This document shows positions 1 through 64,000 of a stretch of DNA of 64,000 nucleotides, piece by piece (positions within the stretch are counted from its first letter, which is position 1; the number at the start of each line of letters is the position of its first letter). This DNA comes from Halorarum halobium (GTDB lineage Archaea > Halobacteriota > Halobacteria > Halobacteriales > Haloferacaceae): positions 1 through 64,000 of the forward strand of contig NZ_CP134949.1 of assembly GCF_032116555.1 (NCBI RefSeq), in the 5' to 3' direction. The notes beneath the pieces were generated by a model, which was not told the origin of the DNA, did no database searches, and saw only the letters and a list, made by a program, of their open reading frames with translations. A program made the translations under genes and the position numbers.

Positions 1-93
1 GACCCCCGACGGGCCCGGTTCAACCCCTGATCTCCCGTCGTCGGCAGAACCGAACGACCACGTTCATACCCCCCCGTCCACTACCGGCTACCA

Positions 94-1182
94 ATGGACG
101 GCCCGCTGTGGACCGAGACGCACGCCCCCGACCTCGCGGACGTCCCCCAGGCGGAGGTCCGCGACCGGCTCTCCCGCGCGGTCGACGAGCCGATGAACCT
201 CGTCGTGCAGGGTCCGCCCGGCATCGGCAAGACAGCCGCGGTCCGGGCGCTCGCCCGCGAGACGCACGCCGATGCGGACAACGACCTCATCGAGATCAAC
301 GTCGCGGACTTCTTCGACCGCACGAAAAAGGAGATCCGCACTGACCCGCGCTTCGAGCCGTTCCTCCAGGGTCGAAGCCGGATGGCGAAACGCGACATGA
401 TCAACCGCGTGCTGAAGGAGTCGGCCGCCAACGCGCCGATGTCGGGCGAGTTCAAGACGGTGCTGCTCGACAACGCCGAGGCCATCCGCGAGGACTTCCA
501 GCAGGCGCTCCGGCGCGTGATGGAGCGCTACCACCGCACCACACAGTTCGTCATCACCACCCGCCAGCCCTCGAAGCTCATCCCGCCCATTCGATCGCGC
601 TGCTTCCCGGTCCCGATGCGGGTGCCGACCACCGACGAGACCATCGACGTGCTCGCCGGGATCTGTGAGGCCGAGGGCGTCGAGTACGACGACGACGGCC
701 TGGAGTTCGTCGCCAGCGCTGCGAACGGCGACGTCCGCGAGGCCGTGCTCTCCGCCCAGGCCACGGCGGTCGAGCACGACGCGGTGACGATGCAGGGCGC
801 CTACGAGACGCTGAACGACGTCGGCACCGACGAGCAGGTGCTCTCGGCGCTGGAGGAGGCCCGCGCAGGCGACCTCTCGGACGCCCGGGGCACGATCGAC
901 GACCTGCTCTCCGAGGAGGGGTTCGACGGCGGCGACCTGCTGCGGGAACTGTGCCGGGTCGCGCGCTCGAAGTCCGACGCCTCCTCCGAGTCCGTCGCCC
1001 GCCTCCACGCGCTCGCCGGCGAGGTCGACCTCGACCTAACCGACGGCCTCGACGACCGACTCCACCTCACCCACCTGCTCGCCTCGTGGGCGGCGGGGCG
1101 GCGGACGACCCGGCAGGGGGTGCGCGGCGACGGGTCGGCGGCGGGCGAGGGGCGGTCGGCCCGCGGCGGGGCGGACGCGTGA
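94..1182 (+). CDS. rfc: Replication factor C small subunit paralogue (clamp-loader AAA+ ATPase)
   Basis: W-x-E-x-H-x-P N-terminus, Walker A GPPGIGKT, Walker B-like LLDNAE, QQALRRVME, SRC motif (IRSRC), sensor-2 GDVR. Confidence 0.9.
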   Translation: MDGPLWTETHAPDLADVPQAEVRDRLSRAVDEPMNLVVQGPPGIGKTAAVRALARETHADADNDLIEINVADFFDRTKKEIRTDPRFEPFLQGRSRMAKRDMINRVLKESAANAPMSGEFKTVLLDNAEAIREDFQQALRRVMERYHRTTQFVITTRQPSKLIPPIRSRCFPVPMRVPTTDETIDVLAGICEAEGVEYDDDGLEFVASAANGDVREAVLSAQATAVEHDAVTMQGAYETLNDVGTDEQVLSALEEARAGDLSDARGTIDDLLSEEGFDGGDLLRELCRVARSKSDASSESVARLHALAGEVDLDLTDGLDDRLHLTHLLASWAAGRRTTRQGVRGDGSAAGEGRSARGGADA

Positions 1183-1769
1183 ACCTCACCCCCGGCGCGT
1201 GGCGGTACGTCCTCCCGCCGCTGGCGCTGGGCATCCCGCTGCTCGCGCTGGTGTTCCCCATCGGCCTCGCGCTCGTCGGGATGTCGGCGTTCGCGGCCTG
1301 GTTCTTCCGCGACCCCGAGCGCAGTCCGGCGGGCGAGGGCATCGTCTCCCCGGCGGACGGCCGCGTCTCGGTGCTGCGCGAGGACGGCGACCGCGTGCGC
1401 GTCGGGGTGTTCATGAGCCCGTTCGACGTCCACGTCAACCGTGCTCCGGCGGGCGGCGAGGTGACGCGGCTCGACCACCGCGGCGCGGCGCACAGACCGG
1501 CATTCTCGAAGGAGTCGGCCCGCAACGAGCGCGTCGAGTTCTCGGTCGGCGACGTGGACGGCGCGCTCATCGCGGGCTGGTTCGCCCGCCGGATCACCCC
1601 CTCGGTTTCCCGTGGAGACGAGGTGACCCGCGGCGAGCGCATCGGCCACATCGCGTTCGGGTCGCGCGCCGACGTCGTGTTGCCCCCCGAATACGGCACG
1701 TCGGACGTGCGGGTGAGGAAGGGCGAGAAGGTGCGGGCCGGCGAGTCGATCGTGGCTCGTCGGGACTGA
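1179..1769 (+). CDS. pssD: Archaetidylserine/phosphatidylserine decarboxylase (protein-sorting system PssD type)
   Basis: FFRDPER, SPADG, FMSPFDVHVNRAP and self-cleavage motif FGSR. GTG start overlaps the rfc stop (GTGA). Confidence 0.9.
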   Translation: MNLTPGAWRYVLPPLALGIPLLALVFPIGLALVGMSAFAAWFFRDPERSPAGEGIVSPADGRVSVLREDGDRVRVGVFMSPFDVHVNRAPAGGEVTRLDHRGAAHRPAFSKESARNERVEFSVGDVDGALIAGWFARRITPSVSRGDEVTRGERIGHIAFGSRADVVLPPEYGTSDVRVRKGEKVRAGESIVARRD

Positions 1770-1824
1770 CGACCCCCGACGGCGACTCGGGCGATTTTTG
1801 TGCGCGTCCCGGCATCCTCAGTCC

Positions 1825-2211
1825 GTGCCCTCCTCCGATCCGCCCTGGCGCTACGGCGTCGCGGTGTTCCCGCTCGTTCCGCTCGCGACGCTGACCGACC
1901 TCGTCGGCTTTCGGGTGTTCCTCGAACTCGTCGCCGGGGGCTCGACGAGCGAGGCCGGAATGCTGGCCGCCGTCGTCGCCTTCCTCGTCTCCGCCGTCGT
2001 CTCGATCGCGGGCGGCGTCGCCGCGCTCGTCGTGCTCGGCGCGCTCCTGCTCGACGCGCGAGCGCTCCGACGAACGGACGCTGCCTTCGCACCGCATCCG
2101 GCCGTCGCCGGGGTCGTGGGGCTCGTCCACTTGCTCGCGTGGCTCCTCGCGCCGCTGTACGTCCTCTCGGTGCCGGCGCTCGCCTACTACACCTACCGGC
2201 GGTTCGCGTAG
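1825..2211 (+). CDS. Hypothetical membrane protein
   Basis: 3-4 hydrophobic helices, typical haloarchaeal codon usage, C-terminal YYTYRRFA. Start uncertain (GTG 1825). Confidence 0.65.
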   Translation: MPSSDPPWRYGVAVFPLVPLATLTDLVGFRVFLELVAGGSTSEAGMLAAVVAFLVSAVVSIAGGVAALVVLGALLLDARALRRTDAAFAPHPAVAGVVGLVHLLAWLLAPLYVLSVPALAYYTYRRFA

Positions 2212-2230
2212 TCACCGGGCGTCGAGACGG

Positions 2231-3232
2231 TCAGCGTCCGTCGAGAACCAGCACGTGCCGGACGAGCGACCGGTGTACCCGGCGCTCGAACGAGTCCGTC
2301 ACCGACCACCCGGCAGCCTCCGCCTCGGCGCGCCAGGACCGGTCGGCGATCAGCACCCCGCGGGGCGCGACCCGGAAGGCCTCCGAGAGCGCGCCCTCCA
2401 CGAGGTCTGCCAGCCGGTGCCGGGCGATCTTCGACTGCCGGCCGTACGGCGCGTCGAACACGACGCCGTCGACGGCATCGTCCCGGAGTCCGAGCGCCGT
2501 GGCGTCGCCCCGAATCACCTCGAACTCGACATCGCCGGGCAGATACCGTGCGAGGTTCTCCCGCGTTCCCCGGACCATCTTCGCCTGCGCGTCGGCCCCG
2601 AGGACGTCGCTGCCGACGAGGCCGGCCTCGATGAGCGTCCCGCCCGTGCCACACATCGGGTCGAGCACGCGGGTGCCGGGGCCGGCGCCGGCGAGGTTGG
2701 CGTACGCCCGGGCGTCCATCGGCGCCATGCTCCCGGGCTGGAAGAACGGCCGATCGGTCGGCTTGCGCGTCGAGAAGTCCCGGACCGACTCGGCGACGAC
2801 CCAGCCGACCAGGCAGGTCCCGTCGGCGAACAGCACCCGGAGGACGTGGTCCGGATCGTCGAGGTCGACCGGGAAGCCGGCCTCGACGAGCGCCTCGCCG
2901 CACTCGCGCTCGGCAGCGCCGGTGCTCACGTCGGCCGAGTCGCGGACGACGCGGGCCCGGACCGCGACCGTCCCCTCGCGGCGTTCGGCGTCGGCGACGT
3001 CCCGCAGGCCCGACTCAACGACGGCCGTGGCGCTCGCGGCGTCAGCCCCTCCCTCGACCCGACCGAGCAGGTCGAGCGCGCGGTGGGTGTAGGCGAGCCC
3101 CCGGACGCGCTCGGGCGCGACCGCGTCGGCGACCGCGAGGCCCGGGGCGAGGACGGACACGCCGCTCGCGGCGGTCGCGGCCTCCCGGGCCGCGAAGGCG
3201 TCCTCCTCGCCGGCGAGTTCGAGCCCGTACAC
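2231..3232 (-). CDS. trm11: tRNA (guanine-10-N2)-methyltransferase (Trm11/TrmG10 family, THUMP + MTase)
   Basis: RKPTDRPFFQPGSM, VLDPMCGTGG SAM motif, FDAPYG, VHRSLVR. Start placed at GTG of VYGLELAGE. Confidence 0.88.
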   Translation of the reverse strand: MYGLELAGEEDAFAAREAATAASGVSVLAPGLAVADAVAPERVRGLAYTHRALDLLGRVEGGADAASATAVVESGLRDVADAERREGTVAVRARVVRDSADVSTGAAERECGEALVEAGFPVDLDDPDHVLRVLFADGTCLVGWVVAESVRDFSTRKPTDRPFFQPGSMAPMDARAYANLAGAGPGTRVLDPMCGTGGTLIEAGLVGSDVLGADAQAKMVRGTRENLARYLPGDVEFEVIRGDATALGLRDDAVDGVVFDAPYGRQSKIARHRLADLVEGALSEAFRVAPRGVLIADRSWRAEAEAAGWSVTDSFERRVHRSLVRHVLVLDGR

Positions 3233-3310
3233 GGGCCCCACGTGGCGGCCGTCGGGTATCAACCCCGCGACTCGTCGCGTGTCGGTGCCGGCCCCGGATT
3301 TCGGCGGCGA

Positions 3311-3347
3311 TACTACTTTAACTCTTAAATACGACCACTAGCAGGAG
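3311..3347 (+). promoter_or_regulatory. Putative TATA-box promoter and SD-like site upstream of tbp
   Basis: AT-rich island TACTTTAACTCTTAAATA in high-GC DNA just upstream of the ATG at 3350. AGGAG at 3343-3347. Confidence 0.55.
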
Positions 3348-3349
3348 AG

Positions 3350-3910
3350 ATGGCCGACGCAAAGGAGTCGATACATATCGAGAACGTCGTCGCGTCGACG
3401 GGGATCGGGCAGGAACTCGACCTCCAGACGGTTGCGATGGACCTTGAGGGGGCCGACTACGACCCCGAGCAGTTCCCGGGGCTCGTCTACCGGACGCAGG
3501 ACCCGAAGAGCGCGGCGCTCATCTTCCGGTCGGGCAAGATCGTCTGCACGGGCGCGAAATCCACCGACGCCGTCCATCGAGCGCTCGATCTGGTGTTCGA
3601 CGAGCTGCGCGCGCTCGACATCCCGATCGAGGAGAACCCGGAGGTCACCGTCCAGAACATCGTCACCTCGGCGGACCTGGGTGCCTCGCTCAACCTCAAC
3701 GCGATCGCCATCGGGCTCGGGCTCGAGAACATCGAGTACGAACCCGAGCAGTTCCCCGGGCTCGTCTACCGGCTCGGCGAACCGGACGTCGTCGCCCTGC
3801 TGTTCGGCTCGGGGAAGCTCGTCATCACCGGCGGGAAGGAGCCCAGCGACGCCGAGGCGGCCGTGGACGTCATCACCGAGCGCCTCACGGAGCTCGGCCT
3901 CTTCGGCTGA
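3350..3910 (+). CDS. tbp: TATA-box-binding protein
   Basis: Two TBP repeats: IENVVAS...YDPEQFPGLVYR...LIFRSGKIVCTGAKS and VQNIVTS...YEPEQFPGLVYR...LLFGSGKLVITGGK. Confidence 0.98.
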   Translation: MADAKESIHIENVVASTGIGQELDLQTVAMDLEGADYDPEQFPGLVYRTQDPKSAALIFRSGKIVCTGAKSTDAVHRALDLVFDELRALDIPIEENPEVTVQNIVTSADLGASLNLNAIAIGLGLENIEYEPEQFPGLVYRLGEPDVVALLFGSGKLVITGGKEPSDAEAAVDVITERLTELGLFG

Positions 3911-3913
3911 GGG

Positions 3914-4267
3914 ATGTTACTCCAGACCTCGCCGGGCCGGGTCGTCGCCGGCTTCCTCCTCATCGCGGTGCTCTCGACGCTCGTCGCCAACACCGCCGCC
4001 TACTACGTGCTCGGTGACGCCGCCGAACTCCGCCGCGCGGTGCTCCCGGGCGTCGCCATGGCGGCCGTCGGCCTCACCGCCGCCGTGCTCCCGGTGGCGG
4101 CCGTCATCGGCCTCGCGCTCGTCGTCGACTTCGTTGCCGTCGCGGTCGCGTACGACCTGAACCGCCGCGGCACCGCGATGGTGACCGCGATGCACTACAC
4201 GCTCACGGTCGCGGTCGCGCTGTTCGCCAACTACTCGCTCGCGCTGTACCAGGACGCCCCGCTGTGA
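3914..4267 (+). CDS. Hypothetical membrane protein
   Basis: Four hydrophobic segments, 3 bp after tbp, good codon usage. Confidence 0.7.
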   Translation: MLLQTSPGRVVAGFLLIAVLSTLVANTAAYYVLGDAAELRRAVLPGVAMAAVGLTAAVLPVAAVIGLALVVDFVAVAVAYDLNRRGTAMVTAMHYTLTVAVALFANYSLALYQDAPL

Positions 4268-5259
4268 ACGACGCGTCGCCCCCGCCCGCGGGACCGTCCG
4301 AGGGCTCGTCCGAACCCCCGGACGCGCCCGACCCGCGGGGACGGTTTCCCCGACTGCGTCGCCTGTTCTGGATTCCGGACGAGCGCCGGCCGACCGCGCC
4401 GCTCCGGCTGTTCGCCGCGCTGGTCGTCGTCGCCGTCGCCGCGGTCCTCACGTCGCTCCTGCTCGTCTTCCTCCCGCTCTCGGGCGTCGCCGCCACGGTC
4501 GTCACGAGCCTGGCGATTCCGGTCGCCGTCACGCTCGCGGTGCTGGTTGCCGCCCGGTTCGTGGACCGCCGGCGGCTCGCCGACCTCGGCCTGAGACGGG
4601 AGCGGGGCTGGCTCGCGGACCTCGGCTTCGGCCTCGCGCTCGGCGTCGCCCTGCAGGCGCTCGTCGCCGGCGTCGGCCTCGCAGCCGGCTGGTACCGGCT
4701 CTCGGGCGTCCTCGTCGGCCCGCCGGTCGGCCTGCTGACGACGCTCGCGCTGTTTCTCGGCGTCGGCGTCTACGAGGAACTGCTGCTCCGGGGGTATCTG
4801 CTCACCAACCTCGGCGAGTGGTTCTCGCGGCACGCCGGGCCCCTTCGGGCGGCCGGCCTGGCGCTCGTCGCCTCCAGCGGCGTCTTCGGCGCTGCCCACC
4901 TCACCAACCCGGGCGCGACGCTCGTCTCGACGCTTGGCATCACGTTCGCCGGCCTGTTCCTGGGACTGGGCTACCTGCTCACCGGGCGGCTCTCGCTCCC
5001 GGTCGGCGTCCACATCTCGTGGAACTACGCGCAGGGGAGCCTGTTCGGCTTCCCGGTCAGCGGGCTGTCGGTGCCCGCGAGCGTGCTCGCGCTGGAGCCG
5101 ACCGGCCCCGAGGCGGTCACCGGCGGGAGTTTCGGCCCGGAGGCGGGGTTGCTCGGGATGGCCGCGCTGTGTGTCGGCATCGCGGCGACCACGTGGTGGG
5201 CCCGCTGGCGCGGGGAGGGGGGACTGGACGAACGGGTGCTGACGCTGGAGCGGCGCTGA
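4264..5259 (+). CDS. CPBP (CAAX/Abi) family intramembrane metalloprotease
   Basis: EELLLRG, FGAAH and HISWN motifs with multiple TM helices. Confidence 0.9.
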   Translation: MNDASPPPAGPSEGSSEPPDAPDPRGRFPRLRRLFWIPDERRPTAPLRLFAALVVVAVAAVLTSLLLVFLPLSGVAATVVTSLAIPVAVTLAVLVAARFVDRRRLADLGLRRERGWLADLGFGLALGVALQALVAGVGLAAGWYRLSGVLVGPPVGLLTTLALFLGVGVYEELLLRGYLLTNLGEWFSRHAGPLRAAGLALVASSGVFGAAHLTNPGATLVSTLGITFAGLFLGLGYLLTGRLSLPVGVHISWNYAQGSLFGFPVSGLSVPASVLALEPTGPEAVTGGSFGPEAGLLGMAALCVGIAATTWWARWRGEGGLDERVLTLERR

Positions 5260-5369
5260 ACGAGCCCCGACGCGGCGTCCCTCGACGATCCACCCCGGTG
5301 ACCGTCAACGGCCCGAGGGGGCAGGGTCGACGCGGAACGTTGATACGGCCCGATGCTGGCTCCTTGAAC

Positions 5370-5756
5370 GTGTTCGAGTGGCTGTTCCCGACGTGGACGA
5401 ACCCGGCCCTCCTCGCGCTGCTCGTCGGTCTGCGCGCGGCGGCCAACGTCGCCCTGACCGCGCTGGTGGCCCGGTCGCGACCCCCGAAAGCGGGGTCGGT
5501 GGTCACGGTCGGCGCGGCGGCGCTCACCGTCCTCTCCGCCGCGCTTTCGGTGCTGGTCCTCCGCGGCGACCTCGGGCTCGGCGCGTCGTACCTCGAGTTC
5601 GCCGTCCAGGTCGTCCTCGTCGTCGCCGGCGGCTACGCCGTCCGGTCGAACGGCTCCACCAGGCAGGTGCGGGCGGCCCTGCTCGCGGCCGCCTGCGCGA
5701 TCGGACTGCTCCTCGTCACGATCCCGGCGTACGGCGAGGCGACCGTCGCGCCCTGA
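5370..5756 (+). CDS. Hypothetical membrane protein
   Basis: GTG start (VFEWLFPTW...), four TM helices. C-terminal part of the 4818 ORF. Confidence 0.65.
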   Translation: MFEWLFPTWTNPALLALLVGLRAAANVALTALVARSRPPKAGSVVTVGAAALTVLSAALSVLVLRGDLGLGASYLEFAVQVVLVVAGGYAVRSNGSTRQVRAALLAAACAIGLLLVTIPAYGEATVAP

Positions 5757-5834
5757 GGCGGGCGTCCGGAGCCGCGACGCGTGCTGTGGTCAGCCCACCG
5801 ACAGATACTTCTCGGAGACACGTCCACAGCCCCC

Positions 5835-7112
5835 ATGCGCCGTCGGACGTACCTCTCGGCCGTGGGCACGGGGATGGCGGGCCTCTCGGGCTGTGCGAGC
5901 GGGACTGACCCCGGGACGACGGGAACCGCCACCGAGCCCCCGACGGGCCGACACTCCGTGACGCCGTCCGGGACGCGGACCGAGACGCCGAGGCCGAACC
6001 CGGACACGATCTTCGTCGACCGCGAGGCGGGGGAACCCGGAAACCCCGGAACCGCCGAGGAGCCGCTCGACTCGATCCAGCGGGCCCTCGGTCACGCCCG
6101 GCCGGGCGAGACGGTGTACGTCCGCCCGGGCGTCTACCGCGAGCCCGTGTCGCCGCCCCGGAGCGGTGAGCCGGGCGCGCCGATCACGATCACCGGCCCG
6201 CCGGACGCGATCCTCAAGCCGAGCGAGCGGCGCTACTACATGCTCATCATCCGGCGGAGCCACGTCCACCTCACCGGCCTCACGGTCGACGGGCTCAAAC
6301 GCCCCGACGAGCCGGACTCCGTCGAATCGTACGCCCGGACCTCGCCGATCGTGACCCGGCCGCCGCCCGACACCGACGAGTACCTCCGGGACCTGGTCAT
6401 CGCGCCCCACGGGGTCGGCAACACTCGGAAGGCGCTCGTCGCCATCGACCGGACGCAGAACTCCGTCGTCGGCCCGTTCGAGGTGATCGGCCCCGGCGGG
6501 ACGAAGTACCTGCTCACGGACCGGCACGGGCACAACGGCGAGGTCGTCTACCTCGGCACGTCGCCGAGCAACCTCGGGACCGACTGGCACCCGTGGACCG
6601 AGTACGACCGGACGAGCGGCATCCGGGTCCACCACGTCGACAACTCGGCCGGGTACGCCCACTCGGAGCTGGTGAACACGAAGCTCGGGACCCACGACAT
6701 CACCGTCGAGTACTGCACCGACGGCGGGGGCTCGAAGAACACGGAGGACACCCCCGCGGCGTCGATGCGGCTCCAGAGCTTCGACACGACCGTCCGCTGG
6801 TGTGACCTCCGCGACGGGATGGGTCACGGCGTCGAGATCGGGAGCTACAAGGCCCGAGACGCACGCAGGGAGGGGAACCCGTCGGAGATCGAGCGGCGGG
6901 GCGGCTCGGACAACGCAGTGTACGGCAACCGGATCACCGGGTTCGACGACGAGGCGATCGCGTACCCGGTCGTCCGCGGACAGGCCGACCAGCGGTACGT
7001 CTGCGGGAACACGTACGACGGGGCCACCGACGGCACTCCCGACGCGAACTGCGGCGAGGAGGTGCCGACCGGCGACGGCATCGGGCACACCGGCGGCAAC
7101 ACCGAGCGATAG
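5835..7112 (+). CDS. Tat-exported lipoprotein with DUF1565/right-handed beta-helix (pectin lyase-like) domain
   Basis: MRRRTYL twin-arginine motif, lipobox LSGC, Thr/Pro linker, GTAEEPLDSIQRAL..ARPGETVYVRPGVYRE, G..GAPITITG. Confidence 0.8.
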   Translation: MRRRTYLSAVGTGMAGLSGCASGTDPGTTGTATEPPTGRHSVTPSGTRTETPRPNPDTIFVDREAGEPGNPGTAEEPLDSIQRALGHARPGETVYVRPGVYREPVSPPRSGEPGAPITITGPPDAILKPSERRYYMLIIRRSHVHLTGLTVDGLKRPDEPDSVESYARTSPIVTRPPPDTDEYLRDLVIAPHGVGNTRKALVAIDRTQNSVVGPFEVIGPGGTKYLLTDRHGHNGEVVYLGTSPSNLGTDWHPWTEYDRTSGIRVHHVDNSAGYAHSELVNTKLGTHDITVEYCTDGGGSKNTEDTPAASMRLQSFDTTVRWCDLRDGMGHGVEIGSYKARDARREGNPSEIERRGGSDNAVYGNRITGFDDEAIAYPVVRGQADQRYVCGNTYDGATDGTPDANCGEEVPTGDGIGHTGGNTER

Positions 7113-7158
7113 CTCCCCGTCGTGTCGTGGTGTGGCCTCCCCAACGTCGCCGCCGCAC

Positions 7159-8046
7159 TCACTCCACCAGCCGCTCGATCTCGGTGACGAGGATGTCGGT
7201 CGCGCCGACCGACTGCAGGTCCGAGATGACGCCGAACACCTCGCGCTCGTCGACGACGACGTGGACCGCGACGTGGTCGGCCTTCCCGTCAACCTCGCCG
7301 GCGTCCGTGGCCGACTTGGGCGAGTCCGCCACGTCCATCACGGTCGGCCCGCCCATCCCCGGAATGACGTCCTTCACGTCCTCCAGCCGGTCGCTCGGGG
7401 CGTTCATCATCAGGTAGCGCTTCCCGTCGGCGGCGATGACCGACGAGAGCGCCGTCTCGACCTCCCCGACCTTCGGGTCGTCGGCGACGTCCGGGCGGGC
7501 GAACAGCCGGACCGAGGAAGCGAGCACCTCGTCGATCACAGCGAGGCGGTTCACCTGCAGCGTCGTCCCCGTCGAGGTGATGTCGACGATTGCGTCGGCC
7601 ATCTCGACGTGGGGCGTGAGTTCCGTGGCGCCAGTCACCTCCACGACCCCGGCGTCGATGCCCTTCTCGTCGAGGTACTCGTGGGTGATGCGGGGGAACT
7701 CGGTGGCGACCGTGAGCCCCTCCACGTCCCCGGGTTCGGTGATGTCGCCCTCCTCGGGTGCGGCGAGCACGAGCCGGCAGTTGCCGAACGCGAGGTCGAG
7801 CAGGTCGTCCAGCTCCGCGCCCGACTCGCGGGCCTGATCGAGCCCCGTGACGCCCAGATCGGCCGCGCCGTCGGCGACGTACTCGGGAACGTCGGCGGCG
7901 CGTGCGAACAGCACGGAGACGTCGGGGTCGACGGTGTCGGCGTACAGCTGTCGGTCGGCGGTCTCCTCGACGTGCAGGCCGGCCCGTTCGAGGAGGTCCA
8001 TCGTCGGCTCGTGCAAGCGCCCCTTGTTGGGCACGGCGATGCGCAT
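7159..8046 (-). CDS. hisG: ATP phosphoribosyltransferase (long form)
   Basis: [44 protein letters not shown] and C-terminal regulatory domain. Confidence 0.97.
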
Positions 8047-8145
8047 GCGCGAGTCCAGGGGGTGGGCCGGGAACTGTCTTTCCCTCCGAGCGGGACCGGC
8101 ACGGGGAGACGGTAGGCCTTTGGGCCGCGGTGCGGTGTCCCAGGT

Positions 8146-9345
8146 ATGTTCGTCCTCCAGTCCGAGCCGAGCGCCGCCGCGCCAGCGCTCGGCCCGCCGC
8201 TCGCCCTCTGGGTCCTCCTGTGTCTGGTCGCGCTCGTGGTGGGGCTCGTCGCCACGGCGATCACCCGCCGGCTGTCGAACCCGGTCGGGAAGTTCCGCCT
8301 GCTGTACCTCGGCGTGCTCCTCCCGCTCGGCCTGCTCGCCTACGGCCTCCTCTCGCTGCTGGATCTCGGCGCCGCGCTCCGCGCGCCGCTCGTCGGGCCC
8401 CGCTCCGGACCGCTCGGGGTCGTACTCGCGGACTTTCTCACGATGCTGGCGGCGGGGGTCATCGGGCTGGCCGCGTACGCGCCGACGGTCCCCGCCGTCC
8501 GCGACGCCCGCGACATCGACCTGGGCGTCGGCGAGAGCCTCGCGGCGATGGCGCGCTACCTCGCCGGGCTCAGCCTCGTGTTCGCGCTGGCGTTCGCGCC
8601 GTTCCGCCTCGGCGGGACCGACTCGCCGCTCGCGCTCGTCGCCGGCCTCGCCGTTCTGGTCGGGCTCCTCGTCGCGGCCTCGCCGTGGCTGGTCGAAGCG
8701 CTCCGCTCGACCCACCGCCCGAGCGGCGCGGACGCGGACCGGGTCGCCGACCTGCGGAAGCGTGCGGGCCTCGACGTCCGGGACGTCCGGGTGCTCGACA
8801 CCGACGACGAGGAGACGGCGAGCGCGCTCGTCCGCGGGCCGCCCCGGTTCCGCCGCCTGTTCGTCACGAGCACGTTCCTCGACGCGTTCGAGGACGACGT
8901 CGCGACCGCGCTGCTGGCGGTCCAGGCCGGCCGGCTTCGCTCGCACGCGCTGGCCCGCCGCATGGCCGCGGTCGTCGTCCCCGTCTTCCCGCTGGCGGCC
9001 GCGGTTTCGGGCGACGGTCCGGCCTGGCTCCTGCTCCTCGCGGCTGTCGTCGCGCTCGTTGGCGGTCTCGGGTTCGCGCGGCGCGGCGTCCTCGCGGCCG
9101 ACGACGACGCCGCCGAGCGGGTCGGCCCGGACGTACTCGTCGCGGCGTTCGAGCGCTACGCCGCGTTCCACAACCTGGAGCCGTCGCGCCGGCGGGTGCC
9201 GAACCCGCTCTCGGCCAACGTCCCGCTCGGCGACCGGATCGACCGCATCCGGGAACGCGGTGCCGACGCCGCCGGCGGTCGTCGTGGCGGGAACGGGGGC
9301 CACGCCGACGGCGAGGACGACGCCGCTCGACCTTCGACGGATTGA
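8146..9345 (+). CDS. Membrane protein with degenerate peptidase M48-like C-terminal domain
   Basis: N-terminal TM helices, then M48-like elements ([31 protein letters not shown]), but AVQAGR replaces HExxH. Confidence 0.65.
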
Positions 9346-9370
9346 GGGACCGTCGCCCCGCAGACGGGGT

Positions 9371-10735
9371 ATGACCACGCTCGAAATCACCGGCGGCCGC
9401 GTCCTCCGCCCCGGTCGGGACGGCGGGACGGGATCGTCCCGGGCGGCCGACCACTCGATCGAGGCCGCTGACGTCCTGGTCGGCGTCGAGGCGGGCGAGA
9501 TTCTGGCGGTCGGCCCGGACGTCGCCGAGGGGACCGACGCCACTGCCGGGGAAGCCGGCGGGGCCGACGAGACGCTGGACGCCTCGGGCGGCCTCGTCAT
9601 CCCGGGGCTGGTGAACGCCCACGGCCACGCGGCGATGACGCTCCTGCGCGGCTACGCCGACGACAAGCACCTCGAGGCGTGGCTCCGGGAGGACATCTGG
9701 CCCGCGGAGGCCGAACTGACCCCCGAGGACGTCGCCGCGGGCACGCGGCTCGCGGCGCTGGAGATGATCCGGAGCGGGACGACGGCGTTCGCGGACATGT
9801 ACTTCCACGTCGGCGAGGTCGTCGACGCGGTCCGGGAGGCGGGCCTGCGGGCACGGGTCGGGCACGGCGTCGTCACCGTCGGCAAGGACGACGAGGGCGC
9901 ACACGCCGACTTCGAGGAGTCGCTCTCTGTCGCCGAGAAGTTCGACGGCGCGGCCGACGGCCGGGTCCGGACGGCGGTGATGCCCCACGCGCCCCACACG
10001 GTCGGGAGCGACTACTTCGCGGAGTTCGTCCCGCGGGCCCGCGCGGCGGGCGTCCCGTTCCACTTCCACCTGAACGAGACCGAGGTGTACGTCGAGGAGA
10101 TCGGCGAGGAGGCGGGCGTCCGGCCGGCCGAGTACGCCGCCGACCACGACCTGCTGGCCGAGGACACCTGGGTCGCCCACGGCGTCCACATCGACGCCGG
10201 GGAGATCGACCGCCTCGCCGACTCCGGCACGGCGGTCGTCCACTGTCCGGCCTCGAACATGAAGCTCAACTCCGGGATGGCTCCCGTCCAGGAGATGCTC
10301 GACGCCGGCGTGACGGTCGCGCTCGGCACCGACGGCGCGGCCTCGAACAACGACCTCGACATGTTCGGGGAACTCCGCGACGCGGCGATGCTCGGCAAGC
10401 TCGCTGCCGACGACGCGGAGGCGGTCGACGCGGACACGGCGGTGCGGATGGCGACCGAGGGCGGCGCGAACGCGCTGGGCATCGAGGCCGGACGGGTCGA
10501 GGCGGGCGCGAAGGCGGACCTCGCGGTGGTGGATCTGGAGGCCGCCCATCTCACGCCCGAGCACGATCTGGTGTCGCACCTGGCGTACTCGGCGAAGGGG
10601 AGCGACGTTCGCCACACGGTGTGTGACGGCTCGGTGCTGATGCGGGATCGGGAGGTGCTGACGCTGGAGGAGGACGCCGTTCGGGAGCGCGCGGAGACGG
10701 CCGCGAGGGATCTGGCTGCGCGGGCGCGGGACTGA
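9371..10735 (+). CDS. mtaD: Amidohydrolase, 5-methylthioadenosine/S-adenosylhomocysteine deaminase family
   Basis: [54 protein letters not shown]. Confidence 0.88.
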
Positions 10736-10856
10736 CTTCGGGACGTTCGAGGATGGTGTTCTTGCCTGATCGGCGGTTTCGTCGACACGCCGTCGATCGT
10801 CTTGGAAGTCTTCGTGGCGTTCGTTTTCAGGCGACAGTCGATTGTCGTGGCGCACA

Positions 10857-11015
10857 CCTCGAAAGCCCGCGCGGCCCCTTTCACTCCCGCCCACTGCGCC
10901 TCACCCTCCCCAGCCTCCTGTGCGTTACCTCGGAGCAAACTCCTCGGAAGTCACCCTCGCTTCGCTCGCGTGAGCCTCGCACGAGCGGTCTCGCTACGCT
11001 CGATCGCTGCGCGCC
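10857..11015 (-). repeat. Modular structured intergenic element, family A, copy 1
   Basis: Reverse complement carries GGCGCG..., GGCTGGGGAGGG, GGGCGGGAGTGAAAGGGG and GGGCTTTCGAGG, shared with four other copies. Confidence 0.85.
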
Positions 11016-11042
11016 ACGTGGCCCGTGTCAGGTCGTGCGGTC

Positions 11043-11258
11043 GGCGCGTGCCGGCGGGCCTCCGTTCACGCGAGCGAGCCTGCGAGCGAGGGTGATCTCA
11101 CGAGACCACAGGTCTCGGGGAGTGCCCGCCGGGTGCGCGCGAGGGATGAGCGAGTGAAACGAGCGAATCGGCTGGGAGGCGTGTGGCTGTGCGGGGCGGC
11201 GCAGTGGGTGGGACTGAAAGGGGCCGCACCGAGCCGACAGGTGCGGGGGCTTTCGAGG
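11043..11258 (+). repeat. Modular structured intergenic element, family A, copy 2
   Basis: GGCGCG...CGCGCGAGGGATGAGC...GGCTGGGAGG...GGGTGGGACTGAAAGGGGCCGC...GCGGGGGCTTTCGAGG. Back-to-back with copy 1. Confidence 0.85.
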
Positions 11259-11407
11259 CGTTCGATGCGACAACTGAGTCGACACGCATACCAACTGAGT
11301 CGACACACGATCCGAGAACGACCCGCACTACTGAGCAGCCAAACCGACCGCCTCGAATCGCCAGCGGACGCACAAGACATATCGGCCCGTCGCACCACCA
11401 CCCGAAC

Positions 11408-11836
11408 ATGAGTTCGACCGCCGAGGGCGTCGAGGTGGACTTCGGCGACGACGGGCTGGTCCCCGCCGTGGCCCAGGACGCGGACACCGGCGAGGTGCTG
11501 ATGCTCGCCTACGTGGACGAGGAGGCGCTGGCCCGCACGCACGAGACGGGCCGGGCCCACTACCACTCCCGCTCGCGCGACGAGTTGTGGGAGAAGGGAG
11601 CCAGCAGCGGGCACACCCAGGAGGTCCGGGAGGTCCGGGTCGACTGCGACGCCGACACCCTCCTCTATCTCGTCGACCAGACCGGCGGGGCGTGCCACAC
11701 CGGCTACCGCTCCTGTTTCCACCGCACCGTCGACGGCGTCTCCGTGAGCGACGAGAACGGAGGCTCGTCGACCGTAACGGTCGACGTAGACGTCGACGGC
11801 GAACGCGTCTTCGACCCCGAGGATGTCTACGAGTGA
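11408..11836 (+). CDS. hisI: Phosphoribosyl-AMP cyclohydrolase
   Basis: [46 protein letters not shown]. Confidence 0.97.
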
Positions 11837-12995
11837 GACCGCCGCCGGCGACGGCGACGCGGGCGACGCCGAGCGGGCGCTCCGTCGGGCCCGTCGCCGA
11901 CTGCGCGACGCGGAGTCGGCCGTCGCGGAGTACGGCGAGTCCGACCTCGAACGGGTACGGGACGCGCTCGGGACCGCCGAGGGGCTGCTCGACCGGTACG
12001 AGGGCTCCGCGACCGGGACCGGCGACTTCCAGGCGTACGTCGAGTTCCAGGGCGAGTTCGCCGACCTCGTGGAGGGGCTCCCCGACGACCTCCCGGCCCG
12101 CGACGCGTTCGAGGCGGCCAACGACGTCGTCGACCAGCGCCGCCTCTCCGAGTCCGACTTCGCCGGCGCCCGCGAGCGGCTCGCCCCGGCACGCGAACTC
12201 GCCGAACTACTTTCCGACCGCGAGGCGGCCCGGAGCGCGCTCCGCGAGGCCGAACGCGACGCGCAGGCGCGGGTCGCCGACCTCGACGAGCGGGTCGACC
12301 ACCACGAGCGCGTCCTCGACCTCGGCGAGGCGCTGACCGGCGAGGACGCCGACGCGGCGTTCCAGGAGCGGGTCGCCGACCTCCGCGGGACGGTCGAGTC
12401 GTACGACGGGGCGGTGACGGACGCCTTCCGCGAGTACCGCCGGACGGCGAGCGCCCGCGAGTTCCTCGGCTTCGTCGCCGACACCGCGGCGTACCCGCTG
12501 GTCGCGTTCGAGACGCCGCCCGACGAACTGCTCTCGTACGTCGAGTCCCACGCGGTCGGCGAGGAGCCGCTCCCCGACCTGCTGGAGTTCGCCGACTACT
12601 CGACGTCGAAGCTCGGTCACTACGTCGAGAACCCCGGCACCTTCCGGACCCGGGTCCCCGTCCACAGGACGTATCTCGACCGGCTCTCGGCGGACCCCCT
12701 GCTCGTGGACTGGCCCGCCCCGCCGGCCGGCGAACTCGACGCGCTCGCGGGCGAACTCGTCTCGGTCGTCGCCAAGTTCGCCGACGAGGACGTCGTCGCG
12801 TCGGCCCGCGAACTGCGGCGCGCGGCCGCGGCCGACGACTACGACCGACTCCGCCGCGTCGCCCTCGCGGAGTCGGAGCTCACCGACGAGGAGCGACGGA
12901 AGCTCGAAGCGGGCGAGATCGAGGCGGAACTGGACGCCGCCCGCGAGGAGCGCCGACGGCTCCGCGACGCGCTGGCGGAGACGGACGATACCTGA
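11823..12995 (+). CDS. Conserved acidic coiled-coil hypothetical protein
   Basis: Long acidic helical ORF overlapping the hisI end, strong haloarchaeal codon bias. Confidence 0.75.
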
Positions 12996-13028
12996 CGATT
13001 CCCGGCCCGGTCGGCCGGCTCCGGCCCC

Positions 13029-13580
13029 TCACAGCGACTTCTCGTACATCACGGTCGGGTACGCCTCGCCGGCGACCTCGAAGGTCGCCTCGCCCCGGAC
13101 CGTGAACCCGCGCGAGTCGTAGAAGCCGCGGGCGGCGTCGTTGTCGCGGAACGCTTCGAGGACCAGCGCCTCGGCATCGTCCGGAATCCGATCTACCCCC
13201 GCCTCGAGCAGCCGGCTGCCGATCCCCTCGCCCTGCCGGTCGGGGGCGACGTAGACGGCCCGCAGTCCGACCTCGTCGTCGCCGACGAACTGCTTGGTGA
13301 GCGCGGCGTCCAGGACGAACTGGGCGAAGCCGGCGACCCCGAGGGCGTCGGCGTCCCGGGCCGCCGAGCCGTCGTCGGCGCCGCCGACGGCGACGAGGAA
13401 CGTCTGACCCTCCCGCCGCGCGTCGTCGTAGCGCTCGCGGAGTTCCCGCCCCTCCGGGACGGTGAACCCGTCGAGCACCTCGGCCGGCAGGATGTGGCCG
13501 TAGGCGTCGCGCCAGGCGGTGCGGTTGACCGCCATCGCGCCGCGGTACTCCTCGAGCGACGTGACCGGGCGGACCTCCAT
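13029..13580 (-). CDS. GNAT family N-acetyltransferase
   Basis: AVYVAPDRQGEGIGSRLL motif A, N..ARGFY..RGF. Confidence 0.9.
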   Translation of the reverse strand: MEVRPVTSLEEYRGAMAVNRTAWRDAYGHILPAEVLDGFTVPEGRELRERYDDARREGQTFLVAVGGADDGSAARDADALGVAGFAQFVLDAALTKQFVGDDEVGLRAVYVAPDRQGEGIGSRLLEAGVDRIPDDAEALVLEAFRDNDAARGFYDSRGFTVRGEATFEVAGEAYPTVMYEKSL

Positions 13581-13712
13581 GGTCGCGGGTCGCGCCCCGC
13601 CGTGAAAAATCGGGGCGGCGTGACAGATCGGAACGGGATGACGGGTCGGAGCCGAGTGACGGGTCGGGAGCGGGCCGACGGACCGCCCCTGCCGCCCCCG
13701 GCCGCCTCGATC

Positions 13713-14414
13713 TCAGCCGACGTACTGCATCAGGAACCGGGGGATGATGACGAACGCGTAGAGGTCGTTGATCGCGTGGGCGAGGATGCACGCCCCGAGG
13801 TTGCGCCGCCAGACGTACAGCAGCGTCAGGAGGAGCGCGTTGACCCCGATCTGGAGCGTCCCGCCGACGCCCCAGAACGGGAGGTGGACCGCGGTGAACA
13901 CGAGGAACGTGAGGCCCGCGCCGACCCAGACGCTCCCGGTCAGTTCGGCCAGCCGCTCGATCGGGTAGCCGCGGTAGAGCACCTCCTCGGTCACCGCGGC
14001 GGTGAGCGACAGCGCGATCAGGAGGGCGACCGGGAGGCGAGCGAGCGTCTCGATGCCGGAGACCGTGGTTTCGAACCCGAGCGCTGCCAGTAGCGGCGTC
14101 GTGACCACGTAGCTCGCGGCGCCGAGCACGAAGACGAGCACGGCCGCGGCGACGTCGCGCCAGCCGAGCCCACCGAGCCCGATGGAGTCGAGCCCCCGAC
14201 CCTCCCAGTACAGCACGAGGGCGACGAGCAGCCCGGTCACGAACCACTTCACGCCGAGGTCGTTCACGACGAGTTGCCTGAACTCGCCGCCCGGCAGCAC
14301 CGCCGAGCCGAGCGCCTGCAGGACCGAGAGGCCACAGAGCGCGATCACGAGCCCGACGAGGGTTGCGGCGTCGGTATCGATCGATTCGAGGCTGAACGTC
14401 GACTGTTCTGCCAT
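13713..14414 (-). CDS. CPBP (CAAX/Abi) family intramembrane metalloprotease
   Basis: EEVLYRG, FTAVH, HAIND motifs. Confidence 0.9.
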   Translation of the reverse strand: MAEQSTFSLESIDTDAATLVGLVIALCGLSVLQALGSAVLPGGEFRQLVVNDLGVKWFVTGLLVALVLYWEGRGLDSIGLGGLGWRDVAAAVLVFVLGAASYVVTTPLLAALGFETTVSGIETLARLPVALLIALSLTAAVTEEVLYRGYPIERLAELTGSVWVGAGLTFLVFTAVHLPFWGVGGTLQIGVNALLLTLLYVWRRNLGACILAHAINDLYAFVIIPRFLMQYVG

Positions 14415-14543
14415 ACGCGCTCGTCGCCCGGCGACGACATCGACCCTCGGGCCGGACTGTCGAACCGACAGGTCGTGAGAAGGTTTATTGCGGGCCGTCC
14501 GCCGGAAGCGCCCGGTACGGCCGATACTGCCCCGAGTTCCGTG

Positions 14544-15905
14544 TTAGCGCGCCGCCTCGAGCGTCCGTCGCACGTCCGCGGCCAGTTCCTCGGCGCGGTC
14601 GGGTTCGCGGCCCTCCGCGTAGATCCGGACCTTCGGCTCCGTGCCCGACGGGCGCACGAGCACCCAGGCGTCGCCGTAGTCGAGGCGGTAGCCGTCGATG
14701 GTGCTCGGCGTGGCGTCGGCGTCCGCGGCGTACGCTTCGGCGGCCGCGAGCATCGCGTCGAGTTCGCGGTCGTCCTCGTAGGCGAGGTTGAGCCGGACGT
14801 TGTGGTAGTCGCCGTACGGCGCGACGACCTCGCTGACCGGCTCGCGGCGCTCGGCGAGCAGTTCGAGGAACTTCGCGCCGATGAACGCGCCGTCCCGGAC
14901 CAGCCGGTACTCCGGGAAGAAGACGCCGCCGTTGCCCTCGCCGGCGACGGGGACCGACTCGCCCGCGTCCCACAGTTCGCGGATGCGGGTGATGATGTTC
15001 GTCGAGCCGATGGGGGTGAGCTCCAGCGTCGCGCCCGCCTCCTCGCAGACGTCGACGAGGCGCTGGGAGACGTTCACGGCCGCGACGGTCGTGTCGCCGA
15101 CCGAGAGCCCCCGGGCCGCCAGCGCCGCGAGCGAGGCGTCGCCCTCGACGTACGCGCCCGTCTCGTCGTAGAAGATGGCGCGGTCCGCGTCGCCGTCGTG
15201 GGCGATGCCGACGTCAGCGTCCGCCGCGCGCACGAGGCGGCCGAGGTCGCCCAGGTTCGCCTCGACGGGTTCGGGCTGGCGGCCGGGGAAGTGGCCGTCC
15301 GCCTGCGCGTTGACCGTGACGACCTCACAGCCGAGTTCGCGGAAGAAGTCGGGGGAGGTGAGCGCCCCCGCGCCGTGGCCGGGGTCGAGCGCGACCGTCA
15401 GGCCGGCGGCCGCGACGGCGTCGCGGTCGACCGCGGCGAGCATGTCGTCGACGTACGCCTCGTTGGCGTGGGTGACCGCGGTCGTCTCGCCGACCTCGTC
15501 CCACGCCGCGTCGTGGAACGAGTCGGCCAAAAGCGCCTCCTCGATGCGTTCGAGCCGGTCGACCGGGAGTTCGATCCCCTCGTCACCGACGAGCTTCACG
15601 CCGTTGTACTCCGGGGGGTTGTGCGAGGCCGTGATGAGCACGCCCGGAACGGCCTCCTCCTCGCAGTAGCGGACCGCCGCCGGCGTGGGCGTGACGCCCA
15701 GCCGCGCCACGTCGACGCCGGCGCTGGCGATCCCCGCGGCGGCCGCGTCCGCGAACATCCCGCCCGTCGTGCGGGTGTCGCGGCCGAGCGCCACCCGGTC
15801 GGCCTCCCAGACGGTCGCGGCGGCCTTCGCCACGCGCAGGACGAACGCGGGGGTGAGCTCCTCGCCCGCGACGCCGCGGGTCCCGCTGGAGCCGAAGATC
15901 TTCAT
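14544..15905 (-). CDS. glmM: Phosphoglucosamine mutase / phosphohexomutase
   Basis: FGSSGTRG, TASHNP active-site Ser, DGDADR metal loop, GEGNGG, RPSGTEPKVR. Confidence 0.9.
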   Translation of the reverse strand: MKIFGSSGTRGVAGEELTPAFVLRVAKAAATVWEADRVALGRDTRTTGGMFADAAAAGIASAGVDVARLGVTPTPAAVRYCEEEAVPGVLITASHNPPEYNGVKLVGDEGIELPVDRLERIEEALLADSFHDAAWDEVGETTAVTHANEAYVDDMLAAVDRDAVAAAGLTVALDPGHGAGALTSPDFFRELGCEVVTVNAQADGHFPGRQPEPVEANLGDLGRLVRAADADVGIAHDGDADRAIFYDETGAYVEGDASLAALAARGLSVGDTTVAAVNVSQRLVDVCEEAGATLELTPIGSTNIITRIRELWDAGESVPVAGEGNGGVFFPEYRLVRDGAFIGAKFLELLAERREPVSEVVAPYGDYHNVRLNLAYEDDRELDAMLAAAEAYAADADATPSTIDGYRLDYGDAWVLVRPSGTEPKVRIYAEGREPDRAEELAADVRRTLEAAR

Positions 15906-15974
15906 TCGTGTCGGCTTCGGCCCGGTGGCGGCATAGTGGTTCCGAACGACGGTCGCCCGGATCGACTCGCGCCG

Positions 15975-16301
15975 TCAGTCGCCGGACGGGTCCGACGGTG
16001 ATCCGACCGTGATCTCGCCGTCGCTCCCGACCATCACGTCGACCCCGGCGTAGGTGAAGGAGACGCGGACGGTCGTCCCGCCGTCGTCCTCGACGCCCGT
16101 GAGGAGGCTGTTCAGGGCGTCGACGTCGATGCACTCCTGTAACAGCGGGACGGCCGTGGGGTCGCGGTCGGTGGCCTCCGCGACGGCCTCGATCAGGCCG
16201 ATGCTCGGCTTACCGCTCCCGTCCCAGACGGCTCGAACTCGGTCGTCCTCCCCCACGATTCCCGATCGTTCCACGTTCGACTCGTTCTCTTTTTCAGTCA
16301 T
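15975..16301 (-). CDS. HalOD1 (halobacterial output domain) protein
   Basis: S..LIEAVA...DP....L...IDVDAL..L...VSFTYAG..V.V..DG.I.V pattern. Confidence 0.8.
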   Translation of the reverse strand: MTEKENESNVERSGIVGEDDRVRAVWDGSGKPSIGLIEAVAEATDRDPTAVPLLQECIDVDALNSLLTGVEDDGGTTVRVSFTYAGVDVMVGSDGEITVGSPSDPSGD

Positions 16302-16740
16302 TCTGGAGGGTCGCTCCGAACGGCGCTGGTCCCCCGGCGATCCCCGCTCCCCGGCAGTCGTCCGCGCTTGGATTCAGCCCGGGGCATGGTACAATATACC
16401 ACGGCCGGGTAAATGTCTTTTGTGGCGGGTCTCGAAACCATTCCCCACGCGATACGGCAAATACCGGGCCGTTTTCGGAGGAATGAAATCCGCGCGTTCG
16501 GCGTTCACGATCCGGTGCCGGTCACCGTTCTGCCCCGTTCGAACCGCCTCAAACTCGTTCGGTCCCCTCGGACTCCCCGGGCTCGTTCCGATCGCCTTCG
16601 GACTCCATCGGACCCGTTTCGGCTCCGGCCGCGCGCGCTCGCCGGGTGGAGCGGCCGGGCTCCCGTCCGGCCGGCAGGGCGACGGCGCGTGAAACCACGG
16701 GACCTAAGACCCAGCACGGAGAGCACCACCAACACCACCG

Positions 16741-17331
16741 ATGCCGCGGTTCGCGTACCCCTGCCCGGGCTGTCGCACCACGAACAGCCTGCACGACGCC
16801 GCCTGCGACCACGAGGGGACCGCCTGGACCCGCGTGGAGAAGGCGTACACCGACCTGCTCGCGGTGCTGGTGCGCGATGCCATCACGGAGGACGCGCTCC
16901 GCCACGCGGTCCACGGCGAGTGGTCGGCGCTCCACAACGCGGCGCTGGACCTGCTCGTCCGCGAGGGTCGGGTCCAGGAGACCGACGCGGGCCTCCGCCT
17001 GCTGACCGCCGAGGAGTACCGCGAGGCGGTCTCCGAGCCGCGGAGCGAGCCGATGGCGACGCTGTACCGACAGGGGAGCTACCCCGGCGCGCACGACAAC
17101 GCCGTGTTCGCCATGATCGCCTGGTACGAGATGGTCGGCCTGTCGTGGGAGGAGACTCGCGAGCACACCGTCGAGTGGCTGGAGGAGTCGGGCACCTGGG
17201 CCCGCGGCGGGTTCGAGGAGGCCTCCCCCGCGGCGCTCGTCGACAAGAAACGTCACGTGTACGAGGCCGGCTACGGCTGGAAGGAGAAGGCCCGCGCGGC
17301 AAAGCGCGTCATCGAGGCCCACCGGGGCTGA
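16741..17331 (+). CDS. Hypothetical protein with N-terminal CPxC..H..C zinc-binding motif
   Basis: YPCPGC...LH..C, central helix-turn-helix/wing-like stretch, helical C-terminal domain. Confidence 0.75.
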   Translation: MPRFAYPCPGCRTTNSLHDAACDHEGTAWTRVEKAYTDLLAVLVRDAITEDALRHAVHGEWSALHNAALDLLVREGRVQETDAGLRLLTAEEYREAVSEPRSEPMATLYRQGSYPGAHDNAVFAMIAWYEMVGLSWEETREHTVEWLEESGTWARGGFEEASPAALVDKKRHVYEAGYGWKEKARAAKRVIEAHRG

Positions 17332-17373
17332 GACTGACACAACCCTAAGTCCGCCGCCGCCGAAGGGGCCGAC

Positions 17374-18693
17374 GTGTCGCTCACGCGCTCGGCCACCGTC
17401 GCCGACGCCGAGCCCTCGCCGCCCGCCGGCTCCCGCCGCGCGGTCGCGGTGGTCGTCGGCGTCGTGTTCCTCGACCTGCTCGGCTTCGGCGTCGTCATCC
17501 CGGTCCTCCCCTTTTACGTGCGCTCGTTCGGCGTCAGCGACGTGTTCATCGGCCTGCTCGCGGCCTCCTACTCGCTCGCGCAGTTCCTCGCCGCGCCGAC
17601 GCTCGGCCGCATCTCCGACCAGTACGGCCGCCGGCCGGTGATCATGGCCTCGGTCGCGACGGCGGCCGTCGCGTGGACCGTGTTCGGCCTCGCCGCGGAG
17701 GTTGGAACGCTCGCGGGCACTGCCGCGGCCGTGGCGACGCTGTTCGTCTCGCGGACGCTCGCGGGGGCGGCCGGCGGCAACATCGCCGCCGCGCAGGCGT
17801 ACGTCGCCGACGTGACGCCCGAGGACCGCCGTGCCGGCGCGCTGGGACTGGTCGGGGCGGCGTTCGCGCTGGGGTTCGTCTTCGGCCCGGCCATCGGCGG
17901 CCTCGCCGCGAGCGACGGCGTCGTCGCGGCGGCGGACGCCGCGCTCCCGGCGTTCGTCCCGACGACGCGGTTCTCGCTGCCGAGCTTCGTCGCGGCCGGC
18001 CTGTCGCTGGTCGCGCTCGTCGCCGCCGCGCTCGTCCTGAAGGAGCCGGACCGGGAGCGCCGTCCGGCCCCGCGGCGGTCGCTGCTCGACTCGTTCCGGG
18101 ACGCGCTGGCGGACGCGACGCTCCGGCCGCTGGTGGTCGCGTTCTTCCTCGCCTCGGTCGCGTTCGCGGGCATCCAGGTGATGTTCATCCCGTTCGCGGC
18201 GGACTTCTACGGCTACGGCGCGACGGAGGCGGCGCTGTTTCTCACGTACATCGGCGTGCTCGGCACGGTGAACCAGGGCGTGCTCGTGGGGAAACTGGAG
18301 CGGCGCTACGGCGCGGCGCCGCTGGCGGTCGCCGGCGGGGTGTCACTCGCAACCGCGCTGGCACTCCTGCCGTTCACGCCGGCGGTCGGGAGCCTGCTCC
18401 CCGCGCCCGCCGGGCCGGCGTGGCTCGACGGCCCGCTCCTGGCGCTGCTCGCGGACGGCGCGCTGCTCTCGTTCGGCAACGGCGCGTTCACGGTGTCGCT
18501 CACGACGCTCGTCTCCCGCGCCGCGAGCGAGGAGACGCAGGGGGCCGCGTTCGGGGTGACGCAGGGCGCCGGGAGCCTCGGTCGGACGGTGGGACCGCCG
18601 GTCGCCGCCGCCGCCTACGTCGCGGCCTACTGGTCGCCGTTCGTCGCCGGCGCCGTGGTGCTCGTACCGGCGCTGTTTCTTCTTCGACGGTGA
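17374..18693 (+). CDS. MFS transporter (TetA/DHA1-like)
   Basis: D.LGFGVVIPVLP, motif A GRISDQYGRRPV, motif C GFVFGPAIGG, about 12 TM helices. Confidence 0.92.
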   Translation: MSLTRSATVADAEPSPPAGSRRAVAVVVGVVFLDLLGFGVVIPVLPFYVRSFGVSDVFIGLLAASYSLAQFLAAPTLGRISDQYGRRPVIMASVATAAVAWTVFGLAAEVGTLAGTAAAVATLFVSRTLAGAAGGNIAAAQAYVADVTPEDRRAGALGLVGAAFALGFVFGPAIGGLAASDGVVAAADAALPAFVPTTRFSLPSFVAAGLSLVALVAAALVLKEPDRERRPAPRRSLLDSFRDALADATLRPLVVAFFLASVAFAGIQVMFIPFAADFYGYGATEAALFLTYIGVLGTVNQGVLVGKLERRYGAAPLAVAGGVSLATALALLPFTPAVGSLLPAPAGPAWLDGPLLALLADGALLSFGNGAFTVSLTTLVSRAASEETQGAAFGVTQGAGSLGRTVGPPVAAAAYVAAYWSPFVAGAVVLVPALFLLRR

Positions 18694-18722
18694 GGGAGTT
18701 GCGATGAGGGATTCAGCCGGGT

Positions 18723-18993
18723 GGCGCGCGTGACGGCGAGCCCCGCAGGGGCGAGCGGACGCGCGCGAGGGACGAGCACCGCAGGCTCGCGAACGCGGTG
18801 AGCGAGCCGAGGAGCACAGGAGGCTGGGGAGGCTGAGGTGCTGTGCGGTGGCGGGGCGGTCTGGGTGGGACTGAAAGGGGCCGCGGCTGTCGGCGAACCC
18901 CGGCGCCTCAAGCACCGCAGGGAGCGAACGAAGTGAGCGACCGAGGAGCACAGAGCGTGCCGCGGGAGCCGACAGCCGCGGGGGCTTTCGAGG
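18723..18993 (+). repeat. Modular structured intergenic element, family A, copy 3
   Basis: All conserved linkers present. 18727-18772 is an exact 46-bp inverted match to 23702-23747. Confidence 0.9.
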
Positions 18994-19108
18994 TGCTCCT
19001 CGCTGAACCCGAACGGGCGACGAGTGCGAAACGTCGAGAATCAAGCCACGCGGCGAATTTCGAGAACAGTCCCCACGAACCTCGACGAACGCCGGAGTCG
19101 AGTGATCC

Positions 19109-19726
19109 CTACAGAAACTCGGCAACCGCATCAGCGACCGAGTCCGGCCCCTCCACGTGAACCCCCCGCCACCCGAACTCCCGCGACGCCGCCACATCAG
19201 CGTCAAAGTCGTCACCGACCATGACGTGCTCGTCGGCCTCCAGCAGCTCCTCGGCCCGCCTGAACACGGCGGAGTCCGGCTTGTGCGCGCCGGCGTCGTA
19301 GCTCGTCAGGATCGCGTCGACGTACTCCGTCAGCCCGTTCGTCCCCAGCTTTCCGCGCTGCCACTCGGCCACGCCGTTCGTGAGGACGCCGACCGAGACG
19401 TCGTCGGTGCCCGACAGTTCGGCGAGCGCGTCGTGGACCGACGCCGGCGTCTCGGCCTCGTCGAACTCGGCGATGCGGAGGGCGTCGACGAAGTACGCCG
19501 GCTCCGCGTCGCCGCCCGCCGCGGCGATGGCGCGCTCGGCGCCGACGCGATACGGGTCGGGCTCGTGGGCCTCGAAGGCCTCGAAGAAGCCCCGGTCGTA
19601 CTCCGACAGGAACTCGTCGGTCGGCTCGATGCCCGCCGCGTCGCAGGCGCGTTCGAGGATGGCCGCGTAGTCGTCGATGTCGAGCAGCGTTCCGTCGAGG
19701 TCGAACCAGACGGCGAGACGGGCCAT
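19109..19726 (-). CDS. HAD-superfamily hydrolase
   Basis: FDLDGTL, LTNG, KPD, MVGD..AD. Confidence 0.92.
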   Translation of the reverse strand: MARLAVWFDLDGTLLDIDDYAAILERACDAAGIEPTDEFLSEYDRGFFEAFEAHEPDPYRVGAERAIAAAGGDAEPAYFVDALRIAEFDEAETPASVHDALAELSGTDDVSVGVLTNGVAEWQRGKLGTNGLTEYVDAILTSYDAGAHKPDSAVFRRAEELLEADEHVMVGDDFDADVAASREFGWRGVHVEGPDSVADAVAEFL

Positions 19727-19783
19727 GCGAACTGGCGGGCCGGCGCGGTGAAAAGGGTGCCGTGAGCGGGGGACGCGGTCGGC

Positions 19784-20527
19784 TCAGTCGCTCTGGATGC
19801 GCGGCGCGAGCATGAACGTCGTGTGGCCCATGCCCTCGGCGAACTCGTAGTGGAGCTTCACCGGGAACTCCTCGCCGAGTTCGATGCGGACCTCCGCGTC
19901 GGCCGGGATGGCCTTGTTCATGTCCTTCAGGTAGTCCAGCGAGAACAGCGAGTCGGCCGGGCCGGCCTGCAGGTCGATGAGGTCCTCGCGGGGAAGCTTC
20001 AGGTCGACGTCGTCGGTGTCGCCCTCGGCCTCGATGATGAACGCCTCGTCGGCCTCGTCGACGCGCAGGCGGATGTGGTCCGACACCATGTCGGCGGCCT
20101 TGATGCCGCGGTCGAGCTGGGCGCCCTCGAGGACGATCTCGGAGGTGAGATCGAGGTCCGGGATGTCCGGCTCCTGGCGGATGGAGTCCGGGTCGATGAG
20201 CGCGAGCGTGTAGCTCAGCCCCTCCATCTCGATGTGGAGCTTCCGGGTCTCCTCGTCGAGTTCCAGGTGGACCAGGTCACCCGAGTTGGCCATGCCGGCG
20301 ATGTCCTCCAGCCGGTTGAGGTTCACGCCGATGACGCCGCCGTCGGCCTCGTAGGACTCGAACGCGGCGGCCTCCAGCGAGAGGTCGACCATGCCGACGC
20401 TCGCGGGATCGACCGCTCGGATCGCGAGTTCGTCCTCGTTCAGCCGGATCTTGCACTCGTCGACCAGCACGCTCACCGAGTCGAGTGCGTCCCGGAGGGT
20501 CGACGCGCTCACGATGGCCTTGAACAT
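19784..20527 (-). CDS. pcn: DNA polymerase sliding clamp (PCNA)
   Basis: MFKAIV...LVDE, AVDPA.VGMV, FSLDYL, C-terminal LAPRI. Confidence 0.98.
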
Positions 20528-20712
20528 GTGTGGGCGCTACGGTTGACCCCCTCAAAATACCCGCGGTTCACCGACCCGAGCGAGCCGCCGTGTGCACGGA
20601 ATCGGCCGGGCGAGGCCGTCGATCCGGGAGCGCACGTCCGCGGACCGTTCGTGAAACGCTCTCGCGGTTCGCTCGTAGTTCGGCCGTGGAACGCTCGTAA
20701 TTCGCCCGCAGT

Positions 20713-20886
20713 TCAGTCAGGCCGACCGTCGGTGCCGGCGAGCAGGTAGTACACCGCGAGGAACGGCAACAGCGGCAACAGCAGGAGCGCCACGCCGGCC
20801 CCGACGAGCCACCCGGCGACGCCCATCTGCGGGAGGCGAGCGTACCCCCGGTTCGATCCCAGCGAGTACGGCGAATCGTCAGCCAT
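20713..20886 (-). CDS. Small single-TM membrane protein (57 aa, below the ORF-track cut-off)
   Basis: Manual translation MADDSPYSLGSNRGYARLPQMGVAGWLVGAGVALLLLPLLPFLAVYYLLAGTDGRPD*. Confidence 0.6.
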   Translation of the reverse strand: MADDSPYSLGSNRGYARLPQMGVAGWLVGAGVALLLLPLLPFLAVYYLLAGTDGRPD

Positions 20887-21008
20887 ACGCGATGATTTTC
20901 GACGGGGCGGTTTGAACGCCTCGAAAGCGGTCAGTCGTGAACCGGTCGCGCCCCCCCCCGGGACGCGGAACGAACCGCATAACCGCCTCGGGCCGCAAGG
21001 AACGGCAA

Positions 21009-21791
21009 ATGGGTCGCAAGGACGAGTACTACAACAAGGCGAAACAGCAGGGCTACCGCGCCCGCTCGGCCTACAAGCTCCAGCAGCTCGACGAGGAGTC
21101 AGACCTGTTCTCGGGCGGCGAGACGGTCGTGGACCTCGGCGCGGCCCCGGGCGGGTGGCTCCAGGTCGCAGCCGAGCGCGTCGGCGACCACGGGCGCGTC
21201 GTCGGCGTCGACTTCCAGTCGATCGACGGCCTGGAGCACGACCACGTGAAGACGGTGCGGGGCGACATGACCGAGGACCGGACGCGCTACTACCTCCGGA
21301 AGGCGCTCGGCGCCGAGGAGGGCGAGCAGGTCGTCGACGTCGTCGTCTCGGACATGGCCCCGAACATGTCCGGTGAGTACTCGCTGGACCACGCGCGCTC
21401 CATCCATCTCGCCCGCCAGGCGTTCGAGGTCGCGCTCGAACTGCTGAAGCCCGGCGGCGACTTCGTCGTCAAGGTGTTCGACGGCCAGGATCTGGCCGAC
21501 TTTCGCGCGGACGTGGAGCCCGAGTTCCAGTACGTCCGGGCCTACACGCCCGAGGCCAGCCGGAAACAGTCCTCCGAGCGCTACCTCATCGGCAAGGGCC
21601 GGACCGACGCGCCGGTCGCCGAGGACGACGAGGTGGAACTGAAGATCGTCGACGTCGGCGACGAGGGCGACGGCATCGCACGGATCGAGGGGTTCACGGT
21701 GTTCGTGTCCGGCGCCGAGGAGGGCGAGACGGTTCGGGCCCGGGTCGGGGACGTGAAGCCGCGGTTCGCGTTCGCGGAGCGGCTGGACTGA
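21009..21791 (+). CDS. rlmE: 23S rRNA (uridine-2'-O)-methyltransferase RlmE/FtsJ with C-terminal TRAM domain
   Basis: KAKQQGYRARSAYKL, DLGAAPGGW, SDMAPN, KVF, ASRKQSSE.Y, TRAM G..GDGIA. Confidence 0.96.
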   Translation: MGRKDEYYNKAKQQGYRARSAYKLQQLDEESDLFSGGETVVDLGAAPGGWLQVAAERVGDHGRVVGVDFQSIDGLEHDHVKTVRGDMTEDRTRYYLRKALGAEEGEQVVDVVVSDMAPNMSGEYSLDHARSIHLARQAFEVALELLKPGGDFVVKVFDGQDLADFRADVEPEFQYVRAYTPEASRKQSSERYLIGKGRTDAPVAEDDEVELKIVDVGDEGDGIARIEGFTVFVSGAEEGETVRARVGDVKPRFAFAERLD

Positions 21792-21953
21792 TCTGCAGGT
21801 TCTCTACAGGTCGGTGATGCCGTTTGTTCGTCGCGGAGTTGGTCGAACGCCTCCGCCGGGATGCCGAGGACCAAGTAGGCGAGGGGCACTACGAACTCAT
21901 TTCGTAGTCTTGCCATGGACGGAGAGTCCGTCCATCAATCCGTCGTAGCAGTA

Positions 21954-22383
21954 TTATGACGCGTTCGTCCCGGTGTTCCATCGTGAGGTAACGGTGTTTG
22001 CCACCCACCCACCGACACGACCGCATGCCAGACCGAACACGGGAGAGACGCACAGGACTAGCCCAGTCGCGAAGACCCAGAATACGACTCTGGACAGCGG
22101 CCATGCCGCCGTCGCACCACTTGACTACTGTCACGATGAGCGTGAGCACCGCGACGACGCCACCAAGAAAACCGGCGCGGAATCCGACATCATCCGGGTC
22201 TCTCGAGCGGATTACGGCGATACCCCCCGCGATGAACGCTCCAATAACCATGATACCGCCACCGATGGTCGCCTCCGAGTTCGGCAACCAGTTTATCATG
22301 GCAGCGATGGGCAGTGAGGCTACCGCGCCGATGAGCGCGAACCGCCACGCCGATGGGGTAGTGCGGAGGAGCGATGGGGACAT
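21954..22383 (-). pseudogene. Frameshifted DUF5518-like membrane protein
   Basis: Frame 1 gives ...GFRAGFLGGVVAVLTLIVTVV. After one extra A near 22121 another frame continues SGATAAWPLSRVVFWVFATGLVLCVSPVFGLACGRVGGWVANT...* (TAA 21954-21956). Lower GC than flanks. Confidence 0.65.
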
Positions 22384-22515
22384 TCGTCCCAGGAAATCAT
22401 CGAGCGCCATCAATACTCTTCGTCAGCGAACGGAGTACGCTCCGTCAGAGTGTCACTCTCGGCGCTCTAAGCCATCAAAAACGGGCCGTGACGACCGCTC
22501 GCTGTTCCGCCCGCG

Positions 22516-23244
22516 TCAGTCCGCGTACGCCAGTCGCTCCGACCCGCTCCGCGACCGGACCGCCCCGACGACGGCGTAGACGAACGGCGTGTCGACGACG
22601 GCGATGAGCAGCTTCAGGGCGTACTGCCCGACGACGAGCGCGGCGATGCTCGGGCCCGCGGCGGCCGTCAGCGGCAGGCCGAGCTGTGCCCCGATGCCCA
22701 GTTGCGGGAGGACGTAGAACGCGACGCCGACGAACAGCACCGTGTCGACGAGCTGGCTCGTCGCGGTCGAGCCGACGTTGCGGAGCCAGAGGTGGTCGCC
22801 GTCGGTCGCGTCGCGGATGCGGTGGAACACCAGCACGTCCCAGTTCTGGCTCACGAGGTACGCGAGCAGGCTGCCGGCGACGATGTTGGTGCTCGCCCCG
22901 AGCACGGTCGCGAACGTCGACGCGAACTCGGGGTTCGCGGCCGGCGCGGCGATGGTGCTCCACACCAGCGCGAGCACGACGAAGTTCATCAGGAACGCCA
23001 CGTTGACCATCTCCTGGGCCGCCCGCCGGCCGTACAGCTCCGCGTAGCAGTCGGAGGCGAAGAACGTCACCGCGTACGCCAGCGCCGCGCCGGGCAGCGT
23101 CAGCGTCGCGCCGGCAAAGGGCAGCGAGAAGGGGATCGCGACCGCGAGCAGCTTCGCGGCCGTCACCTGCGCGACCACGAGCGCGGTCACGAACAGCGCG
23201 ACGATGGCGAGACGTTCGGGCGGAAGTCGGGTGGCGCTACTCAT
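22516..23244 (-). CDS. Queuosine/archaeosine precursor transporter (VUT/YhhQ family)
   Basis: Y..TF..SD..AELYG, S..AYLVSQ.WDV..F, WLRN.GST..SQLVDT, K.....DTPF.Y. Confidence 0.9.
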   Translation of the reverse strand: MSSATRLPPERLAIVALFVTALVVAQVTAAKLLAVAIPFSLPFAGATLTLPGAALAYAVTFFASDCYAELYGRRAAQEMVNVAFLMNFVVLALVWSTIAAPAANPEFASTFATVLGASTNIVAGSLLAYLVSQNWDVLVFHRIRDATDGDHLWLRNVGSTATSQLVDTVLFVGVAFYVLPQLGIGAQLGLPLTAAAGPSIAALVVGQYALKLLIAVVDTPFVYAVVGAVRSRSGSERLAYAD

Positions 23245-23431
23245 CGTCGTCCCCCGTCGCGTCCTCCTCCAGCCGGCCGTGCCGGGCGTCGATCTCGTCG
23301 AGCACGTCGAGGGTTTTTCGGACGGACGCTCTCACCGCGTCGCTCCGGTTCACGAACTTGCCGTCGTCGCCGACGTGCTCGTCGAGGTCGGCGAGGAGTT
23401 CGCCGGGGATCTCGACGCTTATTTTGGGCAT
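23237..23431 (-). CDS. Ribbon-helix-helix (CopG/NikR-like) transcriptional regulator
   Basis: MPKISVEIP..LL..LD....NRSDAVR.SVR. Confidence 0.85.
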   Translation of the reverse strand: MPKISVEIPGELLADLDEHVGDDGKFVNRSDAVRASVRKTLDVLDEIDARHGRLEEDATGDDDE

Positions 23432-23527
23432 ACTGGGAGATTCCCTCGGGATTATTTGAAGGCACTCATTGATCGGTGGTTGGCTCGGTGGGCTACAGCG
23501 GAATTTCGGTCGGGGGTGCCGCGACTA

Positions 23528-23751
23528 CCTCGAAAGCCCCCGCGGCCCCTTTCAGTCCCACCCACCGCAACCGCACCGCCCCGCACCTCACCCTCCCCAG
23601 CCTCTTGCGCTTCTCGCTCCCTGCGGTCGCTGTCGTTCGAAAGGCGCTTCGCGCCTTTCGTGATGACGAGACGCCGCTGGCGTCTCGAACCACGATGCTC
23701 ATCCCTCGCGCGCGTCCGCTCGCCCCTGCGGGGCTCGCCGTCACGCGGGTC
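23528..23751 (-). repeat. Modular structured intergenic element, family A, copy 4
   Basis: Reverse complement GGGTGGGACTGAAAGGGGCCGCGGGGGCTTTCGAGG. Exact 46-bp match to copy 3. Confidence 0.9.
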
Positions 23752-23803
23752 ACCGCTACCGGTGGGAAGTCACGTCGCCCGCGAAAATCGCGACCGGGCA
23801 GCC

Positions 23804-26554
23804 CTACCGCGTCGTCCCGACCGTCGGCTTCCGGAGGTCCCGCCTGCCGCCGAGCGTCAGCACGAACAGGACCCCCAGCCCGATGCCGTACGCGACCATC
23901 AGCGGCACCGTCACGAGGAACATCGTGATGACGTCCGCGGGGGTAAACAGCGCCGCGGCCAGCATGATGGCGACGGTGACCTCGCGCCAGCGCTTCCGCA
24001 TCGCGCGGTAGGAGACGCCCGCCGAGTTGAGCAGGATCATCAGGATGGGTACGTCGGCCAGGACGCCGATGCCCAGCGTCGTGAAGATGACGAGCCAGAA
24101 GAAGTCGCTGATCCGGTAGCTGATGATCATCCCGGCCCGCAGCGCGTCGCCGACGAGCCACGAGATGACCGCCGGCGCGATGGTCGTGTAGCCGAGGTAG
24201 AGCCCGCCGAACAGCCCCACGAGCAGCATCGCGGTCCAGCCGAAGATGACCTGTCTTCGCCCGCGGACGAACCCGCGCTCCCGGAGCGCCGGCCAGGCGT
24301 AGTACGCCGCGAACGGGAGCACGGCGGCGATCCCGAGCAGCGTCGAGATCTTCACCTCGAAGATGAGCGCCTCGACCGGGTGGAGCACGATGACGCCGAA
24401 CTGCTCCGCGCCCTCGCCGACCACCTCCTCGGGGAGCCGACGGACGAAGTTCCGCCGGACGTCCCCGATCCCGCCCGAATACAGCCACGCGAACGTCCCG
24501 GCCATGACGACGCCGAAGACGACGACGAGCCGGAACGCCCGGGAGCGCAGCGAGTTGGCGATGAACGCCAGGTCGTCGTAGTAGCCGCCGATGTCGTCCT
24601 CGTCGGAGTCGCCGTCGGTCAGTCCGTCGAGGAACGTGCTGCTCGCGCGTGACGTCCGGTCGCCGATGTCGTCGGACGCGCCGGGGACGCCTCCCCCGCC
24701 CGAACCGCCGGCCGCCTCCCGAGCCCGCTGGACCTCGTCGAACCGGTCGAGGACGACCCGCGCCTTCTCCGTGTCGCCCGCCTCGGCCGCCGTGCTCGCC
24801 AGGAAGTTCGCCCGCTGTTCGGACACCGCGGCGAAGGTGGCGTTCGGGGCACGCCGGACCTCCTCGGCCGAGAGCACTCCGATGTCGACCGCCTCCGGGT
24901 CGGTGCCGGCCGAGTACGCGACGTACACCGACAGGAGCGCGCCCAGCAGGACTGCGAGCAGCAGCCCCGCGGCGGCGAACAGGCCGAGCGCGGCCGTCCC
25001 CGTCACTGGCACCCACGCGGTCAGCGCGGCCGCCGAGGTGCCGTACTCGGTCAGGACGCCGTCGGCGAGTTCGGGCCGTTCGAGCAGCAGATAGCCGACC
25101 GCGAAGACGACCCCGCCGATGCCAAGCAGCACGTTCCACAGCCCCGTGAACCGGGCTCGCCAGTCGACGAAGCCGCTCCCGCGCCGGATCGCGCCGAGGA
25201 CGGCGCCGTCGCCGGTGAGCAGGTCCCGCGGCGGGCCGGCGGAAGCGGCCGCGCCCGCCGCGTCGCCATCCGCCGATTCAGCACCCTCGCCCGCCTCGCC
25301 GGCGGCTTCGGCCTCGTCGTAGCGGTCGAGGATGGCCTGCGCCTTCGCGGGGTCGTCGGATTCCATCGCCGCCTCGGCGGCCGCGAGCGCCTCCTCCTCG
25401 TCCATCCCGGCGAACGCCTCGGGCGGCGCGGACCGGACGCCGTCGGCGTCGAGCCCGGCGAGGTCGATGCTCCCCGGCTCGCCGACCTTGCCGCCCACGT
25501 CGACCGCGGCGTTGAGTTCGACGTAGATGTAGTACGCCAGCGCGACCAGCATCGCCGCCAGCGCGGCGACGACGGCGGCGACGATCGCGACGGTCTCGGT
25601 CAGGACTGGGACCCTGGACGTGGTGAGGCCGGCGATTGCGGCGTTCACCGCCTCGGGGCCGCCGCGGAGGAAGAACAGCGCGACGGCCGCGCCCACGAGC
25701 ACGCCGATCCCGCCGAGTTCGTTCCAGTTGCGCCTGGCGGTGGCGGGGGCGTCGATGCGGGCGCTCCCACGCTTTGCAGTGACGACGACCTTCGCGAGGT
25801 AGAGCGAGGCGCCGTACAGCACGAGCAGCGGCACCGCCCACATGACCTGGGTGAACGGGTCCGGCGGCGAGAAGAACGCGCCGAACACGAAGATGAGCAG
25901 GACCGCGTAGCGCCACTTGTCGCGGAACGTCTCGTACGGGATGATCTCCGCGTAGGAGAGCGCCGTCACGACCAGCGGCATCTGCGCGGCGAAGCCGAAC
26001 GAGAACGTGAGCAGCATGATGAACTCCGCCCACTTCACGATGGAGTAGGTCGGCGAGATGCCCGCCGAGAGGGCGTTGTTCGCCAGGAACGCGAACATGA
26101 ACGGGAAGAAGACGAGGTAGCCGTACGCGACGCCGCCGACGAACAGTCCCGCGGCGAGCAGGCCGATCAGGACGAGTTTCCAGCGGGCGACGGGCGTCTG
26201 GGGCCACAGGCCGCGTTCGCGGAGCGGCTCCCGGGCGAAGTAGAGGAACGGCGGGATGGCGACGAGTATCCCGACCGCGAGGCCGATCTTCGCCTGCAAC
26301 AGGATGACGTCGAACGGCGTCTGGGCGATGATCTTCACCTCCTGTGCGGTCAGCGAGTCCAGCCGGGCCTCGGTGACGGCCTTCAGGAACTCCCAGACGT
26401 AGAGCCGCAGCGAGTAGAACGTCCCGAGGAACCCGACGAGAAAGACGATGAACACCTTCTGGAGGTCCTTCTGGGCCGAGCGGAGCATGGCCCGGACCGT
26501 GTCCTGGCCGGCCGCCAGCGCCTGCTGGGTGTCCTCGTCGAGTGCGCTCGACAT
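23804..26554 (-). CDS. tatC: Twin-arginine translocase TatC, tandem double-domain form (916 aa)
   Basis: Two TatC domains (..SPPDPFTQ.. and ..FTPADVITM..) joined by a long linker. ATG at 26554. Confidence 0.93.
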   Translation of the reverse strand: MSSALDEDTQQALAAGQDTVRAMLRSAQKDLQKVFIVFLVGFLGTFYSLRLYVWEFLKAVTEARLDSLTAQEVKIIAQTPFDVILLQAKIGLAVGILVAIPPFLYFAREPLRERGLWPQTPVARWKLVLIGLLAAGLFVGGVAYGYLVFFPFMFAFLANNALSAGISPTYSIVKWAEFIMLLTFSFGFAAQMPLVVTALSYAEIIPYETFRDKWRYAVLLIFVFGAFFSPPDPFTQVMWAVPLLVLYGASLYLAKVVVTAKRGSARIDAPATARRNWNELGGIGVLVGAAVALFFLRGGPEAVNAAIAGLTTSRVPVLTETVAIVAAVVAALAAMLVALAYYIYVELNAAVDVGGKVGEPGSIDLAGLDADGVRSAPPEAFAGMDEEEALAAAEAAMESDDPAKAQAILDRYDEAEAAGEAGEGAESADGDAAGAAASAGPPRDLLTGDGAVLGAIRRGSGFVDWRARFTGLWNVLLGIGGVVFAVGYLLLERPELADGVLTEYGTSAAALTAWVPVTGTAALGLFAAAGLLLAVLLGALLSVYVAYSAGTDPEAVDIGVLSAEEVRRAPNATFAAVSEQRANFLASTAAEAGDTEKARVVLDRFDEVQRAREAAGGSGGGGVPGASDDIGDRTSRASSTFLDGLTDGDSDEDDIGGYYDDLAFIANSLRSRAFRLVVVFGVVMAGTFAWLYSGGIGDVRRNFVRRLPEEVVGEGAEQFGVIVLHPVEALIFEVKISTLLGIAAVLPFAAYYAWPALRERGFVRGRRQVIFGWTAMLLVGLFGGLYLGYTTIAPAVISWLVGDALRAGMIISYRISDFFWLVIFTTLGIGVLADVPILMILLNSAGVSYRAMRKRWREVTVAIMLAAALFTPADVITMFLVTVPLMVAYGIGLGVLFVLTLGGRRDLRKPTVGTTR

Positions 26555-26596
26555 ACCGTTGGGGAGCCTCCTCGCGGTTATCAACCTTTTCACACC

Positions 26597-26755
26597 GCGA
26601 CCTTTTACGCTGCGGGCCGCCTCCGGCGGCCCTCGGTAAAAGCTCGACCAAAAGCACTCCTCCCTCCCTTCACTCGCTCCGCTCGTTCGGGTCGCTCGTC
26701 GGCCCGCTCGCTCGGTCAGCACGGCTACGCCGTGCTTCCCTCCCTCCCGGAGGGT
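26597..26755 (-). repeat. Structured intergenic element, family B
   Basis: Minus strand: GCACGGC-GTA-GCCGTGC, GA/GA-mismatch hairpin GAACGAGC-GGA-GCGAGTGA, CTTTTGGTC.., GGGCCGCC-GGA-GGCGGCCC. Confidence 0.6.
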
Positions 26756-26889
26756 GAACTGGTGCCTTTGGCGGCTGGACGGTCGTCGCCCCGTCGGAAG
26801 CCGGACGATCGCACCTGACTCGCCGACGCGACCGACTTTCTCACGAGTCCATCGGAAAAGGCCTATAACTGACGGGGGAGGTAGAACGG

Positions 26890-28167
26890 ATGATGACCGA
26901 GGACGCGGACGGGTCTCCAGAGTCGACGCCGAGCGACGGCGCCGACGAATCCGCGTCCGACGACGAGGAGCAGGTCTCGGACGGAGCCTCCGACGGCTCG
27001 GAGGCGCCGGACACGGATTCGGGGGAGAATCGGGATTCGACGAACGACTCCGGGTCGGGCACGACGGACGTGGAGGATGCCGACGAAACGGCTACTGACA
27101 CTTCGGAGGACGACGAGCCCGAGGCGACTGACTCCGCTGCTGACCCCGATTTGGACGGCGACGGAACGCTCGAGAAGGTCGACCGACCTGACGACCCGGC
27201 CGACGCGGTGGCCGACGACCTCGACGTCGGCCCCGAGGAGCCCGAATCGACCCCGGACGCCGGTCGGGACGGCGAGGGCTCCGCCGAACCCGTCGACGCC
27301 GACGCGGCGGAGGCGGAGAAAGAGGAGGAACTGACGACCGCCCAGAAGGGGATGCAGACCGTCGAGAACGTCGGCAACGCGCTCGGCGGCTCCGTCGAGG
27401 GGCCCGACTCCGACCAGGAGATGCCCCTGACCCAGCACATCGAGGAGATGATGCGACGGCTCGCGGCCGTCTTCGCCGTCGCCGCGGTCGTCTCCGGCGC
27501 GGTGCTGTTCGTCGGCAGCGTCTCGCCGGTGGTGCCGAGCGCGGCCGAACTCATCCGCTACTTCTGGGACTACCACGTCGGCCTGCCGACCACGCCGGGC
27601 GGCGAGGGCGGCTACTCGCCGTACGTGTACGGCCCGCTCGAGTACCTCCTCACCAAGATCAAGGTCGTCGGGCTGGCCGGCCTGCTCGCGGGCCTCCCGA
27701 TGTTCGTCTACCAGACGTACCGCTTCATGCGCCCCGGCCTCTACCCCCACGAGCGCCGGTACTACCTCGCGGCCGTTCCCACGAGCCTCGTGCTGGGCGT
27801 CGTCGGCGCCGCGTTCGCCCACTTCGCCGTCCTCCCGTTCGTCTTCGACTACTTCATCAGCTACACCGTCGGCACCGCCGAACTCGCGTTCGGCCTGAAG
27901 GAGACGTTCAACCTCATCCTCATCATGATGGGCTACTTCGCGGTCGTGTTCCAGATTCCGCTGTTCATCCAGCTCGCCATCATGATGGGCGTCGTCACCC
28001 GCCAGTGGCTGGAGGACCGCCGGCTCATCTTCTGGGGCGGGTTCCTGGGGCTCGCGCTCACGTTCATCTCGGTGGACCCGACGGGCTTTGCGCCCATCAT
28101 CGTCGCCGTCACGATGATCACCCTCTTCGAGGGGACGCTCGCGCTGCTACGCTGGACCGGGAACTGA
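26890..28167 (+). CDS. tatC: Twin-arginine translocase TatC, single domain with long acidic N-terminal extension
   Basis: EMPL.QHIEEM.RR, FMRPGLY.HERRY, VFQIP, DPTG. About 170 aa Asp/Glu-rich N-terminus. Confidence 0.93.
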   Translation: MMTEDADGSPESTPSDGADESASDDEEQVSDGASDGSEAPDTDSGENRDSTNDSGSGTTDVEDADETATDTSEDDEPEATDSAADPDLDGDGTLEKVDRPDDPADAVADDLDVGPEEPESTPDAGRDGEGSAEPVDADAAEAEKEEELTTAQKGMQTVENVGNALGGSVEGPDSDQEMPLTQHIEEMMRRLAAVFAVAAVVSGAVLFVGSVSPVVPSAAELIRYFWDYHVGLPTTPGGEGGYSPYVYGPLEYLLTKIKVVGLAGLLAGLPMFVYQTYRFMRPGLYPHERRYYLAAVPTSLVLGVVGAAFAHFAVLPFVFDYFISYTVGTAELAFGLKETFNLILIMMGYFAVVFQIPLFIQLAIMMGVVTRQWLEDRRLIFWGGFLGLALTFISVDPTGFAPIIVAVTMITLFEGTLALLRWTGN

Positions 28168-28209
28168 GCGGGCCGGACGCTTTTCTCGGAGGGCCGTGAC
28201 CGCCGACGC

Positions 28210-28752
28210 ATGCAGCCCTCCAGACGGCGCACGCTCGGAGCGCTCGCGTGTACCGCCCTCGCCGGCCTCGCCGGCTGTACGAGCGGCTTCGGCTCCGACG
28301 GCACCTCCACCGACGACTCCTCGGCCGGAAAGCCGTCGACCGACGGCACGCCCTCCGACGAGCAGCCGACCGGCGGGACCCCCGCGGTGGACCTCGAGGC
28401 GAGCCTGCACGGCCCCGACGGCACCCGTCACCTGTTCGACGAGCGCGACGTCGAGACCGTCGGCCCGGTCGAACGGACGGGCAGTTCCCCCGGCGTCCCG
28501 GTCACGCTGACCGACGGGGGGACGTCGTCCGTCGGCGAGACGGTGCGCACGGCGGGCGTCGCTGACGACCCCGACGCCTGCGAGATCGCCATCGCGGTCG
28601 ACGGCGAGGAGGAGAACCGCTTTGGCATCACCGGCGGCCTGGCGGAGGCCATCGCCGAGGGGGAGTGGGAGGGCGAGTTCCTCCTGCTGTTCGAGGACCG
28701 GGAGCGGGCCACGAAGGTCCGGCAAGCGCTCCTGGGGACCGGAACCGAGTAA
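28210..28752 (+). CDS. Tat-exported lipoprotein
   Basis: SRRRTL twin-arginine motif, lipobox LAGC, Ser/Thr linker, small globular domain. Confidence 0.8.
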   Translation: MQPSRRRTLGALACTALAGLAGCTSGFGSDGTSTDDSSAGKPSTDGTPSDEQPTGGTPAVDLEASLHGPDGTRHLFDERDVETVGPVERTGSSPGVPVTLTDGGTSSVGETVRTAGVADDPDACEIAIAVDGEEENRFGITGGLAEAIAEGEWEGEFLLLFEDRERATKVRQALLGTGTE

Positions 28753-28860
28753 CCCGCCGCCGGTTCGGTAGCCGCCCTCCTGACGGGATTCGTTCACGGC
28801 GACGACTGCCGTTCGGCCGCATCGTCACGCCCCCACCCGCCGGCGTCACCACGGCAACGC

Positions 28861-28897
28861 TTATATTAGTGTACCCTAATATTAGCAGGTGCTAATG
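28861..28897 (+). promoter_or_regulatory. Promoter/operator of ars operon: TATA-like TTATATTA plus two tandem ATTAG-N6-CTAAT palindromes
   Basis: ATTAG-TGTACC-CTAAT (28865-28880) and ATTAG-CAGGTG-CTAAT (28881-28896). The second overlaps the arsR ATG. Confidence 0.75.
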
Positions 28898-29269
28898 AAT
28901 GGCCAGCAGACCGACGGCGAACTGACCGACGGGCGGGGGCCGCGAGCGGCCGACTGCTGTGCGCGCGGTCACTCGCTCACCGACGGCGAGGTGGCCGCCG
29001 ACGTGGAGACGCTCGCGGCGCTCGGTAACGACACCCGGTACGAGGCGCTCCGCTTCGTCGCCGAGGCGGACGACGCCGTCTGCGGCTGCGAGCTGGAGCC
29101 GTCGCTCGGCGTGAGCCAGGGCGCGGTCAGCCAGGCGCTCTCGCGGCTGTTCAGCACCGGGCTCGTCGAACGACGCAAGGAGGGCCGGTGGCGCTACTAC
29201 TCCGCGACGCCGCGGGCGACCCGGCTCCTGGACGTCCTCGGCGACACGAGGTCGACCGCCGATGACTGA
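28895..29269 (+). CDS. arsR: ArsR/SmtB family transcriptional regulator
   Basis: ALGN.TR, CGCEL metal box, SQGAVSQAL..L, RKEGRWRYY, extra N-terminal CC. Confidence 0.92.
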   Translation: MNGQQTDGELTDGRGPRAADCCARGHSLTDGEVAADVETLAALGNDTRYEALRFVAEADDAVCGCELEPSLGVSQGAVSQALSRLFSTGLVERRKEGRWRYYSATPRATRLLDVLGDTRSTADD

Positions 29270-30092
29270 CGAGGCGGCGGAACGGCGGACGGCCGTGCGG
29301 GAGCGCTACGCGGGCATCGCCACGGAGCAGTCGCGCGAATCCGGATCGTGCTGTGGCGGCACGGGCGGTTCCCGTGACTCTCCCGCGGAGCGGTCGTCGA
29401 AACACGGCTACTCCGACGAGGACCTCGACGCCGTCGCCCCGGGTGCGAACCTGGGGCTCGGCTGTGGCAACCCGACCGCGCTCGCGGGGCTCGAAGCGGG
29501 CGAGGACGTCCTCGACCTCGGCTCGGGCGGCGGGTTCGACTGTTTCCTCGCGGCGCGGGAGGTCGCTCCCGACGGCCGCGTCGTCGGCGTCGACATGACC
29601 CCGGAGATGGTCGAGAAGGCCCGCGAGAACGTCGAGTCGAACGACGCGGACGACGTCGAGTTCAGGCTCGGCGAGATCGAACACCTCCCGGTCGCGGACG
29701 GCGTGATCGACGTGATCATCTCGAACTGCGTCGTGAACCTCTCGCCGGACAAGCCGCGGGTGTTCCGCGAGGCGTACCGCGTGCTCCGCCCGGGGGGCCG
29801 CCTCGCCGTCTCGGACGTCGTGCTGACGGCCGAACCGCCGGAAGGGCTCGACGCCGACCCGGAGTCGGTCGCCGCGTGCGTCGGCGGCGCGTCGCCGACC
29901 TCGGCGCTCGAGACGATGCTGACGGATGCCGGGTTCGTCGACGTCTCGATCGAGCCGAAGGACGAGAGCGAGTCGTTCATCCGCGACTGGGACGACGAGC
30001 GCGACCTCGCGGAGTTCCTCGTCGCCGCGACCATCGAGGCCGAGAAGCCGACGGCCGAACGCCGATCCGGGCGCGAGGAGGGAGCCGCGTGA
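29262..30092 (+). CDS. arsM: Arsenite S-adenosylmethionine methyltransferase
   Basis: SCC, GLGCGNP, LDLGSGGGFD, GVDMT, IISNCVVNL, ACVGGA. Confidence 0.95.
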   Translation: MTDEAAERRTAVRERYAGIATEQSRESGSCCGGTGGSRDSPAERSSKHGYSDEDLDAVAPGANLGLGCGNPTALAGLEAGEDVLDLGSGGGFDCFLAAREVAPDGRVVGVDMTPEMVEKARENVESNDADDVEFRLGEIEHLPVADGVIDVIISNCVVNLSPDKPRVFREAYRVLRPGGRLAVSDVVLTAEPPEGLDADPESVAACVGGASPTSALETMLTDAGFVDVSIEPKDESESFIRDWDDERDLAEFLVAATIEAEKPTAERRSGREEGAA

Positions 30093-30229
30093 CCGCTCCC
30101 GGAGGGGCCGAGTCTCGCCGGCCAACAGTCCGATCAGGACCGATCCGCGCGGGGTCGAACCGGCCGGAGCCGAACCGACCCGCGACCGCAACGAACCGAC
30201 CCGCGACCACGGCACTCACCACACGCTCG

Positions 30230-30517
30230 ATGTACGGACCACCCGCTCCGCGAGACCGTTCAGGTATCGACCAGCCCAGTTGGCAGGCAGTGTTCAGGGC
30301 CTACGCGATGCTGGCCGCGGGGGTCCTGTCGCTCTTGGCGATCGCCCGCCCGCTCGCCGCTGCCGGCGTCCTCGCGGCCGTCGTCGGCCCGTCGCTCGCC
30401 GCACGCCGAGCCGCCGCACTGGCTCGCTGTCTCCGGGTTTGCGGCGAGTTCACGGTCGACCTCGGCGGGAGCGTCCGCGTCACGGTCACGAGGACGGGCG
30501 TCGAGGCCGCTTCATGA
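30230..30517 (+). CDS. Small hypothetical membrane protein in ars operon
   Basis: ATG 30230, two hydrophobic helices, CxxC-like CLRVCG. Stop overlaps the arsN2 start (ATGA). Confidence 0.6.
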   Translation: MYGPPAPRDRSGIDQPSWQAVFRAYAMLAAGVLSLLAIARPLAAAGVLAAVVGPSLAARRAAALARCLRVCGEFTVDLGGSVRVTVTRTGVEAAS

Positions 30518-30963
30518 CCGAGCCGTCGATCACCCTCGAACCGGCGGGATCGAAGGGTATCGACCGCGTCGAGGCCGTGCTCGCGGCGAACGACCTCCCG
30601 AACGGCGACGTGCGGGCGAAGCCGGAGTGCTTCTATCTCGCGCGGTCGGACGCGGCGGTCGTCGGGGTCGGCGGCCTCGAACCGCACGGGGAGAACGGCC
30701 TCCTCCGGTCGGTCGTGATCGGTGAGTCGAACCGCGGGCGGGGGTACGGCGCGGCGCTGTGTGACGCCCTGGAGGCGCGGGCGAGCGAGGAGGGCGTGGG
30801 GACGCTCTACCTGCTGACGACGACCGCGGCGGGGTTCTTCCGCGGCCGCGGCTACGAGGCGCTCGACCGGGCAGCCGTTCCGTCTGCCGTCCGGGGGACG
30901 ACCGAGTTTACGGATCTCTGTCCCGCGTCGGCGACCTGTATGCGGAAGCCGCTGGACCGGTGA
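30514..30963 (+). CDS. arsN2: Arsenic-resistance N-acetyltransferase ArsN2 (GNAT)
   Basis: LLRSVV..RGRGYG, LYLLTTTA..FF, EF..LCPASA.CM. Confidence 0.9.
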   Translation: MTEPSITLEPAGSKGIDRVEAVLAANDLPNGDVRAKPECFYLARSDAAVVGVGGLEPHGENGLLRSVVIGESNRGRGYGAALCDALEARASEEGVGTLYLLTTTAAGFFRGRGYEALDRAAVPSAVRGTTEFTDLCPASATCMRKPLDR

Positions 30964-31076
30964 CCGTCCGCACGACGCTCCCCGGGGAAACCGGACGGCG
31001 CGTCTCCAGGGGAACTGGTGACCGGGTGGGTGCTGGTTTTCGACCGGGGCCGAGAGAATAGCCGTCGAGGGACGCT

Positions 31077-31997
31077 CTACTCGCCGCCCGGGTACGTTCT
31101 GGAGAGGTCCTCGGCCACCGCCCCGCCGTCGCCGAACCCCTCCGTTTCGACTCCACCATCGCCGTCTTGCGGTTCCGTCCCTTCGACCGTCGCGGGGCTG
31201 ACGCTTCCCGTCCGGTACCCCTCCAGGTCGAGCGTGACGTGGTCGAACCCCAGATCGAGCAGGTGCTCGCGCGCTGCCGTCACGAACTCGGGGTCGAGCG
31301 CGGCGGCCAGTTCGTCAGCGCCGACCTCGATGCGGGCGAGGCCGTCGTGGTCGCGTACGCGGAACTGCGAGAACCCCCAGGTTCGGAGCATGCGCTCGGC
31401 GTTCTCGATGCGGGTCAGGCGCTCCTCGGTGACCTCGATGCCAGTCGGGATGCGTGAGGAGAGACACGCCATCGAGGGCTTGTCGGCCACGTCGAGGCCG
31501 TAGTGGGCGGCGATCTCGCGCACCTCGTCCTTGGTGATGGCGGCCTCCAGCAGCGGGGAGGCGACGTTCAGTTCCTCGACGGCCTGGAGCCCCGGCCGGT
31601 GGCCCTCGCCGGGGTCGGAGGCGTTCGTCCCGTCACAGACCGTCTCGATGCCGCGCTCGCGGGCCGCCTCGTACATCCGCGAGAGCCGCATCGTCCGGCA
31701 GTGGTAGCAGCGGTCCTCGCCGTTGGTCACGAACTCGGGGTCCTCGAGCTCGGAGAACGACACGACCGCGTGCTCGATGCCGATGTCGTCGGCGACCCGG
31801 CGGGCGTCCTCGAGTTCCGCCGCGGGCAGCGTCTCGCTCCGCGCGGTGCAGGCCACGGCGTCCTCGCCGAGCGCGGCGTGGGCGAGCGCGGCGACCACGC
31901 TGGAGTCCACGCCGCCCGAGAAGGCGACGAGCGCGCCATCGAGGGTGGCGAGCGACTCCTTTGCGGCGGCGGCCTTCGCCGCGACGTCGTCGTTCAT
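31077..31997 (-). CDS. larE: ATP-dependent sacrificial sulfur transferase LarE
   Basis: PP-loop AFSGGVDS, RCYHC, DGTN.SD, RPG..A, KPS.ACLSSRIP, RVR.H, GYRTGS. Confidence 0.93.
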   Translation of the reverse strand: MNDDVAAKAAAAKESLATLDGALVAFSGGVDSSVVAALAHAALGEDAVACTARSETLPAAELEDARRVADDIGIEHAVVSFSELEDPEFVTNGEDRCYHCRTMRLSRMYEAARERGIETVCDGTNASDPGEGHRPGLQAVEELNVASPLLEAAITKDEVREIAAHYGLDVADKPSMACLSSRIPTGIEVTEERLTRIENAERMLRTWGFSQFRVRDHDGLARIEVGADELAAALDPEFVTAAREHLLDLGFDHVTLDLEGYRTGSVSPATVEGTEPQDGDGGVETEGFGDGGAVAEDLSRTYPGGE

Positions 31998-32200
31998 GGG
32001 TGAACTGTGGACTCGCGGGCCAAAAGGGCCGCGTTTGGGGCGATTCGTACTTTCAGATTCGGGTGGTGCTTCGACGCCTCGAAGCCGAACGAGGTCTGAA
32101 CGGGCGCGTCCCGGGGCGTCCAGGAGCTGAATCGGTCCCGCTCACCACGTCCGGTCCACGCGCGACCCTTTTCCCCGTCCACCCCACAACGCCACCAGGG

Positions 32201-33160
32201 ATGGAGTTCGGCTTCGAACTGGCGCTGTGTGCCCACCTCGAACGCGCGAGAGACTGGGTGCTCGCCCGCCAACTCGGGGGCGCAGTCGCCTCGCCCGGCT
32301 CCCGCGTGATGGACGTCGTCGGGATCGAGCCCGGCCCAGGGTTCGACGACCGGGCCAGCATTACCGACGCGGAGATCCCGCACGCCGCCATCGAGGCAGA
32401 CGTCGGCGTCGGGCAGGCGCGCGACTGGCGGGACGCGTTCGAGGGGCACCCGGATCACGCCCGCGAGCGGGTCGAGGCGGCGGTCGAGTGCGGCTTCCTC
32501 GCGCGCGGGCGGCGCGGCGGCCGGGAGTACGTCCGCCAGACCGCCCGCTACCCCGACGACTGGGTCGGCAAGCTCGTCGGCATCGAGAACAAGCCCGACC
32601 TCGGGACGCCGGGCGACCTCGAACGACAGCTCCGGTTCGACGTCTCGCTCGCCCTGTTCGACGAGGTGGTGCTGGCGACCACGAGCCACGTCACCGGCGC
32701 GCACCTGAACCGCATCCCGGACGCGGTCGGCGTCTGGCGGTTCGACCCCGGTTCGGGCGAGCGGACGGTGCTCCGCGAACCCGCGGAGCTGCCCGTGACC
32801 GAATCGGGCATCGAGACGGTCGGGGAGCGACCGTTACGGACCGAAATCGCGGTCGTCGACGCCGAGACCAAGGCGAAGAAACGCCGCCGCATCGCGGAGC
32901 GAGCCTACGGGAAGGGCTGGCGAACGTACGAGTTTCCGGACTGCGCGCGCTGTGTGGCGACCCCCGACGGCCGGTCCGAGTGCGCCCACTTCGACCGCGT
33001 CGTCAACCCGGCGGAAGCGTGCGGGCCGGACTGCTCCGGCTACGAGGAGAGTGAACCCGCGTCGGTCGATCCCGCGGCGCTCCGGGACGAGCACACCCCC
33101 TGGAACCGCGACCCGGCGGGGGCCGTCCGCAGACAGAGCGGGCTGGACCGGTTCGGGTGA
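32201..33160 (+). CDS. DUF5787-like haloarchaeal protein (putative PD-(D/E)XK fold with C-terminal Cys cluster)
   Basis: MEFGFELALCA.LE, ARQLG, R.MDVV, GIENKPDL, RIAERAYGKGWR, C..C...C...C...C. Confidence 0.7.
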   Translation: MEFGFELALCAHLERARDWVLARQLGGAVASPGSRVMDVVGIEPGPGFDDRASITDAEIPHAAIEADVGVGQARDWRDAFEGHPDHARERVEAAVECGFLARGRRGGREYVRQTARYPDDWVGKLVGIENKPDLGTPGDLERQLRFDVSLALFDEVVLATTSHVTGAHLNRIPDAVGVWRFDPGSGERTVLREPAELPVTESGIETVGERPLRTEIAVVDAETKAKKRRRIAERAYGKGWRTYEFPDCARCVATPDGRSECAHFDRVVNPAEACGPDCSGYEESEPASVDPAALRDEHTPWNRDPAGAVRRQSGLDRFG

Positions 33161-33205
33161 CGGCGGATCGGCCGTGGCCGCGGTGGCGACGGCAACCGCT
33201 CCCGG

Positions 33206-34720
33206 TCAGCCTCGCCGTCGAATCGCCGCCACGGCGGCGACGACCGCGAGCGCGACGACCACGCCCGCGCCGACGAGCGGCGCGGAGCCGCCGAGCGAGG
33301 GGCCGTCCTCGCGGGGCGGGACCGTCGTGGGGGCGGGGCCCTCGTCGGTGCCGCCGTCCGTCCCGTCGCCGCCGGTGTCGGTGCCGGCGTCACCGCCGCC
33401 CGTCTCGCCCCACAGCTCGTCGTCGGGGACGAGCCGGCTGCCGCCGTCCCAGCCCGTCAGGTACGCGTAACACTCCTCGATGCGCGCGGTGTCGTAGCCG
33501 GCGCTGCCTTGCATCCGGTGGGTACCCTCGGCCCTGAGCTGTCGCATCGTCGGCCCCTCGGAGCCGGGGTCGGTGCCGACGCGCTCGGCGTCGTACGGCT
33601 GCCAGGGGGTGTAGAACTCCCAGACGACCTCGCCGCGCGGCGTGACCTCCACGACCCGGTGGCCGTGGCGGTCGGTGACGAGCGTGTTGCCGTTCGGCAG
33701 GCGGTCGGCGTCGCGCGGTTCGTCGAGCCCGCCGCCCTCCAGCACCCACGTCTGCTCCCACTCGCCGTCGACGCGGGCGTACTCGACCACCCGGTCGTTC
33801 ATGCTGTCGGCGACGAGCACGGTGCCGGTGCCGTTCTCGCCCTCGATGTAATCCGGGTTGTGCTGCTCGTTCAGCACGTCGTAGTCGTCGTCCGAGCCCA
33901 GCGTCCACAGGATCTCCTTCGACTCGCGGTCGATGGCGATGGTCTGATCGAAGTTCCGGACCGAGACCATGAACACGCCGTCGCGGATCTCGTCAACGTC
34001 GTTGACGTGGGTCCAGTCCTCGCCGTGGGGCCCGCCGCCCGAGTGGGAGAAGCGGTCGGTGTGGTTCTCGAAGCGCCACTCCCAGACGGTCTCCTCGCGG
34101 GTGGCGTTGTAGACGACGACGCGGTTCCGGCCGTCGCCCTTGTCGACGGTGACGTACTCGTCGTCGCCGATCGCGTCCACGTCGTGGGCGTCCTCGACGT
34201 TCTCCAGCCGCCGGACCGACTCGTGCTCGCCGGTCGCCGGGTCGACGCGCTCGACGACGGAGATGCCCGGTTCGGTCGTCGCCACGAGCAGGTCGCCGTT
34301 CGCCATCGGGTCGACGTCGTAGAGCCACCAGCGGCCCGCCGCGCTGTCGTTGTGGACGCCGACGACCGAGCCGTTCGGGGCGACCCCGACCATCAGCGAG
34401 GCCGTCTTCCCGCCGGCGCGCGCGCCCTGGATCGTCAGCAGCGTCGTGGAGTCTGGCTCCTGGCTGATCGTGCCGACACAGGGGTTCAGGCTGCCGGACT
34501 GGCTCGACTGGACGCCCGTTCCGGCCACGCCGGCGACGCTCCCGGGTCCTGAGCCGCCGGTTCCGCCGGCGACGACGCCTCCGCCGGCCCCGCCGCCGAG
34601 CGCCGCGACCGCGGGCGAGAGCGCGAGCAGCGCGACGAGCAGCGCCGTCAGGGCCGCCGCGCGGCCGCGACCCGCTCCGGGCTCACGACCTCCACGGCGT
34701 CCTCCACCGGGACCCGTCAC
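33206..34720 (-). CDS. Secreted arylsulfotransferase (ASST)-like beta-propeller protein with C-terminal membrane anchor
   Basis: Signal peptide, HDVD, DWTHVNDVD, QHNPD, PRDADRLPNGNTL, C-terminal TM helix followed by RRRG. Confidence 0.85.
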   Translation of the reverse strand: MTGPGGGRRGGREPGAGRGRAAALTALLVALLALSPAVAALGGGAGGGVVAGGTGGSGPGSVAGVAGTGVQSSQSGSLNPCVGTISQEPDSTTLLTIQGARAGGKTASLMVGVAPNGSVVGVHNDSAAGRWWLYDVDPMANGDLLVATTEPGISVVERVDPATGEHESVRRLENVEDAHDVDAIGDDEYVTVDKGDGRNRVVVYNATREETVWEWRFENHTDRFSHSGGGPHGEDWTHVNDVDEIRDGVFMVSVRNFDQTIAIDRESKEILWTLGSDDDYDVLNEQHNPDYIEGENGTGTVLVADSMNDRVVEYARVDGEWEQTWVLEGGGLDEPRDADRLPNGNTLVTDRHGHRVVEVTPRGEVVWEFYTPWQPYDAERVGTDPGSEGPTMRQLRAEGTHRMQGSAGYDTARIEECYAYLTGWDGGSRLVPDDELWGETGGGDAGTDTGGDGTDGGTDEGPAPTTVPPREDGPSLGGSAPLVGAGVVVALAVVAAVAAIRRRG

Positions 34721-36066
34721 GTCGACGCCTCCAGCCTGACGAGCACGTCGTCACGCTCGCGCGGGAAGCCGTCCGTCGCCCGTCCGTCCCGGTTCGAGGT
34801 GATGGCGTAGATGCCGCCGTCGGTGCCCTGCTCGACGTGGCGGACGCGACCGAGTTCGTTTTCGAGCACCGGGTTCACGGTCGCGGTGTAGGCGTCGTCG
34901 AGCCAGTCGGCGTCGAAGCGCCGGCCGCCGTTCTCCGGCGGGAGTTCGGCCTCCGGCGGGGTGAGCGTCGTCACGAGCACCTGCTGGCTCCGCAGGCCGC
35001 CGACGATCAGCCGGTTCCGCCATGACGGGACGACGTCGCCGGTGTAGAACAGACAGCCCGTGGGCGCCCAGGTTCGGTTTCCGGTGTTGAACAGCGGGCG
35101 GTGGACGCCCTCCGCGTTCCGGTACTCCTCCTCGGTGCGGACGTCGGGCCAGCCGTAGTACGCGCCCGCCTCGAGGCGGTTGAGTTCGTCCTTCGCGGAC
35201 GGGCCGTGCTCGGTGGCGACGGTCGTCCCGTCGGGGAGCCAGGCGATGCCCTGCGGGTTCCGATGGCCGTAGGTGAACACCCGCGGGTCGCCCCCGTCGA
35301 TGTCGGGGTTGGCGGGCGCGGGTTCGCCGTTGACGGTGATGCGGAGCGTCGCGCTCCCGAGGCTCGACGGGTCCGTCCCGTTCGCCTCCTCGCCGCCGTC
35401 ACCGGTCGTCGCCCAGAGATGTCCGTGCGGGCCGAAGGTGAGCCGGCCGCCGTTGTGGATGTTCGAGCCCGGAATGCCCTCGACCAGCACCGTCTCGGTC
35501 CTCGAGGGGTCAGCCGCCGAGAGGTCGAACCGGGAGATCCGGTTCTCGCGCCCGTCGCCCTCGGGGGCGGTGTAGTAGACGAACAGCAGTTCGACGTCGG
35601 GGTAGCCGGGGTGGACCGCGACGCCGAGGGTGCCGCCCTCGCCGCCCTTCACCCACCAGGGCTGCTCGTCGTGGCCCGGCGGGACCGACCCGGCGTCGAT
35701 GGCGTCCTCGGGCGCGAGCACGGACTCGACGTCGCCCGCCGAAAAGCGCGTGACTCGACCGACCCGCTCGGTGACGAACAGGTCGCCGTTGGACGCGACG
35801 GAGACGTCCCACGGGATCTCGAGGTTCTCGACGAGGACGTTCACCTCGACGTCGGCCGCCGGCGCGTCGGTCGGCACCGCCCAGTCCTCCGTCGGCGTGA
35901 ACGAGGTCTCGGGCTCCGGTGCGGCGGTCGGCGTCCCCGTCGGCGTGTCCGGCGAGCCGAGGTCCGGCGGCTCGTCGTCGGGAGGGCTCTCCGGCTGGCT
36001 ACAGCCGGCGACGGCGGCGGCACCCAGCGCCGCCAGCGCCCGGCGTCGGGACCAGTGGTTCGACAT
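34717..36066 (-). CDS. PQQ-dependent glucose/sorbosone dehydrogenase family Tat lipoprotein
   Basis: SRRR.L, AVAGC lipobox, LEIPW, HNGGRL.FGP, GHRNPQG, EHGP, GRVR. Confidence 0.9.
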   Translation of the reverse strand: MSNHWSRRRALAALGAAAVAGCSQPESPPDDEPPDLGSPDTPTGTPTAAPEPETSFTPTEDWAVPTDAPAADVEVNVLVENLEIPWDVSVASNGDLFVTERVGRVTRFSAGDVESVLAPEDAIDAGSVPPGHDEQPWWVKGGEGGTLGVAVHPGYPDVELLFVYYTAPEGDGRENRISRFDLSAADPSRTETVLVEGIPGSNIHNGGRLTFGPHGHLWATTGDGGEEANGTDPSSLGSATLRITVNGEPAPANPDIDGGDPRVFTYGHRNPQGIAWLPDGTTVATEHGPSAKDELNRLEAGAYYGWPDVRTEEEYRNAEGVHRPLFNTGNRTWAPTGCLFYTGDVVPSWRNRLIVGGLRSQQVLVTTLTPPEAELPPENGGRRFDADWLDDAYTATVNPVLENELGRVRHVEQGTDGGIYAITSNRDGRATDGFPRERDDVLVRLEAST

Positions 36067-36248
36067 GTGCGTTGGGACCGGTGGCTCGGGGAAGTGTTTT
36101 CCGGGTACGGGTGAACCGGAACGGAGACAGCTCCGAACCGACCGTCGGCGGAACCTCGGATTCTCGAACGGCGGACGAACCGACCAAATTGGGAAGAATA
36201 CGACCGAATCGGGAGGGTTCGCGCACGACCGGTGGTTCCCGAGACGCG

Positions 36249-36668
36249 TCACCGATCCGACGACGTCGACCCGCCGGCACCGTCGACCGGCGTCGAAGCG
36301 TCGGTCGATCCCGACTCCCCGGCGATCCCCAGTCCGGCCACGGCGCCGGCGACCGCGACGCCGAACACGAACGCGGCGAGCAGGCCGGTCGGAAGCGAGC
36401 CCAGCCCGAGCGCGTCGCCGAGCCGCAGGGCCGCCCCCGCCGACAGGTTCAACAGCACGACGTAGACGAACAGCCAGCCGGGGATCGTCGGGCCGTCGTG
36501 GCCCGTTCCCCAGGCGTCCCACTGGCGGATCAGGCCGTTAGCCGCGATCGCCCAGACCAGCCCGTGTGCGAGCGGGAACAGCAGCACGCGGGGGAACCCC
36601 TGGTACGTGAGCGCGGCCGGAACGAGGAACGCGACGAGAGTGAGGAGCCGACGGGCGCGGTCGTCCAT
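36249..36668 (-). CDS. Hypothetical membrane protein
   Basis: Four hydrophobic helices, ATG at 36668. Confidence 0.65.
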   Translation of the reverse strand: MDDRARRLLTLVAFLVPAALTYQGFPRVLLFPLAHGLVWAIAANGLIRQWDAWGTGHDGPTIPGWLFVYVVLLNLSAGAALRLGDALGLGSLPTGLLAAFVFGVAVAGAVAGLGIAGESGSTDASTPVDGAGGSTSSDR

Positions 36669-36737
36669 ACCGTCCCACACGCGTCCAGCCACAAAACCAC
36701 GGGCGGTCGGGAGCCCCTGGAATCGAGCAGGGGCGGG

Positions 36738-37808
36738 TTACAGCAGCCCCATCGCGGCCAGCACCACCGTCAACACGTCGCCGTAGACGAGCGACACCAC
36801 CAGCCCGAAGAACAGCGGGACGACGAACGGCAGCCCCGGCGACACCCAGACCGCGTCGGCCTCCGACACCGTCTCCAGCCCCTCGCGGAGCGTCGCCGGG
36901 TCGGTGCCGTAGGCGGTTCCCTCGAGGGAGTCGAGGAAGCGCTCGGCGGCCCACGGGTCCTCGTACTCGGGGGCGTCCACCGGCTCCGCATCCGCGACCG
37001 TCCCGTCGACCGATTCACCCGCGGTGGACGTCCCGCCGTCCGTCCGCGGGCCGACGTGGACCGCGCCGTCCGTCGGGTTCGCGGTGTCGGTCACGCTATC
37101 GGGGTTCCGGTGACGCTCCGGGTCGGCGCGGAGGTCCGCGAGCGTGCTCCCCCGCCAGCGGAGATACATCCGGAGTGCGTCGAGGTCGAGGCCCCGCGAC
37201 GGGAGTCCGTCCCCGGCCTCGAGCAGCGAGCCGTGACGGTCCGGCAGCGTCCCGATGGAGGCCCACTCCCCGACGAACATCGCGGGGGAGACTCGACCGG
37301 CGAGCGCGTTCCGGACGCCGAGCGAGAGCACGAACACCGCGCCGAGCAGCACGGCGTTCGTGAGCGCCGACATCGCCGTGACGCCGAGCGTCGAGGGGAC
37401 CACGGGATAGACGGTGTCGTGGAGCCACGTCACGCCCGGCAGCACCCACGTCGGGACGATGTACTCGGGCGTGCCGGGGAACACGACCGCGAGGGTGACG
37501 AGCGCCTTCATGTCCGCGCCGCCGAACGCCGCCATGCGATACGCGAGCACGGAGAACGGGACGAGAAACAGCAGCGCGAATCCCGTCCGGATCAGGAACA
37601 GCCGTCCCTCGTAGCCCGCGAACGGGTAGAGGGCGGCGGCGTCGAGCGCGAGCGCGACGAGGCCGACCGCGACGAGCGGCGGCCAGAGCCGGTTGGGGAG
37701 CCGACGGGTGCGGACGTCTCGGTAGGCCGCCCAGGCGAACGCCGGCACGACCAGGAGGCGGAGCAGGTCGGCCAGCGTGGCGATGCCGAGCACGGTCATT
37801 GGGGGCAT
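36738..37808 (-). CDS. pibD: Prepilin/prearchaellin peptidase (A24 family)
   Basis: AA.RDVRTRR, FGGADMK catalytic Asp, DLDALRMYLRWRG, VWVSPGLPF. Confidence 0.9.
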   Translation of the reverse strand: MPPMTVLGIATLADLLRLLVVPAFAWAAYRDVRTRRLPNRLWPPLVAVGLVALALDAAALYPFAGYEGRLFLIRTGFALLFLVPFSVLAYRMAAFGGADMKALVTLAVVFPGTPEYIVPTWVLPGVTWLHDTVYPVVPSTLGVTAMSALTNAVLLGAVFVLSLGVRNALAGRVSPAMFVGEWASIGTLPDRHGSLLEAGDGLPSRGLDLDALRMYLRWRGSTLADLRADPERHRNPDSVTDTANPTDGAVHVGPRTDGGTSTAGESVDGTVADAEPVDAPEYEDPWAAERFLDSLEGTAYGTDPATLREGLETVSEADAVWVSPGLPFVVPLFFGLVVSLVYGDVLTVVLAAMGLL

Positions 37809-37889
37809 CGGGGACCGGGGGGAGTTAGCCGTTGGGAATCGCGGTGCGGACGGCGTGCCCCGGGTCGGCGGCCGCGGTGGCGCGGGCGG

Positions 37890-38900
37890 TTACTCCGCCG
37901 TGGGTTCGCGCACGGCGGCGCGCTGGTCGGGGATGAGATCGAAGGCGGGTTCCACGTCGCCGAGCACGAGGAGCGCGTAGTAGCGCAGGTACGTCTGGAC
38001 CGGCACCTGCACGAGCGCCGCGACGGCGACGAGCGACAGCCCGAACAGGAGGGCGAAGACGGCGAGCAGCCCGATGCCGACCGGTTCGGCGACGAACGCG
38101 AACACGGCGATGCCGAGCGCGGCGAGGAGCCCGAACGGGATGAACAGCGCGACCGCCACGAGTGCGGTCACGATGCCGACGGCCAGCCCGCCGAGGACGG
38201 AGAGGAAGAACCCCACGACGGCGTACGCGAGGTACTGCACCCACTGGTCCGTGATGGTCGGCCAGAGCCGCCGCCAGCCGGCGAGGACGCCGCCGCCCTC
38301 CAGCACCATGAGCGGGACGACGAACACGGTCGTGAACCCGTTGACGAGGCCAGCCACGAGCGCGAGCAGGAGGAGGAGCGGCAGCAGGACCACGAAGAGC
38401 GCGATGGCGACGCCGCCGCCGACCCCGCCGACGCCAAGCAGCGGGAGCACGAACGGCGCTGCGAGGAGCAGGACCGCGCCGAACACGAACAGGCCGACGA
38501 CCAGTCGGAACGCGAACAGCCGCACGCCCTGCCGCCAGCGGCGACCCCAGTAGCGCCTGATGGTGACCTCCCGGTTCCGGAGCGACTCGACGAAGACGAA
38601 CTCCATGATCGACCCGACGAGAGCGAGCGACAGCGCGACGAGCAGGACCGCGCCGACGACGGCGGCGACCGCGAGCCACGCCCGCGGGCCGAGGTCGGGG
38701 AACGCCATCCCGCCCGGCGGCGTTCCCCCGGTACCGTCCCCGCCGGGACCGGCCTGGAAGCTGCTCGTGCCCGCGCCCGGCCCGCCGACGAAGAACACGA
38801 CGACCGCGAGTTTGACCCACACGGTTCGGTCGATCGGGGTGAGGAACTCGCGGGTGACCGCCAGCGCGTCGTCGACGTTCTCGAGAGCGTGCAGGGCCAT
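37890..38900 (-). CDS. Conserved haloarchaeal integral membrane protein
   Basis: W.KLA.V.FF.G, SIMEFVFV, T..FVVP.M, PV..YLRYYAL.VL, multiple TM helices. Confidence 0.75.
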   Translation of the reverse strand: MALHALENVDDALAVTREFLTPIDRTVWVKLAVVVFFVGGPGAGTSSFQAGPGGDGTGGTPPGGMAFPDLGPRAWLAVAAVVGAVLLVALSLALVGSIMEFVFVESLRNREVTIRRYWGRRWRQGVRLFAFRLVVGLFVFGAVLLLAAPFVLPLLGVGGVGGGVAIALFVVLLPLLLLLALVAGLVNGFTTVFVVPLMVLEGGGVLAGWRRLWPTITDQWVQYLAYAVVGFFLSVLGGLAVGIVTALVAVALFIPFGLLAALGIAVFAFVAEPVGIGLLAVFALLFGLSLVAVAALVQVPVQTYLRYYALLVLGDVEPAFDLIPDQRAAVREPTAE

Positions 38901-39052
38901 GGGGCCCCGTACGGCCGCCAGCATGAAGAGAGTAGGAGTCGGTCGACGCGTGGTCGGGGCTCGGCCTCGTCGGGTCGGAGCTCAAGTGGCGTCGAACGTG
39001 TGAGAAGATGGCCGCAGCGTCGTCGGTCGTCGCAGAAACCGGACGTCGCCGA

Positions 39053-39442
39053 TCAGATGACGCGGTTCTGCAGGTAGTCGAGATGCTTCGCGTTGTAGAC
39101 GATCTGAATCTCGTCGGCCGCCGGCGAGCCGATGCAGGTGAGCCGGACGTTCTTCTCCTCGACCTCCTCGTCCGAGAGGATCTGCTGCATGTCCATGTCG
39201 ATCTCGCCCTCCGTCACGATGGCCGCGCAGTTGGCGCAGGCGCCGGCGCGGCACGAGAACGGCCAGTCGTACCCCTGTGCCTCCGCGGCCTCGAGGATGT
39301 ACTCGCCCTCGTTCACTTCGAGTTCGCCGTAGTCCTCGTCGTCGAGGCCGGCGTCGGCAGCCTCCGCGAAGAGGTCGTCGTCGTCCATCTCCCAGCCGTG
39401 GTCATCGAGCACTTCGTAGTTGAGGTATTCGACCGTGGGCAT
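39053..39442 (-). CDS. fer: Haloarchaeal [2Fe-2S] ferredoxin
   Basis: [41 protein letters not shown]. Confidence 0.97.
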
Positions 39443-39611
39443 CAAGGCCGGATTCGGCGGCCGCCCAATTAGATGTTGCTATCTCCGTGCCCGAATTCGC
39501 CATCCTCGGGGGATTAGGCCGGCCGAAACCTCTGGATTCGAGCCGGGCGGGCGGTGCCGTCCGCCTCCCGAACCGACCGCACAGTCACCCGACGGGAGCC
39601 GGATCGGGCCC

Positions 39612-40781
39612 TCAGACCGGCGAGAGCGTGAACAGCGCGTAGGATGCCGCAAACGAGAGCGACGGTGTGAGGATCCAGAAGAAGATGACCCGGCCCGTCG
39701 TGCCGGGGTTGAACAGGTCGTCCGCGAGCAGGTCCTCGCCCTCCTCCTCGCCGACGCCGGGCACCGTTCCCTCGCCCTCGTTCTCGGCCGCGAGCGCGTT
39801 CACCGACACCTCCGGGCGCTCGCCCCGGACCGCGTCGCCGACGCTCGTCGTCCGGGTCGCGCGGCCCCAGCCGAGGCCGACGATGCACATCGTCGCCGAG
39901 ACGGCCAGCGACGCGGGGATGTCGATGTACGAGAGGAACGTGATGAGGCTCGCGGAGACGACCTCGACGATGAGCGCCGCGAGCAGCGGCAGGTCCGTGA
40001 GGTCGTTGCCGACCGTGTCGAGCGTCCGCCGGGCGATGGTGAACGCCCCGAGGCCAATTGCGGCCGAGGCGACGAGGATGCCCACCTCGATCGAGAGGTT
40101 CGCCTCCGGGCTCCCGACCAGCGGCGCGACGGCGTTTGCCGCGTTCGACGCGCCCGCCGAGAACGCCATGTAGCAGGCGATGAGGACGACGACGACCGTG
40201 CCGAGCAGTTCGCGCGGCGTCGTCCCTGCCGCGCGCCGAACGCGGGGAAACCCGCCGGCGACGGCGAACTCGACGACCGGCCCGTCCGAGCGGTCGATGG
40301 CGAACCGCGCGTCGAGGTACGGGTAGAGATAGCGCCCGATGACCGCACAGACCCAGAATGCGATGACCGGCGAGACGAGCCACCAGCCGATGATGCGAAC
40401 CATCACGTCCGCGTTCAGCGTGTTCGTCGCCGCGCCCAGCCCGGCGATGGCACCGACGGCGGTCATGGAGGTGGAGGCGGGGACGCCGAACGTGTTGGAG
40501 ATGAGCAGCGCGAGCCCGACGAAGAAGAGGACGGCCACGCTGGCCACGAGGGTGAACTGTCCGGACGGGACGATGCGGCCGCCCATCGTGTCGATGACCC
40601 CGCGGCCGACCGTCCACGCACCCAGCAGCGCGAAGCCGGTCATCAGTCCCGCCGCGGTGAGTTTCGAGACGAGGCCGCTGCCGACGGCGGGGCCGAACGC
40701 GACCCCCGTCGAGGAGCCGCCGATGTTGAAACCGACGAAGACGGCGACCGCGAGCCCGACGAGGAGGAGGAGTTCGACCAC
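39612..40781 (-). CDS. Inorganic phosphate transporter (PiT family)
   Basis: GFNIGGSS..AFG, P.STS, GASNAANAV, IPAS repeated PiT motifs. Confidence 0.88.
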   Translation of the reverse strand: MVELLLLVGLAVAVFVGFNIGGSSTGVAFGPAVGSGLVSKLTAAGLMTGFALLGAWTVGRGVIDTMGGRIVPSGQFTLVASVAVLFFVGLALLISNTFGVPASTSMTAVGAIAGLGAATNTLNADVMVRIIGWWLVSPVIAFWVCAVIGRYLYPYLDARFAIDRSDGPVVEFAVAGGFPRVRRAAGTTPRELLGTVVVVLIACYMAFSAGASNAANAVAPLVGSPEANLSIEVGILVASAAIGLGAFTIARRTLDTVGNDLTDLPLLAALIVEVVSASLITFLSYIDIPASLAVSATMCIVGLGWGRATRTTSVGDAVRGERPEVSVNALAAENEGEGTVPGVGEEEGEDLLADDLFNPGTTGRVIFFWILTPSLSFAASYALFTLSPV

Positions 40782-40886
40782 ACCGTCACTGTCGGCCGGG
40801 ACGAAATAAGTCCCACGTCCGGCGGGTGACTCGGGGGCGGGGCCGGTTCGAAACCCCGGTCCGGTCGCCGGACCTCGTCGGGACCG

Positions 40887-41579
40887 TCACCAGCGCCACC
40901 AGTCGCCGCCGTCGGTTCCGCCGGTGTCGTCGTCACCACCGTCGCCGTCGTCACCGCCCCACCAGTCGTCCCACCAGCCGCCGTCCCACCAGTCCTCATC
41001 GGCGGGGGGTGCGGCCGGCGGCGCGGGAGTGGGTGACTGCGTCGGAGTGGCGGTGGGCGTCGCGGTCGGTTCCGGGGACGGCGTCGCGGTCGGTTCCGGG
41101 GATCGCGTCGAAGTCGGTCCCGTGGTCGAAACCGGGGGCGGCGGCGACGAGGACGCCGGGGGCCCCACGCCCACCGTCGCGTCGTCGACGACCGTCTCGG
41201 ACGGCCGGTGGACGACGAGGAGGTCGAGCTCCGCGGGGCCGTCGAACGGGAACGGCGCTGCGGCGTAGCGCCACGTCGAGCCCGGTTCGAACGCGGTGCC
41301 GCCGTCGGCGAGCGTCCCGTCCACGAACGTCACGCTCGCGCTTCCGTTCGGTCCCCGAAGGACGAGCGAGAGCGCCGAGAGCGGGACAGCGTCCCCGCCG
41401 GCGTGGGTGACCGAGACGCCGGACGCGTTCGCGTCGAAGCGGTAGTCGCCGTACGTGGCGCTCCCGGCGTCGGCGTCCGTCACCGAGCCGACGACGACGC
41501 CGACCGTCCCCGAGACGAGGACCGCGACGACGGTGAGCGTCACGACCCCGATCGCCTCCGTCTGTGCGCGCCCGGCCAC
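40887..41579 (-). CDS. Type IV pilin-like protein (class III signal peptide, DUF1628-like) with Pro/Thr linker and Trp/Asp-rich tail
   Basis: GRA|QTE cleavage motif plus H-domain, V.H.GGD, FEPG, VVH.PS. Confidence 0.8.
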   Translation of the reverse strand: MAGRAQTEAIGVVTLTVVAVLVSGTVGVVVGSVTDADAGSATYGDYRFDANASGVSVTHAGGDAVPLSALSLVLRGPNGSASVTFVDGTLADGGTAFEPGSTWRYAAAPFPFDGPAELDLLVVHRPSETVVDDATVGVGPPASSSPPPPVSTTGPTSTRSPEPTATPSPEPTATPTATPTQSPTPAPPAAPPADEDWWDGGWWDDWWGGDDGDGGDDDTGGTDGGDWWRW

Positions 41580-41689
41580 CCGAAACGGTCGGGCGACCTG
41601 ACAGTAAATCGCTTCGACCCGGCTATCGAGCGCTGATACTCGCGTGCCGCCACGACAGCGTTTAAGCCGTGAAGCGAGTAGAACGGGAC

Positions 41690-42556
41690 ATGGAATGGAA
41701 GACTGACTGGGGGTTACGTGGACGCATGGTCTTCACGATGTTCCTCCTGTTCGCCCTCTACATCGTCTTCGCGGCGGTGCTCTCACAGACGAGGTACGTC
41801 GGGTTCCTGGTGCTCATGGTGCCGTTCCTGCTCGCGCAGTTCTTCTTCAGCGACAGGCTCGCGCTGTACTCGATGGGGGCCAAGGAGGTGAGCGAGGAGG
41901 AGTACCCCGACCTGCACCGGAAGATCACGCGGCTGAGCCAGCAGGCCGACCTGCCGAAGCCGAAGGTCGCCGTGTCCGACGCCCGGACGCCGAACGCGTT
42001 CGCCGCCGGGCGCTCACAGAAGAAGGCGACGGTCTGTGTGACGACCGGACTCCTGCGGACGCTCGACGACGAGGAGCTGGAGGGCGTGCTCGCTCACGAA
42101 CTCGCGCACGTGAAGAACCGCGACGTGATGGTGATGACCATCGCCTCGTTCCTCTCGACCATCGCGTTCATGGTCGTCCGCTGGGGGGCGTTCTTCGGCG
42201 GCGGGCGGAACCGAAACGGCGGCGGCGTGCTCGTCGCCATCGCCGCCTCGCTGGTCGTCTGGATCGTCTCGTTCATCCTCATCCGGGCGCTCTCGCGCTA
42301 CCGCGAGTTCGCCGCGGACCGCGGCGGGGCGGCCATCACGGGCAAGCCGGGCGCGCTCGCCTCGGCGCTTTTGACCATCGACGGCCGGATGGACAAGGTC
42401 CCGGACGACGACCTGCGCGAGACCTCCGAGATGAACGCCTTCTTCATCATCCCGCTCAAGAGCGGCGTCGTCGGGAAGCTGTTCTCGACCCACCCGAGCA
42501 CCGAGAAGCGCGTGGACCGGCTGCGCGACCTGGAGCGGGAACTGGAGACGGTCTGA
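41690..42556 (+). CDS. htpX: Zinc metalloprotease HtpX (M48)
   Basis: PNAFA.G, AHELAH, SRYREF.AD, FSTHP...R. Confidence 0.95.
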   Translation: MEWKTDWGLRGRMVFTMFLLFALYIVFAAVLSQTRYVGFLVLMVPFLLAQFFFSDRLALYSMGAKEVSEEEYPDLHRKITRLSQQADLPKPKVAVSDARTPNAFAAGRSQKKATVCVTTGLLRTLDDEELEGVLAHELAHVKNRDVMVMTIASFLSTIAFMVVRWGAFFGGGRNRNGGGVLVAIAASLVVWIVSFILIRALSRYREFAADRGGAAITGKPGALASALLTIDGRMDKVPDDDLRETSEMNAFFIIPLKSGVVGKLFSTHPSTEKRVDRLRDLERELETV

Positions 42557-42744
42557 TTCGTCTCGGGTTCCGGGACGTGCACTGATTCTTCGGAGACGGT
42601 GAGCAGGATTTCGACGGCCAGGAACGCCTCGATGGCCGCGGGGGCTTCCGCGGTCTGCACCACGATGCCGTCGCATTCTGTTCGACACACTGTATCCAAT
42701 ACCACGAACCAACGCTTATACCCGGAGTTTCCCTACCCCGAAAC

Positions 42745-43740
42745 ATGTTCCCGCTCCAGTCGAGCGACATCGCGCTCACGCTCGAAACCGCGCTGCTCGG
42801 GGTCGTCGTGGCGCTGTTGCTCGTCGTCACCGTGCTCCTGTTGCGGCTCTGGGCATCCGTCCGGGGAATCGACGACGACGAGATCGAGGTCGACTCGGAC
42901 GCGCTCACCGCCGCGGTCAGTCGCACGTTCACCGACCTGGAGTTCGCCGAGAAGGTCGACCGCATCGAGACGCACGCCGACAGCATGCAGAACCTCCACG
43001 CCGACCTGGACAGCATGCTCCGTGACCCCCGCGAGCGCGGCGCGTTCGGGGAGGAACAGCTCGACGTGCTGCTCTCCGAACACCTGCCCCCGGAGATGTA
43101 CGGCCTGCGCGAACAGGTCGTCGACGGGAAGACGCCCGACGCCCACATCCGCTCCTCCTCGGGGCTCATCTGCGTCGACGCGAAGTTCCCGCTGGACAAC
43201 TACGAGCGCGCCGTCGCGGCCGAGGACGAGGCCGAGGCGGCCCGCCACCGCGACGCGTTCGCGGGCGACGTGCGGTCACAGCTCCGGAAGATCGCCGACG
43301 ACTACGTCCGACCCGCCGCGGGCACGACCGACTTCGCGTTCGCCTTTCTCCCCTCCGAGAGCGTCTACTACCACCTCGTCACCGAGGAGTACGACATGCT
43401 CCGCGAGTTCACGAGCGAGGGCGTGCAGGTCGTCTCGCCGCTGACGTTCGGCCACAAGCTCGAGCTCATCAAGGCCGACGTGCAGGCCAGACAGCTCTCC
43501 GAGGAGGCCGAGGCCGTCGCCGAGCAGCTCGACGGGCTCCGGGAGTCGTTCGCCGCCGTCGAGGACGAGTGGGGCGTCCTCCGGACCCACGTCCGCAACG
43601 CCGCGAACAAGGCCGACGACGTCGACCGGCGGTACCGCAGGCTCCGCGAGGAGTTCGACCGCGTGGACAGTCCGAGCCTGGCGGACGAGAGCGACGCGAG
43701 CCCCGCGGTCGGGATCAGCACCGACGGGGAGGGGAACTGA
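42745..43740 (+). CDS. rmuC: DNA recombination protein RmuC family
   Basis: N-terminal TM helix, RG.FGE..L, PD...VDAKFP, I..DYV.P..TTDFA..FLPSES.Y, VVSP.T, coiled-coil C-terminus. Confidence 0.9.
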   Translation: MFPLQSSDIALTLETALLGVVVALLLVVTVLLLRLWASVRGIDDDEIEVDSDALTAAVSRTFTDLEFAEKVDRIETHADSMQNLHADLDSMLRDPRERGAFGEEQLDVLLSEHLPPEMYGLREQVVDGKTPDAHIRSSSGLICVDAKFPLDNYERAVAAEDEAEAARHRDAFAGDVRSQLRKIADDYVRPAAGTTDFAFAFLPSESVYYHLVTEEYDMLREFTSEGVQVVSPLTFGHKLELIKADVQARQLSEEAEAVAEQLDGLRESFAAVEDEWGVLRTHVRNAANKADDVDRRYRRLREEFDRVDSPSLADESDASPAVGISTDGEGN

Positions 43741-44351
43741 TGGGGCTGTTCGACTCCGTGAAGGCGGCGCTGGGCATCCACGCCGAGTCCGACGCGACGC
43801 GCGAGGCCTACCCCGAGGACCTGTTCGGGATGAGCACCGCCTACGTGACGATGGAGGCCGACCTCGGCTTCCGGCCGGTCGGCGAGGCCGCGCTCTGCTT
43901 CTCCTCGGTCGACTCGACCGACTTCGCCGGGGCGGTCGAGGAGGTCGAGGAGATCCTCCACGCCGGGAGCGAGGAGACGGGCACCGAGTTCCGGCTCCAC
44001 GAGGACGACCACGGCTATCACTGGGTCGTACTCGCCGACGACGACCCCGAGGACCTGGTCACCTCGATCCACTTCGCCGCGGACACGTTCGTCGAGCGCG
44101 GCTACGGTTCGCGGCTCCTCGCCGCGGTGTTCGGGTTCGAACGGGAGGACGCCCCCGACGAGCGGGGCTACTGGGTGTACTCGTTCCGCCGCGGCGCGTA
44201 CTACCCGTTCGCGCCGACGAACGGCGAGCACGACAAGCGCATCGAGGGGAAACTCGAGTCGGTGCTCGACGGCGAACTCGACCTCGAACCCGAGAAGGAG
44301 TACTGGTACCCGCTCTGGCCGGACGGCCCCGGGAACCACCCCTGGGGGTGA
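43740..44351 (+). CDS. pspAB: PspA-associated protein PspAB
   Basis: MGLFD, LFGMSTAY.TM, EDLVT, GYG.RLL.AVF, YSFRRG.YYPFAP, WYPLW. Confidence 0.8.
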   Translation: MGLFDSVKAALGIHAESDATREAYPEDLFGMSTAYVTMEADLGFRPVGEAALCFSSVDSTDFAGAVEEVEEILHAGSEETGTEFRLHEDDHGYHWVVLADDDPEDLVTSIHFAADTFVERGYGSRLLAAVFGFEREDAPDERGYWVYSFRRGAYYPFAPTNGEHDKRIEGKLESVLDGELDLEPEKEYWYPLWPDGPGNHPWG

Positions 44352-44366
44352 GCCGCACCGTCGGCC

Positions 44367-44744
44367 GTGCCGAACGCTTTTGCCCCGGAGCCTGAATTCC
44401 CGCACGTGATCCCCGACACGAAGTCCCTCGTCGCCACGGTCGGCCTCGTGACGGTCGTGCTCTCGGAGTGGCCGCTCGGCGACGAGTCGCCGGCGTATCT
44501 GGCGATCCTCGGCGGGCTCGCCCTGCTCATCCTCGTGCTGACGGTCCGAACTGACCTCCGCGACACGCGCGCCGCGGGCGTCGCAGTCGGCGGGCTCGCG
44601 ACGCTTCTGGGCGGCTTCCACCTCGCGTTCGGGCGCGGACTCCCCGACGTCGCCTTCGGCGGCGTCATCGCCGGCTTCGGCCTCCTCGTGCTGGCGAACA
44701 AGCTCGGACTGGCACCGTGGTCCGACGAGGACCCGGTCGTCTGA
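44367..44744 (+). CDS. Hypothetical membrane protein
   Basis: Four hydrophobic helices. Start uncertain (44367 or 44406). Confidence 0.6.
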   Translation: MPNAFAPEPEFPHVIPDTKSLVATVGLVTVVLSEWPLGDESPAYLAILGGLALLILVLTVRTDLRDTRAAGVAVGGLATLLGGFHLAFGRGLPDVAFGGVIAGFGLLVLANKLGLAPWSDEDPVV

Positions 44745-44834
44745 GCCGCCGGCCGTCGCGGCTTCCCACCTAAACGTTCTCGGATCCGACAGAACCGTCC
44801 CGTCGCCTGCTCGCATTTTCACTTCCACTTCTCT

Positions 44835-44855
44835 GTTAACGGGGGTTTATGTACG
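44835..44855 (+). promoter_or_regulatory. Putative TATA box of radA
   Basis: TTTATGTA about 26-33 nt upstream of ATG 44879, consistent with a leaderless transcript. Confidence 0.5.
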
Positions 44856-44878
44856 GAGCCGCACAAGCCGGAATCACG

Positions 44879-45910
44879 ATGGCAGAAGACGACCTCGAAA
44901 GCCTTCCCGGCGTGGGGCCGGCGACGGCGGACAAACTCGTGGACGCGGGCTTCGAAAGCTACCAGAGCATCGCGGTCGCCAGTCCGAGCGAACTGGGCAA
45001 CACCGCCGACATCGGCGACTCGACCGCCAACGACGTCATCCAGGGCGCGCGTGAGGCCGCCGACGTCGGCGGCTTCGAGTCCGGCGCGCAGGTGCTCGAA
45101 CGCCGCCAGCAGATCGGGAAGCTCTCCTGGCTCATCCCGGAGGTCGACGAGATGCTCGACGGCGGGCTCGAGACGCAGTCGATCACCGAGGTGTACGGCG
45201 AGTTCGGCGCCGGCAAGTCCCAGGTCACCCACCAGATGGCCGTAAACGTCCAGCTCCCGAAGGAGTACGGCGGCCTGGAGGGAAGCTGTATCTTCATCGA
45301 CTCCGAGGACACGTTCCGCCCCGAGCGCATCGACGACATGGTGCGCGGGCTGGACGACGAGATCATCGAGGCGCTGCTCGAGGACCGCGAGATCGAGGGT
45401 GCCCCCGGCGACGACGAGGCGATGGAGGCGCTGCTCGAGGACGTACTCGACAAGATCCACGTCGCCAAGGCGTTCAACTCCAACCACCAGATCCTCCTCG
45501 CGGAGAAGGCCAAGGAGGTCGCCAGCGAGCACGAGGACGACGAGTTCCCGGTCCGCCTGCTCTGTGTCGACTCGCTCACGGCCCACTTCCGCGCGGAGTA
45601 CGTCGGCCGCGGACAGCTCGCCGACCGCCAGCAGAAGCTGAACAAGCACCTCCACGACCTGATGCGCGTGGGCGACCTCTACAACTCGGTCGTGCTCGTG
45701 ACGAACCAGGTCGCCTCGAACCCGGACTCCTACTTCGGCGACCCGACCCAGCCCATCGGCGGCAACATCCTGGGCCACACCTCCACGTTCCGGATGTACC
45801 TCCGCAAGTCGAAGGGCGACAAGCGCATCGTGAAGCTCGTCGACGCGCCGAACCTGGCCGACGGCGAGTCGATCATGCGCGTCCAGGACGCGGGGCTCAA
45901 GCCCGAGTAG
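44879..45910 (+). CDS. radA: DNA repair and recombination protein RadA
   Basis: Hh[14 protein letters not shown], Walker [31 protein letters not shown]. Confidence 0.98.
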
Positions 45911-46042
45911 TCGGCAACGCCCCCGGATTCGTCCGCGACACGCGCCCCGTTTTTCCCCTTCCGATCTCACCCCCGAGCGACGGCGTCGCTGCTGGACGTG
46001 GTTTCGGGAGGAAACCGCCACCCGGCCGAACCCGCGAGTGCC

Positions 46043-46471
46043 TCAGTCCTCGGTCTTCGTCACGTCGAGGTCCTCGAGCTCGCCCTCGTACAGCTTCGCG
46101 CCGTCCTGGGCGATCTGTCTGGCGAGCACGGCGCACTTGATTCGCATCGGGGAGATGTCGACGCCGAGCATCTCGGTGACGTCGTCGGTGTCCAGTTCCG
46201 CCAGTTCCGCGAGGCTCATCCCGTGGAGCCGTTCGGAGAGCATCGACGCCGACGCCTGCGAGATGGCACAGCCATCGCCCGAGAACGCGACGCCCTCGAT
46301 GGTCTCCCCGTCCTCGGCCAGTTTCACGTCGACCGTGATGGTGTCGCCACAGGAGGGGTTCTCCCCAGTGTGCGAGAACGTCGGGTCCTCGAGCTCGCCG
46401 TAGTTCCGGGGGTTCTTGTAGTGGTCCAGGATCTGCTGGCGATACATGTCCGAGCCGCCGCCGATTCCCAT
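46043..46471 (-). CDS. sufU: Fe-S cluster assembly sulfur-transfer/scaffold protein (SufU/IscU-like)
   Basis: YRQQILDHYKNPRN, NPSCGD, GCAISQAS, RIKCA. Confidence 0.92.
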   Translation of the reverse strand: MGIGGGSDMYRQQILDHYKNPRNYGELEDPTFSHTGENPSCGDTITVDVKLAEDGETIEGVAFSGDGCAISQASASMLSERLHGMSLAELAELDTDDVTEMLGVDISPMRIKCAVLARQIAQDGAKLYEGELEDLDVTKTED

Positions 46472-46523
46472 TGTTGTCGGTAGTTGGCGAGTCGACCCGA
46501 AAAGCCTACCGCCCCACCTGTTG

Positions 46524-46616
46524 GAGCGAGCGGCTCTTTTCGTCCGACATTTTCGAGAAGCGGTGAGGGAAACGCGAGCGGAGCGAGCGCGAGGGCACCC
46601 GACGATGAAAGATTTA
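46524..46616 (+). repeat. Structured intergenic element, family B-like, abutting the sufS stop
   Basis: CTTTTCGTCCGACATTTT..., CGC-GA-GC-GGA-GC-GA-GCG hairpin, ...CCCGACGATGAAAG. Confidence 0.5.
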
Positions 46617-47894
46617 GGCGAACAGCTCCCGCGCGTCGTCGACCGCCTCGACCAGTTTGTCGACCTCCTCGCGCGTGTTGTAGACGTAGAAGCTCGCGCG
46701 GGCCGAGGCCGCCGTGCCGAGCACGTCGTGGAGCGGCTGGGTACAGTGGTCGCCGGCGCGGATGGCGACGCCGTGGTCGTTGAGGATGCTCGAGAGGTCG
46801 TGGGCGTGGACGCCGTCGACGTTGAACGAGACGAGGCCGGCGCGCTCGTCGCCCGGCGGCCCGTAGATCTCGACGTCCTCGGGCTCGGTGAGCCGGTCGT
46901 ACGCGTACTCCGTGAGCTGTGACTCGTACTCGTGGACGTTCTCCATGCCGATCCCCTCGAGGTAGTCGATGGCGGCGGTGAGCGCGATGCCCTGCTCGAT
47001 GACCGGCGTGCCGGCCTCGAACTTCCAGGGCAGGTCCTCCCACTCGGTCTCCTCGAAGGTGACCTTGCGGATCATGTCGCCACCGTAGAGGTACGGCTCC
47101 ATCCCCTCCAGGATCTCCTCCTTGCCGTACAGCACGCCGATGCCCGTCGGGCCGAGCATCTTGTGGCCCGAGAAGGCGAGGAAGTCGCAGTCGAGTTCCT
47201 TCACGTCGACCGGCCGGTGGGGAACCGACTGGGCGGCGTCGAGGAAGATGTACGCGCCGTTGTCGTGGGCGATGTCGGCCAGTTCCGCGACGGGGTTGAC
47301 GGTCCCGAGCGTGTTCGAGGAGTGGACGACCGAGACGAGCTTCGTGTCCTCGTCGATGAGTTCGCGGGCGTGGTCCATGTCGAGGCGGCCGTCGTCGGTG
47401 ATGCGGACGAACCGCGCCTCCGCGCCGGTCTTCCGGGCGGTCTGCTGCCACGTGACGAGCGAGGCGTGGTGCTCCATCTGGGTGAGCACGACGTTGTCGC
47501 CCGGGCCGAGTTCGTTCAGCCCCCAGGCGTACGCGACGAGGTTCTCGGCCTCGGTGGCGTTCTTGGTGAAGACGACCTCCTCGCGGCCGGCCGCGCCGAT
47601 GAACTCCGCGACCCGGTCGTGGGCGTTCTCGTAGGCGACGCTGGCCTCCTGGCTCAACTGGTGGATGCCGCGGTGGACGTTCGCGTTGTACGAGCGGTAG
47701 TAGTCGGCGATGGCGTCGACGACCTGGTCGGGCGTCTGGCTCGTCGCGGCGCTGTCGAGGTAGACGAGCGGCGTCGTGTCGCCCTCGTCCTCCCCGGGAA
47801 CGGTGGCGTCGCCGCCCACCTTCCGGTCGAGGATGGGGAAGTCCGCCCTGACGGCCTCGACGTCGAGGGGGGACGGTTCCTGTGTGGGTTCCAT
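46614..47894 (-). CDS. sufS: Cysteine desulfurase SufS
   Basis: YLDSAAT, NVHRG, EHHAS, DAAQ, SGHKM (PLP Lys), FEAGT, RAGDHC. Confidence 0.95.
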   Translation of the reverse strand: MEPTQEPSPLDVEAVRADFPILDRKVGGDATVPGEDEGDTTPLVYLDSAATSQTPDQVVDAIADYYRSYNANVHRGIHQLSQEASVAYENAHDRVAEFIGAAGREEVVFTKNATEAENLVAYAWGLNELGPGDNVVLTQMEHHASLVTWQQTARKTGAEARFVRITDDGRLDMDHARELIDEDTKLVSVVHSSNTLGTVNPVAELADIAHDNGAYIFLDAAQSVPHRPVDVKELDCDFLAFSGHKMLGPTGIGVLYGKEEILEGMEPYLYGGDMIRKVTFEETEWEDLPWKFEAGTPVIEQGIALTAAIDYLEGIGMENVHEYESQLTEYAYDRLTEPEDVEIYGPPGDERAGLVSFNVDGVHAHDLSSILNDHGVAIRAGDHCTQPLHDVLGTAASARASFYVYNTREEVDKLVEAVDDARELFA

Positions 47895-47987
47895 TGTCGG
47901 GGACAGGGGTTGGAGGGCTAACATCCCTTCGGTCCTGCCGGCCGGGCGAAATCGGTTCCCCTTACGTTGCCGGAGGAACGTCGGGAA

Positions 47988-48206
47988 TCATCCCTCCGTC
48001 TCCCCGTCCAGCCCCTCCTCGTCGACCTCCACGAGAAAGCCCGTGACGTACGAGAGCAGCGCGTAGAGGCCGAGCGCGACGACGACGAGCGCGCCGAAGC
48101 CGACGACGGGGGCCTGCGCGATGAGGTAGAACGACGCGAGGAGGAGGAGCAGCGCGAACATGCCGAGGAGGGCGTCGATGCGGACGAGCAGGTCGGTGTC
48201 GGCCAT
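47988..48206 (-). CDS. Small two-TM membrane protein
   Basis: ATG 48206, two TM helices, acidic tail. Confidence 0.6.
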   Translation of the reverse strand: MADTDLLVRIDALLGMFALLLLLASFYLIAQAPVVGFGALVVVALGLYALLSYVTGFLVEVDEEGLDGETEG

Positions 48207-48284
48207 GACTTTTTCGAGGGTACGTCGGACCAAAAGAATGCGGGCCGTTTCCGGTGGGGCGACGGTTCCGGGGGAGCGTCGTCA

Positions 48285-48516
48285 GGCGCGCGGCGGCCGC
48301 GCGGAGCGCGGCCGCTCGTGCGAGGGACGAGCATCGCAGGCCGAAGGCCGAGGAGCGCAGGAGGCTGGGGAGGGCGAGGTGCGGTGGGTGGGACTGAAAG
48401 GGGTCGGCTGGGTACGCGAACCCCGGACCCGCAAGCACCGCAGGGCGCGAACGGAGTGAGCGACTGAGGAGCGCAGCGTGGTCCGCGGGAGCGTACCCAG
48501 CGGGGGGCTTTCGAGG
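48285..48516 (+). repeat. Modular structured intergenic element, family A, copy 5
   Basis: All conserved linkers present. Hairpin 3 covaries with copy 3. Confidence 0.9.
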
Positions 48517-48667
48517 CAGTCGTCGCTAAATCCGAGCCATCACAGAGTGCGACACGTGATAAACCGCCAGCTGCAGGGGCTTTCGCGGTGGTTACCCCAG
48601 CAATCCCAGCGGCAGCAAAGTCACCTAACCAACTCCCAAAACGTAAGAACCCTCGATCGAACGAACC

Positions 48668-48970
48668 CTATCGCAGCCAGAGTAGCTGCGCGTGAACCGT
48701 CTCCCCGACCTCCAGCACGCGGTCCTCGTCGATGATGCCCGCCTCCACCGCCACGGAGACGCACTCCTCGCCGACGAGGTTCGCCGTGTTCGCGCCCATG
48801 AGGCTCTCGACGACCCGGTCCTCGTCGGCCGACTCGGCGTCGTCGCCGCCGTAGAACGCCTCGGTCACCTCCAGGGTGACCGTCCCGTTCTCGTACGTCT
48901 CGCCGAGACAGTCCGGGTCACAGACCGAGACCAGGGTCCCCTCGGGCGTGTCACGCTCCTTCAGCAGCAT
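48668..48970 (-). CDS. DUF424 family protein
   Basis: LVSVCD..CLG, L.V...FYGG, ANLVG..CV, V.HAQ. Confidence 0.85.
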   Translation of the reverse strand: MLLKERDTPEGTLVSVCDPDCLGETYENGTVTLEVTEAFYGGDDAESADEDRVVESLMGANTANLVGEECVSVAVEAGIIDEDRVLEVGETVHAQLLWLR

Positions 48971-49731
48971 CAGTGCCCCTCGCGTTCCTCGTACTCCTCG
49001 ACCATCTCCTGCTCGGCCTCCTTGCGGAGCTCCTCGGCGCGCTCGGCCGCGGCCTCGGCCTCCTCCTCCTCGCCGAGCTCGTCGAGCGCGCGGGCCTTCT
49101 CCTCTAGCACCTCGGCGTTGCGCATGCCGAGGCGGATGGCGTTGTCGAAGGCGTTGACCGCGTCCTCCAGCAGGCCGCGCTCGACCAGGAAGAAACCCCG
49201 ATTGTACCACGCCTGGGCGAACCGCGGGTCGATCTCGACGGCGCGCTCGGCGTGTTCGAGCGCCTGGCTCGTCTCGCCGAACTCGTGGAGCGCGTACGCC
49301 AGGTTCGTCTCGGCGCTGGCGGCGTGCTCGGAGTCGTCGTCGATACGGAGCGCCTCGCGGTAGGCGCCGATGGCCTCGTCGTACTCCTCCAGTTCCGCGT
49401 GGGCGACGCCCTTGTTCACCCAGGCTTCCTGCTCGTCGAGGCTGTCGTCCTCGGCAAACTGGGCGGCGCGGCCGAACGTCTCGGTCGCCTCCTCGAACCG
49501 GTTGATCGCCATGTAGGAGAGCCCGACGTCGATGAGGCTCTCCACCTCGACCTGCTCTTTCGCGATGTTCCGCTCGTCGAGGAGGTCGGTGAGGGCCCGG
49601 GTGTCGACGGGGTCCACCTGCGAGGGGTCGGCGTTCAGCGCCTCCGGGTCGAGGGTGAACTCCTCGTAGTCCTCGTCGAGTCCCTGCCCGGACGAGAACT
49701 CGTGTGGTCGGTCCTGCTCCTCGTCGGTCAT
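48970..49731 (-). CDS. Tetratricopeptide repeat protein
   Basis: Repeated TPR units (AWVNKGVA, AWYNRG, A..A..RA). Confidence 0.9.
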   Translation of the reverse strand: MTDEEQDRPHEFSSGQGLDEDYEEFTLDPEALNADPSQVDPVDTRALTDLLDERNIAKEQVEVESLIDVGLSYMAINRFEEATETFGRAAQFAEDDSLDEQEAWVNKGVAHAELEEYDEAIGAYREALRIDDDSEHAASAETNLAYALHEFGETSQALEHAERAVEIDPRFAQAWYNRGFFLVERGLLEDAVNAFDNAIRLGMRNAEVLEEKARALDELGEEEEAEAAAERAEELRKEAEQEMVEEYEEREGH

Positions 49732-49805
49732 ACCACGGGGTTGGCGAACCGTGCGGGTAAGGCTTGCGCGTCGGGCTTTTCACGGTCCAGTTCCCCAGTT
49801 CCCGT

Positions 49806-50363
49806 ATGCCACGGCTGTTCGTCTCGCTCGACCTCCCCGACGCGCTCGCGGAGTCGGTCGCCGCCCTCCGGGACGAGGCTCCCGACGCGCCCGGCCTCTC
49901 GTTCACCGACCCCGAGCAGGCGCACGCGACGCTGAAGTTCCTCGGCGACACCCCCGACTCCGACGTCGAGAAAGTGACCGACGCGCTGGACCGGGCAGTC
50001 GCCGACGCCGACGTGGGGCCGTTCCCCGTCGAGGTGGGCGGCCTCGGCGCGTTCCCGAACGACGAGTACATCCGCGTCGTCTGGGTCGGCGTCCGCGAGG
50101 GCGCGTCCGAACTCGGCCGCCTCCACGAGGCGGTCGAGCGCGAGACGACCGCGCTCGGCTTCGAGGCGGAGGAGCACGAGTTCACCCCGCACGTCACGCT
50201 GGCGCGGCTGAGCAACGGGCGCGAGAAGGACGCCGTCCAGCGATTCGTCCGCGAGCGCGACCCCGACGTGGGGCGGTTCGAGGCGACCGAACTGTGCCTG
50301 ACGGAGAGCGACCTCACCGAGGCGGGGCCGGAGTACCGGACCGTCGAACGGTTCCCGCTCTGA
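49806..50363 (+). CDS. thpR: RNA 2',3'-cyclic phosphodiesterase (2H family)
   Basis: RLFV, HATLKFLG and PHVTLAR HxT motifs, S.LT..GP.Y. Confidence 0.92.
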   Translation: MPRLFVSLDLPDALAESVAALRDEAPDAPGLSFTDPEQAHATLKFLGDTPDSDVEKVTDALDRAVADADVGPFPVEVGGLGAFPNDEYIRVVWVGVREGASELGRLHEAVERETTALGFEAEEHEFTPHVTLARLSNGREKDAVQRFVRERDPDVGRFEATELCLTESDLTEAGPEYRTVERFPL

Positions 50364-50471
50364 GCGAGAGTCCGGCCGCGCTGCGAGCGGTTTTCACACG
50401 ACTGCAGTCGGTTGTGCGGAGCGTTCGCACGCGGTCGGGGCGCTTACCCCGGGTCGCCGAGAGTGCGGGCC

Positions 50472-51739
50472 ATGGCGACCGGCACCCGGGACCCGGTGGC
50501 GGACTCGCGCGTCCACCTCGGCGGCCTCCTGGTCGCGGCCGTCGGGTTCGTGGTGACCCGCTCGGCGACGCGAGCGCGAGCGGGACTCGGCCCGGCGAAC
50601 CGCCCGGCTCACCGCGCTGAACCGAATCCTCAGGCACGAGGTGCTCAACCGCGTGAGCGTCGTCCGGGGCTACGCCGAACTCGACGGCTCGCAGGGGAAG
50701 GCCGCCATCGGGCGGAGCGCCGACGCCATCGAGAAGGCCGTCACGGAGGCGGGCCGGATCGCCCGCCCGGACGTCGTCCTCTCGCCGGTCCCCGTCGCCG
50801 ACGCGGTCGAGCGTGGCGTGGCGTCGGTCCGCGGGCACTCCCCCGACGCGACGGTGACCGTCCGGGACGACGGCGGCGACGCCCTCGTCTGTGCGACCGA
50901 CCGCCTCGCGGACCTGGTCGAGCACCTCGTCGAGAACGCCGTCGAGTACACCGGCCCGGACTCGCGGGTCGTCGTCGACGTCCGGGCCGACGCCGCGACG
51001 GCCACGCTCCGGATCGCCGACGACGGCGGTGGCCTCCCCGAGCGCCAGCGTGCACTGCTCACACGCCGGGACCCTGCCGGAGTACGACGACCCGAACGCG
51101 GGGTTCGGGCTGACGTTCGTCCGCCTGCTCGCCGAGGAGTTCGGCGCCGGCATCGCGGTCACGCCGGGCATCGACGGCGGGGGGACGGGCGTGGAGGTGA
51201 CGTTCCGCCGCGAGGGAACCCCGGCGGCCCGCCTGACCGACCGCGACGGCGTGACTACCGCCCGACTCGCCGACGTTGCCGCCGCGGCCGTGCTCGCGGG
51301 CGTCCTCATGGGGCTCGTGCAGACGGCCATGGGCGGGTCCGTCCCGGTCATCGGCGCGCTGTACGGCGTCGAATCCGCGGTCGTCGGCTGGACGACCCAC
51401 CTGTTCCACAGCCTCGTGTTCGGCATCGGCTTCGCCGCCGCGCTCGACCACCCCCGACTCGGTCCCTGGCGGGGGCGGCCGCTCCGGATGGTGGCGCTGG
51501 GGCTCGCCTACGGCGTCCTGCTGGCGCTGCTCGCGGCCGGCCTCGTGATGCCGCTCTGGCTCCGCGCGGTCGGGATTCCGGCCCCGCTCCCGCTGCTGGG
51601 CGCCATGGGGCTGGTCGGCCACCTCGTCTGGGGCGGAACGCTCGCGCTCGGGTTGCTCGGGCTGGATCGGCTGCGCGACCGGGTGAGCGCGCCGCGGACG
51701 GTCGCGGGCCCTCACGCTGGCGCCGAAAGGGGACGGTAA
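50472..51739 (+). pseudogene. Disrupted sensor histidine kinase with C-terminal membrane domain
   Basis: Three frames: TM start (50472), H-box LNRILRHEVLN/ENAVEY/DDGGG, then G-box GFGL and TM domain after a +1 shift near 51061. Confidence 0.8.
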
Positions 51740-51930
51740 CCCGCTGAACCACCCCGCGGGTTCATTCCCCCCGCGCCCGAACGACGGGACGATGAACGAC
51801 CCGTACCGGGGGGACTCGAGCCGGGGAGTTCCCTGCGGAGCGAGCCCGACGTGCCGCGCACGGTCGAACAGGCCGCTGAACGAGGGAGCTCCGCACGGGG
51901 CACTCAGGAACGGTCGGTCGGTCGGGGCAG

Positions 51931-53193
51931 ATGGCTGAATACGAGATACTACTGGTACTCGTTGGTCTCGCCATCTTCGGGGCGGTCGTCCTGCCGCGAG
52001 TCCTCTCGGACGTGCCGATGTCGTTTCCGATAATATACGTGGCCGCAGGGGCGATCCTCTTTTCGCTCCCCCTAGGAGTCGAGACGCCGGACCCCGTCAG
52101 ACACGGCGATCTCGCCGAGCGACTCACCGAGCTCGTCGTGATAATCGCACTGATGGGTGCGGGACTGAAACTCGATCGGCCGTTCGATTGGCGGGCGTGG
52201 TCGAACACCTGGCGACTGCTCGCCATCACGATGCCGGTGACCATCGTCGCCACCGCCGTCCTCGGCTGGGGCCTGCTGGGCGCCCTGCTCCCGACCGCCA
52301 TCTTGCTCGGTGCCGTCGTCGCACCCACTGATCCGGTACTGGCTTCGGACGTACAGGCGTCGCCCCCGACCGAGGCGATAGACGAACAGACCGATCCCGA
52401 GGAGCAGGAGGGCGAGATTCGGTTTGCGCTCACGTCCGAGGCGGGCCTCAACGACGGACTCGCGTTTCCCTTCACGCACCTCGCCATCGCGGCGGCTGCG
52501 GCTGCCGGGGCATCGTCACTGGGCTGGGTGGGCGAGTGGTTCCTCGTTCACGTTCTCTACGAGATAGCGGTCGGCGTCGTGGTTGGGTACCTCGTCGGGC
52601 AACTCATCGCCCGAGTCATCTTCAGTAGGGCCGTCACGACCGAGTTGGGAAAAGTCATGGAAGGCGCGGAGGTGTTGGCGGCCACGTTCATCACGTACGG
52701 CCTGACCGAACTCCTCCACGGCTACGGCTTCATCGCGGTCTTCGTCGCTGCACTCGAACTCCGTCACTACGAGTGGGAACACGAGTACCACGTCGCCATC
52801 CACGACTACGCCGTGATGGTCGAACGGATCGTGATGGCAGCGGTCCTCGTACTGTTCGGCGGAACCATCGCCGGCGGACTGTTCGACCCACTGACGATGC
52901 TCGACGTGACGGTCGGTCTCCTGCTCGTCTTCGTGATCCGCCCGACGGCCGGGTTGCTCGGTCTGTTCGGCACGTCGATGCCCTGGCGGGAGCGACTCGT
53001 CGTCTCGTCGTTCGGCATTCGCGGCGTCGGTTCGTTCTACTACCTCGCGTTCGCGCTCAACGAGGCGACGTTCGCGGAGCGGGAACTGCTCGTCGCCGCC
53101 GACAAACTCTGGGCGCTGGTCGGGTTCGTCGCCCTCGCGTCCATCGTCGTTCACGGGATCTCGGCCAACACCGTGATGAGTGCGTTCGAGTGA
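51931..53193 (+). CDS. Cation:proton antiporter (CPA1/NhaP-like)
   Basis: APTDPV, EAGLNDG, GF.AVF, IRP, FGIRG, about 12 TM helices. Confidence 0.92.
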   Translation: MAEYEILLVLVGLAIFGAVVLPRVLSDVPMSFPIIYVAAGAILFSLPLGVETPDPVRHGDLAERLTELVVIIALMGAGLKLDRPFDWRAWSNTWRLLAITMPVTIVATAVLGWGLLGALLPTAILLGAVVAPTDPVLASDVQASPPTEAIDEQTDPEEQEGEIRFALTSEAGLNDGLAFPFTHLAIAAAAAAGASSLGWVGEWFLVHVLYEIAVGVVVGYLVGQLIARVIFSRAVTTELGKVMEGAEVLAATFITYGLTELLHGYGFIAVFVAALELRHYEWEHEYHVAIHDYAVMVERIVMAAVLVLFGGTIAGGLFDPLTMLDVTVGLLLVFVIRPTAGLLGLFGTSMPWRERLVVSSFGIRGVGSFYYLAFALNEATFAERELLVAADKLWALVGFVALASIVVHGISANTVMSAFE

Positions 53194-53324
53194 ACCCGTG
53201 AGGAGGGCTCCGGCGAACTCACCGCGCCTCCTCTCCCGATAGCGTTCGTCCCGCCTTCAGTCCGGTATCGCCCTCCATGCGGTCGAACGCCGGTGGTGAT
53301 TCTACCGGCAGCGACGACCGCGAG

Positions 53325-54404
53325 TCAGACGCCGGTCGCCCGGCCGTCCGGCGCCGCCTCGTCGTCCAGGGGGTCCTCCATCTGGCCCATCACGGCCTCG
53401 AACGCGTCCGTCGCCGTCAGGAGGCCGACGACCTCGCCCTCCGAGAGCACGAGCGCGAGCTCCTGCCCTTCGGCCTGGAACCGGTCGACCGCGTCGCTGA
53501 CGCTCGTCTCGGGACTGATGGTCATCGGCGGCGCGGCCAGTTCCTCGAGGGTCGTCTCGCCCAACCGGAGCTCGTCCACCGCGCTCAGGACGGCGGGGAC
53601 GTACACGATGCCGCGGAAATCGCCCGACTCCTCGCCGACGAGTGGGTAGCGCGTGTAGCCCGCGGAACGCATCCGGTCGAGGTTCTCCGCGGTCGAGTCG
53701 GCCGTCGAGAGGAACACGACGTCCTCCTCGTCGACCATCAGGTCGACGACCGGGCGCTCGCCGGCGGTGAGCGCGTTGACGACCTCCTCGTGGCGCTCCT
53801 CGGAGAGGTCGCCGCGGTCGAGCAGCGAGTCGAGGCGATTGCGGAGCTGCGCGCGGTTCTCGACGATCTCCTCTTCGGTCTCCAGCCACGCGCCGGTCAT
53901 CTCGACGCCGAACAGCGCGAGCGTCCACTTGGCGACGTGGTCGCCGACCCACATCACGGGGTAGAGGAGCTTCGCGAAGTAGTACAGCGGCGTCGCCCCG
54001 TAGCGACAGACGAGCTTCGTGCGCTCGACGCCGAGGTACGTCGGCGTCTGCTCGCCGTGCGTGAGGTGGAGGAGGTTGATGATGAGGAACGCGAGCAGCG
54101 CGCCGGCGCCGACCGACGCCAGCCACGTGTTCGCGAAGTACGGCTCGAACAGCGCCGCGAGCGCCGGTTCCGCGACGATGCCGACCGCGATGGAGGAGGC
54201 GGTGATGCCGACCTGGCAGGTGGTGAGATAGATCTCCAGGTCGTCGGTCATCGCCCAGGCCCGGCGGAGCCCCGGCGCGTCGAACTCCGACTCGCTGTAC
54301 TGTCGGACCCGCGTCAGGGCGAACTCGATGGCGACGAAGAAGCCGTTCGCCAGGATAAGGCCCAGCCCCGCGGCGAGGCGGACGAGTATCTCGGCGGTGT
54401 TCAT
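53325..54404 (-). CDS. CNNM/hemolysin family (DUF21 + CBS pair) protein
   Basis: NGFFVAIEFAL, QVGIT, GEQ.P, YTRYP, CBS domains. Confidence 0.92.
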   Translation of the reverse strand: MNTAEILVRLAAGLGLILANGFFVAIEFALTRVRQYSESEFDAPGLRRAWAMTDDLEIYLTTCQVGITASSIAVGIVAEPALAALFEPYFANTWLASVGAGALLAFLIINLLHLTHGEQTPTYLGVERTKLVCRYGATPLYYFAKLLYPVMWVGDHVAKWTLALFGVEMTGAWLETEEEIVENRAQLRNRLDSLLDRGDLSEERHEEVVNALTAGERPVVDLMVDEEDVVFLSTADSTAENLDRMRSAGYTRYPLVGEESGDFRGIVYVPAVLSAVDELRLGETTLEELAAPPMTISPETSVSDAVDRFQAEGQELALVLSEGEVVGLLTATDAFEAVMGQMEDPLDDEAAPDGRATGV

Positions 54405-54514
54405 CGCCCGAACGTCCCGGCCGACGATACAAGGTTTTGTTGGCTCGAACTGGTCGGATGGCCCTCGGCCCCGACTGACCCGCCGCGGACGGGACGCCCC
54501 GCCGTCCGGTCAGC

Positions 54515-55804
54515 TCACGTCCCGTGCTGCCAGGAGCCCATGTACTCGCGCTGCTCGTCGGTGAGTTCGTCGTGGGCGACGCCCTCGGCGTCGAGTTTGA
54601 TCTCCGCGACCTCCCGGTCCAGTTCGTCGGGCACCTCGTGGACGCCCGCCTCGTACTCGTCGCCGTTCTCGACGAGTTCGCGGACGCAGACCGCCTGCAC
54701 GCCGAAGCTCTGGTCCATCACCTCGACCGGGTGACCGAGCGCGATGGGCGCCGCGAGGTTGACGAGCCGTCCCTCCGCGAGCACGTTCAGCCGGCGGCCG
54801 TCGGACGTCTCGTACGCCTCGACGCCCTCGCGGGCCTCGTAGCGGTCGACCGCCAGGTCGGCGAGTTCCTCGAGGTTCACCTCGACGTCGAAGTGGCCGG
54901 CGTTGGCCAGCAGGACGCCGTCCTCCATGACCTCGAAGTGCTCACGCGTGACGACGTCGCGGTTGCCGGTGGTCGTGAGGATCACGTCCGCCTCCTTCGC
55001 TGCCTCGGCCATCGGCTTCACGTCGTAGCCCTCCATGTGGGCTTCGAGCGCCCGGCGCGGTTCGACCTCGGTGACGACGACGTCGGCGTTCTGGCCGGCC
55101 GCCTTCTTGGCGACGCCCTTGCCGCAGTAGCCGTAGCCGGCGACGACGACGGTCTTGCCGGCCCACGAGAGGTTCGTCGTCATCGCGATCGTGGCGAGCG
55201 AGGACTCGCCGGTGCCGTGGACGTTGTCGAACAGGCGCTTCATCGGCGTGTCGTTCACGGCGAAGATGGGGTACTCGAGCGCGTCGTCCTCGTCCATCGC
55301 CCGCAGGCGGTGGACGCCGGTCGTCGTCTCCTCACAGCCGCCGACGATGGAGTCGATGAGGTCGGGGTGGTCCTCGTGGACGGCCGCGACCATGTCCATC
55401 CCGTCGTCGACGGTGACGGTCGGCCCGTGGGAGAGCACCGACTCGATGGCGGCGTAGTAGCCCTCGTCGTCGACGCCCCGCACCGCGTAGGAGGTGATGT
55501 TCTCGTGGGTGTCGAGCGCCGCGCTCACGTCGTCGTGGGTCGAGAGCGGGTTGCAGCCGGTGATGGCGACCTCCGCGCCGCCGTCGGCAAGCAGCTCGAC
55601 GAGCGTCGCGGTCTTGGCCTCGACGTGCATCGCCATGCCGATGACCTGCCCGGCGAACGGCCGGGACTCGACGTACTCCTCCCGGAGTTCCGAGAGGATG
55701 GGCATGTGCTGTATCGCCCAGTCCATCTTCTTTCGGCCTTCCTCGGCGGCTTCCTGCGGGTTCTCGAGATGTTCGGTGACGGGGGCGTACGGCGTCTCGC
55801 TCAT
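54515..55804 (-). CDS. ahcY: Adenosylhomocysteinase
   Basis: HVEAKT, CNPLST, EETTTG, K.LFDN.HGTG, GYGYCGKG, GHFD.E, GHP.EVMD.SF. Confidence 0.98.
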   Translation of the reverse strand: MSETPYAPVTEHLENPQEAAEEGRKKMDWAIQHMPILSELREEYVESRPFAGQVIGMAMHVEAKTATLVELLADGGAEVAITGCNPLSTHDDVSAALDTHENITSYAVRGVDDEGYYAAIESVLSHGPTVTVDDGMDMVAAVHEDHPDLIDSIVGGCEETTTGVHRLRAMDEDDALEYPIFAVNDTPMKRLFDNVHGTGESSLATIAMTTNLSWAGKTVVVAGYGYCGKGVAKKAAGQNADVVVTEVEPRRALEAHMEGYDVKPMAEAAKEADVILTTTGNRDVVTREHFEVMEDGVLLANAGHFDVEVNLEELADLAVDRYEAREGVEAYETSDGRRLNVLAEGRLVNLAAPIALGHPVEVMDQSFGVQAVCVRELVENGDEYEAGVHEVPDELDREVAEIKLDAEGVAHDELTDEQREYMGSWQHGT

Positions 55805-55864
55805 GTGGCGTGGGTTCGGGTGGTCGGTTCTTAACGCCGCCGAAGGCGGATGCTGGTTCCGTTC

Positions 55865-55936
55865 GTCGTTCTCGGGGCGGCCGGTTTCGACGTCGTGGTC
55901 AGTTCAGTTGTCGTGGCGCACGCCTCGAAAACCCCC
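55865..55936 (-). repeat. Remnant (3' end and tail) of family A element
   Basis: 55908-55934 matches 10842-10868 at 25/27 nt. Its reverse complement resembles the tail of copy 2. Confidence 0.65.
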
Positions 55937-56134
55937 AGTCGTTCACGCCCAGTATCGTTTCGGCCTCGGCCACGACCGCATCGAAACGACGACCAACCGA
56001 CCGGAAGCGCCGACGGCCACGGCAGCTTTCGCGGTGGTCTCGACGCGATCAGTCGGATATCGTTCGGGGAAACCGGATCACGGCCATCGAAGCCGACGTC
56101 ACCATTGAATAGCCGCGAGCGCCCTCGATTCACC

Positions 56135-56536
56135 ATGGAGCCAGTCGACTTCGAGGAGGCCGAGACGTACGAACCCGACGAGGGCTGGCAGCGCCGCGCG
56201 CTCGCCGGGAGCGACGAGTTCAGCTTCGAGTGGTTCGAGAAGCCGCCGGGCCACTCCTCGCCGATGCACGACCACGAGAACGAGCAGGTCTGTCTCGTGC
56301 TCCGCGGGGAACTCACAATCCACACCGATGACGACGCCGTGACGCTCGGGGAGTACGACTCGGTGCTGCTCGAATCGTGGGAGTCCCACCGCGTCGAGAA
56401 CACGGGCGAGGAACTCGCCGTCGGCCTCGACGTGTTCGCGCCGGGCCGCTCGTTCGACTTCTGGACCGACCGCGCGGACGGGGGCGACGAGGAGGACGGC
56501 GGCTCGGACGAGGCTGGATCGGGGGCCGACGGGTAG
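56135..56536 (+). CDS. Cupin domain protein
   Basis: P.H.H..EQ...VL.G motif 1, L...DS......H...N motif 2. Confidence 0.9.
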   Translation: MEPVDFEEAETYEPDEGWQRRALAGSDEFSFEWFEKPPGHSSPMHDHENEQVCLVLRGELTIHTDDDAVTLGEYDSVLLESWESHRVENTGEELAVGLDVFAPGRSFDFWTDRADGGDEEDGGSDEAGSGADG

Positions 56537-57367
56537 ATGCGGTATCTCGCCCGGACCGCGGACGGCCGGCCGCTCGTCGGCGACGACGAGGGGTTCGTCC
56601 CGCTCGCGGCCGCCTACCCCGACGCCGAGCGGGTCCGCGACGTCCTCCCGCGGGCGCCCGACGGCCTCCGCGACCTCGACGGGGTTCCCGCGGACCGGAC
56701 GCCGCGCGAAACCCTGTCGTTCGGCCCGTTCGTCGACGAGCCGGGCAAGCTGTTCGGCATCGGGCTGAACTACGCGGACCACGCCGCCGACCTCTCGGAG
56801 GACCCGCCCGAGGAGCCGGCCAGCTTCTTCAAGCCGGCCAGCGCGGCCACCGGGCCGGGCGGCCCCATCCGACTCCCGCCCGAACGCGGCTCCGAGGTCG
56901 CCGCCGAGCGGGTCACCGCCGAGGCGGAACTCGCGGTCGTGATCGGGCGGACGTGCCGGAACGTGGCCGTCGACGCGGTCGACGAGGTCGTCGCCGGGTT
57001 CGCGCCGGTCGTCGACGTGACCGCCGAGGACGTGCTCGAACGGAACCCCCGGTTCCTGACCCGGGCGAAGAGCTACGACACGTTCCTCGTGCTCAGCCCG
57101 CACCTCGCCGTCACCGGGCCCGGCACGGACCTCGAGGACGTCGAGGTGCGGACCGTCGTCAACGACGCCGTGGAGTCGCGAAACGTGGCGTCGAACATGC
57201 ACTTCTCGCCGCGCGAACTCGTGGCGTTCCACTCCGAGGTGATGACGCTCGAACCCGGCGACGTGATATCGACCGGGACGCCGGGCGCCCACCCCATCGA
57301 CCCCGGCGACCGCGTCCGCGCCGAGGTGGAGGGAATCGGGACGGTGGCCGCGGACGTCGTCAGGTGA
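56537..57367 (+). CDS. Fumarylacetoacetate hydrolase family protein
   Basis: GIGLNY.DH, FFKP, EAELAVVIG, DVTA.D, AKSYDTF, TL.PGDVISTGTPG. Confidence 0.92.
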   Translation: MRYLARTADGRPLVGDDEGFVPLAAAYPDAERVRDVLPRAPDGLRDLDGVPADRTPRETLSFGPFVDEPGKLFGIGLNYADHAADLSEDPPEEPASFFKPASAATGPGGPIRLPPERGSEVAAERVTAEAELAVVIGRTCRNVAVDAVDEVVAGFAPVVDVTAEDVLERNPRFLTRAKSYDTFLVLSPHLAVTGPGTDLEDVEVRTVVNDAVESRNVASNMHFSPRELVAFHSEVMTLEPGDVISTGTPGAHPIDPGDRVRAEVEGIGTVAADVVR

Positions 57368-57481
57368 GGACGGATTACTATTCAGTTGGTTACCAGATTA
57401 CGATAACTACCGTCCTGAGTTTCACTATGTCTATCTGACGCTGCAACAACTATATTACGGTATATGAGTAATTGGTGTGGT
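57368..57481 (+). promoter_or_regulatory. AT-rich promoter region of the ABC transporter operon
   Basis: Markedly AT-rich ~110 bp with TATATTA about 25-31 nt upstream of ATG 57482. Confidence 0.55.
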
Positions 57482-59029
57482 ATGGCAGAACACAGCACGA
57501 ACAGGCGGACGTTCCTCGCCGCGACGGGCGTGACGGGGATGGGAGCACTGGCCGGCTGTGCCGGCTTCGGCGGCGGTGGCGGCGGCGGAGGGGGCAACGG
57601 TGACTTCCTCTCGACCGCCCAGCAGCTCGGCATCGCGGACAACTGGCAGCAGCGCCGGATCGGGGCCGCCGACGACTGGCCCATCGAGGCGCGGCGGGAG
57701 GTGCCCGAGCGCCAGAGCGCCACGACCTGGACCGACAGCGGGGCGTTCCAGAGCGCGGTCGAGAACGACGTGTGGACGCCGCCCGAGGGGTGGCAGGACA
57801 CCGCCGCGGGCGACGTGGAGACGCTGCAGATACTGAACCACGGCGCGGCGAACATGGAGTTCGACCCCGCGACGCTGGCCGCCCACGAGATGTTCACCGA
57901 GATCACCGGGATCGAACTCGACGTCATCGAGATCGGCGTCGACCAGGCGAACACGCGCGAGCAGCAGTTTCTCTCCTCGGAGGAGCCGAGCCCGCACGCG
58001 TTCAACGTCGACGGCATCCTCGTCCCGGTGTTCGTCGAGCAGGGCTACCTCGAGGCCACGGACGCTCTCTACCCGGAGGGCGGCTACGAGCCGTACATTC
58101 CGGCGCTCCAGAGCCTCGTCCAGTGGGACCTGGACCCCCAGTACGAGGGGACCCACACCTTCGGCTACCCGAACATCGGCGAGGCGAGCATGGGCCACCT
58201 GCGGCCGGACCTCATCGAGGAGCAGGGGATCGACCCCGAGCGGTTCCAGGGCGAGTGGTCCTGGGACCTCCTCGAGGAACTGGGCGAGGCGTTCGCGGGC
58301 ACCGACGTCAACGCGTTCGCGTACTACGCCGGCACCTCGACGTACCTTGCGTACTCGTTCCGGGAGCTGCTGTTCCAGCAGGGCGGGCGCATGGTTCAGG
58401 ACGACGGGACGGTCGTGATGAACTCGGACGCCGCCGTCCGGGTCATCCAGAAGATGCGGGACTGGCGCGACGCGGGCTACGTCCCCAGCGACGTCATCTC
58501 CTACGGCGAGGGGGACATCGTGGACCTGATGGCGTCGGGACAGCTCGCGTACACCACCGCGTTCAGCGACTTCGTCCCCCGGCTGCTCCAGGAGTACGAG
58601 CCCGGATCCCAGTACCAGGTGGTCGTCCCGCCGGCGGCCAACGCGGGCCCGTCGCCGACGCAGGCGGGGCTCGTCGCGCCGAACACGACGAGCATCAACC
58701 GCTTCTCGGACACGGGCCACAAGCTCGCCGCGATGCTGTACGGCGACCTGAAGCTGAGCTACTTCACCCAGTGGCTGGAGTTCACCTACGAGGGGAACAT
58801 CTCGTACATGGACCAGGTGTACACCGACTCCTCGGAGAACGACTTCGTCACGTTCGGCGGGGTGATGGGGAACGCCATCGAGAACGGCGTCCTCGAACTG
58901 TTCCCGCAGATGGCCTCGGTGTTCCAGCAGATGCTCTCGCCGGTCCAGCGTGCGATCCAGGGCTCGATCGAACCGCAGGCGGCCATGGACCAGGTGCAGG
59001 AGTTCGTGGACTCCGAGATCAACGAATGA
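57482..59029 (+). CDS. Carbohydrate ABC transporter substrate-binding Tat lipoprotein
   Basis: NRRTFL, LAGC lipobox, Gly linker, SBP family 1-like body (F...TGI, W.WD.L). Confidence 0.88.
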   Translation: MAEHSTNRRTFLAATGVTGMGALAGCAGFGGGGGGGGGNGDFLSTAQQLGIADNWQQRRIGAADDWPIEARREVPERQSATTWTDSGAFQSAVENDVWTPPEGWQDTAAGDVETLQILNHGAANMEFDPATLAAHEMFTEITGIELDVIEIGVDQANTREQQFLSSEEPSPHAFNVDGILVPVFVEQGYLEATDALYPEGGYEPYIPALQSLVQWDLDPQYEGTHTFGYPNIGEASMGHLRPDLIEEQGIDPERFQGEWSWDLLEELGEAFAGTDVNAFAYYAGTSTYLAYSFRELLFQQGGRMVQDDGTVVMNSDAAVRVIQKMRDWRDAGYVPSDVISYGEGDIVDLMASGQLAYTTAFSDFVPRLLQEYEPGSQYQVVVPPAANAGPSPTQAGLVAPNTTSINRFSDTGHKLAAMLYGDLKLSYFTQWLEFTYEGNISYMDQVYTDSSENDFVTFGGVMGNAIENGVLELFPQMASVFQQMLSPVQRAIQGSIEPQAAMDQVQEFVDSEINE

Positions 59030-59053
59030 CCGGACGGCACGCACCGATTCGCC

Positions 59054-60001
59054 ATGGCCACTGAGGAGTACGAGGGCGAAGTAGGCCCCCACGGCGGCGG
59101 CCTCACCGGCGCCGTCTCCGACTGGGTGAACGACCACATCCGGACGGTGCTGCTCGGCCCGTCGCTGGTGGCGCTGTTCGTCGTGTTCATCTACCCGGCG
59201 GTGATGTTGCTGTGGCTGTCGCTCCAGAACACCCGCGGCTTCGGCGAGACGTTCGAGCCCGCGTACAACTACGGGCGCATCTTCACCGACCCGACGTTCT
59301 GGAACGCGGTCGAGAAGACGCTGATCTACTCGTTCGGCTCGCTGTTCGTCTCGGTGAGCGCCGGGCTGGTCATCGCGCTCGCGCTGAACAAGCTGCTCAA
59401 CCAGCGGCTGCGTGACGCCTACTCGACGCTCATCCTCATCTCGTGGGCGGTGCCGCTGTCCATCGTCGGGGTCACCTGGCAGTGGATGTTCGACGGGCAG
59501 CTGGGGGTCGTCAACCAGGTCCTGGTCGATCTGGGAATCCTCGAAACCGGCTACTCCTGGCTCTCGAACTCCGTGTCCGCGATGGTCGTCGTCATCCTCG
59601 CGGACTCGTGGTCGCGCATCCCGTTCGCGACCATCGTGCTGCTCGCGGGGCTCCAGTCGATTCCCCAGGACATGTACGACGCCGCCAAGACCGACGGCGC
59701 GACGACCTGGCAGACGTTCCGGCACGTCACGCTGCCGTACCTCCGGCCGTCGTTCTTCGTCGCGGGACTCATCACCTGGATGTTCGCGTTCCGCGCGTTC
59801 GCCATCCCGTACTCGACGACGGGCGGCGGGCCGGGCGGCGCGACCGAGACCCTCGCCATCTACATCCACCGCTTCGGCATCCAGCTGCTCGACTACGGGT
59901 TCGCCTCCGCGGTCTCGGTGTTCCTCGTCGCGGTGACGCTCGTCGTCGCGACGGCGTACGTCTACTTCATCCTCGAACAGATGGAGGAGATCGAGGTCTG
60001 A
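59054..60001 (+). CDS. Carbohydrate ABC transporter permease (MalF/UgpA-like)
   Basis: LAGLQSIP..MYDAA..DGA..WQ.F..VTLP.L, T.GGPG. Confidence 0.95.
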   Translation: MATEEYEGEVGPHGGGLTGAVSDWVNDHIRTVLLGPSLVALFVVFIYPAVMLLWLSLQNTRGFGETFEPAYNYGRIFTDPTFWNAVEKTLIYSFGSLFVSVSAGLVIALALNKLLNQRLRDAYSTLILISWAVPLSIVGVTWQWMFDGQLGVVNQVLVDLGILETGYSWLSNSVSAMVVVILADSWSRIPFATIVLLAGLQSIPQDMYDAAKTDGATTWQTFRHVTLPYLRPSFFVAGLITWMFAFRAFAIPYSTTGGGPGGATETLAIYIHRFGIQLLDYGFASAVSVFLVAVTLVVATAYVYFILEQMEEIEV

Positions 60002-60002
60002 C

Positions 60003-60872
60003 ATGGCGGGAGCGGAGTTCGGCCTGGACCAGTACCGGCGACGACAGCGGCTCTGGGACGCCGTGGAGAGCCGCTACGTCGTTCACCTCGTGCTGTTCGC
60101 GGCGGTGTTTTTCGCGATCTCGCCGCTGGTGTGGCAGCTCCTCACGTCGTTCAAGACCCAGCAGGGCGTGCTCGCGCTGACGTACCTGCCGCTTGACCCG
60201 ACGCTGGCCGCCTACGAGCGGGCGCTGATCGACCGCGGGTTCTGGCGCGCGGTCGTGAACAGCGTCATCATCGCCTCCGCGTCGACGGCGATCGTGATGG
60301 TGCTCGGGACGCCGGCCGGCTACGTGTTCAGCCGGTTCCGCTTCCCGTTCGACAACGCCGTGTTCGTGTTCGTCCTGTTCACGCGGTTGTTCCCGCCGAT
60401 CGGGCTGGTGACGCCGTACTACCGGATCATGACGACGACCGGGCTGTTGAACACGAAGACGGGCATCGTCATCGCGAACGTCTACCTCTGGCTCCCGCTG
60501 GTCATCTACATCATGCGGAACTTCTTCATCACCATCCCCCAGTCGCTCGACGAGGCGGCCAGGGTTGACGGCTGCACGAAGATCCAGGCGTTCTGGCACG
60601 TCGTGTTCCCCGTCGTCCTGCCCGGCTTCGCCGCGGGGACCATCCTCACCTTCCTCTACTCCTGGCGGGAGTTCCTGTTCGCGTTCACCGTCAGCACCGA
60701 CCTCACCTCGATGACCATCCCCGTGGCGACGTTCCTGTTCGTCGGGGACGCCGGCATCGACTGGGCGGCGATGGCCGCCGCCTCCATCGTCTCGGTCATC
60801 CCGTCGGCGCTGGTGGTGGTCTTCTTCCAGCGGTACATCGTCGTCGGCATGACGGGAGGGCTGAAGGGATGA
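60003..60872 (+). CDS. Carbohydrate ABC transporter permease (MalG-like)
   Basis: NS..IA, FF..IP..LDEAARVDG, W.EF, FQRY.V.G. Confidence 0.95.
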   Translation: MAGAEFGLDQYRRRQRLWDAVESRYVVHLVLFAAVFFAISPLVWQLLTSFKTQQGVLALTYLPLDPTLAAYERALIDRGFWRAVVNSVIIASASTAIVMVLGTPAGYVFSRFRFPFDNAVFVFVLFTRLFPPIGLVTPYYRIMTTTGLLNTKTGIVIANVYLWLPLVIYIMRNFFITIPQSLDEAARVDGCTKIQAFWHVVFPVVLPGFAAGTILTFLYSWREFLFAFTVSTDLTSMTIPVATFLFVGDAGIDWAAMAAASIVSVIPSALVVVFFQRYIVVGMTGGLKG

Positions 60873-60966
60873 CCGGGATCAGGCCGCCCCGAGCGACGCG
60901 AATCACCCGCGCGAGCGGGACTCCGGACGCACCGGCCGCACGACCGACCACGGAGACCATCGATCA

Positions 60967-62166
60967 ATGAGCGACACAGCAGGACCCAAAGCGGACGAGC
61001 GGACGACCCAACCGACCGATCGCGACGTCAGCCTCGAACTCAGGGACGTCACCAAGACGTTCACCGAGGACGACGGCTCGACCGTCGTCGCGGTCGAGGA
61101 CCTGGACCTGACGATCTACGACGGGGAGTTCGTCGTGATCGTCGGCCCGTCGGGCTGTGGAAAGACCACGACGTTGCGGATGATCGCCGGCCTCGAGGAG
61201 CCGACCGAGGGGGACGTCGTCATCGAGGGACGCGACGTGGCGGGGCTCGACCCCCGCGAGCGCGACATCGCGATGGTGTTCCAGAACTACGCGCTCTACC
61301 CCCACAAGACGGTCCGGGAGAACATCGCGTTCCCGCTCCGGATCCGGAAGTTCCCGGACGAGGAGGTCGAGGGGCGCGTCGAGGACGTCGCCCGGTCGCT
61401 CGACATCCCGGAACTGCTCGAGCGCCGCCCGTCGGAGCTCTCGGGCGGCCAGCAGCAGCGGGTCGCGCTCGGGCGCGCAATCGTGCGCGACCCGGCGGTG
61501 TTCCTGTTCGACGAGCCGCTGTCGAACCTCGACGCGAAGCTCCGCATCGAGATGCGGACCGAGCTGAACAAACTCCACGACCGCGTCGGGAAGACGTCGG
61601 TGTACGTCACCCACGACCAGGTCGAGGCGATGACGCTCTCGGACCGCGTCGTCGTGCTCGACGACGGGCGGCTCCAGCAGTTCGCGCCGCCCCAGGAGCT
61701 GTACGGCGCCCCCGCCAACAAGTTCGTCGCGGGCTTCATCGGCGAGCCGCCGATGAACTTCTTCGCCGCCCGCGTCGAGGAGCGCGGCGGCGACTGGTGG
61801 GTCGTCTCCGACGCGTTCGAACTCCGCCTGCCCGACGAGCACGACGCGAAACTCCGGGAGTGGACCGGCGACCTCGAGAACGCCGAGTTCGGCGTCCGAC
61901 CGGAGCACCTGTTCGACGTCGCCGTGGAGGGCGACCCCGGCGAGGGAGCGACGTTCGACGCGCTGGTGAAGGTGATCGAACCGATGGGGCCACACATGGA
62001 CGTCACCGTCGCGCCGTCGGAGCGGCCCGACGACGAGGACGCCGAGTTCACCGCGCGGGTGTCGAACGAGAGCGACGTGGCCACCGAGAGCCGGGTCACG
62101 CTCGGCGTCGAACTGGACAAGGCACACCTGTTCGACGGCCGGACCGGCGAGAACGTCCTCCGGTAG
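60967..62166 (+). CDS. Carbohydrate ABC transporter ATP-binding protein (MalK-like)
   Basis: GPSGCGKT, VFQNYALYPH, LSGGQQQR, DEPLSNLDAKLR, VTHDQ, GVRPE. Confidence 0.97.
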   Translation: MSDTAGPKADERTTQPTDRDVSLELRDVTKTFTEDDGSTVVAVEDLDLTIYDGEFVVIVGPSGCGKTTTLRMIAGLEEPTEGDVVIEGRDVAGLDPRERDIAMVFQNYALYPHKTVRENIAFPLRIRKFPDEEVEGRVEDVARSLDIPELLERRPSELSGGQQQRVALGRAIVRDPAVFLFDEPLSNLDAKLRIEMRTELNKLHDRVGKTSVYVTHDQVEAMTLSDRVVVLDDGRLQQFAPPQELYGAPANKFVAGFIGEPPMNFFAARVEERGGDWWVVSDAFELRLPDEHDAKLREWTGDLENAEFGVRPEHLFDVAVEGDPGEGATFDALVKVIEPMGPHMDVTVAPSERPDDEDAEFTARVSNESDVATESRVTLGVELDKAHLFDGRTGENVLR

Positions 62167-62187
62167 TTGCCGGGCCAGCCCCGCCCC

Positions 62188-63480
62188 TCACTCCGCCGGT
62201 TCGAACGACGGCTCGCCGTCCACGAACGAGAGTTCCTCCGGTCCCTCCACGACGACGCCCTCGGGCGGGTCGCGCGCGAGCGCCTCGGAGACGCGGAACG
62301 ACGACAGCGACGCGGTGTCCCGGATCCAGGCGACGCGGACGTCCGCCGGGTCGTAGGTCCCGACGGTGGAGAGCGCGGCCGTCAGCGCCCGCTCGTCGTC
62401 CGGGAGGACGACCGGGAGCTTCGCCTTGCTGAGCGACCCGCTCGTCAGCGCGTTCGTGTACACCTGGTCGAGGTCGAGTTCATCGGCGACCGCGCGGGTC
62501 GTCACGTCCGCCAGCCCGATGCCGTTGCCGTTGCCGTGGGTCGCCTCCGTCAGCCCCCGCACGACGATGCGCTTGATGTCGGGCAGCGCCGGGTCCTCGG
62601 CGTTCAGCACGCTGTACCGGCCGACGACGTTCGTGTCCATCCCCGCGCCGGAGACGTCCTTGCCGATCTCGTCGACGACGAGCACGTCGAGGTCGTCGAA
62701 CGGGAGCGTCGGCATGTACTCGTCGGCCCGCTCCAGCAGCGGCTCCTCCGCGTCGGGGAGCGCCGACGCGGGCACGCCCTCGACGTGGGCCGTCCGGTCG
62801 TGGAAGTTCTCAACGACGGCGAGGCCCCCCAGCAGCGGCGTCTCGGCGCGGACGACGTCGTAGGCCGCGGCGATGACGGGTACGTACCCCTCGACGAGCG
62901 CGTGCTCGTGGGCCGCCTTCGCGCCTGGCTGTTTGCCCAGCCCGATGGTCGCCATCTTCGTCAGCCCGCTCTCGAACCGGCCGGTGAAGTTGGTGTGGGC
63001 CTTCACGCGGTTGATCACGAGGACCCCGTCGGCCTCCAGGGCGGCCGTCGAGAACGGCACCGTCGCGCCGACCGCGGAGTCGCCGAGGTCGGTCGTGTCC
63101 ATCCGCGCGTCGATCGGACAGCCGAGTGCGTCCTCGGTCAGCCCGATGCCGGCGAGCGTCCGCCGCTGGCCCTCGGCGGTCGCGCCGCCGTGGCTCCCCA
63201 TCGCCGGCACGACGAACGGCTCGAAGCCGCGACGTGCCAGTTCGTCGATCACGGCCCGTGCTGCTGGAACGACGTCGTGGATGCCACGGCTCCCCAGCCC
63301 GACCGCGACGCTCCCCCCCGGGGGGACGTCGCCGAGCGGGAGTTCGTCCACCTCCGCGCGGGTCCTCCCCTCGACGTCGTCGAGTTCGGGCGTCTCCGGC
63401 TCGTACCGCACCGACGCGAACCGGGGGAGGGTCGGTCGGCCGAGCGCCGCGTCGACGACATCGGCGTCCGGGAATCGCAT
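62188..63480 (-). CDS. Lactate racemase (LarA)-superfamily / DUF362-like protein, putative nickel-pincer-dependent isomerase
   Basis: GSRGI, PAMGSHGGAT..GQ, NRVK.HT, ESGL.KM..IGLGK, GKD.SG.GMDTNV.GR, GN..G.G.AD. Confidence 0.75.
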   Translation of the reverse strand: MRFPDADVVDAALGRPTLPRFASVRYEPETPELDDVEGRTRAEVDELPLGDVPPGGSVAVGLGSRGIHDVVPAARAVIDELARRGFEPFVVPAMGSHGGATAEGQRRTLAGIGLTEDALGCPIDARMDTTDLGDSAVGATVPFSTAALEADGVLVINRVKAHTNFTGRFESGLTKMATIGLGKQPGAKAAHEHALVEGYVPVIAAAYDVVRAETPLLGGLAVVENFHDRTAHVEGVPASALPDAEEPLLERADEYMPTLPFDDLDVLVVDEIGKDVSGAGMDTNVVGRYSVLNAEDPALPDIKRIVVRGLTEATHGNGNGIGLADVTTRAVADELDLDQVYTNALTSGSLSKAKLPVVLPDDERALTAALSTVGTYDPADVRVAWIRDTASLSSFRVSEALARDPPEGVVVEGPEELSFVDGEPSFEPAE

Positions 63481-63605
63481 GCTCGTTCGTTGGCGAGCGG
63501 CGAGTAAACCGTGTCGGCGGTGCTGCGCGGTCTCGTGTCCCGTCGTTTCGTGTCGTGTGGTACCACTGAGCATAACGATTTACCGATCCGTCCCGAAAGG
63601 CTCGT

Positions 63606-64000
63606 ATGGAAGTCGCCGAGGTCGAGAGTTTCGCGGTCTCCATCCCGCTGGCGGAGCCGGTGTCGTTCGCGACCCGGACCGTCGAGGAGCGTGACCACGC
63701 CGTCACGTACGTCCGGACCGACGACGGGGTCGAGGGGCTCGGCTACACGCTCGGCTACGGCGGGGCGGGGCTCGTCGCCGACGCCGTGACCGACGTGCTC
63801 GCGCCCATCGTCGAGGGCGAGGACCCGCGCGACACCGAGCGCCTGTGGCGCGAGATGTTCGACGGGACGGTCCAGATCGGGCGGAAGGGCGTCATGCTGC
63901 GGGCCATCGCGACCGTGGACGTCGCGCTGTGGGACGTCGCCGCGAAGGCGGCGGGCGTGCCGCTGTACAAGTACCTCGGGGCGTACCGCGACTCGGTTCC
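63606..64000 (+). CDS. Mandelate racemase/muconate lactonizing enzyme (enolase superfamily) protein, truncated by window end
   Basis: Manual translation MEVAEVESFAVSIPL...V.TDDG.EG.G...AIATVDVALWD..AKAAGVPLYKYLG. No stop before 64000. Confidence 0.88.
   Translation, partial: MEVAEVESFAVSIPLAEPVSFATRTVEERDHAVTYVRTDDGVEGLGYTLGYGGAGLVADAVTDVLAPIVEGEDPRDTERLWREMFDGTVQIGRKGVMLRAIATVDVALWDVAAKAAGVPLYKYLGAYRDSV

What the first reader, a model, noticed from the sequence alone, without database searches (positions are those of the whole stretch)
10857..48516. Dispersed family of modular intergenic elements with fixed linkers and interchangeable, covarying hairpins
Seen: five copies at 10857-11015(-), 11043-11258(+), 18723-18993(+), 23528-23751(-) and 48285-48516(+), plus a remnant near 55.9 kb. 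Shared architecture: GGCGCG-[hairpin 1]-CGYGCGAGG(GAYGAGC)-[hairpin 2]-GGCTGGG(G)AGG-[G/T-rich spacer]-GGGYGGGASTGAAAGGGG-[hairpin 3]-GGGCTTTCGAGG. Hairpin sequences and lengths differ but pairing is kept. Hairpin 3 is CCGCGGCTGTCGGC/GCCGACAGCCGCGG (18881-18894/18968-18981) in copy 3, GCTGGGTACGC/GCGTACCCAGC (48407-48417/48491-48501) in copy 5, CCGCACC/GGTGCGG in copy 2, and collapsed in copies 1 and 4. An inner stem also covaries (GGCGC-CTC..GAG-C-GTGCC vs GGACC-CGC..GCG-T-GGTCC). Sub-modules such as AGCACCGCAGG-[stem]-GAGGAGC recur in different slots, and copies 3 and 4 share an exact 46-bp block. Orientation does not follow the flanking genes, and I see no terminal inverted repeats, target duplications or transposase. 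Inference: a structure-selected non-coding element (REP/BIME-like non-autonomous DNA element or a large structured ncRNA family) that standard gene annotation would miss. I cannot tell whether it has already been catalogued.
Basis: partly seen in the sequence, partly recalled or inferred. Interest (0 to 1): 0.85.

Follow-up and report, generated by a model that had tools for sequence, protein, structure and literature searches.

The report
Haloarchaeal repeats sharing plasmid single-strand hairpin
The five look-alike stretches are real copies of a hairpin repeat found about 130 times between the genes of this salt-loving archaeon, and the same core also sits just upstream of the single-stranded-DNA-binding gene on many haloarchaeal plasmids, where it likely folds as single-stranded DNA and is predicted to help start copying or expressing an incoming plasmid strand.

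Summary
Confirmed. The five copies belong to a family with about 130 intergenic loci in this genome. A covariance model finds it in 13 of 14 same-order genomes and 0 of 107 others. The ~110-nt core covaries (18 of 21 pairs), has almost wobble-free stems and GNA triloops on one strand, which points to folded single-stranded DNA. Rfam has no match.

The main new result: the same core ends a conserved 550-700-nt folded leader upstream of the plasmid SSB/RPA-like gene of haloarchaeal type-IV-secretion plasmids. It lies on that gene's template strand in 26 of 37 loci, against 0 of 37 downstream. This is the layout of bacterial Frpo/ssi single-strand signals.

The chromosomal copies behave like REPINs: head-to-head doublets, gains and losses between species, modules reshuffled. 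No mobilising enzyme was found, and neither the direction of origin nor any function is shown.

The scan probably met this repeat family before on other DNA (e1-7935764, e1-2324566).

The parts
10857..11015 (-). Copy 1: full modular element, hairpin 3 collapsed; left member of a head-to-head doublet
   Evidence: core 10858-10891 scored by model R1
10925..10973 (-). Nested double-hairpin mini-insert in copy 1 (boundaries approximate)
   Evidence: sequence; these insert motifs cluster at cores genome-wide
11016..11042 (.). 27-bp spacer joining copies 1 and 2 at their 5' ends
   Evidence: same junction type in other doublets
11043..11258 (+). Copy 2: full element, hairpin 3 partly deleted; right member of the doublet
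   Evidence: core 11207-11257
11065..11121 (+). Nested double-hairpin mini-insert in hairpin 1 of copy 2 (boundaries approximate)
   Evidence: sequence
18723..18993 (+). Copy 3: complete element (5' hairpin 1, linker, hairpin 2, G/T spacer, intact core)
18864..18992 (+). Conserved core of copy 3: GAAAG/CTTTC stem, G-rich internal loop, variable 12-bp stem, inner stem, AAGCAC..GAGGAGC motif, GNA mini-hairpin; homologous to the plasmid ssb-leader core
   Evidence: 88 bits with R1; alignment A1 with plasmid cores
18727..18772 (+). 46-bp block shared exactly with copy 4 (23702-23747, -)
23528..23751 (-). Copy 4: hairpin 3 collapsed to CCGCGG; the orthologous gap holds a different variant in G151 and a remnant at most in G152
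23633..23692 (-). Nested cruciform mini-insert with short terminal inverted repeats in hairpin 2 of copy 4
   Evidence: sequence; motif M2, 26 of 43 matches within 450 bp of a core
48285..48516 (+). Copy 5: complete element, intact core 48387-48514
55910..55936 (-). Remnant: 3' end and tail only
   Evidence: sequence; not scored by R1

Best explanation
The repeats are dispersed copies of a ~110-nt hairpin core that also sits upstream of the ssb gene on haloarchaeal type-IV-secretion plasmids, likely folds on single-stranded DNA, is predicted to act there as an Frpo/ssi-like start signal for priming or transcribing an incoming strand, and likely escaped to spread through chromosomes as a non-autonomous REPIN-like element. 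SHOWN: the core is shared; it lies on the template strand at the far end of a conserved 550-700-nt leader; the backbone order is VirB6-VirB3-VirB4-VirD4, primase, leader, ssb, TFB, DUF6735, ArdC-like; chromosomal copies come as singles and head-to-head doublets, differ between species, and are remodelled by deletion between stem arms, exchange at the shared AGCAC..GAGGAGC sub-module, inversion and nested mini-inserts. INFERRED: folding as DNA rather than RNA; transfer of these plasmids as a single strand; recognition by the plasmid primase (my preferred reader) or host RNA polymerase; plasmid-to-chromosome direction; spread through a single-stranded intermediate by an enzyme not identified.
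For: Core upstream of the ssb-like gene on the template strand in 31 of 42 loci, 26 of 37 when the five loci found through the core are left out, against 0 of 37 downstream; leader in 33 of 37; leader-like DNA in 171 plasmid records, the 60 listed all haloarchaeal; one core subtype has the leader beside it in 69 of 80 metagenome loci examined. Mean pairwise identity over 26 loci: core 0.82, leader 0.77, spacer 0.53, ssb four-fold sites 0.49. Backbone genes; PMC13532300 section 17 lists SSB, TFIIB, ArdC-like and T4SS as core of 132 such plasmids. The 674-aa gene after VirD4 is probably an AEP primase: conserved DxD motif, AEP primases and prim-pols fill the top fold matches though none reaches E 0.001. 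DNA-type folding: 615 of 648 stem pairs Watson-Crick, 9 G-T; GNA triloops 105 of 209 on the G-rich strand, 8 of 121 on the other strand, 9 of 108 shuffled; 5 GNRA and 0 UUCG among 61 tetraloops; CC-GNA-GG in 16 of 26 plasmid cores. Frpo2 lies upstream of ssb in F (PMC9849209); RSF1010 ssiA carries such a mini-hairpin (PMC13037366). REPIN-like behaviour.
Against: No function was tested. Folding energy does not pick the template strand: leader -210.6 (template) against -216.6 (coding); consensus folds split by parameter set; core z-scores slightly favour the C-rich strand, and wobble counts barely differ between strands (9 G-T against 5 A-C; 77 against 68). GNA triloops are only 20 of 91 in the plasmid leaders. 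11-12 of 37 ssb loci lack the core, so it is dispensable or often lost. The 37 loci are the best hits to two queries and are related. Carrying the ssb gene does not track repeat number (14 of 28 high-copy against 64 of 122 other genomes, by a 12-mer count that misses some subtypes). Dispersed cores avoid low-GC islands (1 of 100 in 13% of bins). The tree is unrooted and poorly resolved, with 3 label changes, so direction is not shown. No relaxase or oriT was identified, and all these plasmids are typed non-mobilizable. No homology to the F leading region. A TATA-like stretch in the leader stem is present in only some variants (by eye).
Confidence: 0.5

Rival explanations
1. The family is an autonomous-partner-dependent selfish repeat (REP/REPIN type) of chromosomal origin. 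One copy landed next to the ssb leader of an ancestral plasmid and was kept, co-opted or refreshed by gene conversion; it is a passenger, not the signal.
For: Core separable from the leader: absent at 11-12 of 37 loci, with a poorly conserved spacer between them. Plasmid-position cores fall in more than one place among dispersed ones. Copies are widespread on core chromosomes and independent of ssb carriage. Over-represented inverted doublets.
Against: Plasmid cores are far more conserved than neutral sites of the adjacent gene (0.82 against 0.49), always on the same strand and side, and one subtype is nearly confined to the leader (69 of 80). No Y1, IS110 or DUF559 partner was found.
Confidence: 0.25
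2. The element works as RNA: a structured ncRNA or UTR module (stability, processing, protein binding), copied around by recombination.
For: Strong covariation (18 of 21 pairs); RNA folding z about -4; the first small hairpin beside the ssb start has a GNRA loop on the mRNA strand in 26 of 28 loci, so part of the leader probably folds as RNA.
Against: Stems nearly free of G-U; GNA triloops rather than GNRA or UUCG tetraloops. No orientation bias to neighbours and no enrichment in convergent gaps. No Rfam match.
Confidence: 0.12
3. The core is the transfer origin (nick site) of these plasmids for an unrecognised relaxase; chromosomal copies are oriT mimics left by one-ended transfer and integration, and could mobilise host DNA.
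For: Single copy at a fixed place between the T4SS-primase block and the ssb-ArdC block. No known relaxase typed for these plasmids. Fading rather than sharp ends, and one pair of copies shares 44 nt of 3' flank.
Against: About 30% of ssb loci lack the core. With the G-rich strand transferred, the tra genes would enter first, unlike F (inference). No nick site or relaxase was identified.
Confidence: 0.08
4. The family is already catalogued as a haloarchaeal PATE, SMR or MITE (IS605- or IS6-related) under another name.
For: PATEs lack terminal inverted repeats, have heterogeneous ends and are invaded by short repeats (PMC3119063 passages), as here. That paper's sequence tables could not be read, and ISfinder was not available.
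Against: No core next to 7 Y1-transposase loci; cores in the pHV4 stretch lie away from its TnpB and IS110 genes except through interruption of the leader; no Y1 gene in four high-copy genomes.
Confidence: 0.05

Closest known systems
Frpo/ssi single-strand promoters and initiation signals (F Frpo1/Frpo2, ColIb-P9 ssi; PMC9849209 and PMC11541004, passages read)
   Same: Long folded non-coding DNA directly upstream of a plasmid ssb gene, on the template strand, in a backbone with T4SS and ArdC-like genes.
   Different: Archaeal; no sequence or model match to F; no bacterial -35/-10 role possible; no activity shown; a sub-module is also a high-copy chromosomal repeat.
ssiA/ssiB of RSF1010 read by the RepB' primase (PMC13037366 section 4.2 read; opposite-strand arrangement recalled)
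   Same: GNA mini-hairpin in a signal carried with a plasmid-encoded primase; head-to-head doublets would give signals on opposite strands.
   Different: Core is ~110 nt with several internal loops; primase recognition untested; the primase gene lies kilobases away and comes in at least two types.
REP/BIME and REPIN-RAYT systems (PMC3116915, abstract read)
   Same: Extragenic, high copy, over-represented inverted doublets, gains and losses between relatives, no cargo gene.
   Different: Much longer and multi-stem; no RAYT/Y1 gene in four high-copy genomes; ends fade; shares its core with a plasmid leader.
PATEs and SMR-A repeats of Haloquadratum walsbyi (PMC3119063, passages read; supplements unreadable)
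   Same: Haloarchaeal transposase-free palindromic repeats with heterogeneous ends, invaded by short inverted-repeat elements without target duplication.
   Different: No link to IS605 ends found here; sequence identity to the named HqIRS families could not be tested.
pHdsl9-3-like plasmid family (PMC13532300) and the Rfa5/Rfa6 / HVO_A0019-type SSBs (PMC5924565)
   Same: The plasmid backbone and the single-OB-fold SSB that carry the leader.
   Different: In the passages read, neither paper mentions the upstream folded leader or the repeat (no 'hairpin', 'non-coding' or 'oriT' in PMC13532300).

Membership tests
REP/REPIN-RAYT | Extragenic, multi-copy palindromic repeats | tested here: met
   133 HMM loci, 0 inside strong gene calls
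REP/REPIN-RAYT | Over-represented inverted doublets | tested here: met
   11 head-to-head, 0 tail-to-tail, 0 tandem among 102; 3.0 same-gap pairs of any orientation expected, maximum 9 in 2000 draws
REP/REPIN-RAYT | Y1 tyrosine transposase (RAYT) flanked by the repeats | tested here: not met
   No PF01797 in G000, G032, G106, G088; 0 of 7 Y1 loci from G136 and G056 have a core within 1.5 kb
Frpo/ssi single-strand signal | Lies upstream of ssb or other establishment genes on the template strand | tested here: met
   26 of 37 loci, all template strand; 0 of 37 downstream
Frpo/ssi single-strand signal | Long conserved stem-loop that folds on that strand | tested here: inconclusive
   Conserved nested hairpin of about 250 nt, z -5.0, but the opposite strand folds as well, z -6.7
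Frpo/ssi single-strand signal | Sequence homology to F Frpo or its flank | tested here: not met
   No significant HMM or covariance-model match in 20 kb of F
Frpo/ssi single-strand signal | Located in the leading region next to a mapped oriT | not testable with these tools
   No relaxase or oriT typed for these plasmids
Frpo/ssi single-strand signal | Drives RNA or primer synthesis from single-stranded DNA | not testable with these tools
   Needs biochemistry
PATE / IS200-IS605 derivative | Near-terminal palindromes similar to IS605-type ends | tested here: not met
   No core at 7 Y1 loci or at the pHV4 TnpB gene ends; small sample
PATE / IS200-IS605 derivative | Identity to a named HqIRS family | not testable with these tools
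   Supplementary tables unreadable
MITE | Terminal inverted repeats and target-site duplication | tested here: inconclusive
   Single copies have no terminal inverted repeats and fading ends; no close enough empty site to read a duplication. IS6-family carriage was not tested
Rfam structured RNA | Match to a curated covariance model | tested here: not met
   0 at gathering score in the window; only weak unrelated hits for copy 3 and the plasmid leader

The most novel reading that the evidence does not exclude
Haloarchaeal T4SS plasmids transfer as single strands and carry an archaeal counterpart of Frpo/ssi, read by their own AEP primase. Its priming core has become a selfish mini-origin: head-to-head doublets prime on both strands and amplify themselves without any transposase, seeding tens to more than a hundred priming sites on haloarchaeal chromosomes.
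Probability: 0.15. Interest if true: 0.9.

Novelty: new variant of a known kind. Interest (0 to 1): 0.62.

Why it matters
It ties an unannotated high-copy repeat of Halobacteria to a conserved plasmid locus, and so gives both a testable function. If the leader is a single-strand signal, it is evidence that the widespread haloarchaeal T4SS plasmids, which have no recognised relaxase, move as single strands, and it would be an archaeal analogue of Frpo/ssi, which I did not find in the papers searched. It would also be a case of a REP-like family arising from a plasmid signal, not from a transposon end. The backbone occurs in Haloferax volcanii and other genetically tractable hosts, so the tests are direct.

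Tried and rejected
Mobiliser next to the repeats: the flanking genes of 111 copies look like ordinary chromosomal genes by eye. Y1 absent from 4 high-copy genomes; IS110 and DUF559 absent from 5 of 5 genomes tested; TnpB and GIY-YIG present in high- and low-copy genomes alike, and the small GIY-YIG gene sits among housekeeping genes with a core within 3 kb in 2 of 5 genomes. IS6, IS91, HNH and reverse transcriptase were not tested. Low-copy 12-mer hits as a 'master locus': about 6 of 30 were real elements, the rest chance, so the tally of 124 of 151 overstates presence. Viruses: 33 + 5 pattern hits in IMG/VR, none resembling the element; no phage match. Empty-versus-filled sites: congeners at about 85% identity are too far to read a target site. 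RNA evidence: only contigs from other organisms, no strand or ends. Homology to the F-plasmid Frpo flank: not supported (one search was saturated by enterobacterial hits). G-quadruplex: four G-tracts in this genome's subtype, but the plasmid type-A core keeps only two, so not pursued. Single-sequence fold of the SSB-like protein was poor (pLDDT 53) and was not used. Sequence searches of solved structures for the 674-aa protein found nothing relevant. Literature searches without a description of the element.
Full report
1. THE OBSERVATION. The stated stem arms are exact reverse complements and the 46-bp block shared by copies 3 and 4 is exact. In the 3.68-Mb genome the four linkers occur 64, 83, 95 and 86 times, against 0, 0, 21 and 10 in one order-4 Markov simulation. 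A fuzzy anchor search gave 137 hits; 102 have both core anchors, and 45 of these also have both 5' linkers. Profile HMMs give 133 merged loci, none inside a strong gene call (gene calls are my own). Orientation to neighbours is mixed (33/29/27/14), with no excess in convergent gaps. Rfam has no match. The host is a haloarchaeon, inferred from acidic proteins and from the named plasmid hits.

2. ANATOMY. The conserved part is a ~110-nt core at the 3' end of the G-rich strand: a five-pair stem (GAAAG/CTTTC in 68 of 102, GGAAG/CTTCC in 16, GAACG/CGTTC in 2), a G-rich internal loop, a variable 12-pair stem, an inner stem, and an AAGCAC..GAGGAGC motif capped by a small hairpin. In 51 cores from the window, plasmids and other genera, 18 of 21 consensus pairs show changes on both sides; related sequences inflate such counts. 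The variable stem is almost purely Watson-Crick (615 of 648 positions, 9 G-T, 5 A-C; 54 cores). In 55 full elements 105 of 209 triloops on the G-rich strand are GNA, mostly C-G closed and often stacked on tandem G-A, against 8 of 121 on the other strand and 9 of 108 after shuffling; 5 of 61 tetraloops are GNRA and none is UUCG. GCGNAGC-type mini-hairpins are far more stable as DNA than as RNA (PMC13037366, passages and section 4.2). I infer folding as single-stranded DNA on the G-rich strand. Against: energies and z-scores do not separate the strands.

3. WHERE THE MODULARITY COMES FROM. (a) 25 of 102 cores are collapsed, 20 of them to CCGCGG, the hexamer that begins and ends the variable stem; slippage across the hairpin base is inferred. 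(b) Chimeras join the 5' module to the 3' half of the core at the shared AGCAC..GAGGAGC sub-module, and some copies have the interior inverted or both ends alike. (c) Short double-hairpin inserts sit inside the stems: six motifs fall within 450 bp of a core in 32/38, 26/43, 12/18, 17/24, 34/59 and 17/19 cases, where about 3.4% of the genome qualifies. They resemble the SMR-A repeats that invade palindromes in Haloquadratum (PMC3119063, passages). (d) Eleven pairs are head-to-head, none tail-to-tail or tandem; 3.0 same-gap pairs of any orientation are expected. Other genera carry minimal core-to-core doublets around a ~30-bp spacer. (e) Orthologous gaps in two congeners are empty, hold another variant, or hold a copy in the opposite orientation. 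Ends fade; one pair shares 126 nt of element and 44 nt of 3' flank. Only 1 of 100 chromosomal cores lies in the low-GC islands (43 of 333 bins).

4. RANGE. Copy number runs from 0-3 to more than 80. It was not found in phages or viral contigs.

5. THE PLASMID LINK. Copy 3 hit 28 plasmid records; all those named are haloarchaeal and most have one place. In 5 of 6 inspected, a ~290-aa 'DNA-binding protein' gene starts 450-550 bp away; in the sixth, H. volcanii pHV4, insertion sequences separate the core from a homologue 54% identical to the query. The protein has a C-terminal OB fold and matches replication-factor-A models weakly. By size and location it is probably the Rfa5/Rfa6 / HVO_A0019 type of PMC5924565 (passages and Table 1); that identification is inferred. 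Starting from the protein, 78 of 150 class genomes have it. Of 37 loci taken that way (the 30 best, one of them this genome's own, and 7 of the 9; two short fragments left out), 26 have the core upstream, all on the template strand, and none downstream; 33 have the leader. Both intact copies of the gene in this genome (C2:78207 and C1:2748693) have leader and core. The leader matches 171 plasmid records. One core subtype has the leader beside it in 69 of the 80 metagenome loci examined, of at least 120 found. Over 26 loci the core (0.82) and leader (0.77) are much more conserved than the spacer (0.53) or the gene's four-fold sites (0.49). The leader holds small hairpins next to the start codon, the first with a GNRA loop on the mRNA strand in 26 of 28 loci, then a nested hairpin of about 250 nt, then a spacer and the core. 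In three plasmids the order is VirB6, VirB3, VirB4, VirD4, primase, leader, ssb, with TFB-like, DUF6735 and ArdC-like genes on the same strand nearby. In this genome's plasmid the 674-aa gene after VirD4 is probably an AEP primase (no fold match reached E 0.001). PMC13532300 (section 17 and passages) describes this plasmid family and reads the SSB as a replication gene; it does not mention the leader.

6. MECHANISM. In F, Frpo2 lies upstream of ssb, folds on the incoming strand and drives early expression (PMC9849209, passages); SSB and anti-defence genes of leading regions are oriented for expression from the transferred strand (PMC11541004, passages). The haloarchaeal leader has the same geometry. 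I commit to this reading: the leader with its core is a single-strand start signal, most likely read by the plasmid primase, and the chromosomal repeats are escaped, REPIN-like derivatives (0.5). Shown: shared core, position, strand, conservation, gene context, repeat dynamics. Inferred: DNA folding, single-strand transfer, the reader protein, the direction of origin, the route of spread. Against it: strand not resolved by energy; core missing at about 30% of loci; no correlation of ssb carriage with repeat number (14 of 28 against 64 of 122); an unresolved tree with 3 label changes; no relaxase or oriT known; no homology to F. The main rival is the reverse: a chromosomal selfish repeat that settled beside the leader (0.25).

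7. MOBILISER. Not found. No Y1 transposase in this genome or in G032, G106 and G088, no IS110 or DUF559 in 5 genomes, and TnpB and GIY-YIG do not separate high-copy from low-copy genomes. It therefore works like a REPIN but fails RAYT membership (PMC3116915, abstract only).

8. NOVELTY. Nine literature searches gave no description of the repeat or the leader; subscription papers, ISfinder and the Haloquadratum supplements were out of reach, so an HqIRS name cannot be excluded. Earlier notes of this scan describe what is probably the same repeat family in other haloarchaea with spread and function unknown (their sequences are not shown, and a sequence look-up found nothing). Look-ups for the plasmid link returned only bacterial cases or an unrelated site. 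Verdict: a real, undescribed variant of known kinds (REP/REPIN and Frpo/ssi), joined by a shared core. Interest 0.62.

Noticed in passing
G000 genome-wide; window 10925-10973, 11065-11121, 23633-23692: At least six kinds of 50-90-bp double-hairpin or cruciform mini-inserts, some with short terminal inverted repeats and no evident target duplication, sit preferentially inside these elements. They look like SMR-A repeats and may be a family of their own.
   Followed up: partly
L174:10130-10320 (F plasmid, template strand beyond the Frpo upstream of ssb): A GAAAC-GG ... GG-GTTTC-GCGTC arrangement echoes the closing stem of the haloarchaeal core, but HMM and covariance model give no match. Possibly convergent or chance.
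   Followed up: partly
L099:16170-16207 (just upstream of the plasmid ssb start): The first small hairpin has a GNRA tetraloop on the mRNA strand in 26 of 28 loci, and no TATA box is visible 25-30 bp upstream of the start codon by eye; suggests a structured mRNA leader.
   Followed up: partly
L099:5041-9408 (G000 C2:67040-71407): The VirD4-like protein is 1455 aa, with a long uncharacterised C-terminal part ending in a weak winged-helix-like match; a candidate place for the missing relaxase function.
   Followed up: no
L099:9448-11472 (G000 C2:71447-73471): 674-aa probable AEP primase with a zinc-binding-like domain and a long coiled coil; in other plasmids a 'DNA primase' plus 'primase-associated protein' pair takes this slot.
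   Followed up: partly
L142:12597-20833 (H. volcanii pHV4): Two cores (types A and B), and IS110 and TnpB elements inserted between the type-B core and the ssb leader: a natural disruption in the laboratory strain.
   Followed up: partly
G000 C1:2690000-2760000 and 2860000-2980000: Two low-GC islands with remnants of the same plasmid backbone, including partial leaders at 2938127 and 2974348 and a broken ssb-like gene.
   Followed up: partly
L147-L166 doublet spacers; 5' flanks of G000 copies: A CARCCG-like word recurs just 5' of both short and long elements (13 of 20 spacers) and often forms an imperfect palindrome at the doublet centre; a candidate joining or cutting site.
   Followed up: partly
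window 10735-11408 against G151 and G152: The doublet lies at a synteny break: the two flanking genes are 19-29 kb apart in both congeners.
   Followed up: no
L184, L185 (G010, G004): In two low-copy genomes the single core sits in near-identical context beside a Cdc6-like reading frame and AT-rich DNA, suggesting a second mobile-element setting.
   Followed up: no

What the first reader, a model, noticed from the sequence alone, without database searches (positions are those of the whole stretch)
18736..18942. Element hairpins are built from GNA triloops and tandem GA/GA mismatches, the signature of folded single-stranded DNA
Seen, read on each element's own strand: GC-GA-GCCCC-GCA-GGGGC-GA-GC (18736-18756); GG-GA-GC-GA-AC-GAA-GT-GA-GC-GA-CC (18920-18942); GCGGCCGCGC-GGA-GCGCGGCCGC (48293-48315); GGCC-GAA-GGCC (48339-48349); GC-GA-GT-GAA-AC-GA-GC (11150-11164). 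On the minus strand: CGAAAGGCGC-GAA-GCGCCTTTCG (23638-23660) and TC-GA-GC-GTA-GC-GA-GA (~10989-11003). The GNA loops flip strand with the element, with a few exceptions such as a GCG loop at 18795-18797. Established: d(C-GNA-G) triloop mini-hairpins (e.g. GCGAAGC) and 5'-GA/5'-GA sheared pairs are unusually stable in DNA, whereas RNA favours GNRA/UUCG tetraloops. Inference: selection acts on a strand-specific ssDNA fold, for example a substrate for an HUH endonuclease, a single-strand initiation/primosome-type signal, or a protein-binding chromosomal mark.
Basis: partly seen in the sequence, partly recalled or inferred. Interest (0 to 1): 0.78.

Follow-up and report, generated by a model that had tools for sequence, protein, structure and literature searches.

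The report
Mosaic hairpin repeats of haloarchaea
The flagged hairpins belong to a gene-less, many-copy family of nested hairpin repeats found across salt-loving archaea, whose purine-rich strand is built to fold on its own; whether it folds as DNA or RNA, and what moves it, is still open.

Summary
All seven listed hairpins are at the stated coordinates. They are parts of a mosaic intergenic repeat family of about 160 loci in this genome. On the element's own strand, 107 of 214 small hairpins have GA/GA internal loops, against 1 TC/TC. Of those 107, 97 carry a C-GNA-G triloop; shuffles give 0.19. The core is a ~127-nt rod hairpin, unit D. It covaries strongly and occurs in 120 of 151 sampled Halobacteria, and in 0 of 102 genomes of other families of the phylum. 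Small palindromic cassettes sit inside it without target duplication. One cassette is homologous to the left end of a tnpA-tnpB IS605-type transposon in two other genera. Adjacent copies lie head-to-head (24 of 35 pairs). So a strand-specific single-strand fold is well supported, and the family looks like transposase-free hairpin mobile repeats (PATE/SMR, REP/REPIN-like). "Signature of ssDNA" is not shown. RNA energy parameters fold the GA hairpins at least as well. This genome has no Y1 HUH transposase. Orientation shows no clear replication polarity, and no RNA data were available.

The parts
18708..19039 (+). Composite element copy that holds the finding: 5' leader GGGATTCAGCCGG, module A, small hairpin, module C, rod hairpin D, 3' tail
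   Evidence: Family similarity runs from 18720 to 18993 of the query (BLAST coverage). The leader and the tail are shared with subsets of copies.
18722..18778 (+). Module A: GCGCGCG-clamped hairpin followed by GAGGGACGAGCA
   Evidence: nhmmer module model, 47 genome hits
18736..18756 (+). Apical hairpin of A: GC-GA-GCCCC-GCA-GGGGC-GA-GC
   Evidence: Read. RNA fold pairs the outer GC across the GA/GA loop; energy -12.0 against -9.9 for the complement.
18784..18808 (+).
18822..18884 (+). Module C: G-rich stretch GGCTGGGGAGG...GGGTGGGACTGAAAGGGGCC
   Evidence: nhmmer model, 73 genome hits
18864..18992 (+). Unit D: ~127-nt rod hairpin with helices P1-P4 and an apical GA/GNA hairpin
   Evidence: Covariance model R1 scores 128.9 bits. 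24 of 33 pairs show compensatory change.
18920..18942 (+). Apex of D: GG-GA-GC-GA-AC-GAA-GT-GA-GC-GA-CC
   Evidence: RNA -5.2 against -0.6 for the complement; DNA -0.3 against 0.
48285..48557 (+). Second composite copy: A-variant hairpin 48293-48315, GGCC-GAA-GGCC 48339-48349, module C, D at 48387-48515, tail
   Evidence: R1 113 bits
23529..23754 (-). Third copy: A 23696-23752, nested palindromic cassette K4 23632-23693, C 23542-23603, short D 23529-23562
   Evidence: An element sits at the same place and in the same orientation in G001, but not in G002.
10857..11021 (-). Left arm of a head-to-head doublet: short D, C, cassette K2 (10925-10973), hairpin TC-GA-GC-GTA-GC-GA-GA (10989-11003), centre CCACGTGG
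11030..11275 (+). Right arm of the doublet: A2-type hairpin with a nested TTCAC cassette, hairpin 11150-11164, C2, shortened D 11207-11257, tail

Best explanation
The hairpins are pieces of a Halobacteria-wide family of gene-less mosaic hairpin repeats.

Anatomy. The core is a ~127-nt rod-shaped hairpin (unit D, GGGACTGAAAGGGG...GGGGGCTTTCGAG). In 58 of 165 composites a G-rich module C precedes it; 10 of those also carry a GCGCGCG-clamped hairpin module A. Two composites often sit head-to-head as a foldback doublet. Small palindromic cassettes of 50-56 nt are nested in them without target duplication.

What the pattern means (shown). All non-Watson-Crick positions are purine-rich on one strand: C-GA-N...N-GA-G tandem mismatches, C-GNA-G triloops, GGG/GGG loops and a conserved T.G pair. 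That strand can fold into a compact rod and its complement cannot.

Mechanism (inferred). I read this as the mark of elements that are copied, or were copied, through a folded single strand. Their shape is recognised by a trans-acting enzyme. The parallels are IS200/IS605-derived PATEs, the small mobile repeats that invade them, and REP/REPINs. The enzyme is not identified, and no Y1 HUH transposase is present in this genome. Most copies are therefore probably old, with a few recently copied units. The choice of ssDNA over RNA and the enzyme class are both inferred.
For: Family and copy number:
- 357 BLAST matches merge into 161 regions, about 27 kb.
- nhmmer hits: A 47, C 73, D 129.

Strand-specific pattern:
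- GA/GA 107 against TC/TC 1; 97 GA/GA with GNA against 0.19 in shuffles.
- All 97 have C 5' of the loop.
- GNA 65 and TNC 14 of 226 triloops; only 10 GNRA and 7 TTCG of 168 tetraloops.

Structure of D:
- 24 of 33 pairs have compensatory change.
- 94.9% of cells paired against 73.3% in shuffles; covariation score 0.530 against 0.154, reached by 0 of 500 shuffles; slid controls 0.046-0.085.
- G.T 46 against A.C 8.

Mobile-element traits:
- Cassettes sit at defined points without duplication: K4 at CCG^CAG; K2 at GGCTG^GGGAGG and at GCGAGG^GACGAG.
- Two D copies are 99% alike over 104 nt, and one holds cassette K3 while the other does not.
- D copies 99.2% alike have different flanks.
- Of 35 adjacent pairs, 24 are head-to-head and 1 is tail-to-tail.
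- Elements spread over spacer types roughly as spacers do: of 101 D copies, 55 tandem, 31 divergent, 15 convergent.
- In tandem spacers 32 are co-oriented with the genes and 23 are not.

Link to ssDNA transposons:
- Cassette K1 matches the double hairpin in the left end of a tnpA-tnpB element in G006 and G013.
- That element's right-end hairpin reads C-GA-GC-GA-ACGGC-GTCA-GCCGT-GA-GC-GA-G.

Precedent: Haloquadratum PATEs and ~110-bp SMR-A repeats. SMR-As have inverted ends, make no target duplication and insert into palindromes of PATEs and IS605-type elements (PMC3119063, passages read).
Against: - No Y1 transposase in this 99.9%-complete genome. There is one TnpB, in an unrelated low-GC island.
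- Of 12 element-rich relatives only 4 have Y1, and of 9 element-free ones 6 do. Spearman is -0.40 with Y1 and -0.52 with TnpB. Kin are not independent.
- Modules A, C and D were found next to none of 35 TnpA/TnpB loci.
- Orientation shows no clear replication polarity. D runs are 69 against 63.4 expected. For 113 solo elements runs are 46 against 57.3 (sd 5.3); bin tests give p 0.14, 0.52 and 0.036; walk range p 0.58.
- Exact outer ends and insertion targets of A-C-D were not defined, because no clean empty site was found.
- RNA energy parameters credit the GA hairpins more than the DNA parameters do.
- Class-wide conservation of motifs could instead mean a host function.
Confidence: 0.5

Rival explanations
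1. The fold is selected in RNA. The purine-rich strand is transcribed, alone or as part of neighbouring mRNAs. The rod hairpin then acts as a non-coding RNA, a guide-RNA-like scaffold left by IS605-type elements, or a stabiliser or processing site in untranslated regions.
For: - Covariation and the G.U excess fit RNA as well as ssDNA.
- RNA parameters fold the element strand much better than its complement: -148.3 kcal/mol (z -3.76) against -119.7 (z -2.56). The small GA hairpins give -5.2 against -0.6.
- PATEs and the 3' ends of IS1341-type elements give abundant ncRNAs in Halorubrum and Halobacterium (PMC10544981, passages read; PMC4615843, abstract start seen in a search listing).
Against: - No Rfam family matches.
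- No AT-rich promoter-like stretch is visible inside the repeat (direct reading).
- Orientation in tandem spacers is 32 with the genes and 23 against.
- D was not found at any of 35 tnpA/tnpB loci.
- Loops are C-GNA-G triloops, not GNRA or UUCG tetraloops: 65 against 17.
- Head-to-head doublets and nested cassettes are transposon traits.
Confidence: 0.2
2. It is a host-kept DNA element. The repeats are binding or structural marks on the chromosome for a conserved halobacterial protein involved in nucleoid organisation, recombination, topoisomerase action or replication, in the way BIMEs bind IHF and gyrase in E. coli. They could act as duplex, cruciform or transient ssDNA.
For: - Present in 120 of 151 sampled genomes of the class and 46 of 57 genera, with invariant blocks GGGACTGAAAGGGG and GGGGCTTTC.
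- Found in none of 102 genomes of other families of the phylum.
- Persists without Y1 transposases.
- One copy is kept at an orthologous site in G000 and G001.
Against: - No positional rule relative to genes and no clear one relative to the chromosome.
- 31 of 151 class genomes lack it.
- G002 lacks the copy that G000 and G001 share.
- Resemblance to the origin boxes beside the orc1 gene is limited to GAAA...GGGG.
- No partner protein is known.
Confidence: 0.18
3. There is no present selection on any fold. The GA/GNA pattern is inherited from one ancestral sequence. Palindrome arms are kept alike by intra-hairpin repair or gene conversion, so the apparent signature is descent plus base composition.
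For: - All copies are homologous, so the strand bias follows orientation by construction.
- The element strand is 44% G and 19% A.
- Loop flips (GGA/TCC) in perfect palindromes show that inversion happens without cost.
Against: - Dinucleotide shuffles give 0.19 GA/GA+GNA hairpins against 97 observed.
- GA and C-GNA-G stay fixed across 26 stem combinations, and across genera while stems change on both sides (154 cells against 48.8 in shuffles).
- G.T 46 against A.C 8.
Confidence: 0.1

Closest known systems
SMR-A small mobile repeats and PATEs of Haloquadratum walsbyi (Dyall-Smith et al. 2011, PMC3119063; passages read)
   Same: - Transposase-free, non-coding, many copies in a haloarchaeon.
- PATEs have near-terminal palindromes and make no target duplication.
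- SMR-As are about 110 bp with prominent inverted ends, make no duplication, and insert into palindromes of PATEs and IS605-type elements, forming conglomerates.
- Here unit D has a median length of 127 nt and inverted ends. Cassettes K1-K4 are nested without duplication. K1 and K4 also occur in the left ends of IS605-type elements of relatives.
   Different: - No sequence comparison with the HqIRS elements was possible.
- The family here is high-GC and found across the class.
- Its modules A, C and D showed no relation to sampled IS605-type ends.
- It is most abundant in genomes poor in TnpA and TnpB.
- As far as the passages I read go, the GA/GNA build was not described.
REP / BIME elements and REPIN doublets mobilised by RAYT (Y1 HUH) transposases in bacteria (recalled knowledge)
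   Same: Short imperfect palindromes in intergenic DNA, mosaic combinations of modules, inverted doublets as a unit (24 of 35 adjacent pairs head-to-head), and strand-specific hairpins thought to act as ssDNA.
   Different: Archaeal; units are longer; there is no RAYT or any Y1 gene in this genome; I did not look for a conserved GTAG-type 5' tag.
IS200/IS605 family ends (subterminal hairpins recognised as ssDNA by TnpA; right end also encodes the TnpB guide RNA scaffold)
   Same: - Cassette K1 is homologous to the double hairpin in the left end of a tnpA-tnpB element of G006 and G013.
- The right-end hairpin of that element has the same GA-GC-GA...GA-GC-GA build as 18920-18942.
- Insertion without duplication.
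   Different: - No transposase genes inside or beside the repeats.
- A, C and D are unrelated to the sampled ends.
- No strand bias relative to replication was demonstrated.
d(C-GNA-G) mini-hairpins and sheared tandem G.A pairs (structural motif; recalled literature, not read here)
   Same: All 97 GA/GA+GNA hairpins have the C...G closing pair, and 88 of 97 have C before the GA.
   Different: The same tandem GA motif is stabilising in RNA. The tool's RNA parameters credit it and its DNA parameters do not, so the motif does not by itself name the nucleic acid.

Membership tests
REP/BIME-REPIN | High-copy short imperfect palindromes confined to intergenic DNA, in mosaic combinations | tested here: met
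   161 regions. Mean overlap with my crude gene calls is 15-22%. Mixed architectures such as CD 40, ACD 6, A 30, D 27.
REP/BIME-REPIN | Inverted doublets as the common unit | tested here: met
   24 of 35 adjacent pairs within 300 nt are head-to-head, 1 tail-to-tail, 10 tandem. The two arms belong to different subfamilies.
REP/BIME-REPIN | A cognate RAYT (Y1 HUH transposase) gene in the genome, flanked by the repeats | tested here: not met
   PF01797: 0 matches in G000 (99.9% complete), while the control genomes rang.
PATE (IS200/IS605-derived) | Sequence relation to the ends of IS605-type transposons | tested here: inconclusive
   Cassette K1 matches the left end of a tnpA-tnpB element in 2 loci and K4 lies near one tnpB. 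Modules A, C and D match 0 of 35 loci.
PATE (IS200/IS605-derived) | No terminal inverted repeats, near-terminal palindromes, no target duplication | tested here: inconclusive
   No duplication at nested cassettes. The outer ends of the A-C-D composites are not defined, and D itself has inverted termini.
SMR-A small mobile repeats | About 110 bp, prominent inverted ends, no target duplication, inserted in palindromes of PATEs or IS605-type elements | tested here: met
   D is 107-197 nt, median 127, and forms a rod hairpin. K1 to K4 (model lengths 48-56 nt) are nested at fixed points without duplication. K1 and K4 occur in IS605-type left ends.
SMR-A small mobile repeats | Sequence homology to HqIRS42/43/55 | not tested
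   I had no HqIRS sequences. The supplementary tables of PMC3119063 were not opened.
Structured non-coding RNA / TnpB guide-RNA scaffold | Covarying secondary structure | tested here: met
   The same result is expected for a folded ssDNA.
Structured non-coding RNA / TnpB guide-RNA scaffold | Match to a curated RNA family, or position at the 3' end of tnpB | tested here: not met
   Rfam: 0 at gathering score and only chance-level hits at E up to 5. D lies at 0 of 35 tnpA/tnpB loci.
Structured non-coding RNA / TnpB guide-RNA scaffold | Discrete transcripts of the element strand | not testable with these tools
   No RNA run was listed for this organism.
d(C-GNA-G) / sheared GA ssDNA mini-hairpins | C-G closing pair on a GNA triloop, with tandem GA in a pyrimidine-GA-purine context | tested here: met
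   97 of 97 have C 5' of the loop. 88 of 97 have C before the GA. After the GA comes G in 58, C in 25 and A in 14.
d(C-GNA-G) / sheared GA ssDNA mini-hairpins | Greater stability as DNA than as RNA | not testable with these tools
   The energy models do not settle it. For 18920-18942: RNA -5.2 against DNA -0.3 kcal/mol.

The most novel reading that the evidence does not exclude
Halobacteria as a class carry a rod-hairpin repeat system that is kept and copied without any recognisable HUH transposase. If so, either an unrecognised enzyme acts on purine-bulged single-strand hairpins in molar KCl, or the cell has taken the repeats over for a chromosome-level or RNA-level function. Its inverse relation to IS605-type transposons could even mean that it competes with them or decoys them.
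Probability: 0.2. Interest if true: 0.8.

Novelty: new variant of a known kind. Interest (0 to 1): 0.55.

Why it matters
Transposase-free hairpin repeats are known in bacteria (REP/REPIN) and in one haloarchaeal genus (PATE/SMR), where their mode of movement was called enigmatic. This family is different in three ways:
- It spans most of the class Halobacteria.
- It has a precisely conserved, strongly covarying rod structure with a one-strand purine code (C-GNA-G, tandem GA).
- It thrives in genomes that lack the expected Y1 enzyme.

That makes it a defined, testable substrate for two questions: how such repeats move or persist in archaea, and whether single-strand DNA hairpins or RNAs are the working form in cells with molar potassium.

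It also matters for annotation. These repeats fill many spacers, sit at synteny breaks, and create spurious open reading frames.

Tried and rejected
- **RNA evidence:** no RNA holder was listed for window 14000-23999, so expression could not be examined and read laying was not used.
- **Rfam:** nothing at gathering score on the whole window. At E up to 5 there were only two chance-level hits, a pestivirus 3'UTR element and sR60.
- **TnpB guide-RNA idea:** the single tnpB of the genome (C1:488790-488990) lies in a low-GC island beside a tRNA and has no similarity to the repeats. D was found at none of 35 tnpA/tnpB loci of relatives.
- **Other HUH families in the genome:** PF04986, PF01446 and PF02407 gave no match, but the control genomes were silent too, so this shows nothing.
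- **Empty-site analysis:**
  - At the 18.7-kb locus, G001 and G002 carry a small gene instead of the element.
  - At 23.6 kb, G001 shares the element and G002 lacks it.
  - At 10.9 kb, the flanks are 19-29 kb apart in the relatives.
  - No clean filled/empty pair for a whole composite was obtained.
- **Origin-box idea:** the boxes beside orc1 (C1:129684-130875) share only GAAA...GGGG with unit D. Rejected as unsupported.
- **Phage records:** no match.
- **Literature:**
  - A search for three element motifs, one also written as RNA (four terms), found no paper on archaea. The three specific strings gave 0 papers; the 12-mer hit only unrelated primer lists.
  - Word searches found no description of this family. 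They did find the Haloquadratum PATE/SMR paper.
- **Earlier scan notes:** none for this genome or this sequence.
Full report
**1. The observation.**

They are not isolated. A BLAST of the 18.7-kb and 48.3-kb copies against the whole genome gave 357 matches. These merge into 161 regions, about 27 kb in total. All lie on the main chromosome C1 except 8 matches on C3. The genome is three contigs, and C1 is 3.32 Mb at 68% G+C.

Iterated nhmmer models of three modules found 47 (A), 73 (C) and 129 (D) hits, evenly split between strands. The window holds copies at 18708-19039 (+), 48285-48557 (+) and 23529-23754 (-), and a head-to-head doublet at 10857-11275.

**2. Is the GA/GNA pattern more than chance?**
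I scanned 165 composite elements on their own strand. The target was any hairpin with an outer stem of at least 2 bp, a 2x2 internal loop, an inner stem of 2-5 bp and a triloop.
- 214 such hairpins were found; 107 have GA/GA loops and 1 has TC/TC.
- 97 of the 107 have GNA triloops; one hairpin is TC/TC with TNC.
- One hundred dinucleotide shuffles gave means of 1.94 GA/GA and 0.19 GA/GA+GNA.

An earlier count on a slightly different region map gave 104 GA/GA of 259, with 95 of 104 GNA.

All 97 have C 5' of the loop, 88 of 97 have C before the GA, and the stems fall into 26 combinations. In 61 loci from other genera the counts are 53 GA/GA against 12 TC/TC, and 38 against 9 with GNA or TNC loops. 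Those 400-nt windows can include an inverted partner.

With stems of at least 4 bp there are 226 triloops (65 GNA, 14 TNC) and 168 tetraloops, of which only 10 are GNRA and 7 TTCG.

Results against a simple rule:
- In perfect palindromes with stems of at least 5 bp the bias is modest: 18 GNA, 8 TNC and 30 other of 56. GNA-or-TNC loops are still about four times commoner than in the rest of the genome (730 of 7272 in coding DNA, 216 of 1847 in other intergenic DNA).
- The palindromic cassettes carry GGA and TCC, or GAA and TTC, in one and the same orientation.
- Because all copies are homologous, "the loops flip with the element" holds by construction. The informative fact is that GA and C-GNA-G stay fixed while the stems change.

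**3. Anatomy.**
Unit D, about 127 nt, is the best conserved part. I aligned 26 copies, 2 from the window and 24 from other genomes. RNAalifold folds them into one unbranched rod:
- P1: TGAAAG/CTTTCG, beginning with a conserved T.G pair.
- A GGG/GGG internal loop.
- A long P2, then P3.
- P4, formed by the conserved AAGCACCGCAG and GAGGAGCGCAG blocks.
- An apical GA/GNA hairpin.

Twenty-four of 33 pairs show compensatory change. By the count of structure pairs, 94.9% of cells pair against 73.3% in shuffles. 154 cells changed on both sides against 48.8. The covariation score is 0.530 against 0.154, reached by 0 of 500 shuffles. Partners slid by 1-3 columns give 0.046-0.085.

In the paired columns G.T outnumbers A.C by 46 to 8, or 27 to 8 without the conserved first pair. 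Unpaired columns are 47.5% G and 29.6% A. So the purine-rich strand is the one built to fold.

Module C is a G-rich stretch that runs into D. Module A is a GCGCGCG-clamped hairpin with a variable GA/GNA apex. A leader (GGGAATCAGCCGG-like) and several alternative 3' tails are shared by subsets of copies.

Of 35 pairs of neighbouring composites within 300 nt, 24 are head-to-head with the GGGGGCTTTCGAG ends pointing outward. One is tail-to-tail and 10 are tandem. The two arms belong to different subfamilies and meet near a CCACGTGG centre.

**4. Nested cassettes and signs of mobility.**
Four small cassettes recur:
- K1: 26 nhmmer hits.
- K2: 34 hits.
- K3: 10 hits, of which 5 of the listed copies share one sequence.
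- K4: 68 hits. It is palindromic and matches on both strands: every listed full-length copy does, which would make about 34 loci.

They interrupt the host modules at fixed points, and the host sequence continues without duplication. K4 sits between CCG and CAG of the AGCACCGCAG and GGAGCGCAG blocks. K2 sits at GGCTG^GGGAGG of C and at GCGAGG^GACGAG of A. K3 always sits after GGCCGCGGCG in D.

Two D copies that are 99% alike over 104 nt differ by the presence of K3 (828636 without it, 833435 with it). D copies 99.2% alike have unrelated flanks and different C modules. For 66 full-length D copies the median identity to the nearest other copy is 88.7%, with a range of 70.9-100. Most copies are therefore old and a few are recent.

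Upstream of the gene starting near 23431 (-), G000 and G001 both carry an element in the same place and orientation, but with different internal cassettes and a short against a long D. G002 has none there. At 18.7 kb the relatives carry a small gene instead. At 10.9 kb the flanks are 19-29 kb apart in both relatives.

**5. Context.**
Gene calls come from my own crude codon-usage predictor: 2769 genes covering 74% of the genome, which is certainly an under-call.

Of 129 D hits I set aside 28 that overlapped a predicted gene by more than half. The other 101 lie in 55 tandem, 31 divergent and 15 convergent spacers. That is close to the make-up of all spacers over 100 nt (821, 392, 245). In tandem spacers 32 are co-oriented with the genes and 23 are not.

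Orientation along C1 shows no domains for D: 69 runs against 63.4 expected. For 113 solo composites (48 members of inverted pairs left out of 161) there is weak clustering: 46 runs against 57.3 with sd 5.3. Chi-square p is 0.14, 0.52 and 0.036 for 8, 12 and 20 bins, and the walk range gives p 0.58. I call this inconclusive. The organism probably has several origins: two orc1/cdc6 genes lie on C1.

**6. Distribution.**
- The 275-nt copy matches 22 of 31 relatives, G000 included, across several families.
- An exact 20-mer of D occurs in 61 loci of named records. These are Halobaculum, Haloglomus, Haloferax, Haloarcula, Halomicrococcus, Halorientalis, Halorussus, Salinirubellus, Natronococcus, Candidatus Halobonum and metagenome bins. 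It also occurs on six haloarchaeal plasmids.
- A covariance model of D (R1) matches 120 of 151 sampled genomes of the class and 46 of 57 genera.
- In a sample of the phylum it matches 16 of 121 genomes, all within four of the five families (f1, f2, f12, f14; none in f11) that also occur in the class sample. It matches 0 of 102 genomes of the 20 other families.
- Per-genome counts saturate at the number of candidates scored, so they are not copy numbers.

**7. What moves or keeps them?**
The genome has no Y1 HUH transposase (PF01797). It has one tnpB, in an unrelated island.

Across the 31 genomes, element matches correlate negatively with Y1 matches (Spearman -0.40) and with TnpB matches (-0.52). 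Of 12 element-rich genomes 4 have Y1, and of 9 without the element 6 do. Kin are not independent, so this is only a trend.

Two direct links to ssDNA transposons do exist.
- Cassette K1 is homologous to a double hairpin in the left end of a tnpA-tnpB element present in G006 and G013. The match is 57 nt at 80-86% identity. The two IS copies differ by a compensatory change, and their first hairpin has a GAA or GCA triloop on the sense strand. K1 has nine matching loci in G000.
- The right-end hairpin of that element, at the tnpB stop, reads C-GA-GC-GA-ACGGC-GTCA-GCCGT-GA-GC-GA-G. This is the same build as 18920-18942.

Modules A, C and D were found at none of the 35 tnpA/tnpB loci scanned.

The closest description in print that I found is the Haloquadratum paper (PMC3119063, passages read). 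It describes PATEs derived from IS605-type ends. It also describes ~110-bp SMR-A repeats with prominent inverted ends and no target duplication. These insert into the palindromes of PATEs and IS605-type elements, and their mobilisation is called enigmatic.

**8. DNA or RNA?**
The comparative evidence (covariation, G.T excess, purine-rich loops) fits either. The energy models do not favour DNA.

| Sequence | RNA, element strand | RNA, complement | DNA, element strand | DNA, complement |
|---|---|---|---|---|
| Whole element | -148.3 (z -3.76) | -119.7 (z -2.56) | -78.3 (z -2.75) | -69.3 (z -3.53) |
| 18920-18942 | -5.2 | -0.6 | -0.3 | 0 |

Energies are in kcal/mol. Perfect palindromes score the same on both strands.

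For DNA speak:
- the triloop preference over GNRA and UUCG tetraloops;
- no AT-rich promoter-like stretch visible inside the repeat;
- the near-random orientation towards genes;
- the transposon-like traits of sections 3 and 4.

For RNA speak reports that PATEs and IS1341-type 3' ends are strongly transcribed in Halorubrum and Halobacterium (PMC10544981, passages read; PMC4615843, abstract start seen in a listing). No RNA run was listed for this organism.

**9. Verdict.**
It reflects a conserved, strand-specific fold of a Halobacteria-wide family of mosaic hairpin repeats.

The best reading (confidence 0.5) is transposase-free mobile repeats of the PATE/SMR and REP/REPIN kind, whose folded purine-rich single strand is the recognised form. 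The enzyme is unknown, and the choice between ssDNA and RNA is unproven.

Rivals:
- an RNA function (0.2);
- a host-kept DNA mark (0.18);
- descent without present selection (0.1).

I found no description of this family in six literature searches or in Rfam. Such repeats are often described only in supplementary tables, which I did not open.

Noticed in passing
window 18822-18884 and 48349-48406 (module C): The G-rich strand carries four or more G-runs (GGGG, GGG, GGG, GGGG) around a variable (GGTGC)n-like stretch. In molar potassium this could form a G-quadruplex next to the rod hairpin.
   Followed up: no
window 10857-11275: The head-to-head doublet sits at a synteny break. The genes on its two sides are 29 kb apart in G001 and 19 kb apart in G002, and a D unit lies at the G002 junction.
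   Followed up: partly
window 18694-19108: In G001 and G002 the orthologous spacer is 757-855 nt and holds a small minus-strand gene that G000 lacks. G000 has the repeat there instead.
   Followed up: partly
relatives G000-G030: Genomes rich in the repeat have few IS605-type genes (median 2 TnpB matches). Genomes without it have many (median 18). Spearman is -0.52. Relatedness was not controlled.
   Followed up: partly
G000 C1:488000-490200 (outside the window): The only tnpB of the genome lies in a low-GC island directly beside a tRNA gene. It looks like an integrated element.
   Followed up: no
G000 C1:437300 and 443401 (outside the window): Two D units are 100% identical over 123 nt, and their 3' flanks are nearly identical. 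This looks like a segmental duplication about 6 kb apart rather than transposition.
   Followed up: no
G000 C1:129684-130875 (outside the window): A 1.2-kb spacer at 63% G+C upstream of an orc1/cdc6 gene holds inverted origin-box-like repeats (TTCCA..GAAACGA.GGGGT.GGGGGG). It is a likely replication origin and contains no repeat element.
   Followed up: partly
G000 contig C2: The 159-kb contig at 58% G+C has only one D hit, against about 38 per Mb on C1. This suggests a recent or foreign replicon.
   Followed up: no
L023/L090 (G013) and L026 (G006): The left end of the tnpA-tnpB element has a further hairpin with GC-GA-GCGCC...GGCGC-GA-GC arms upstream of the K1-like double hairpin. Tandem GA mismatches therefore seem to be a general trait of these haloarchaeal transposon ends.
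   Followed up: partly
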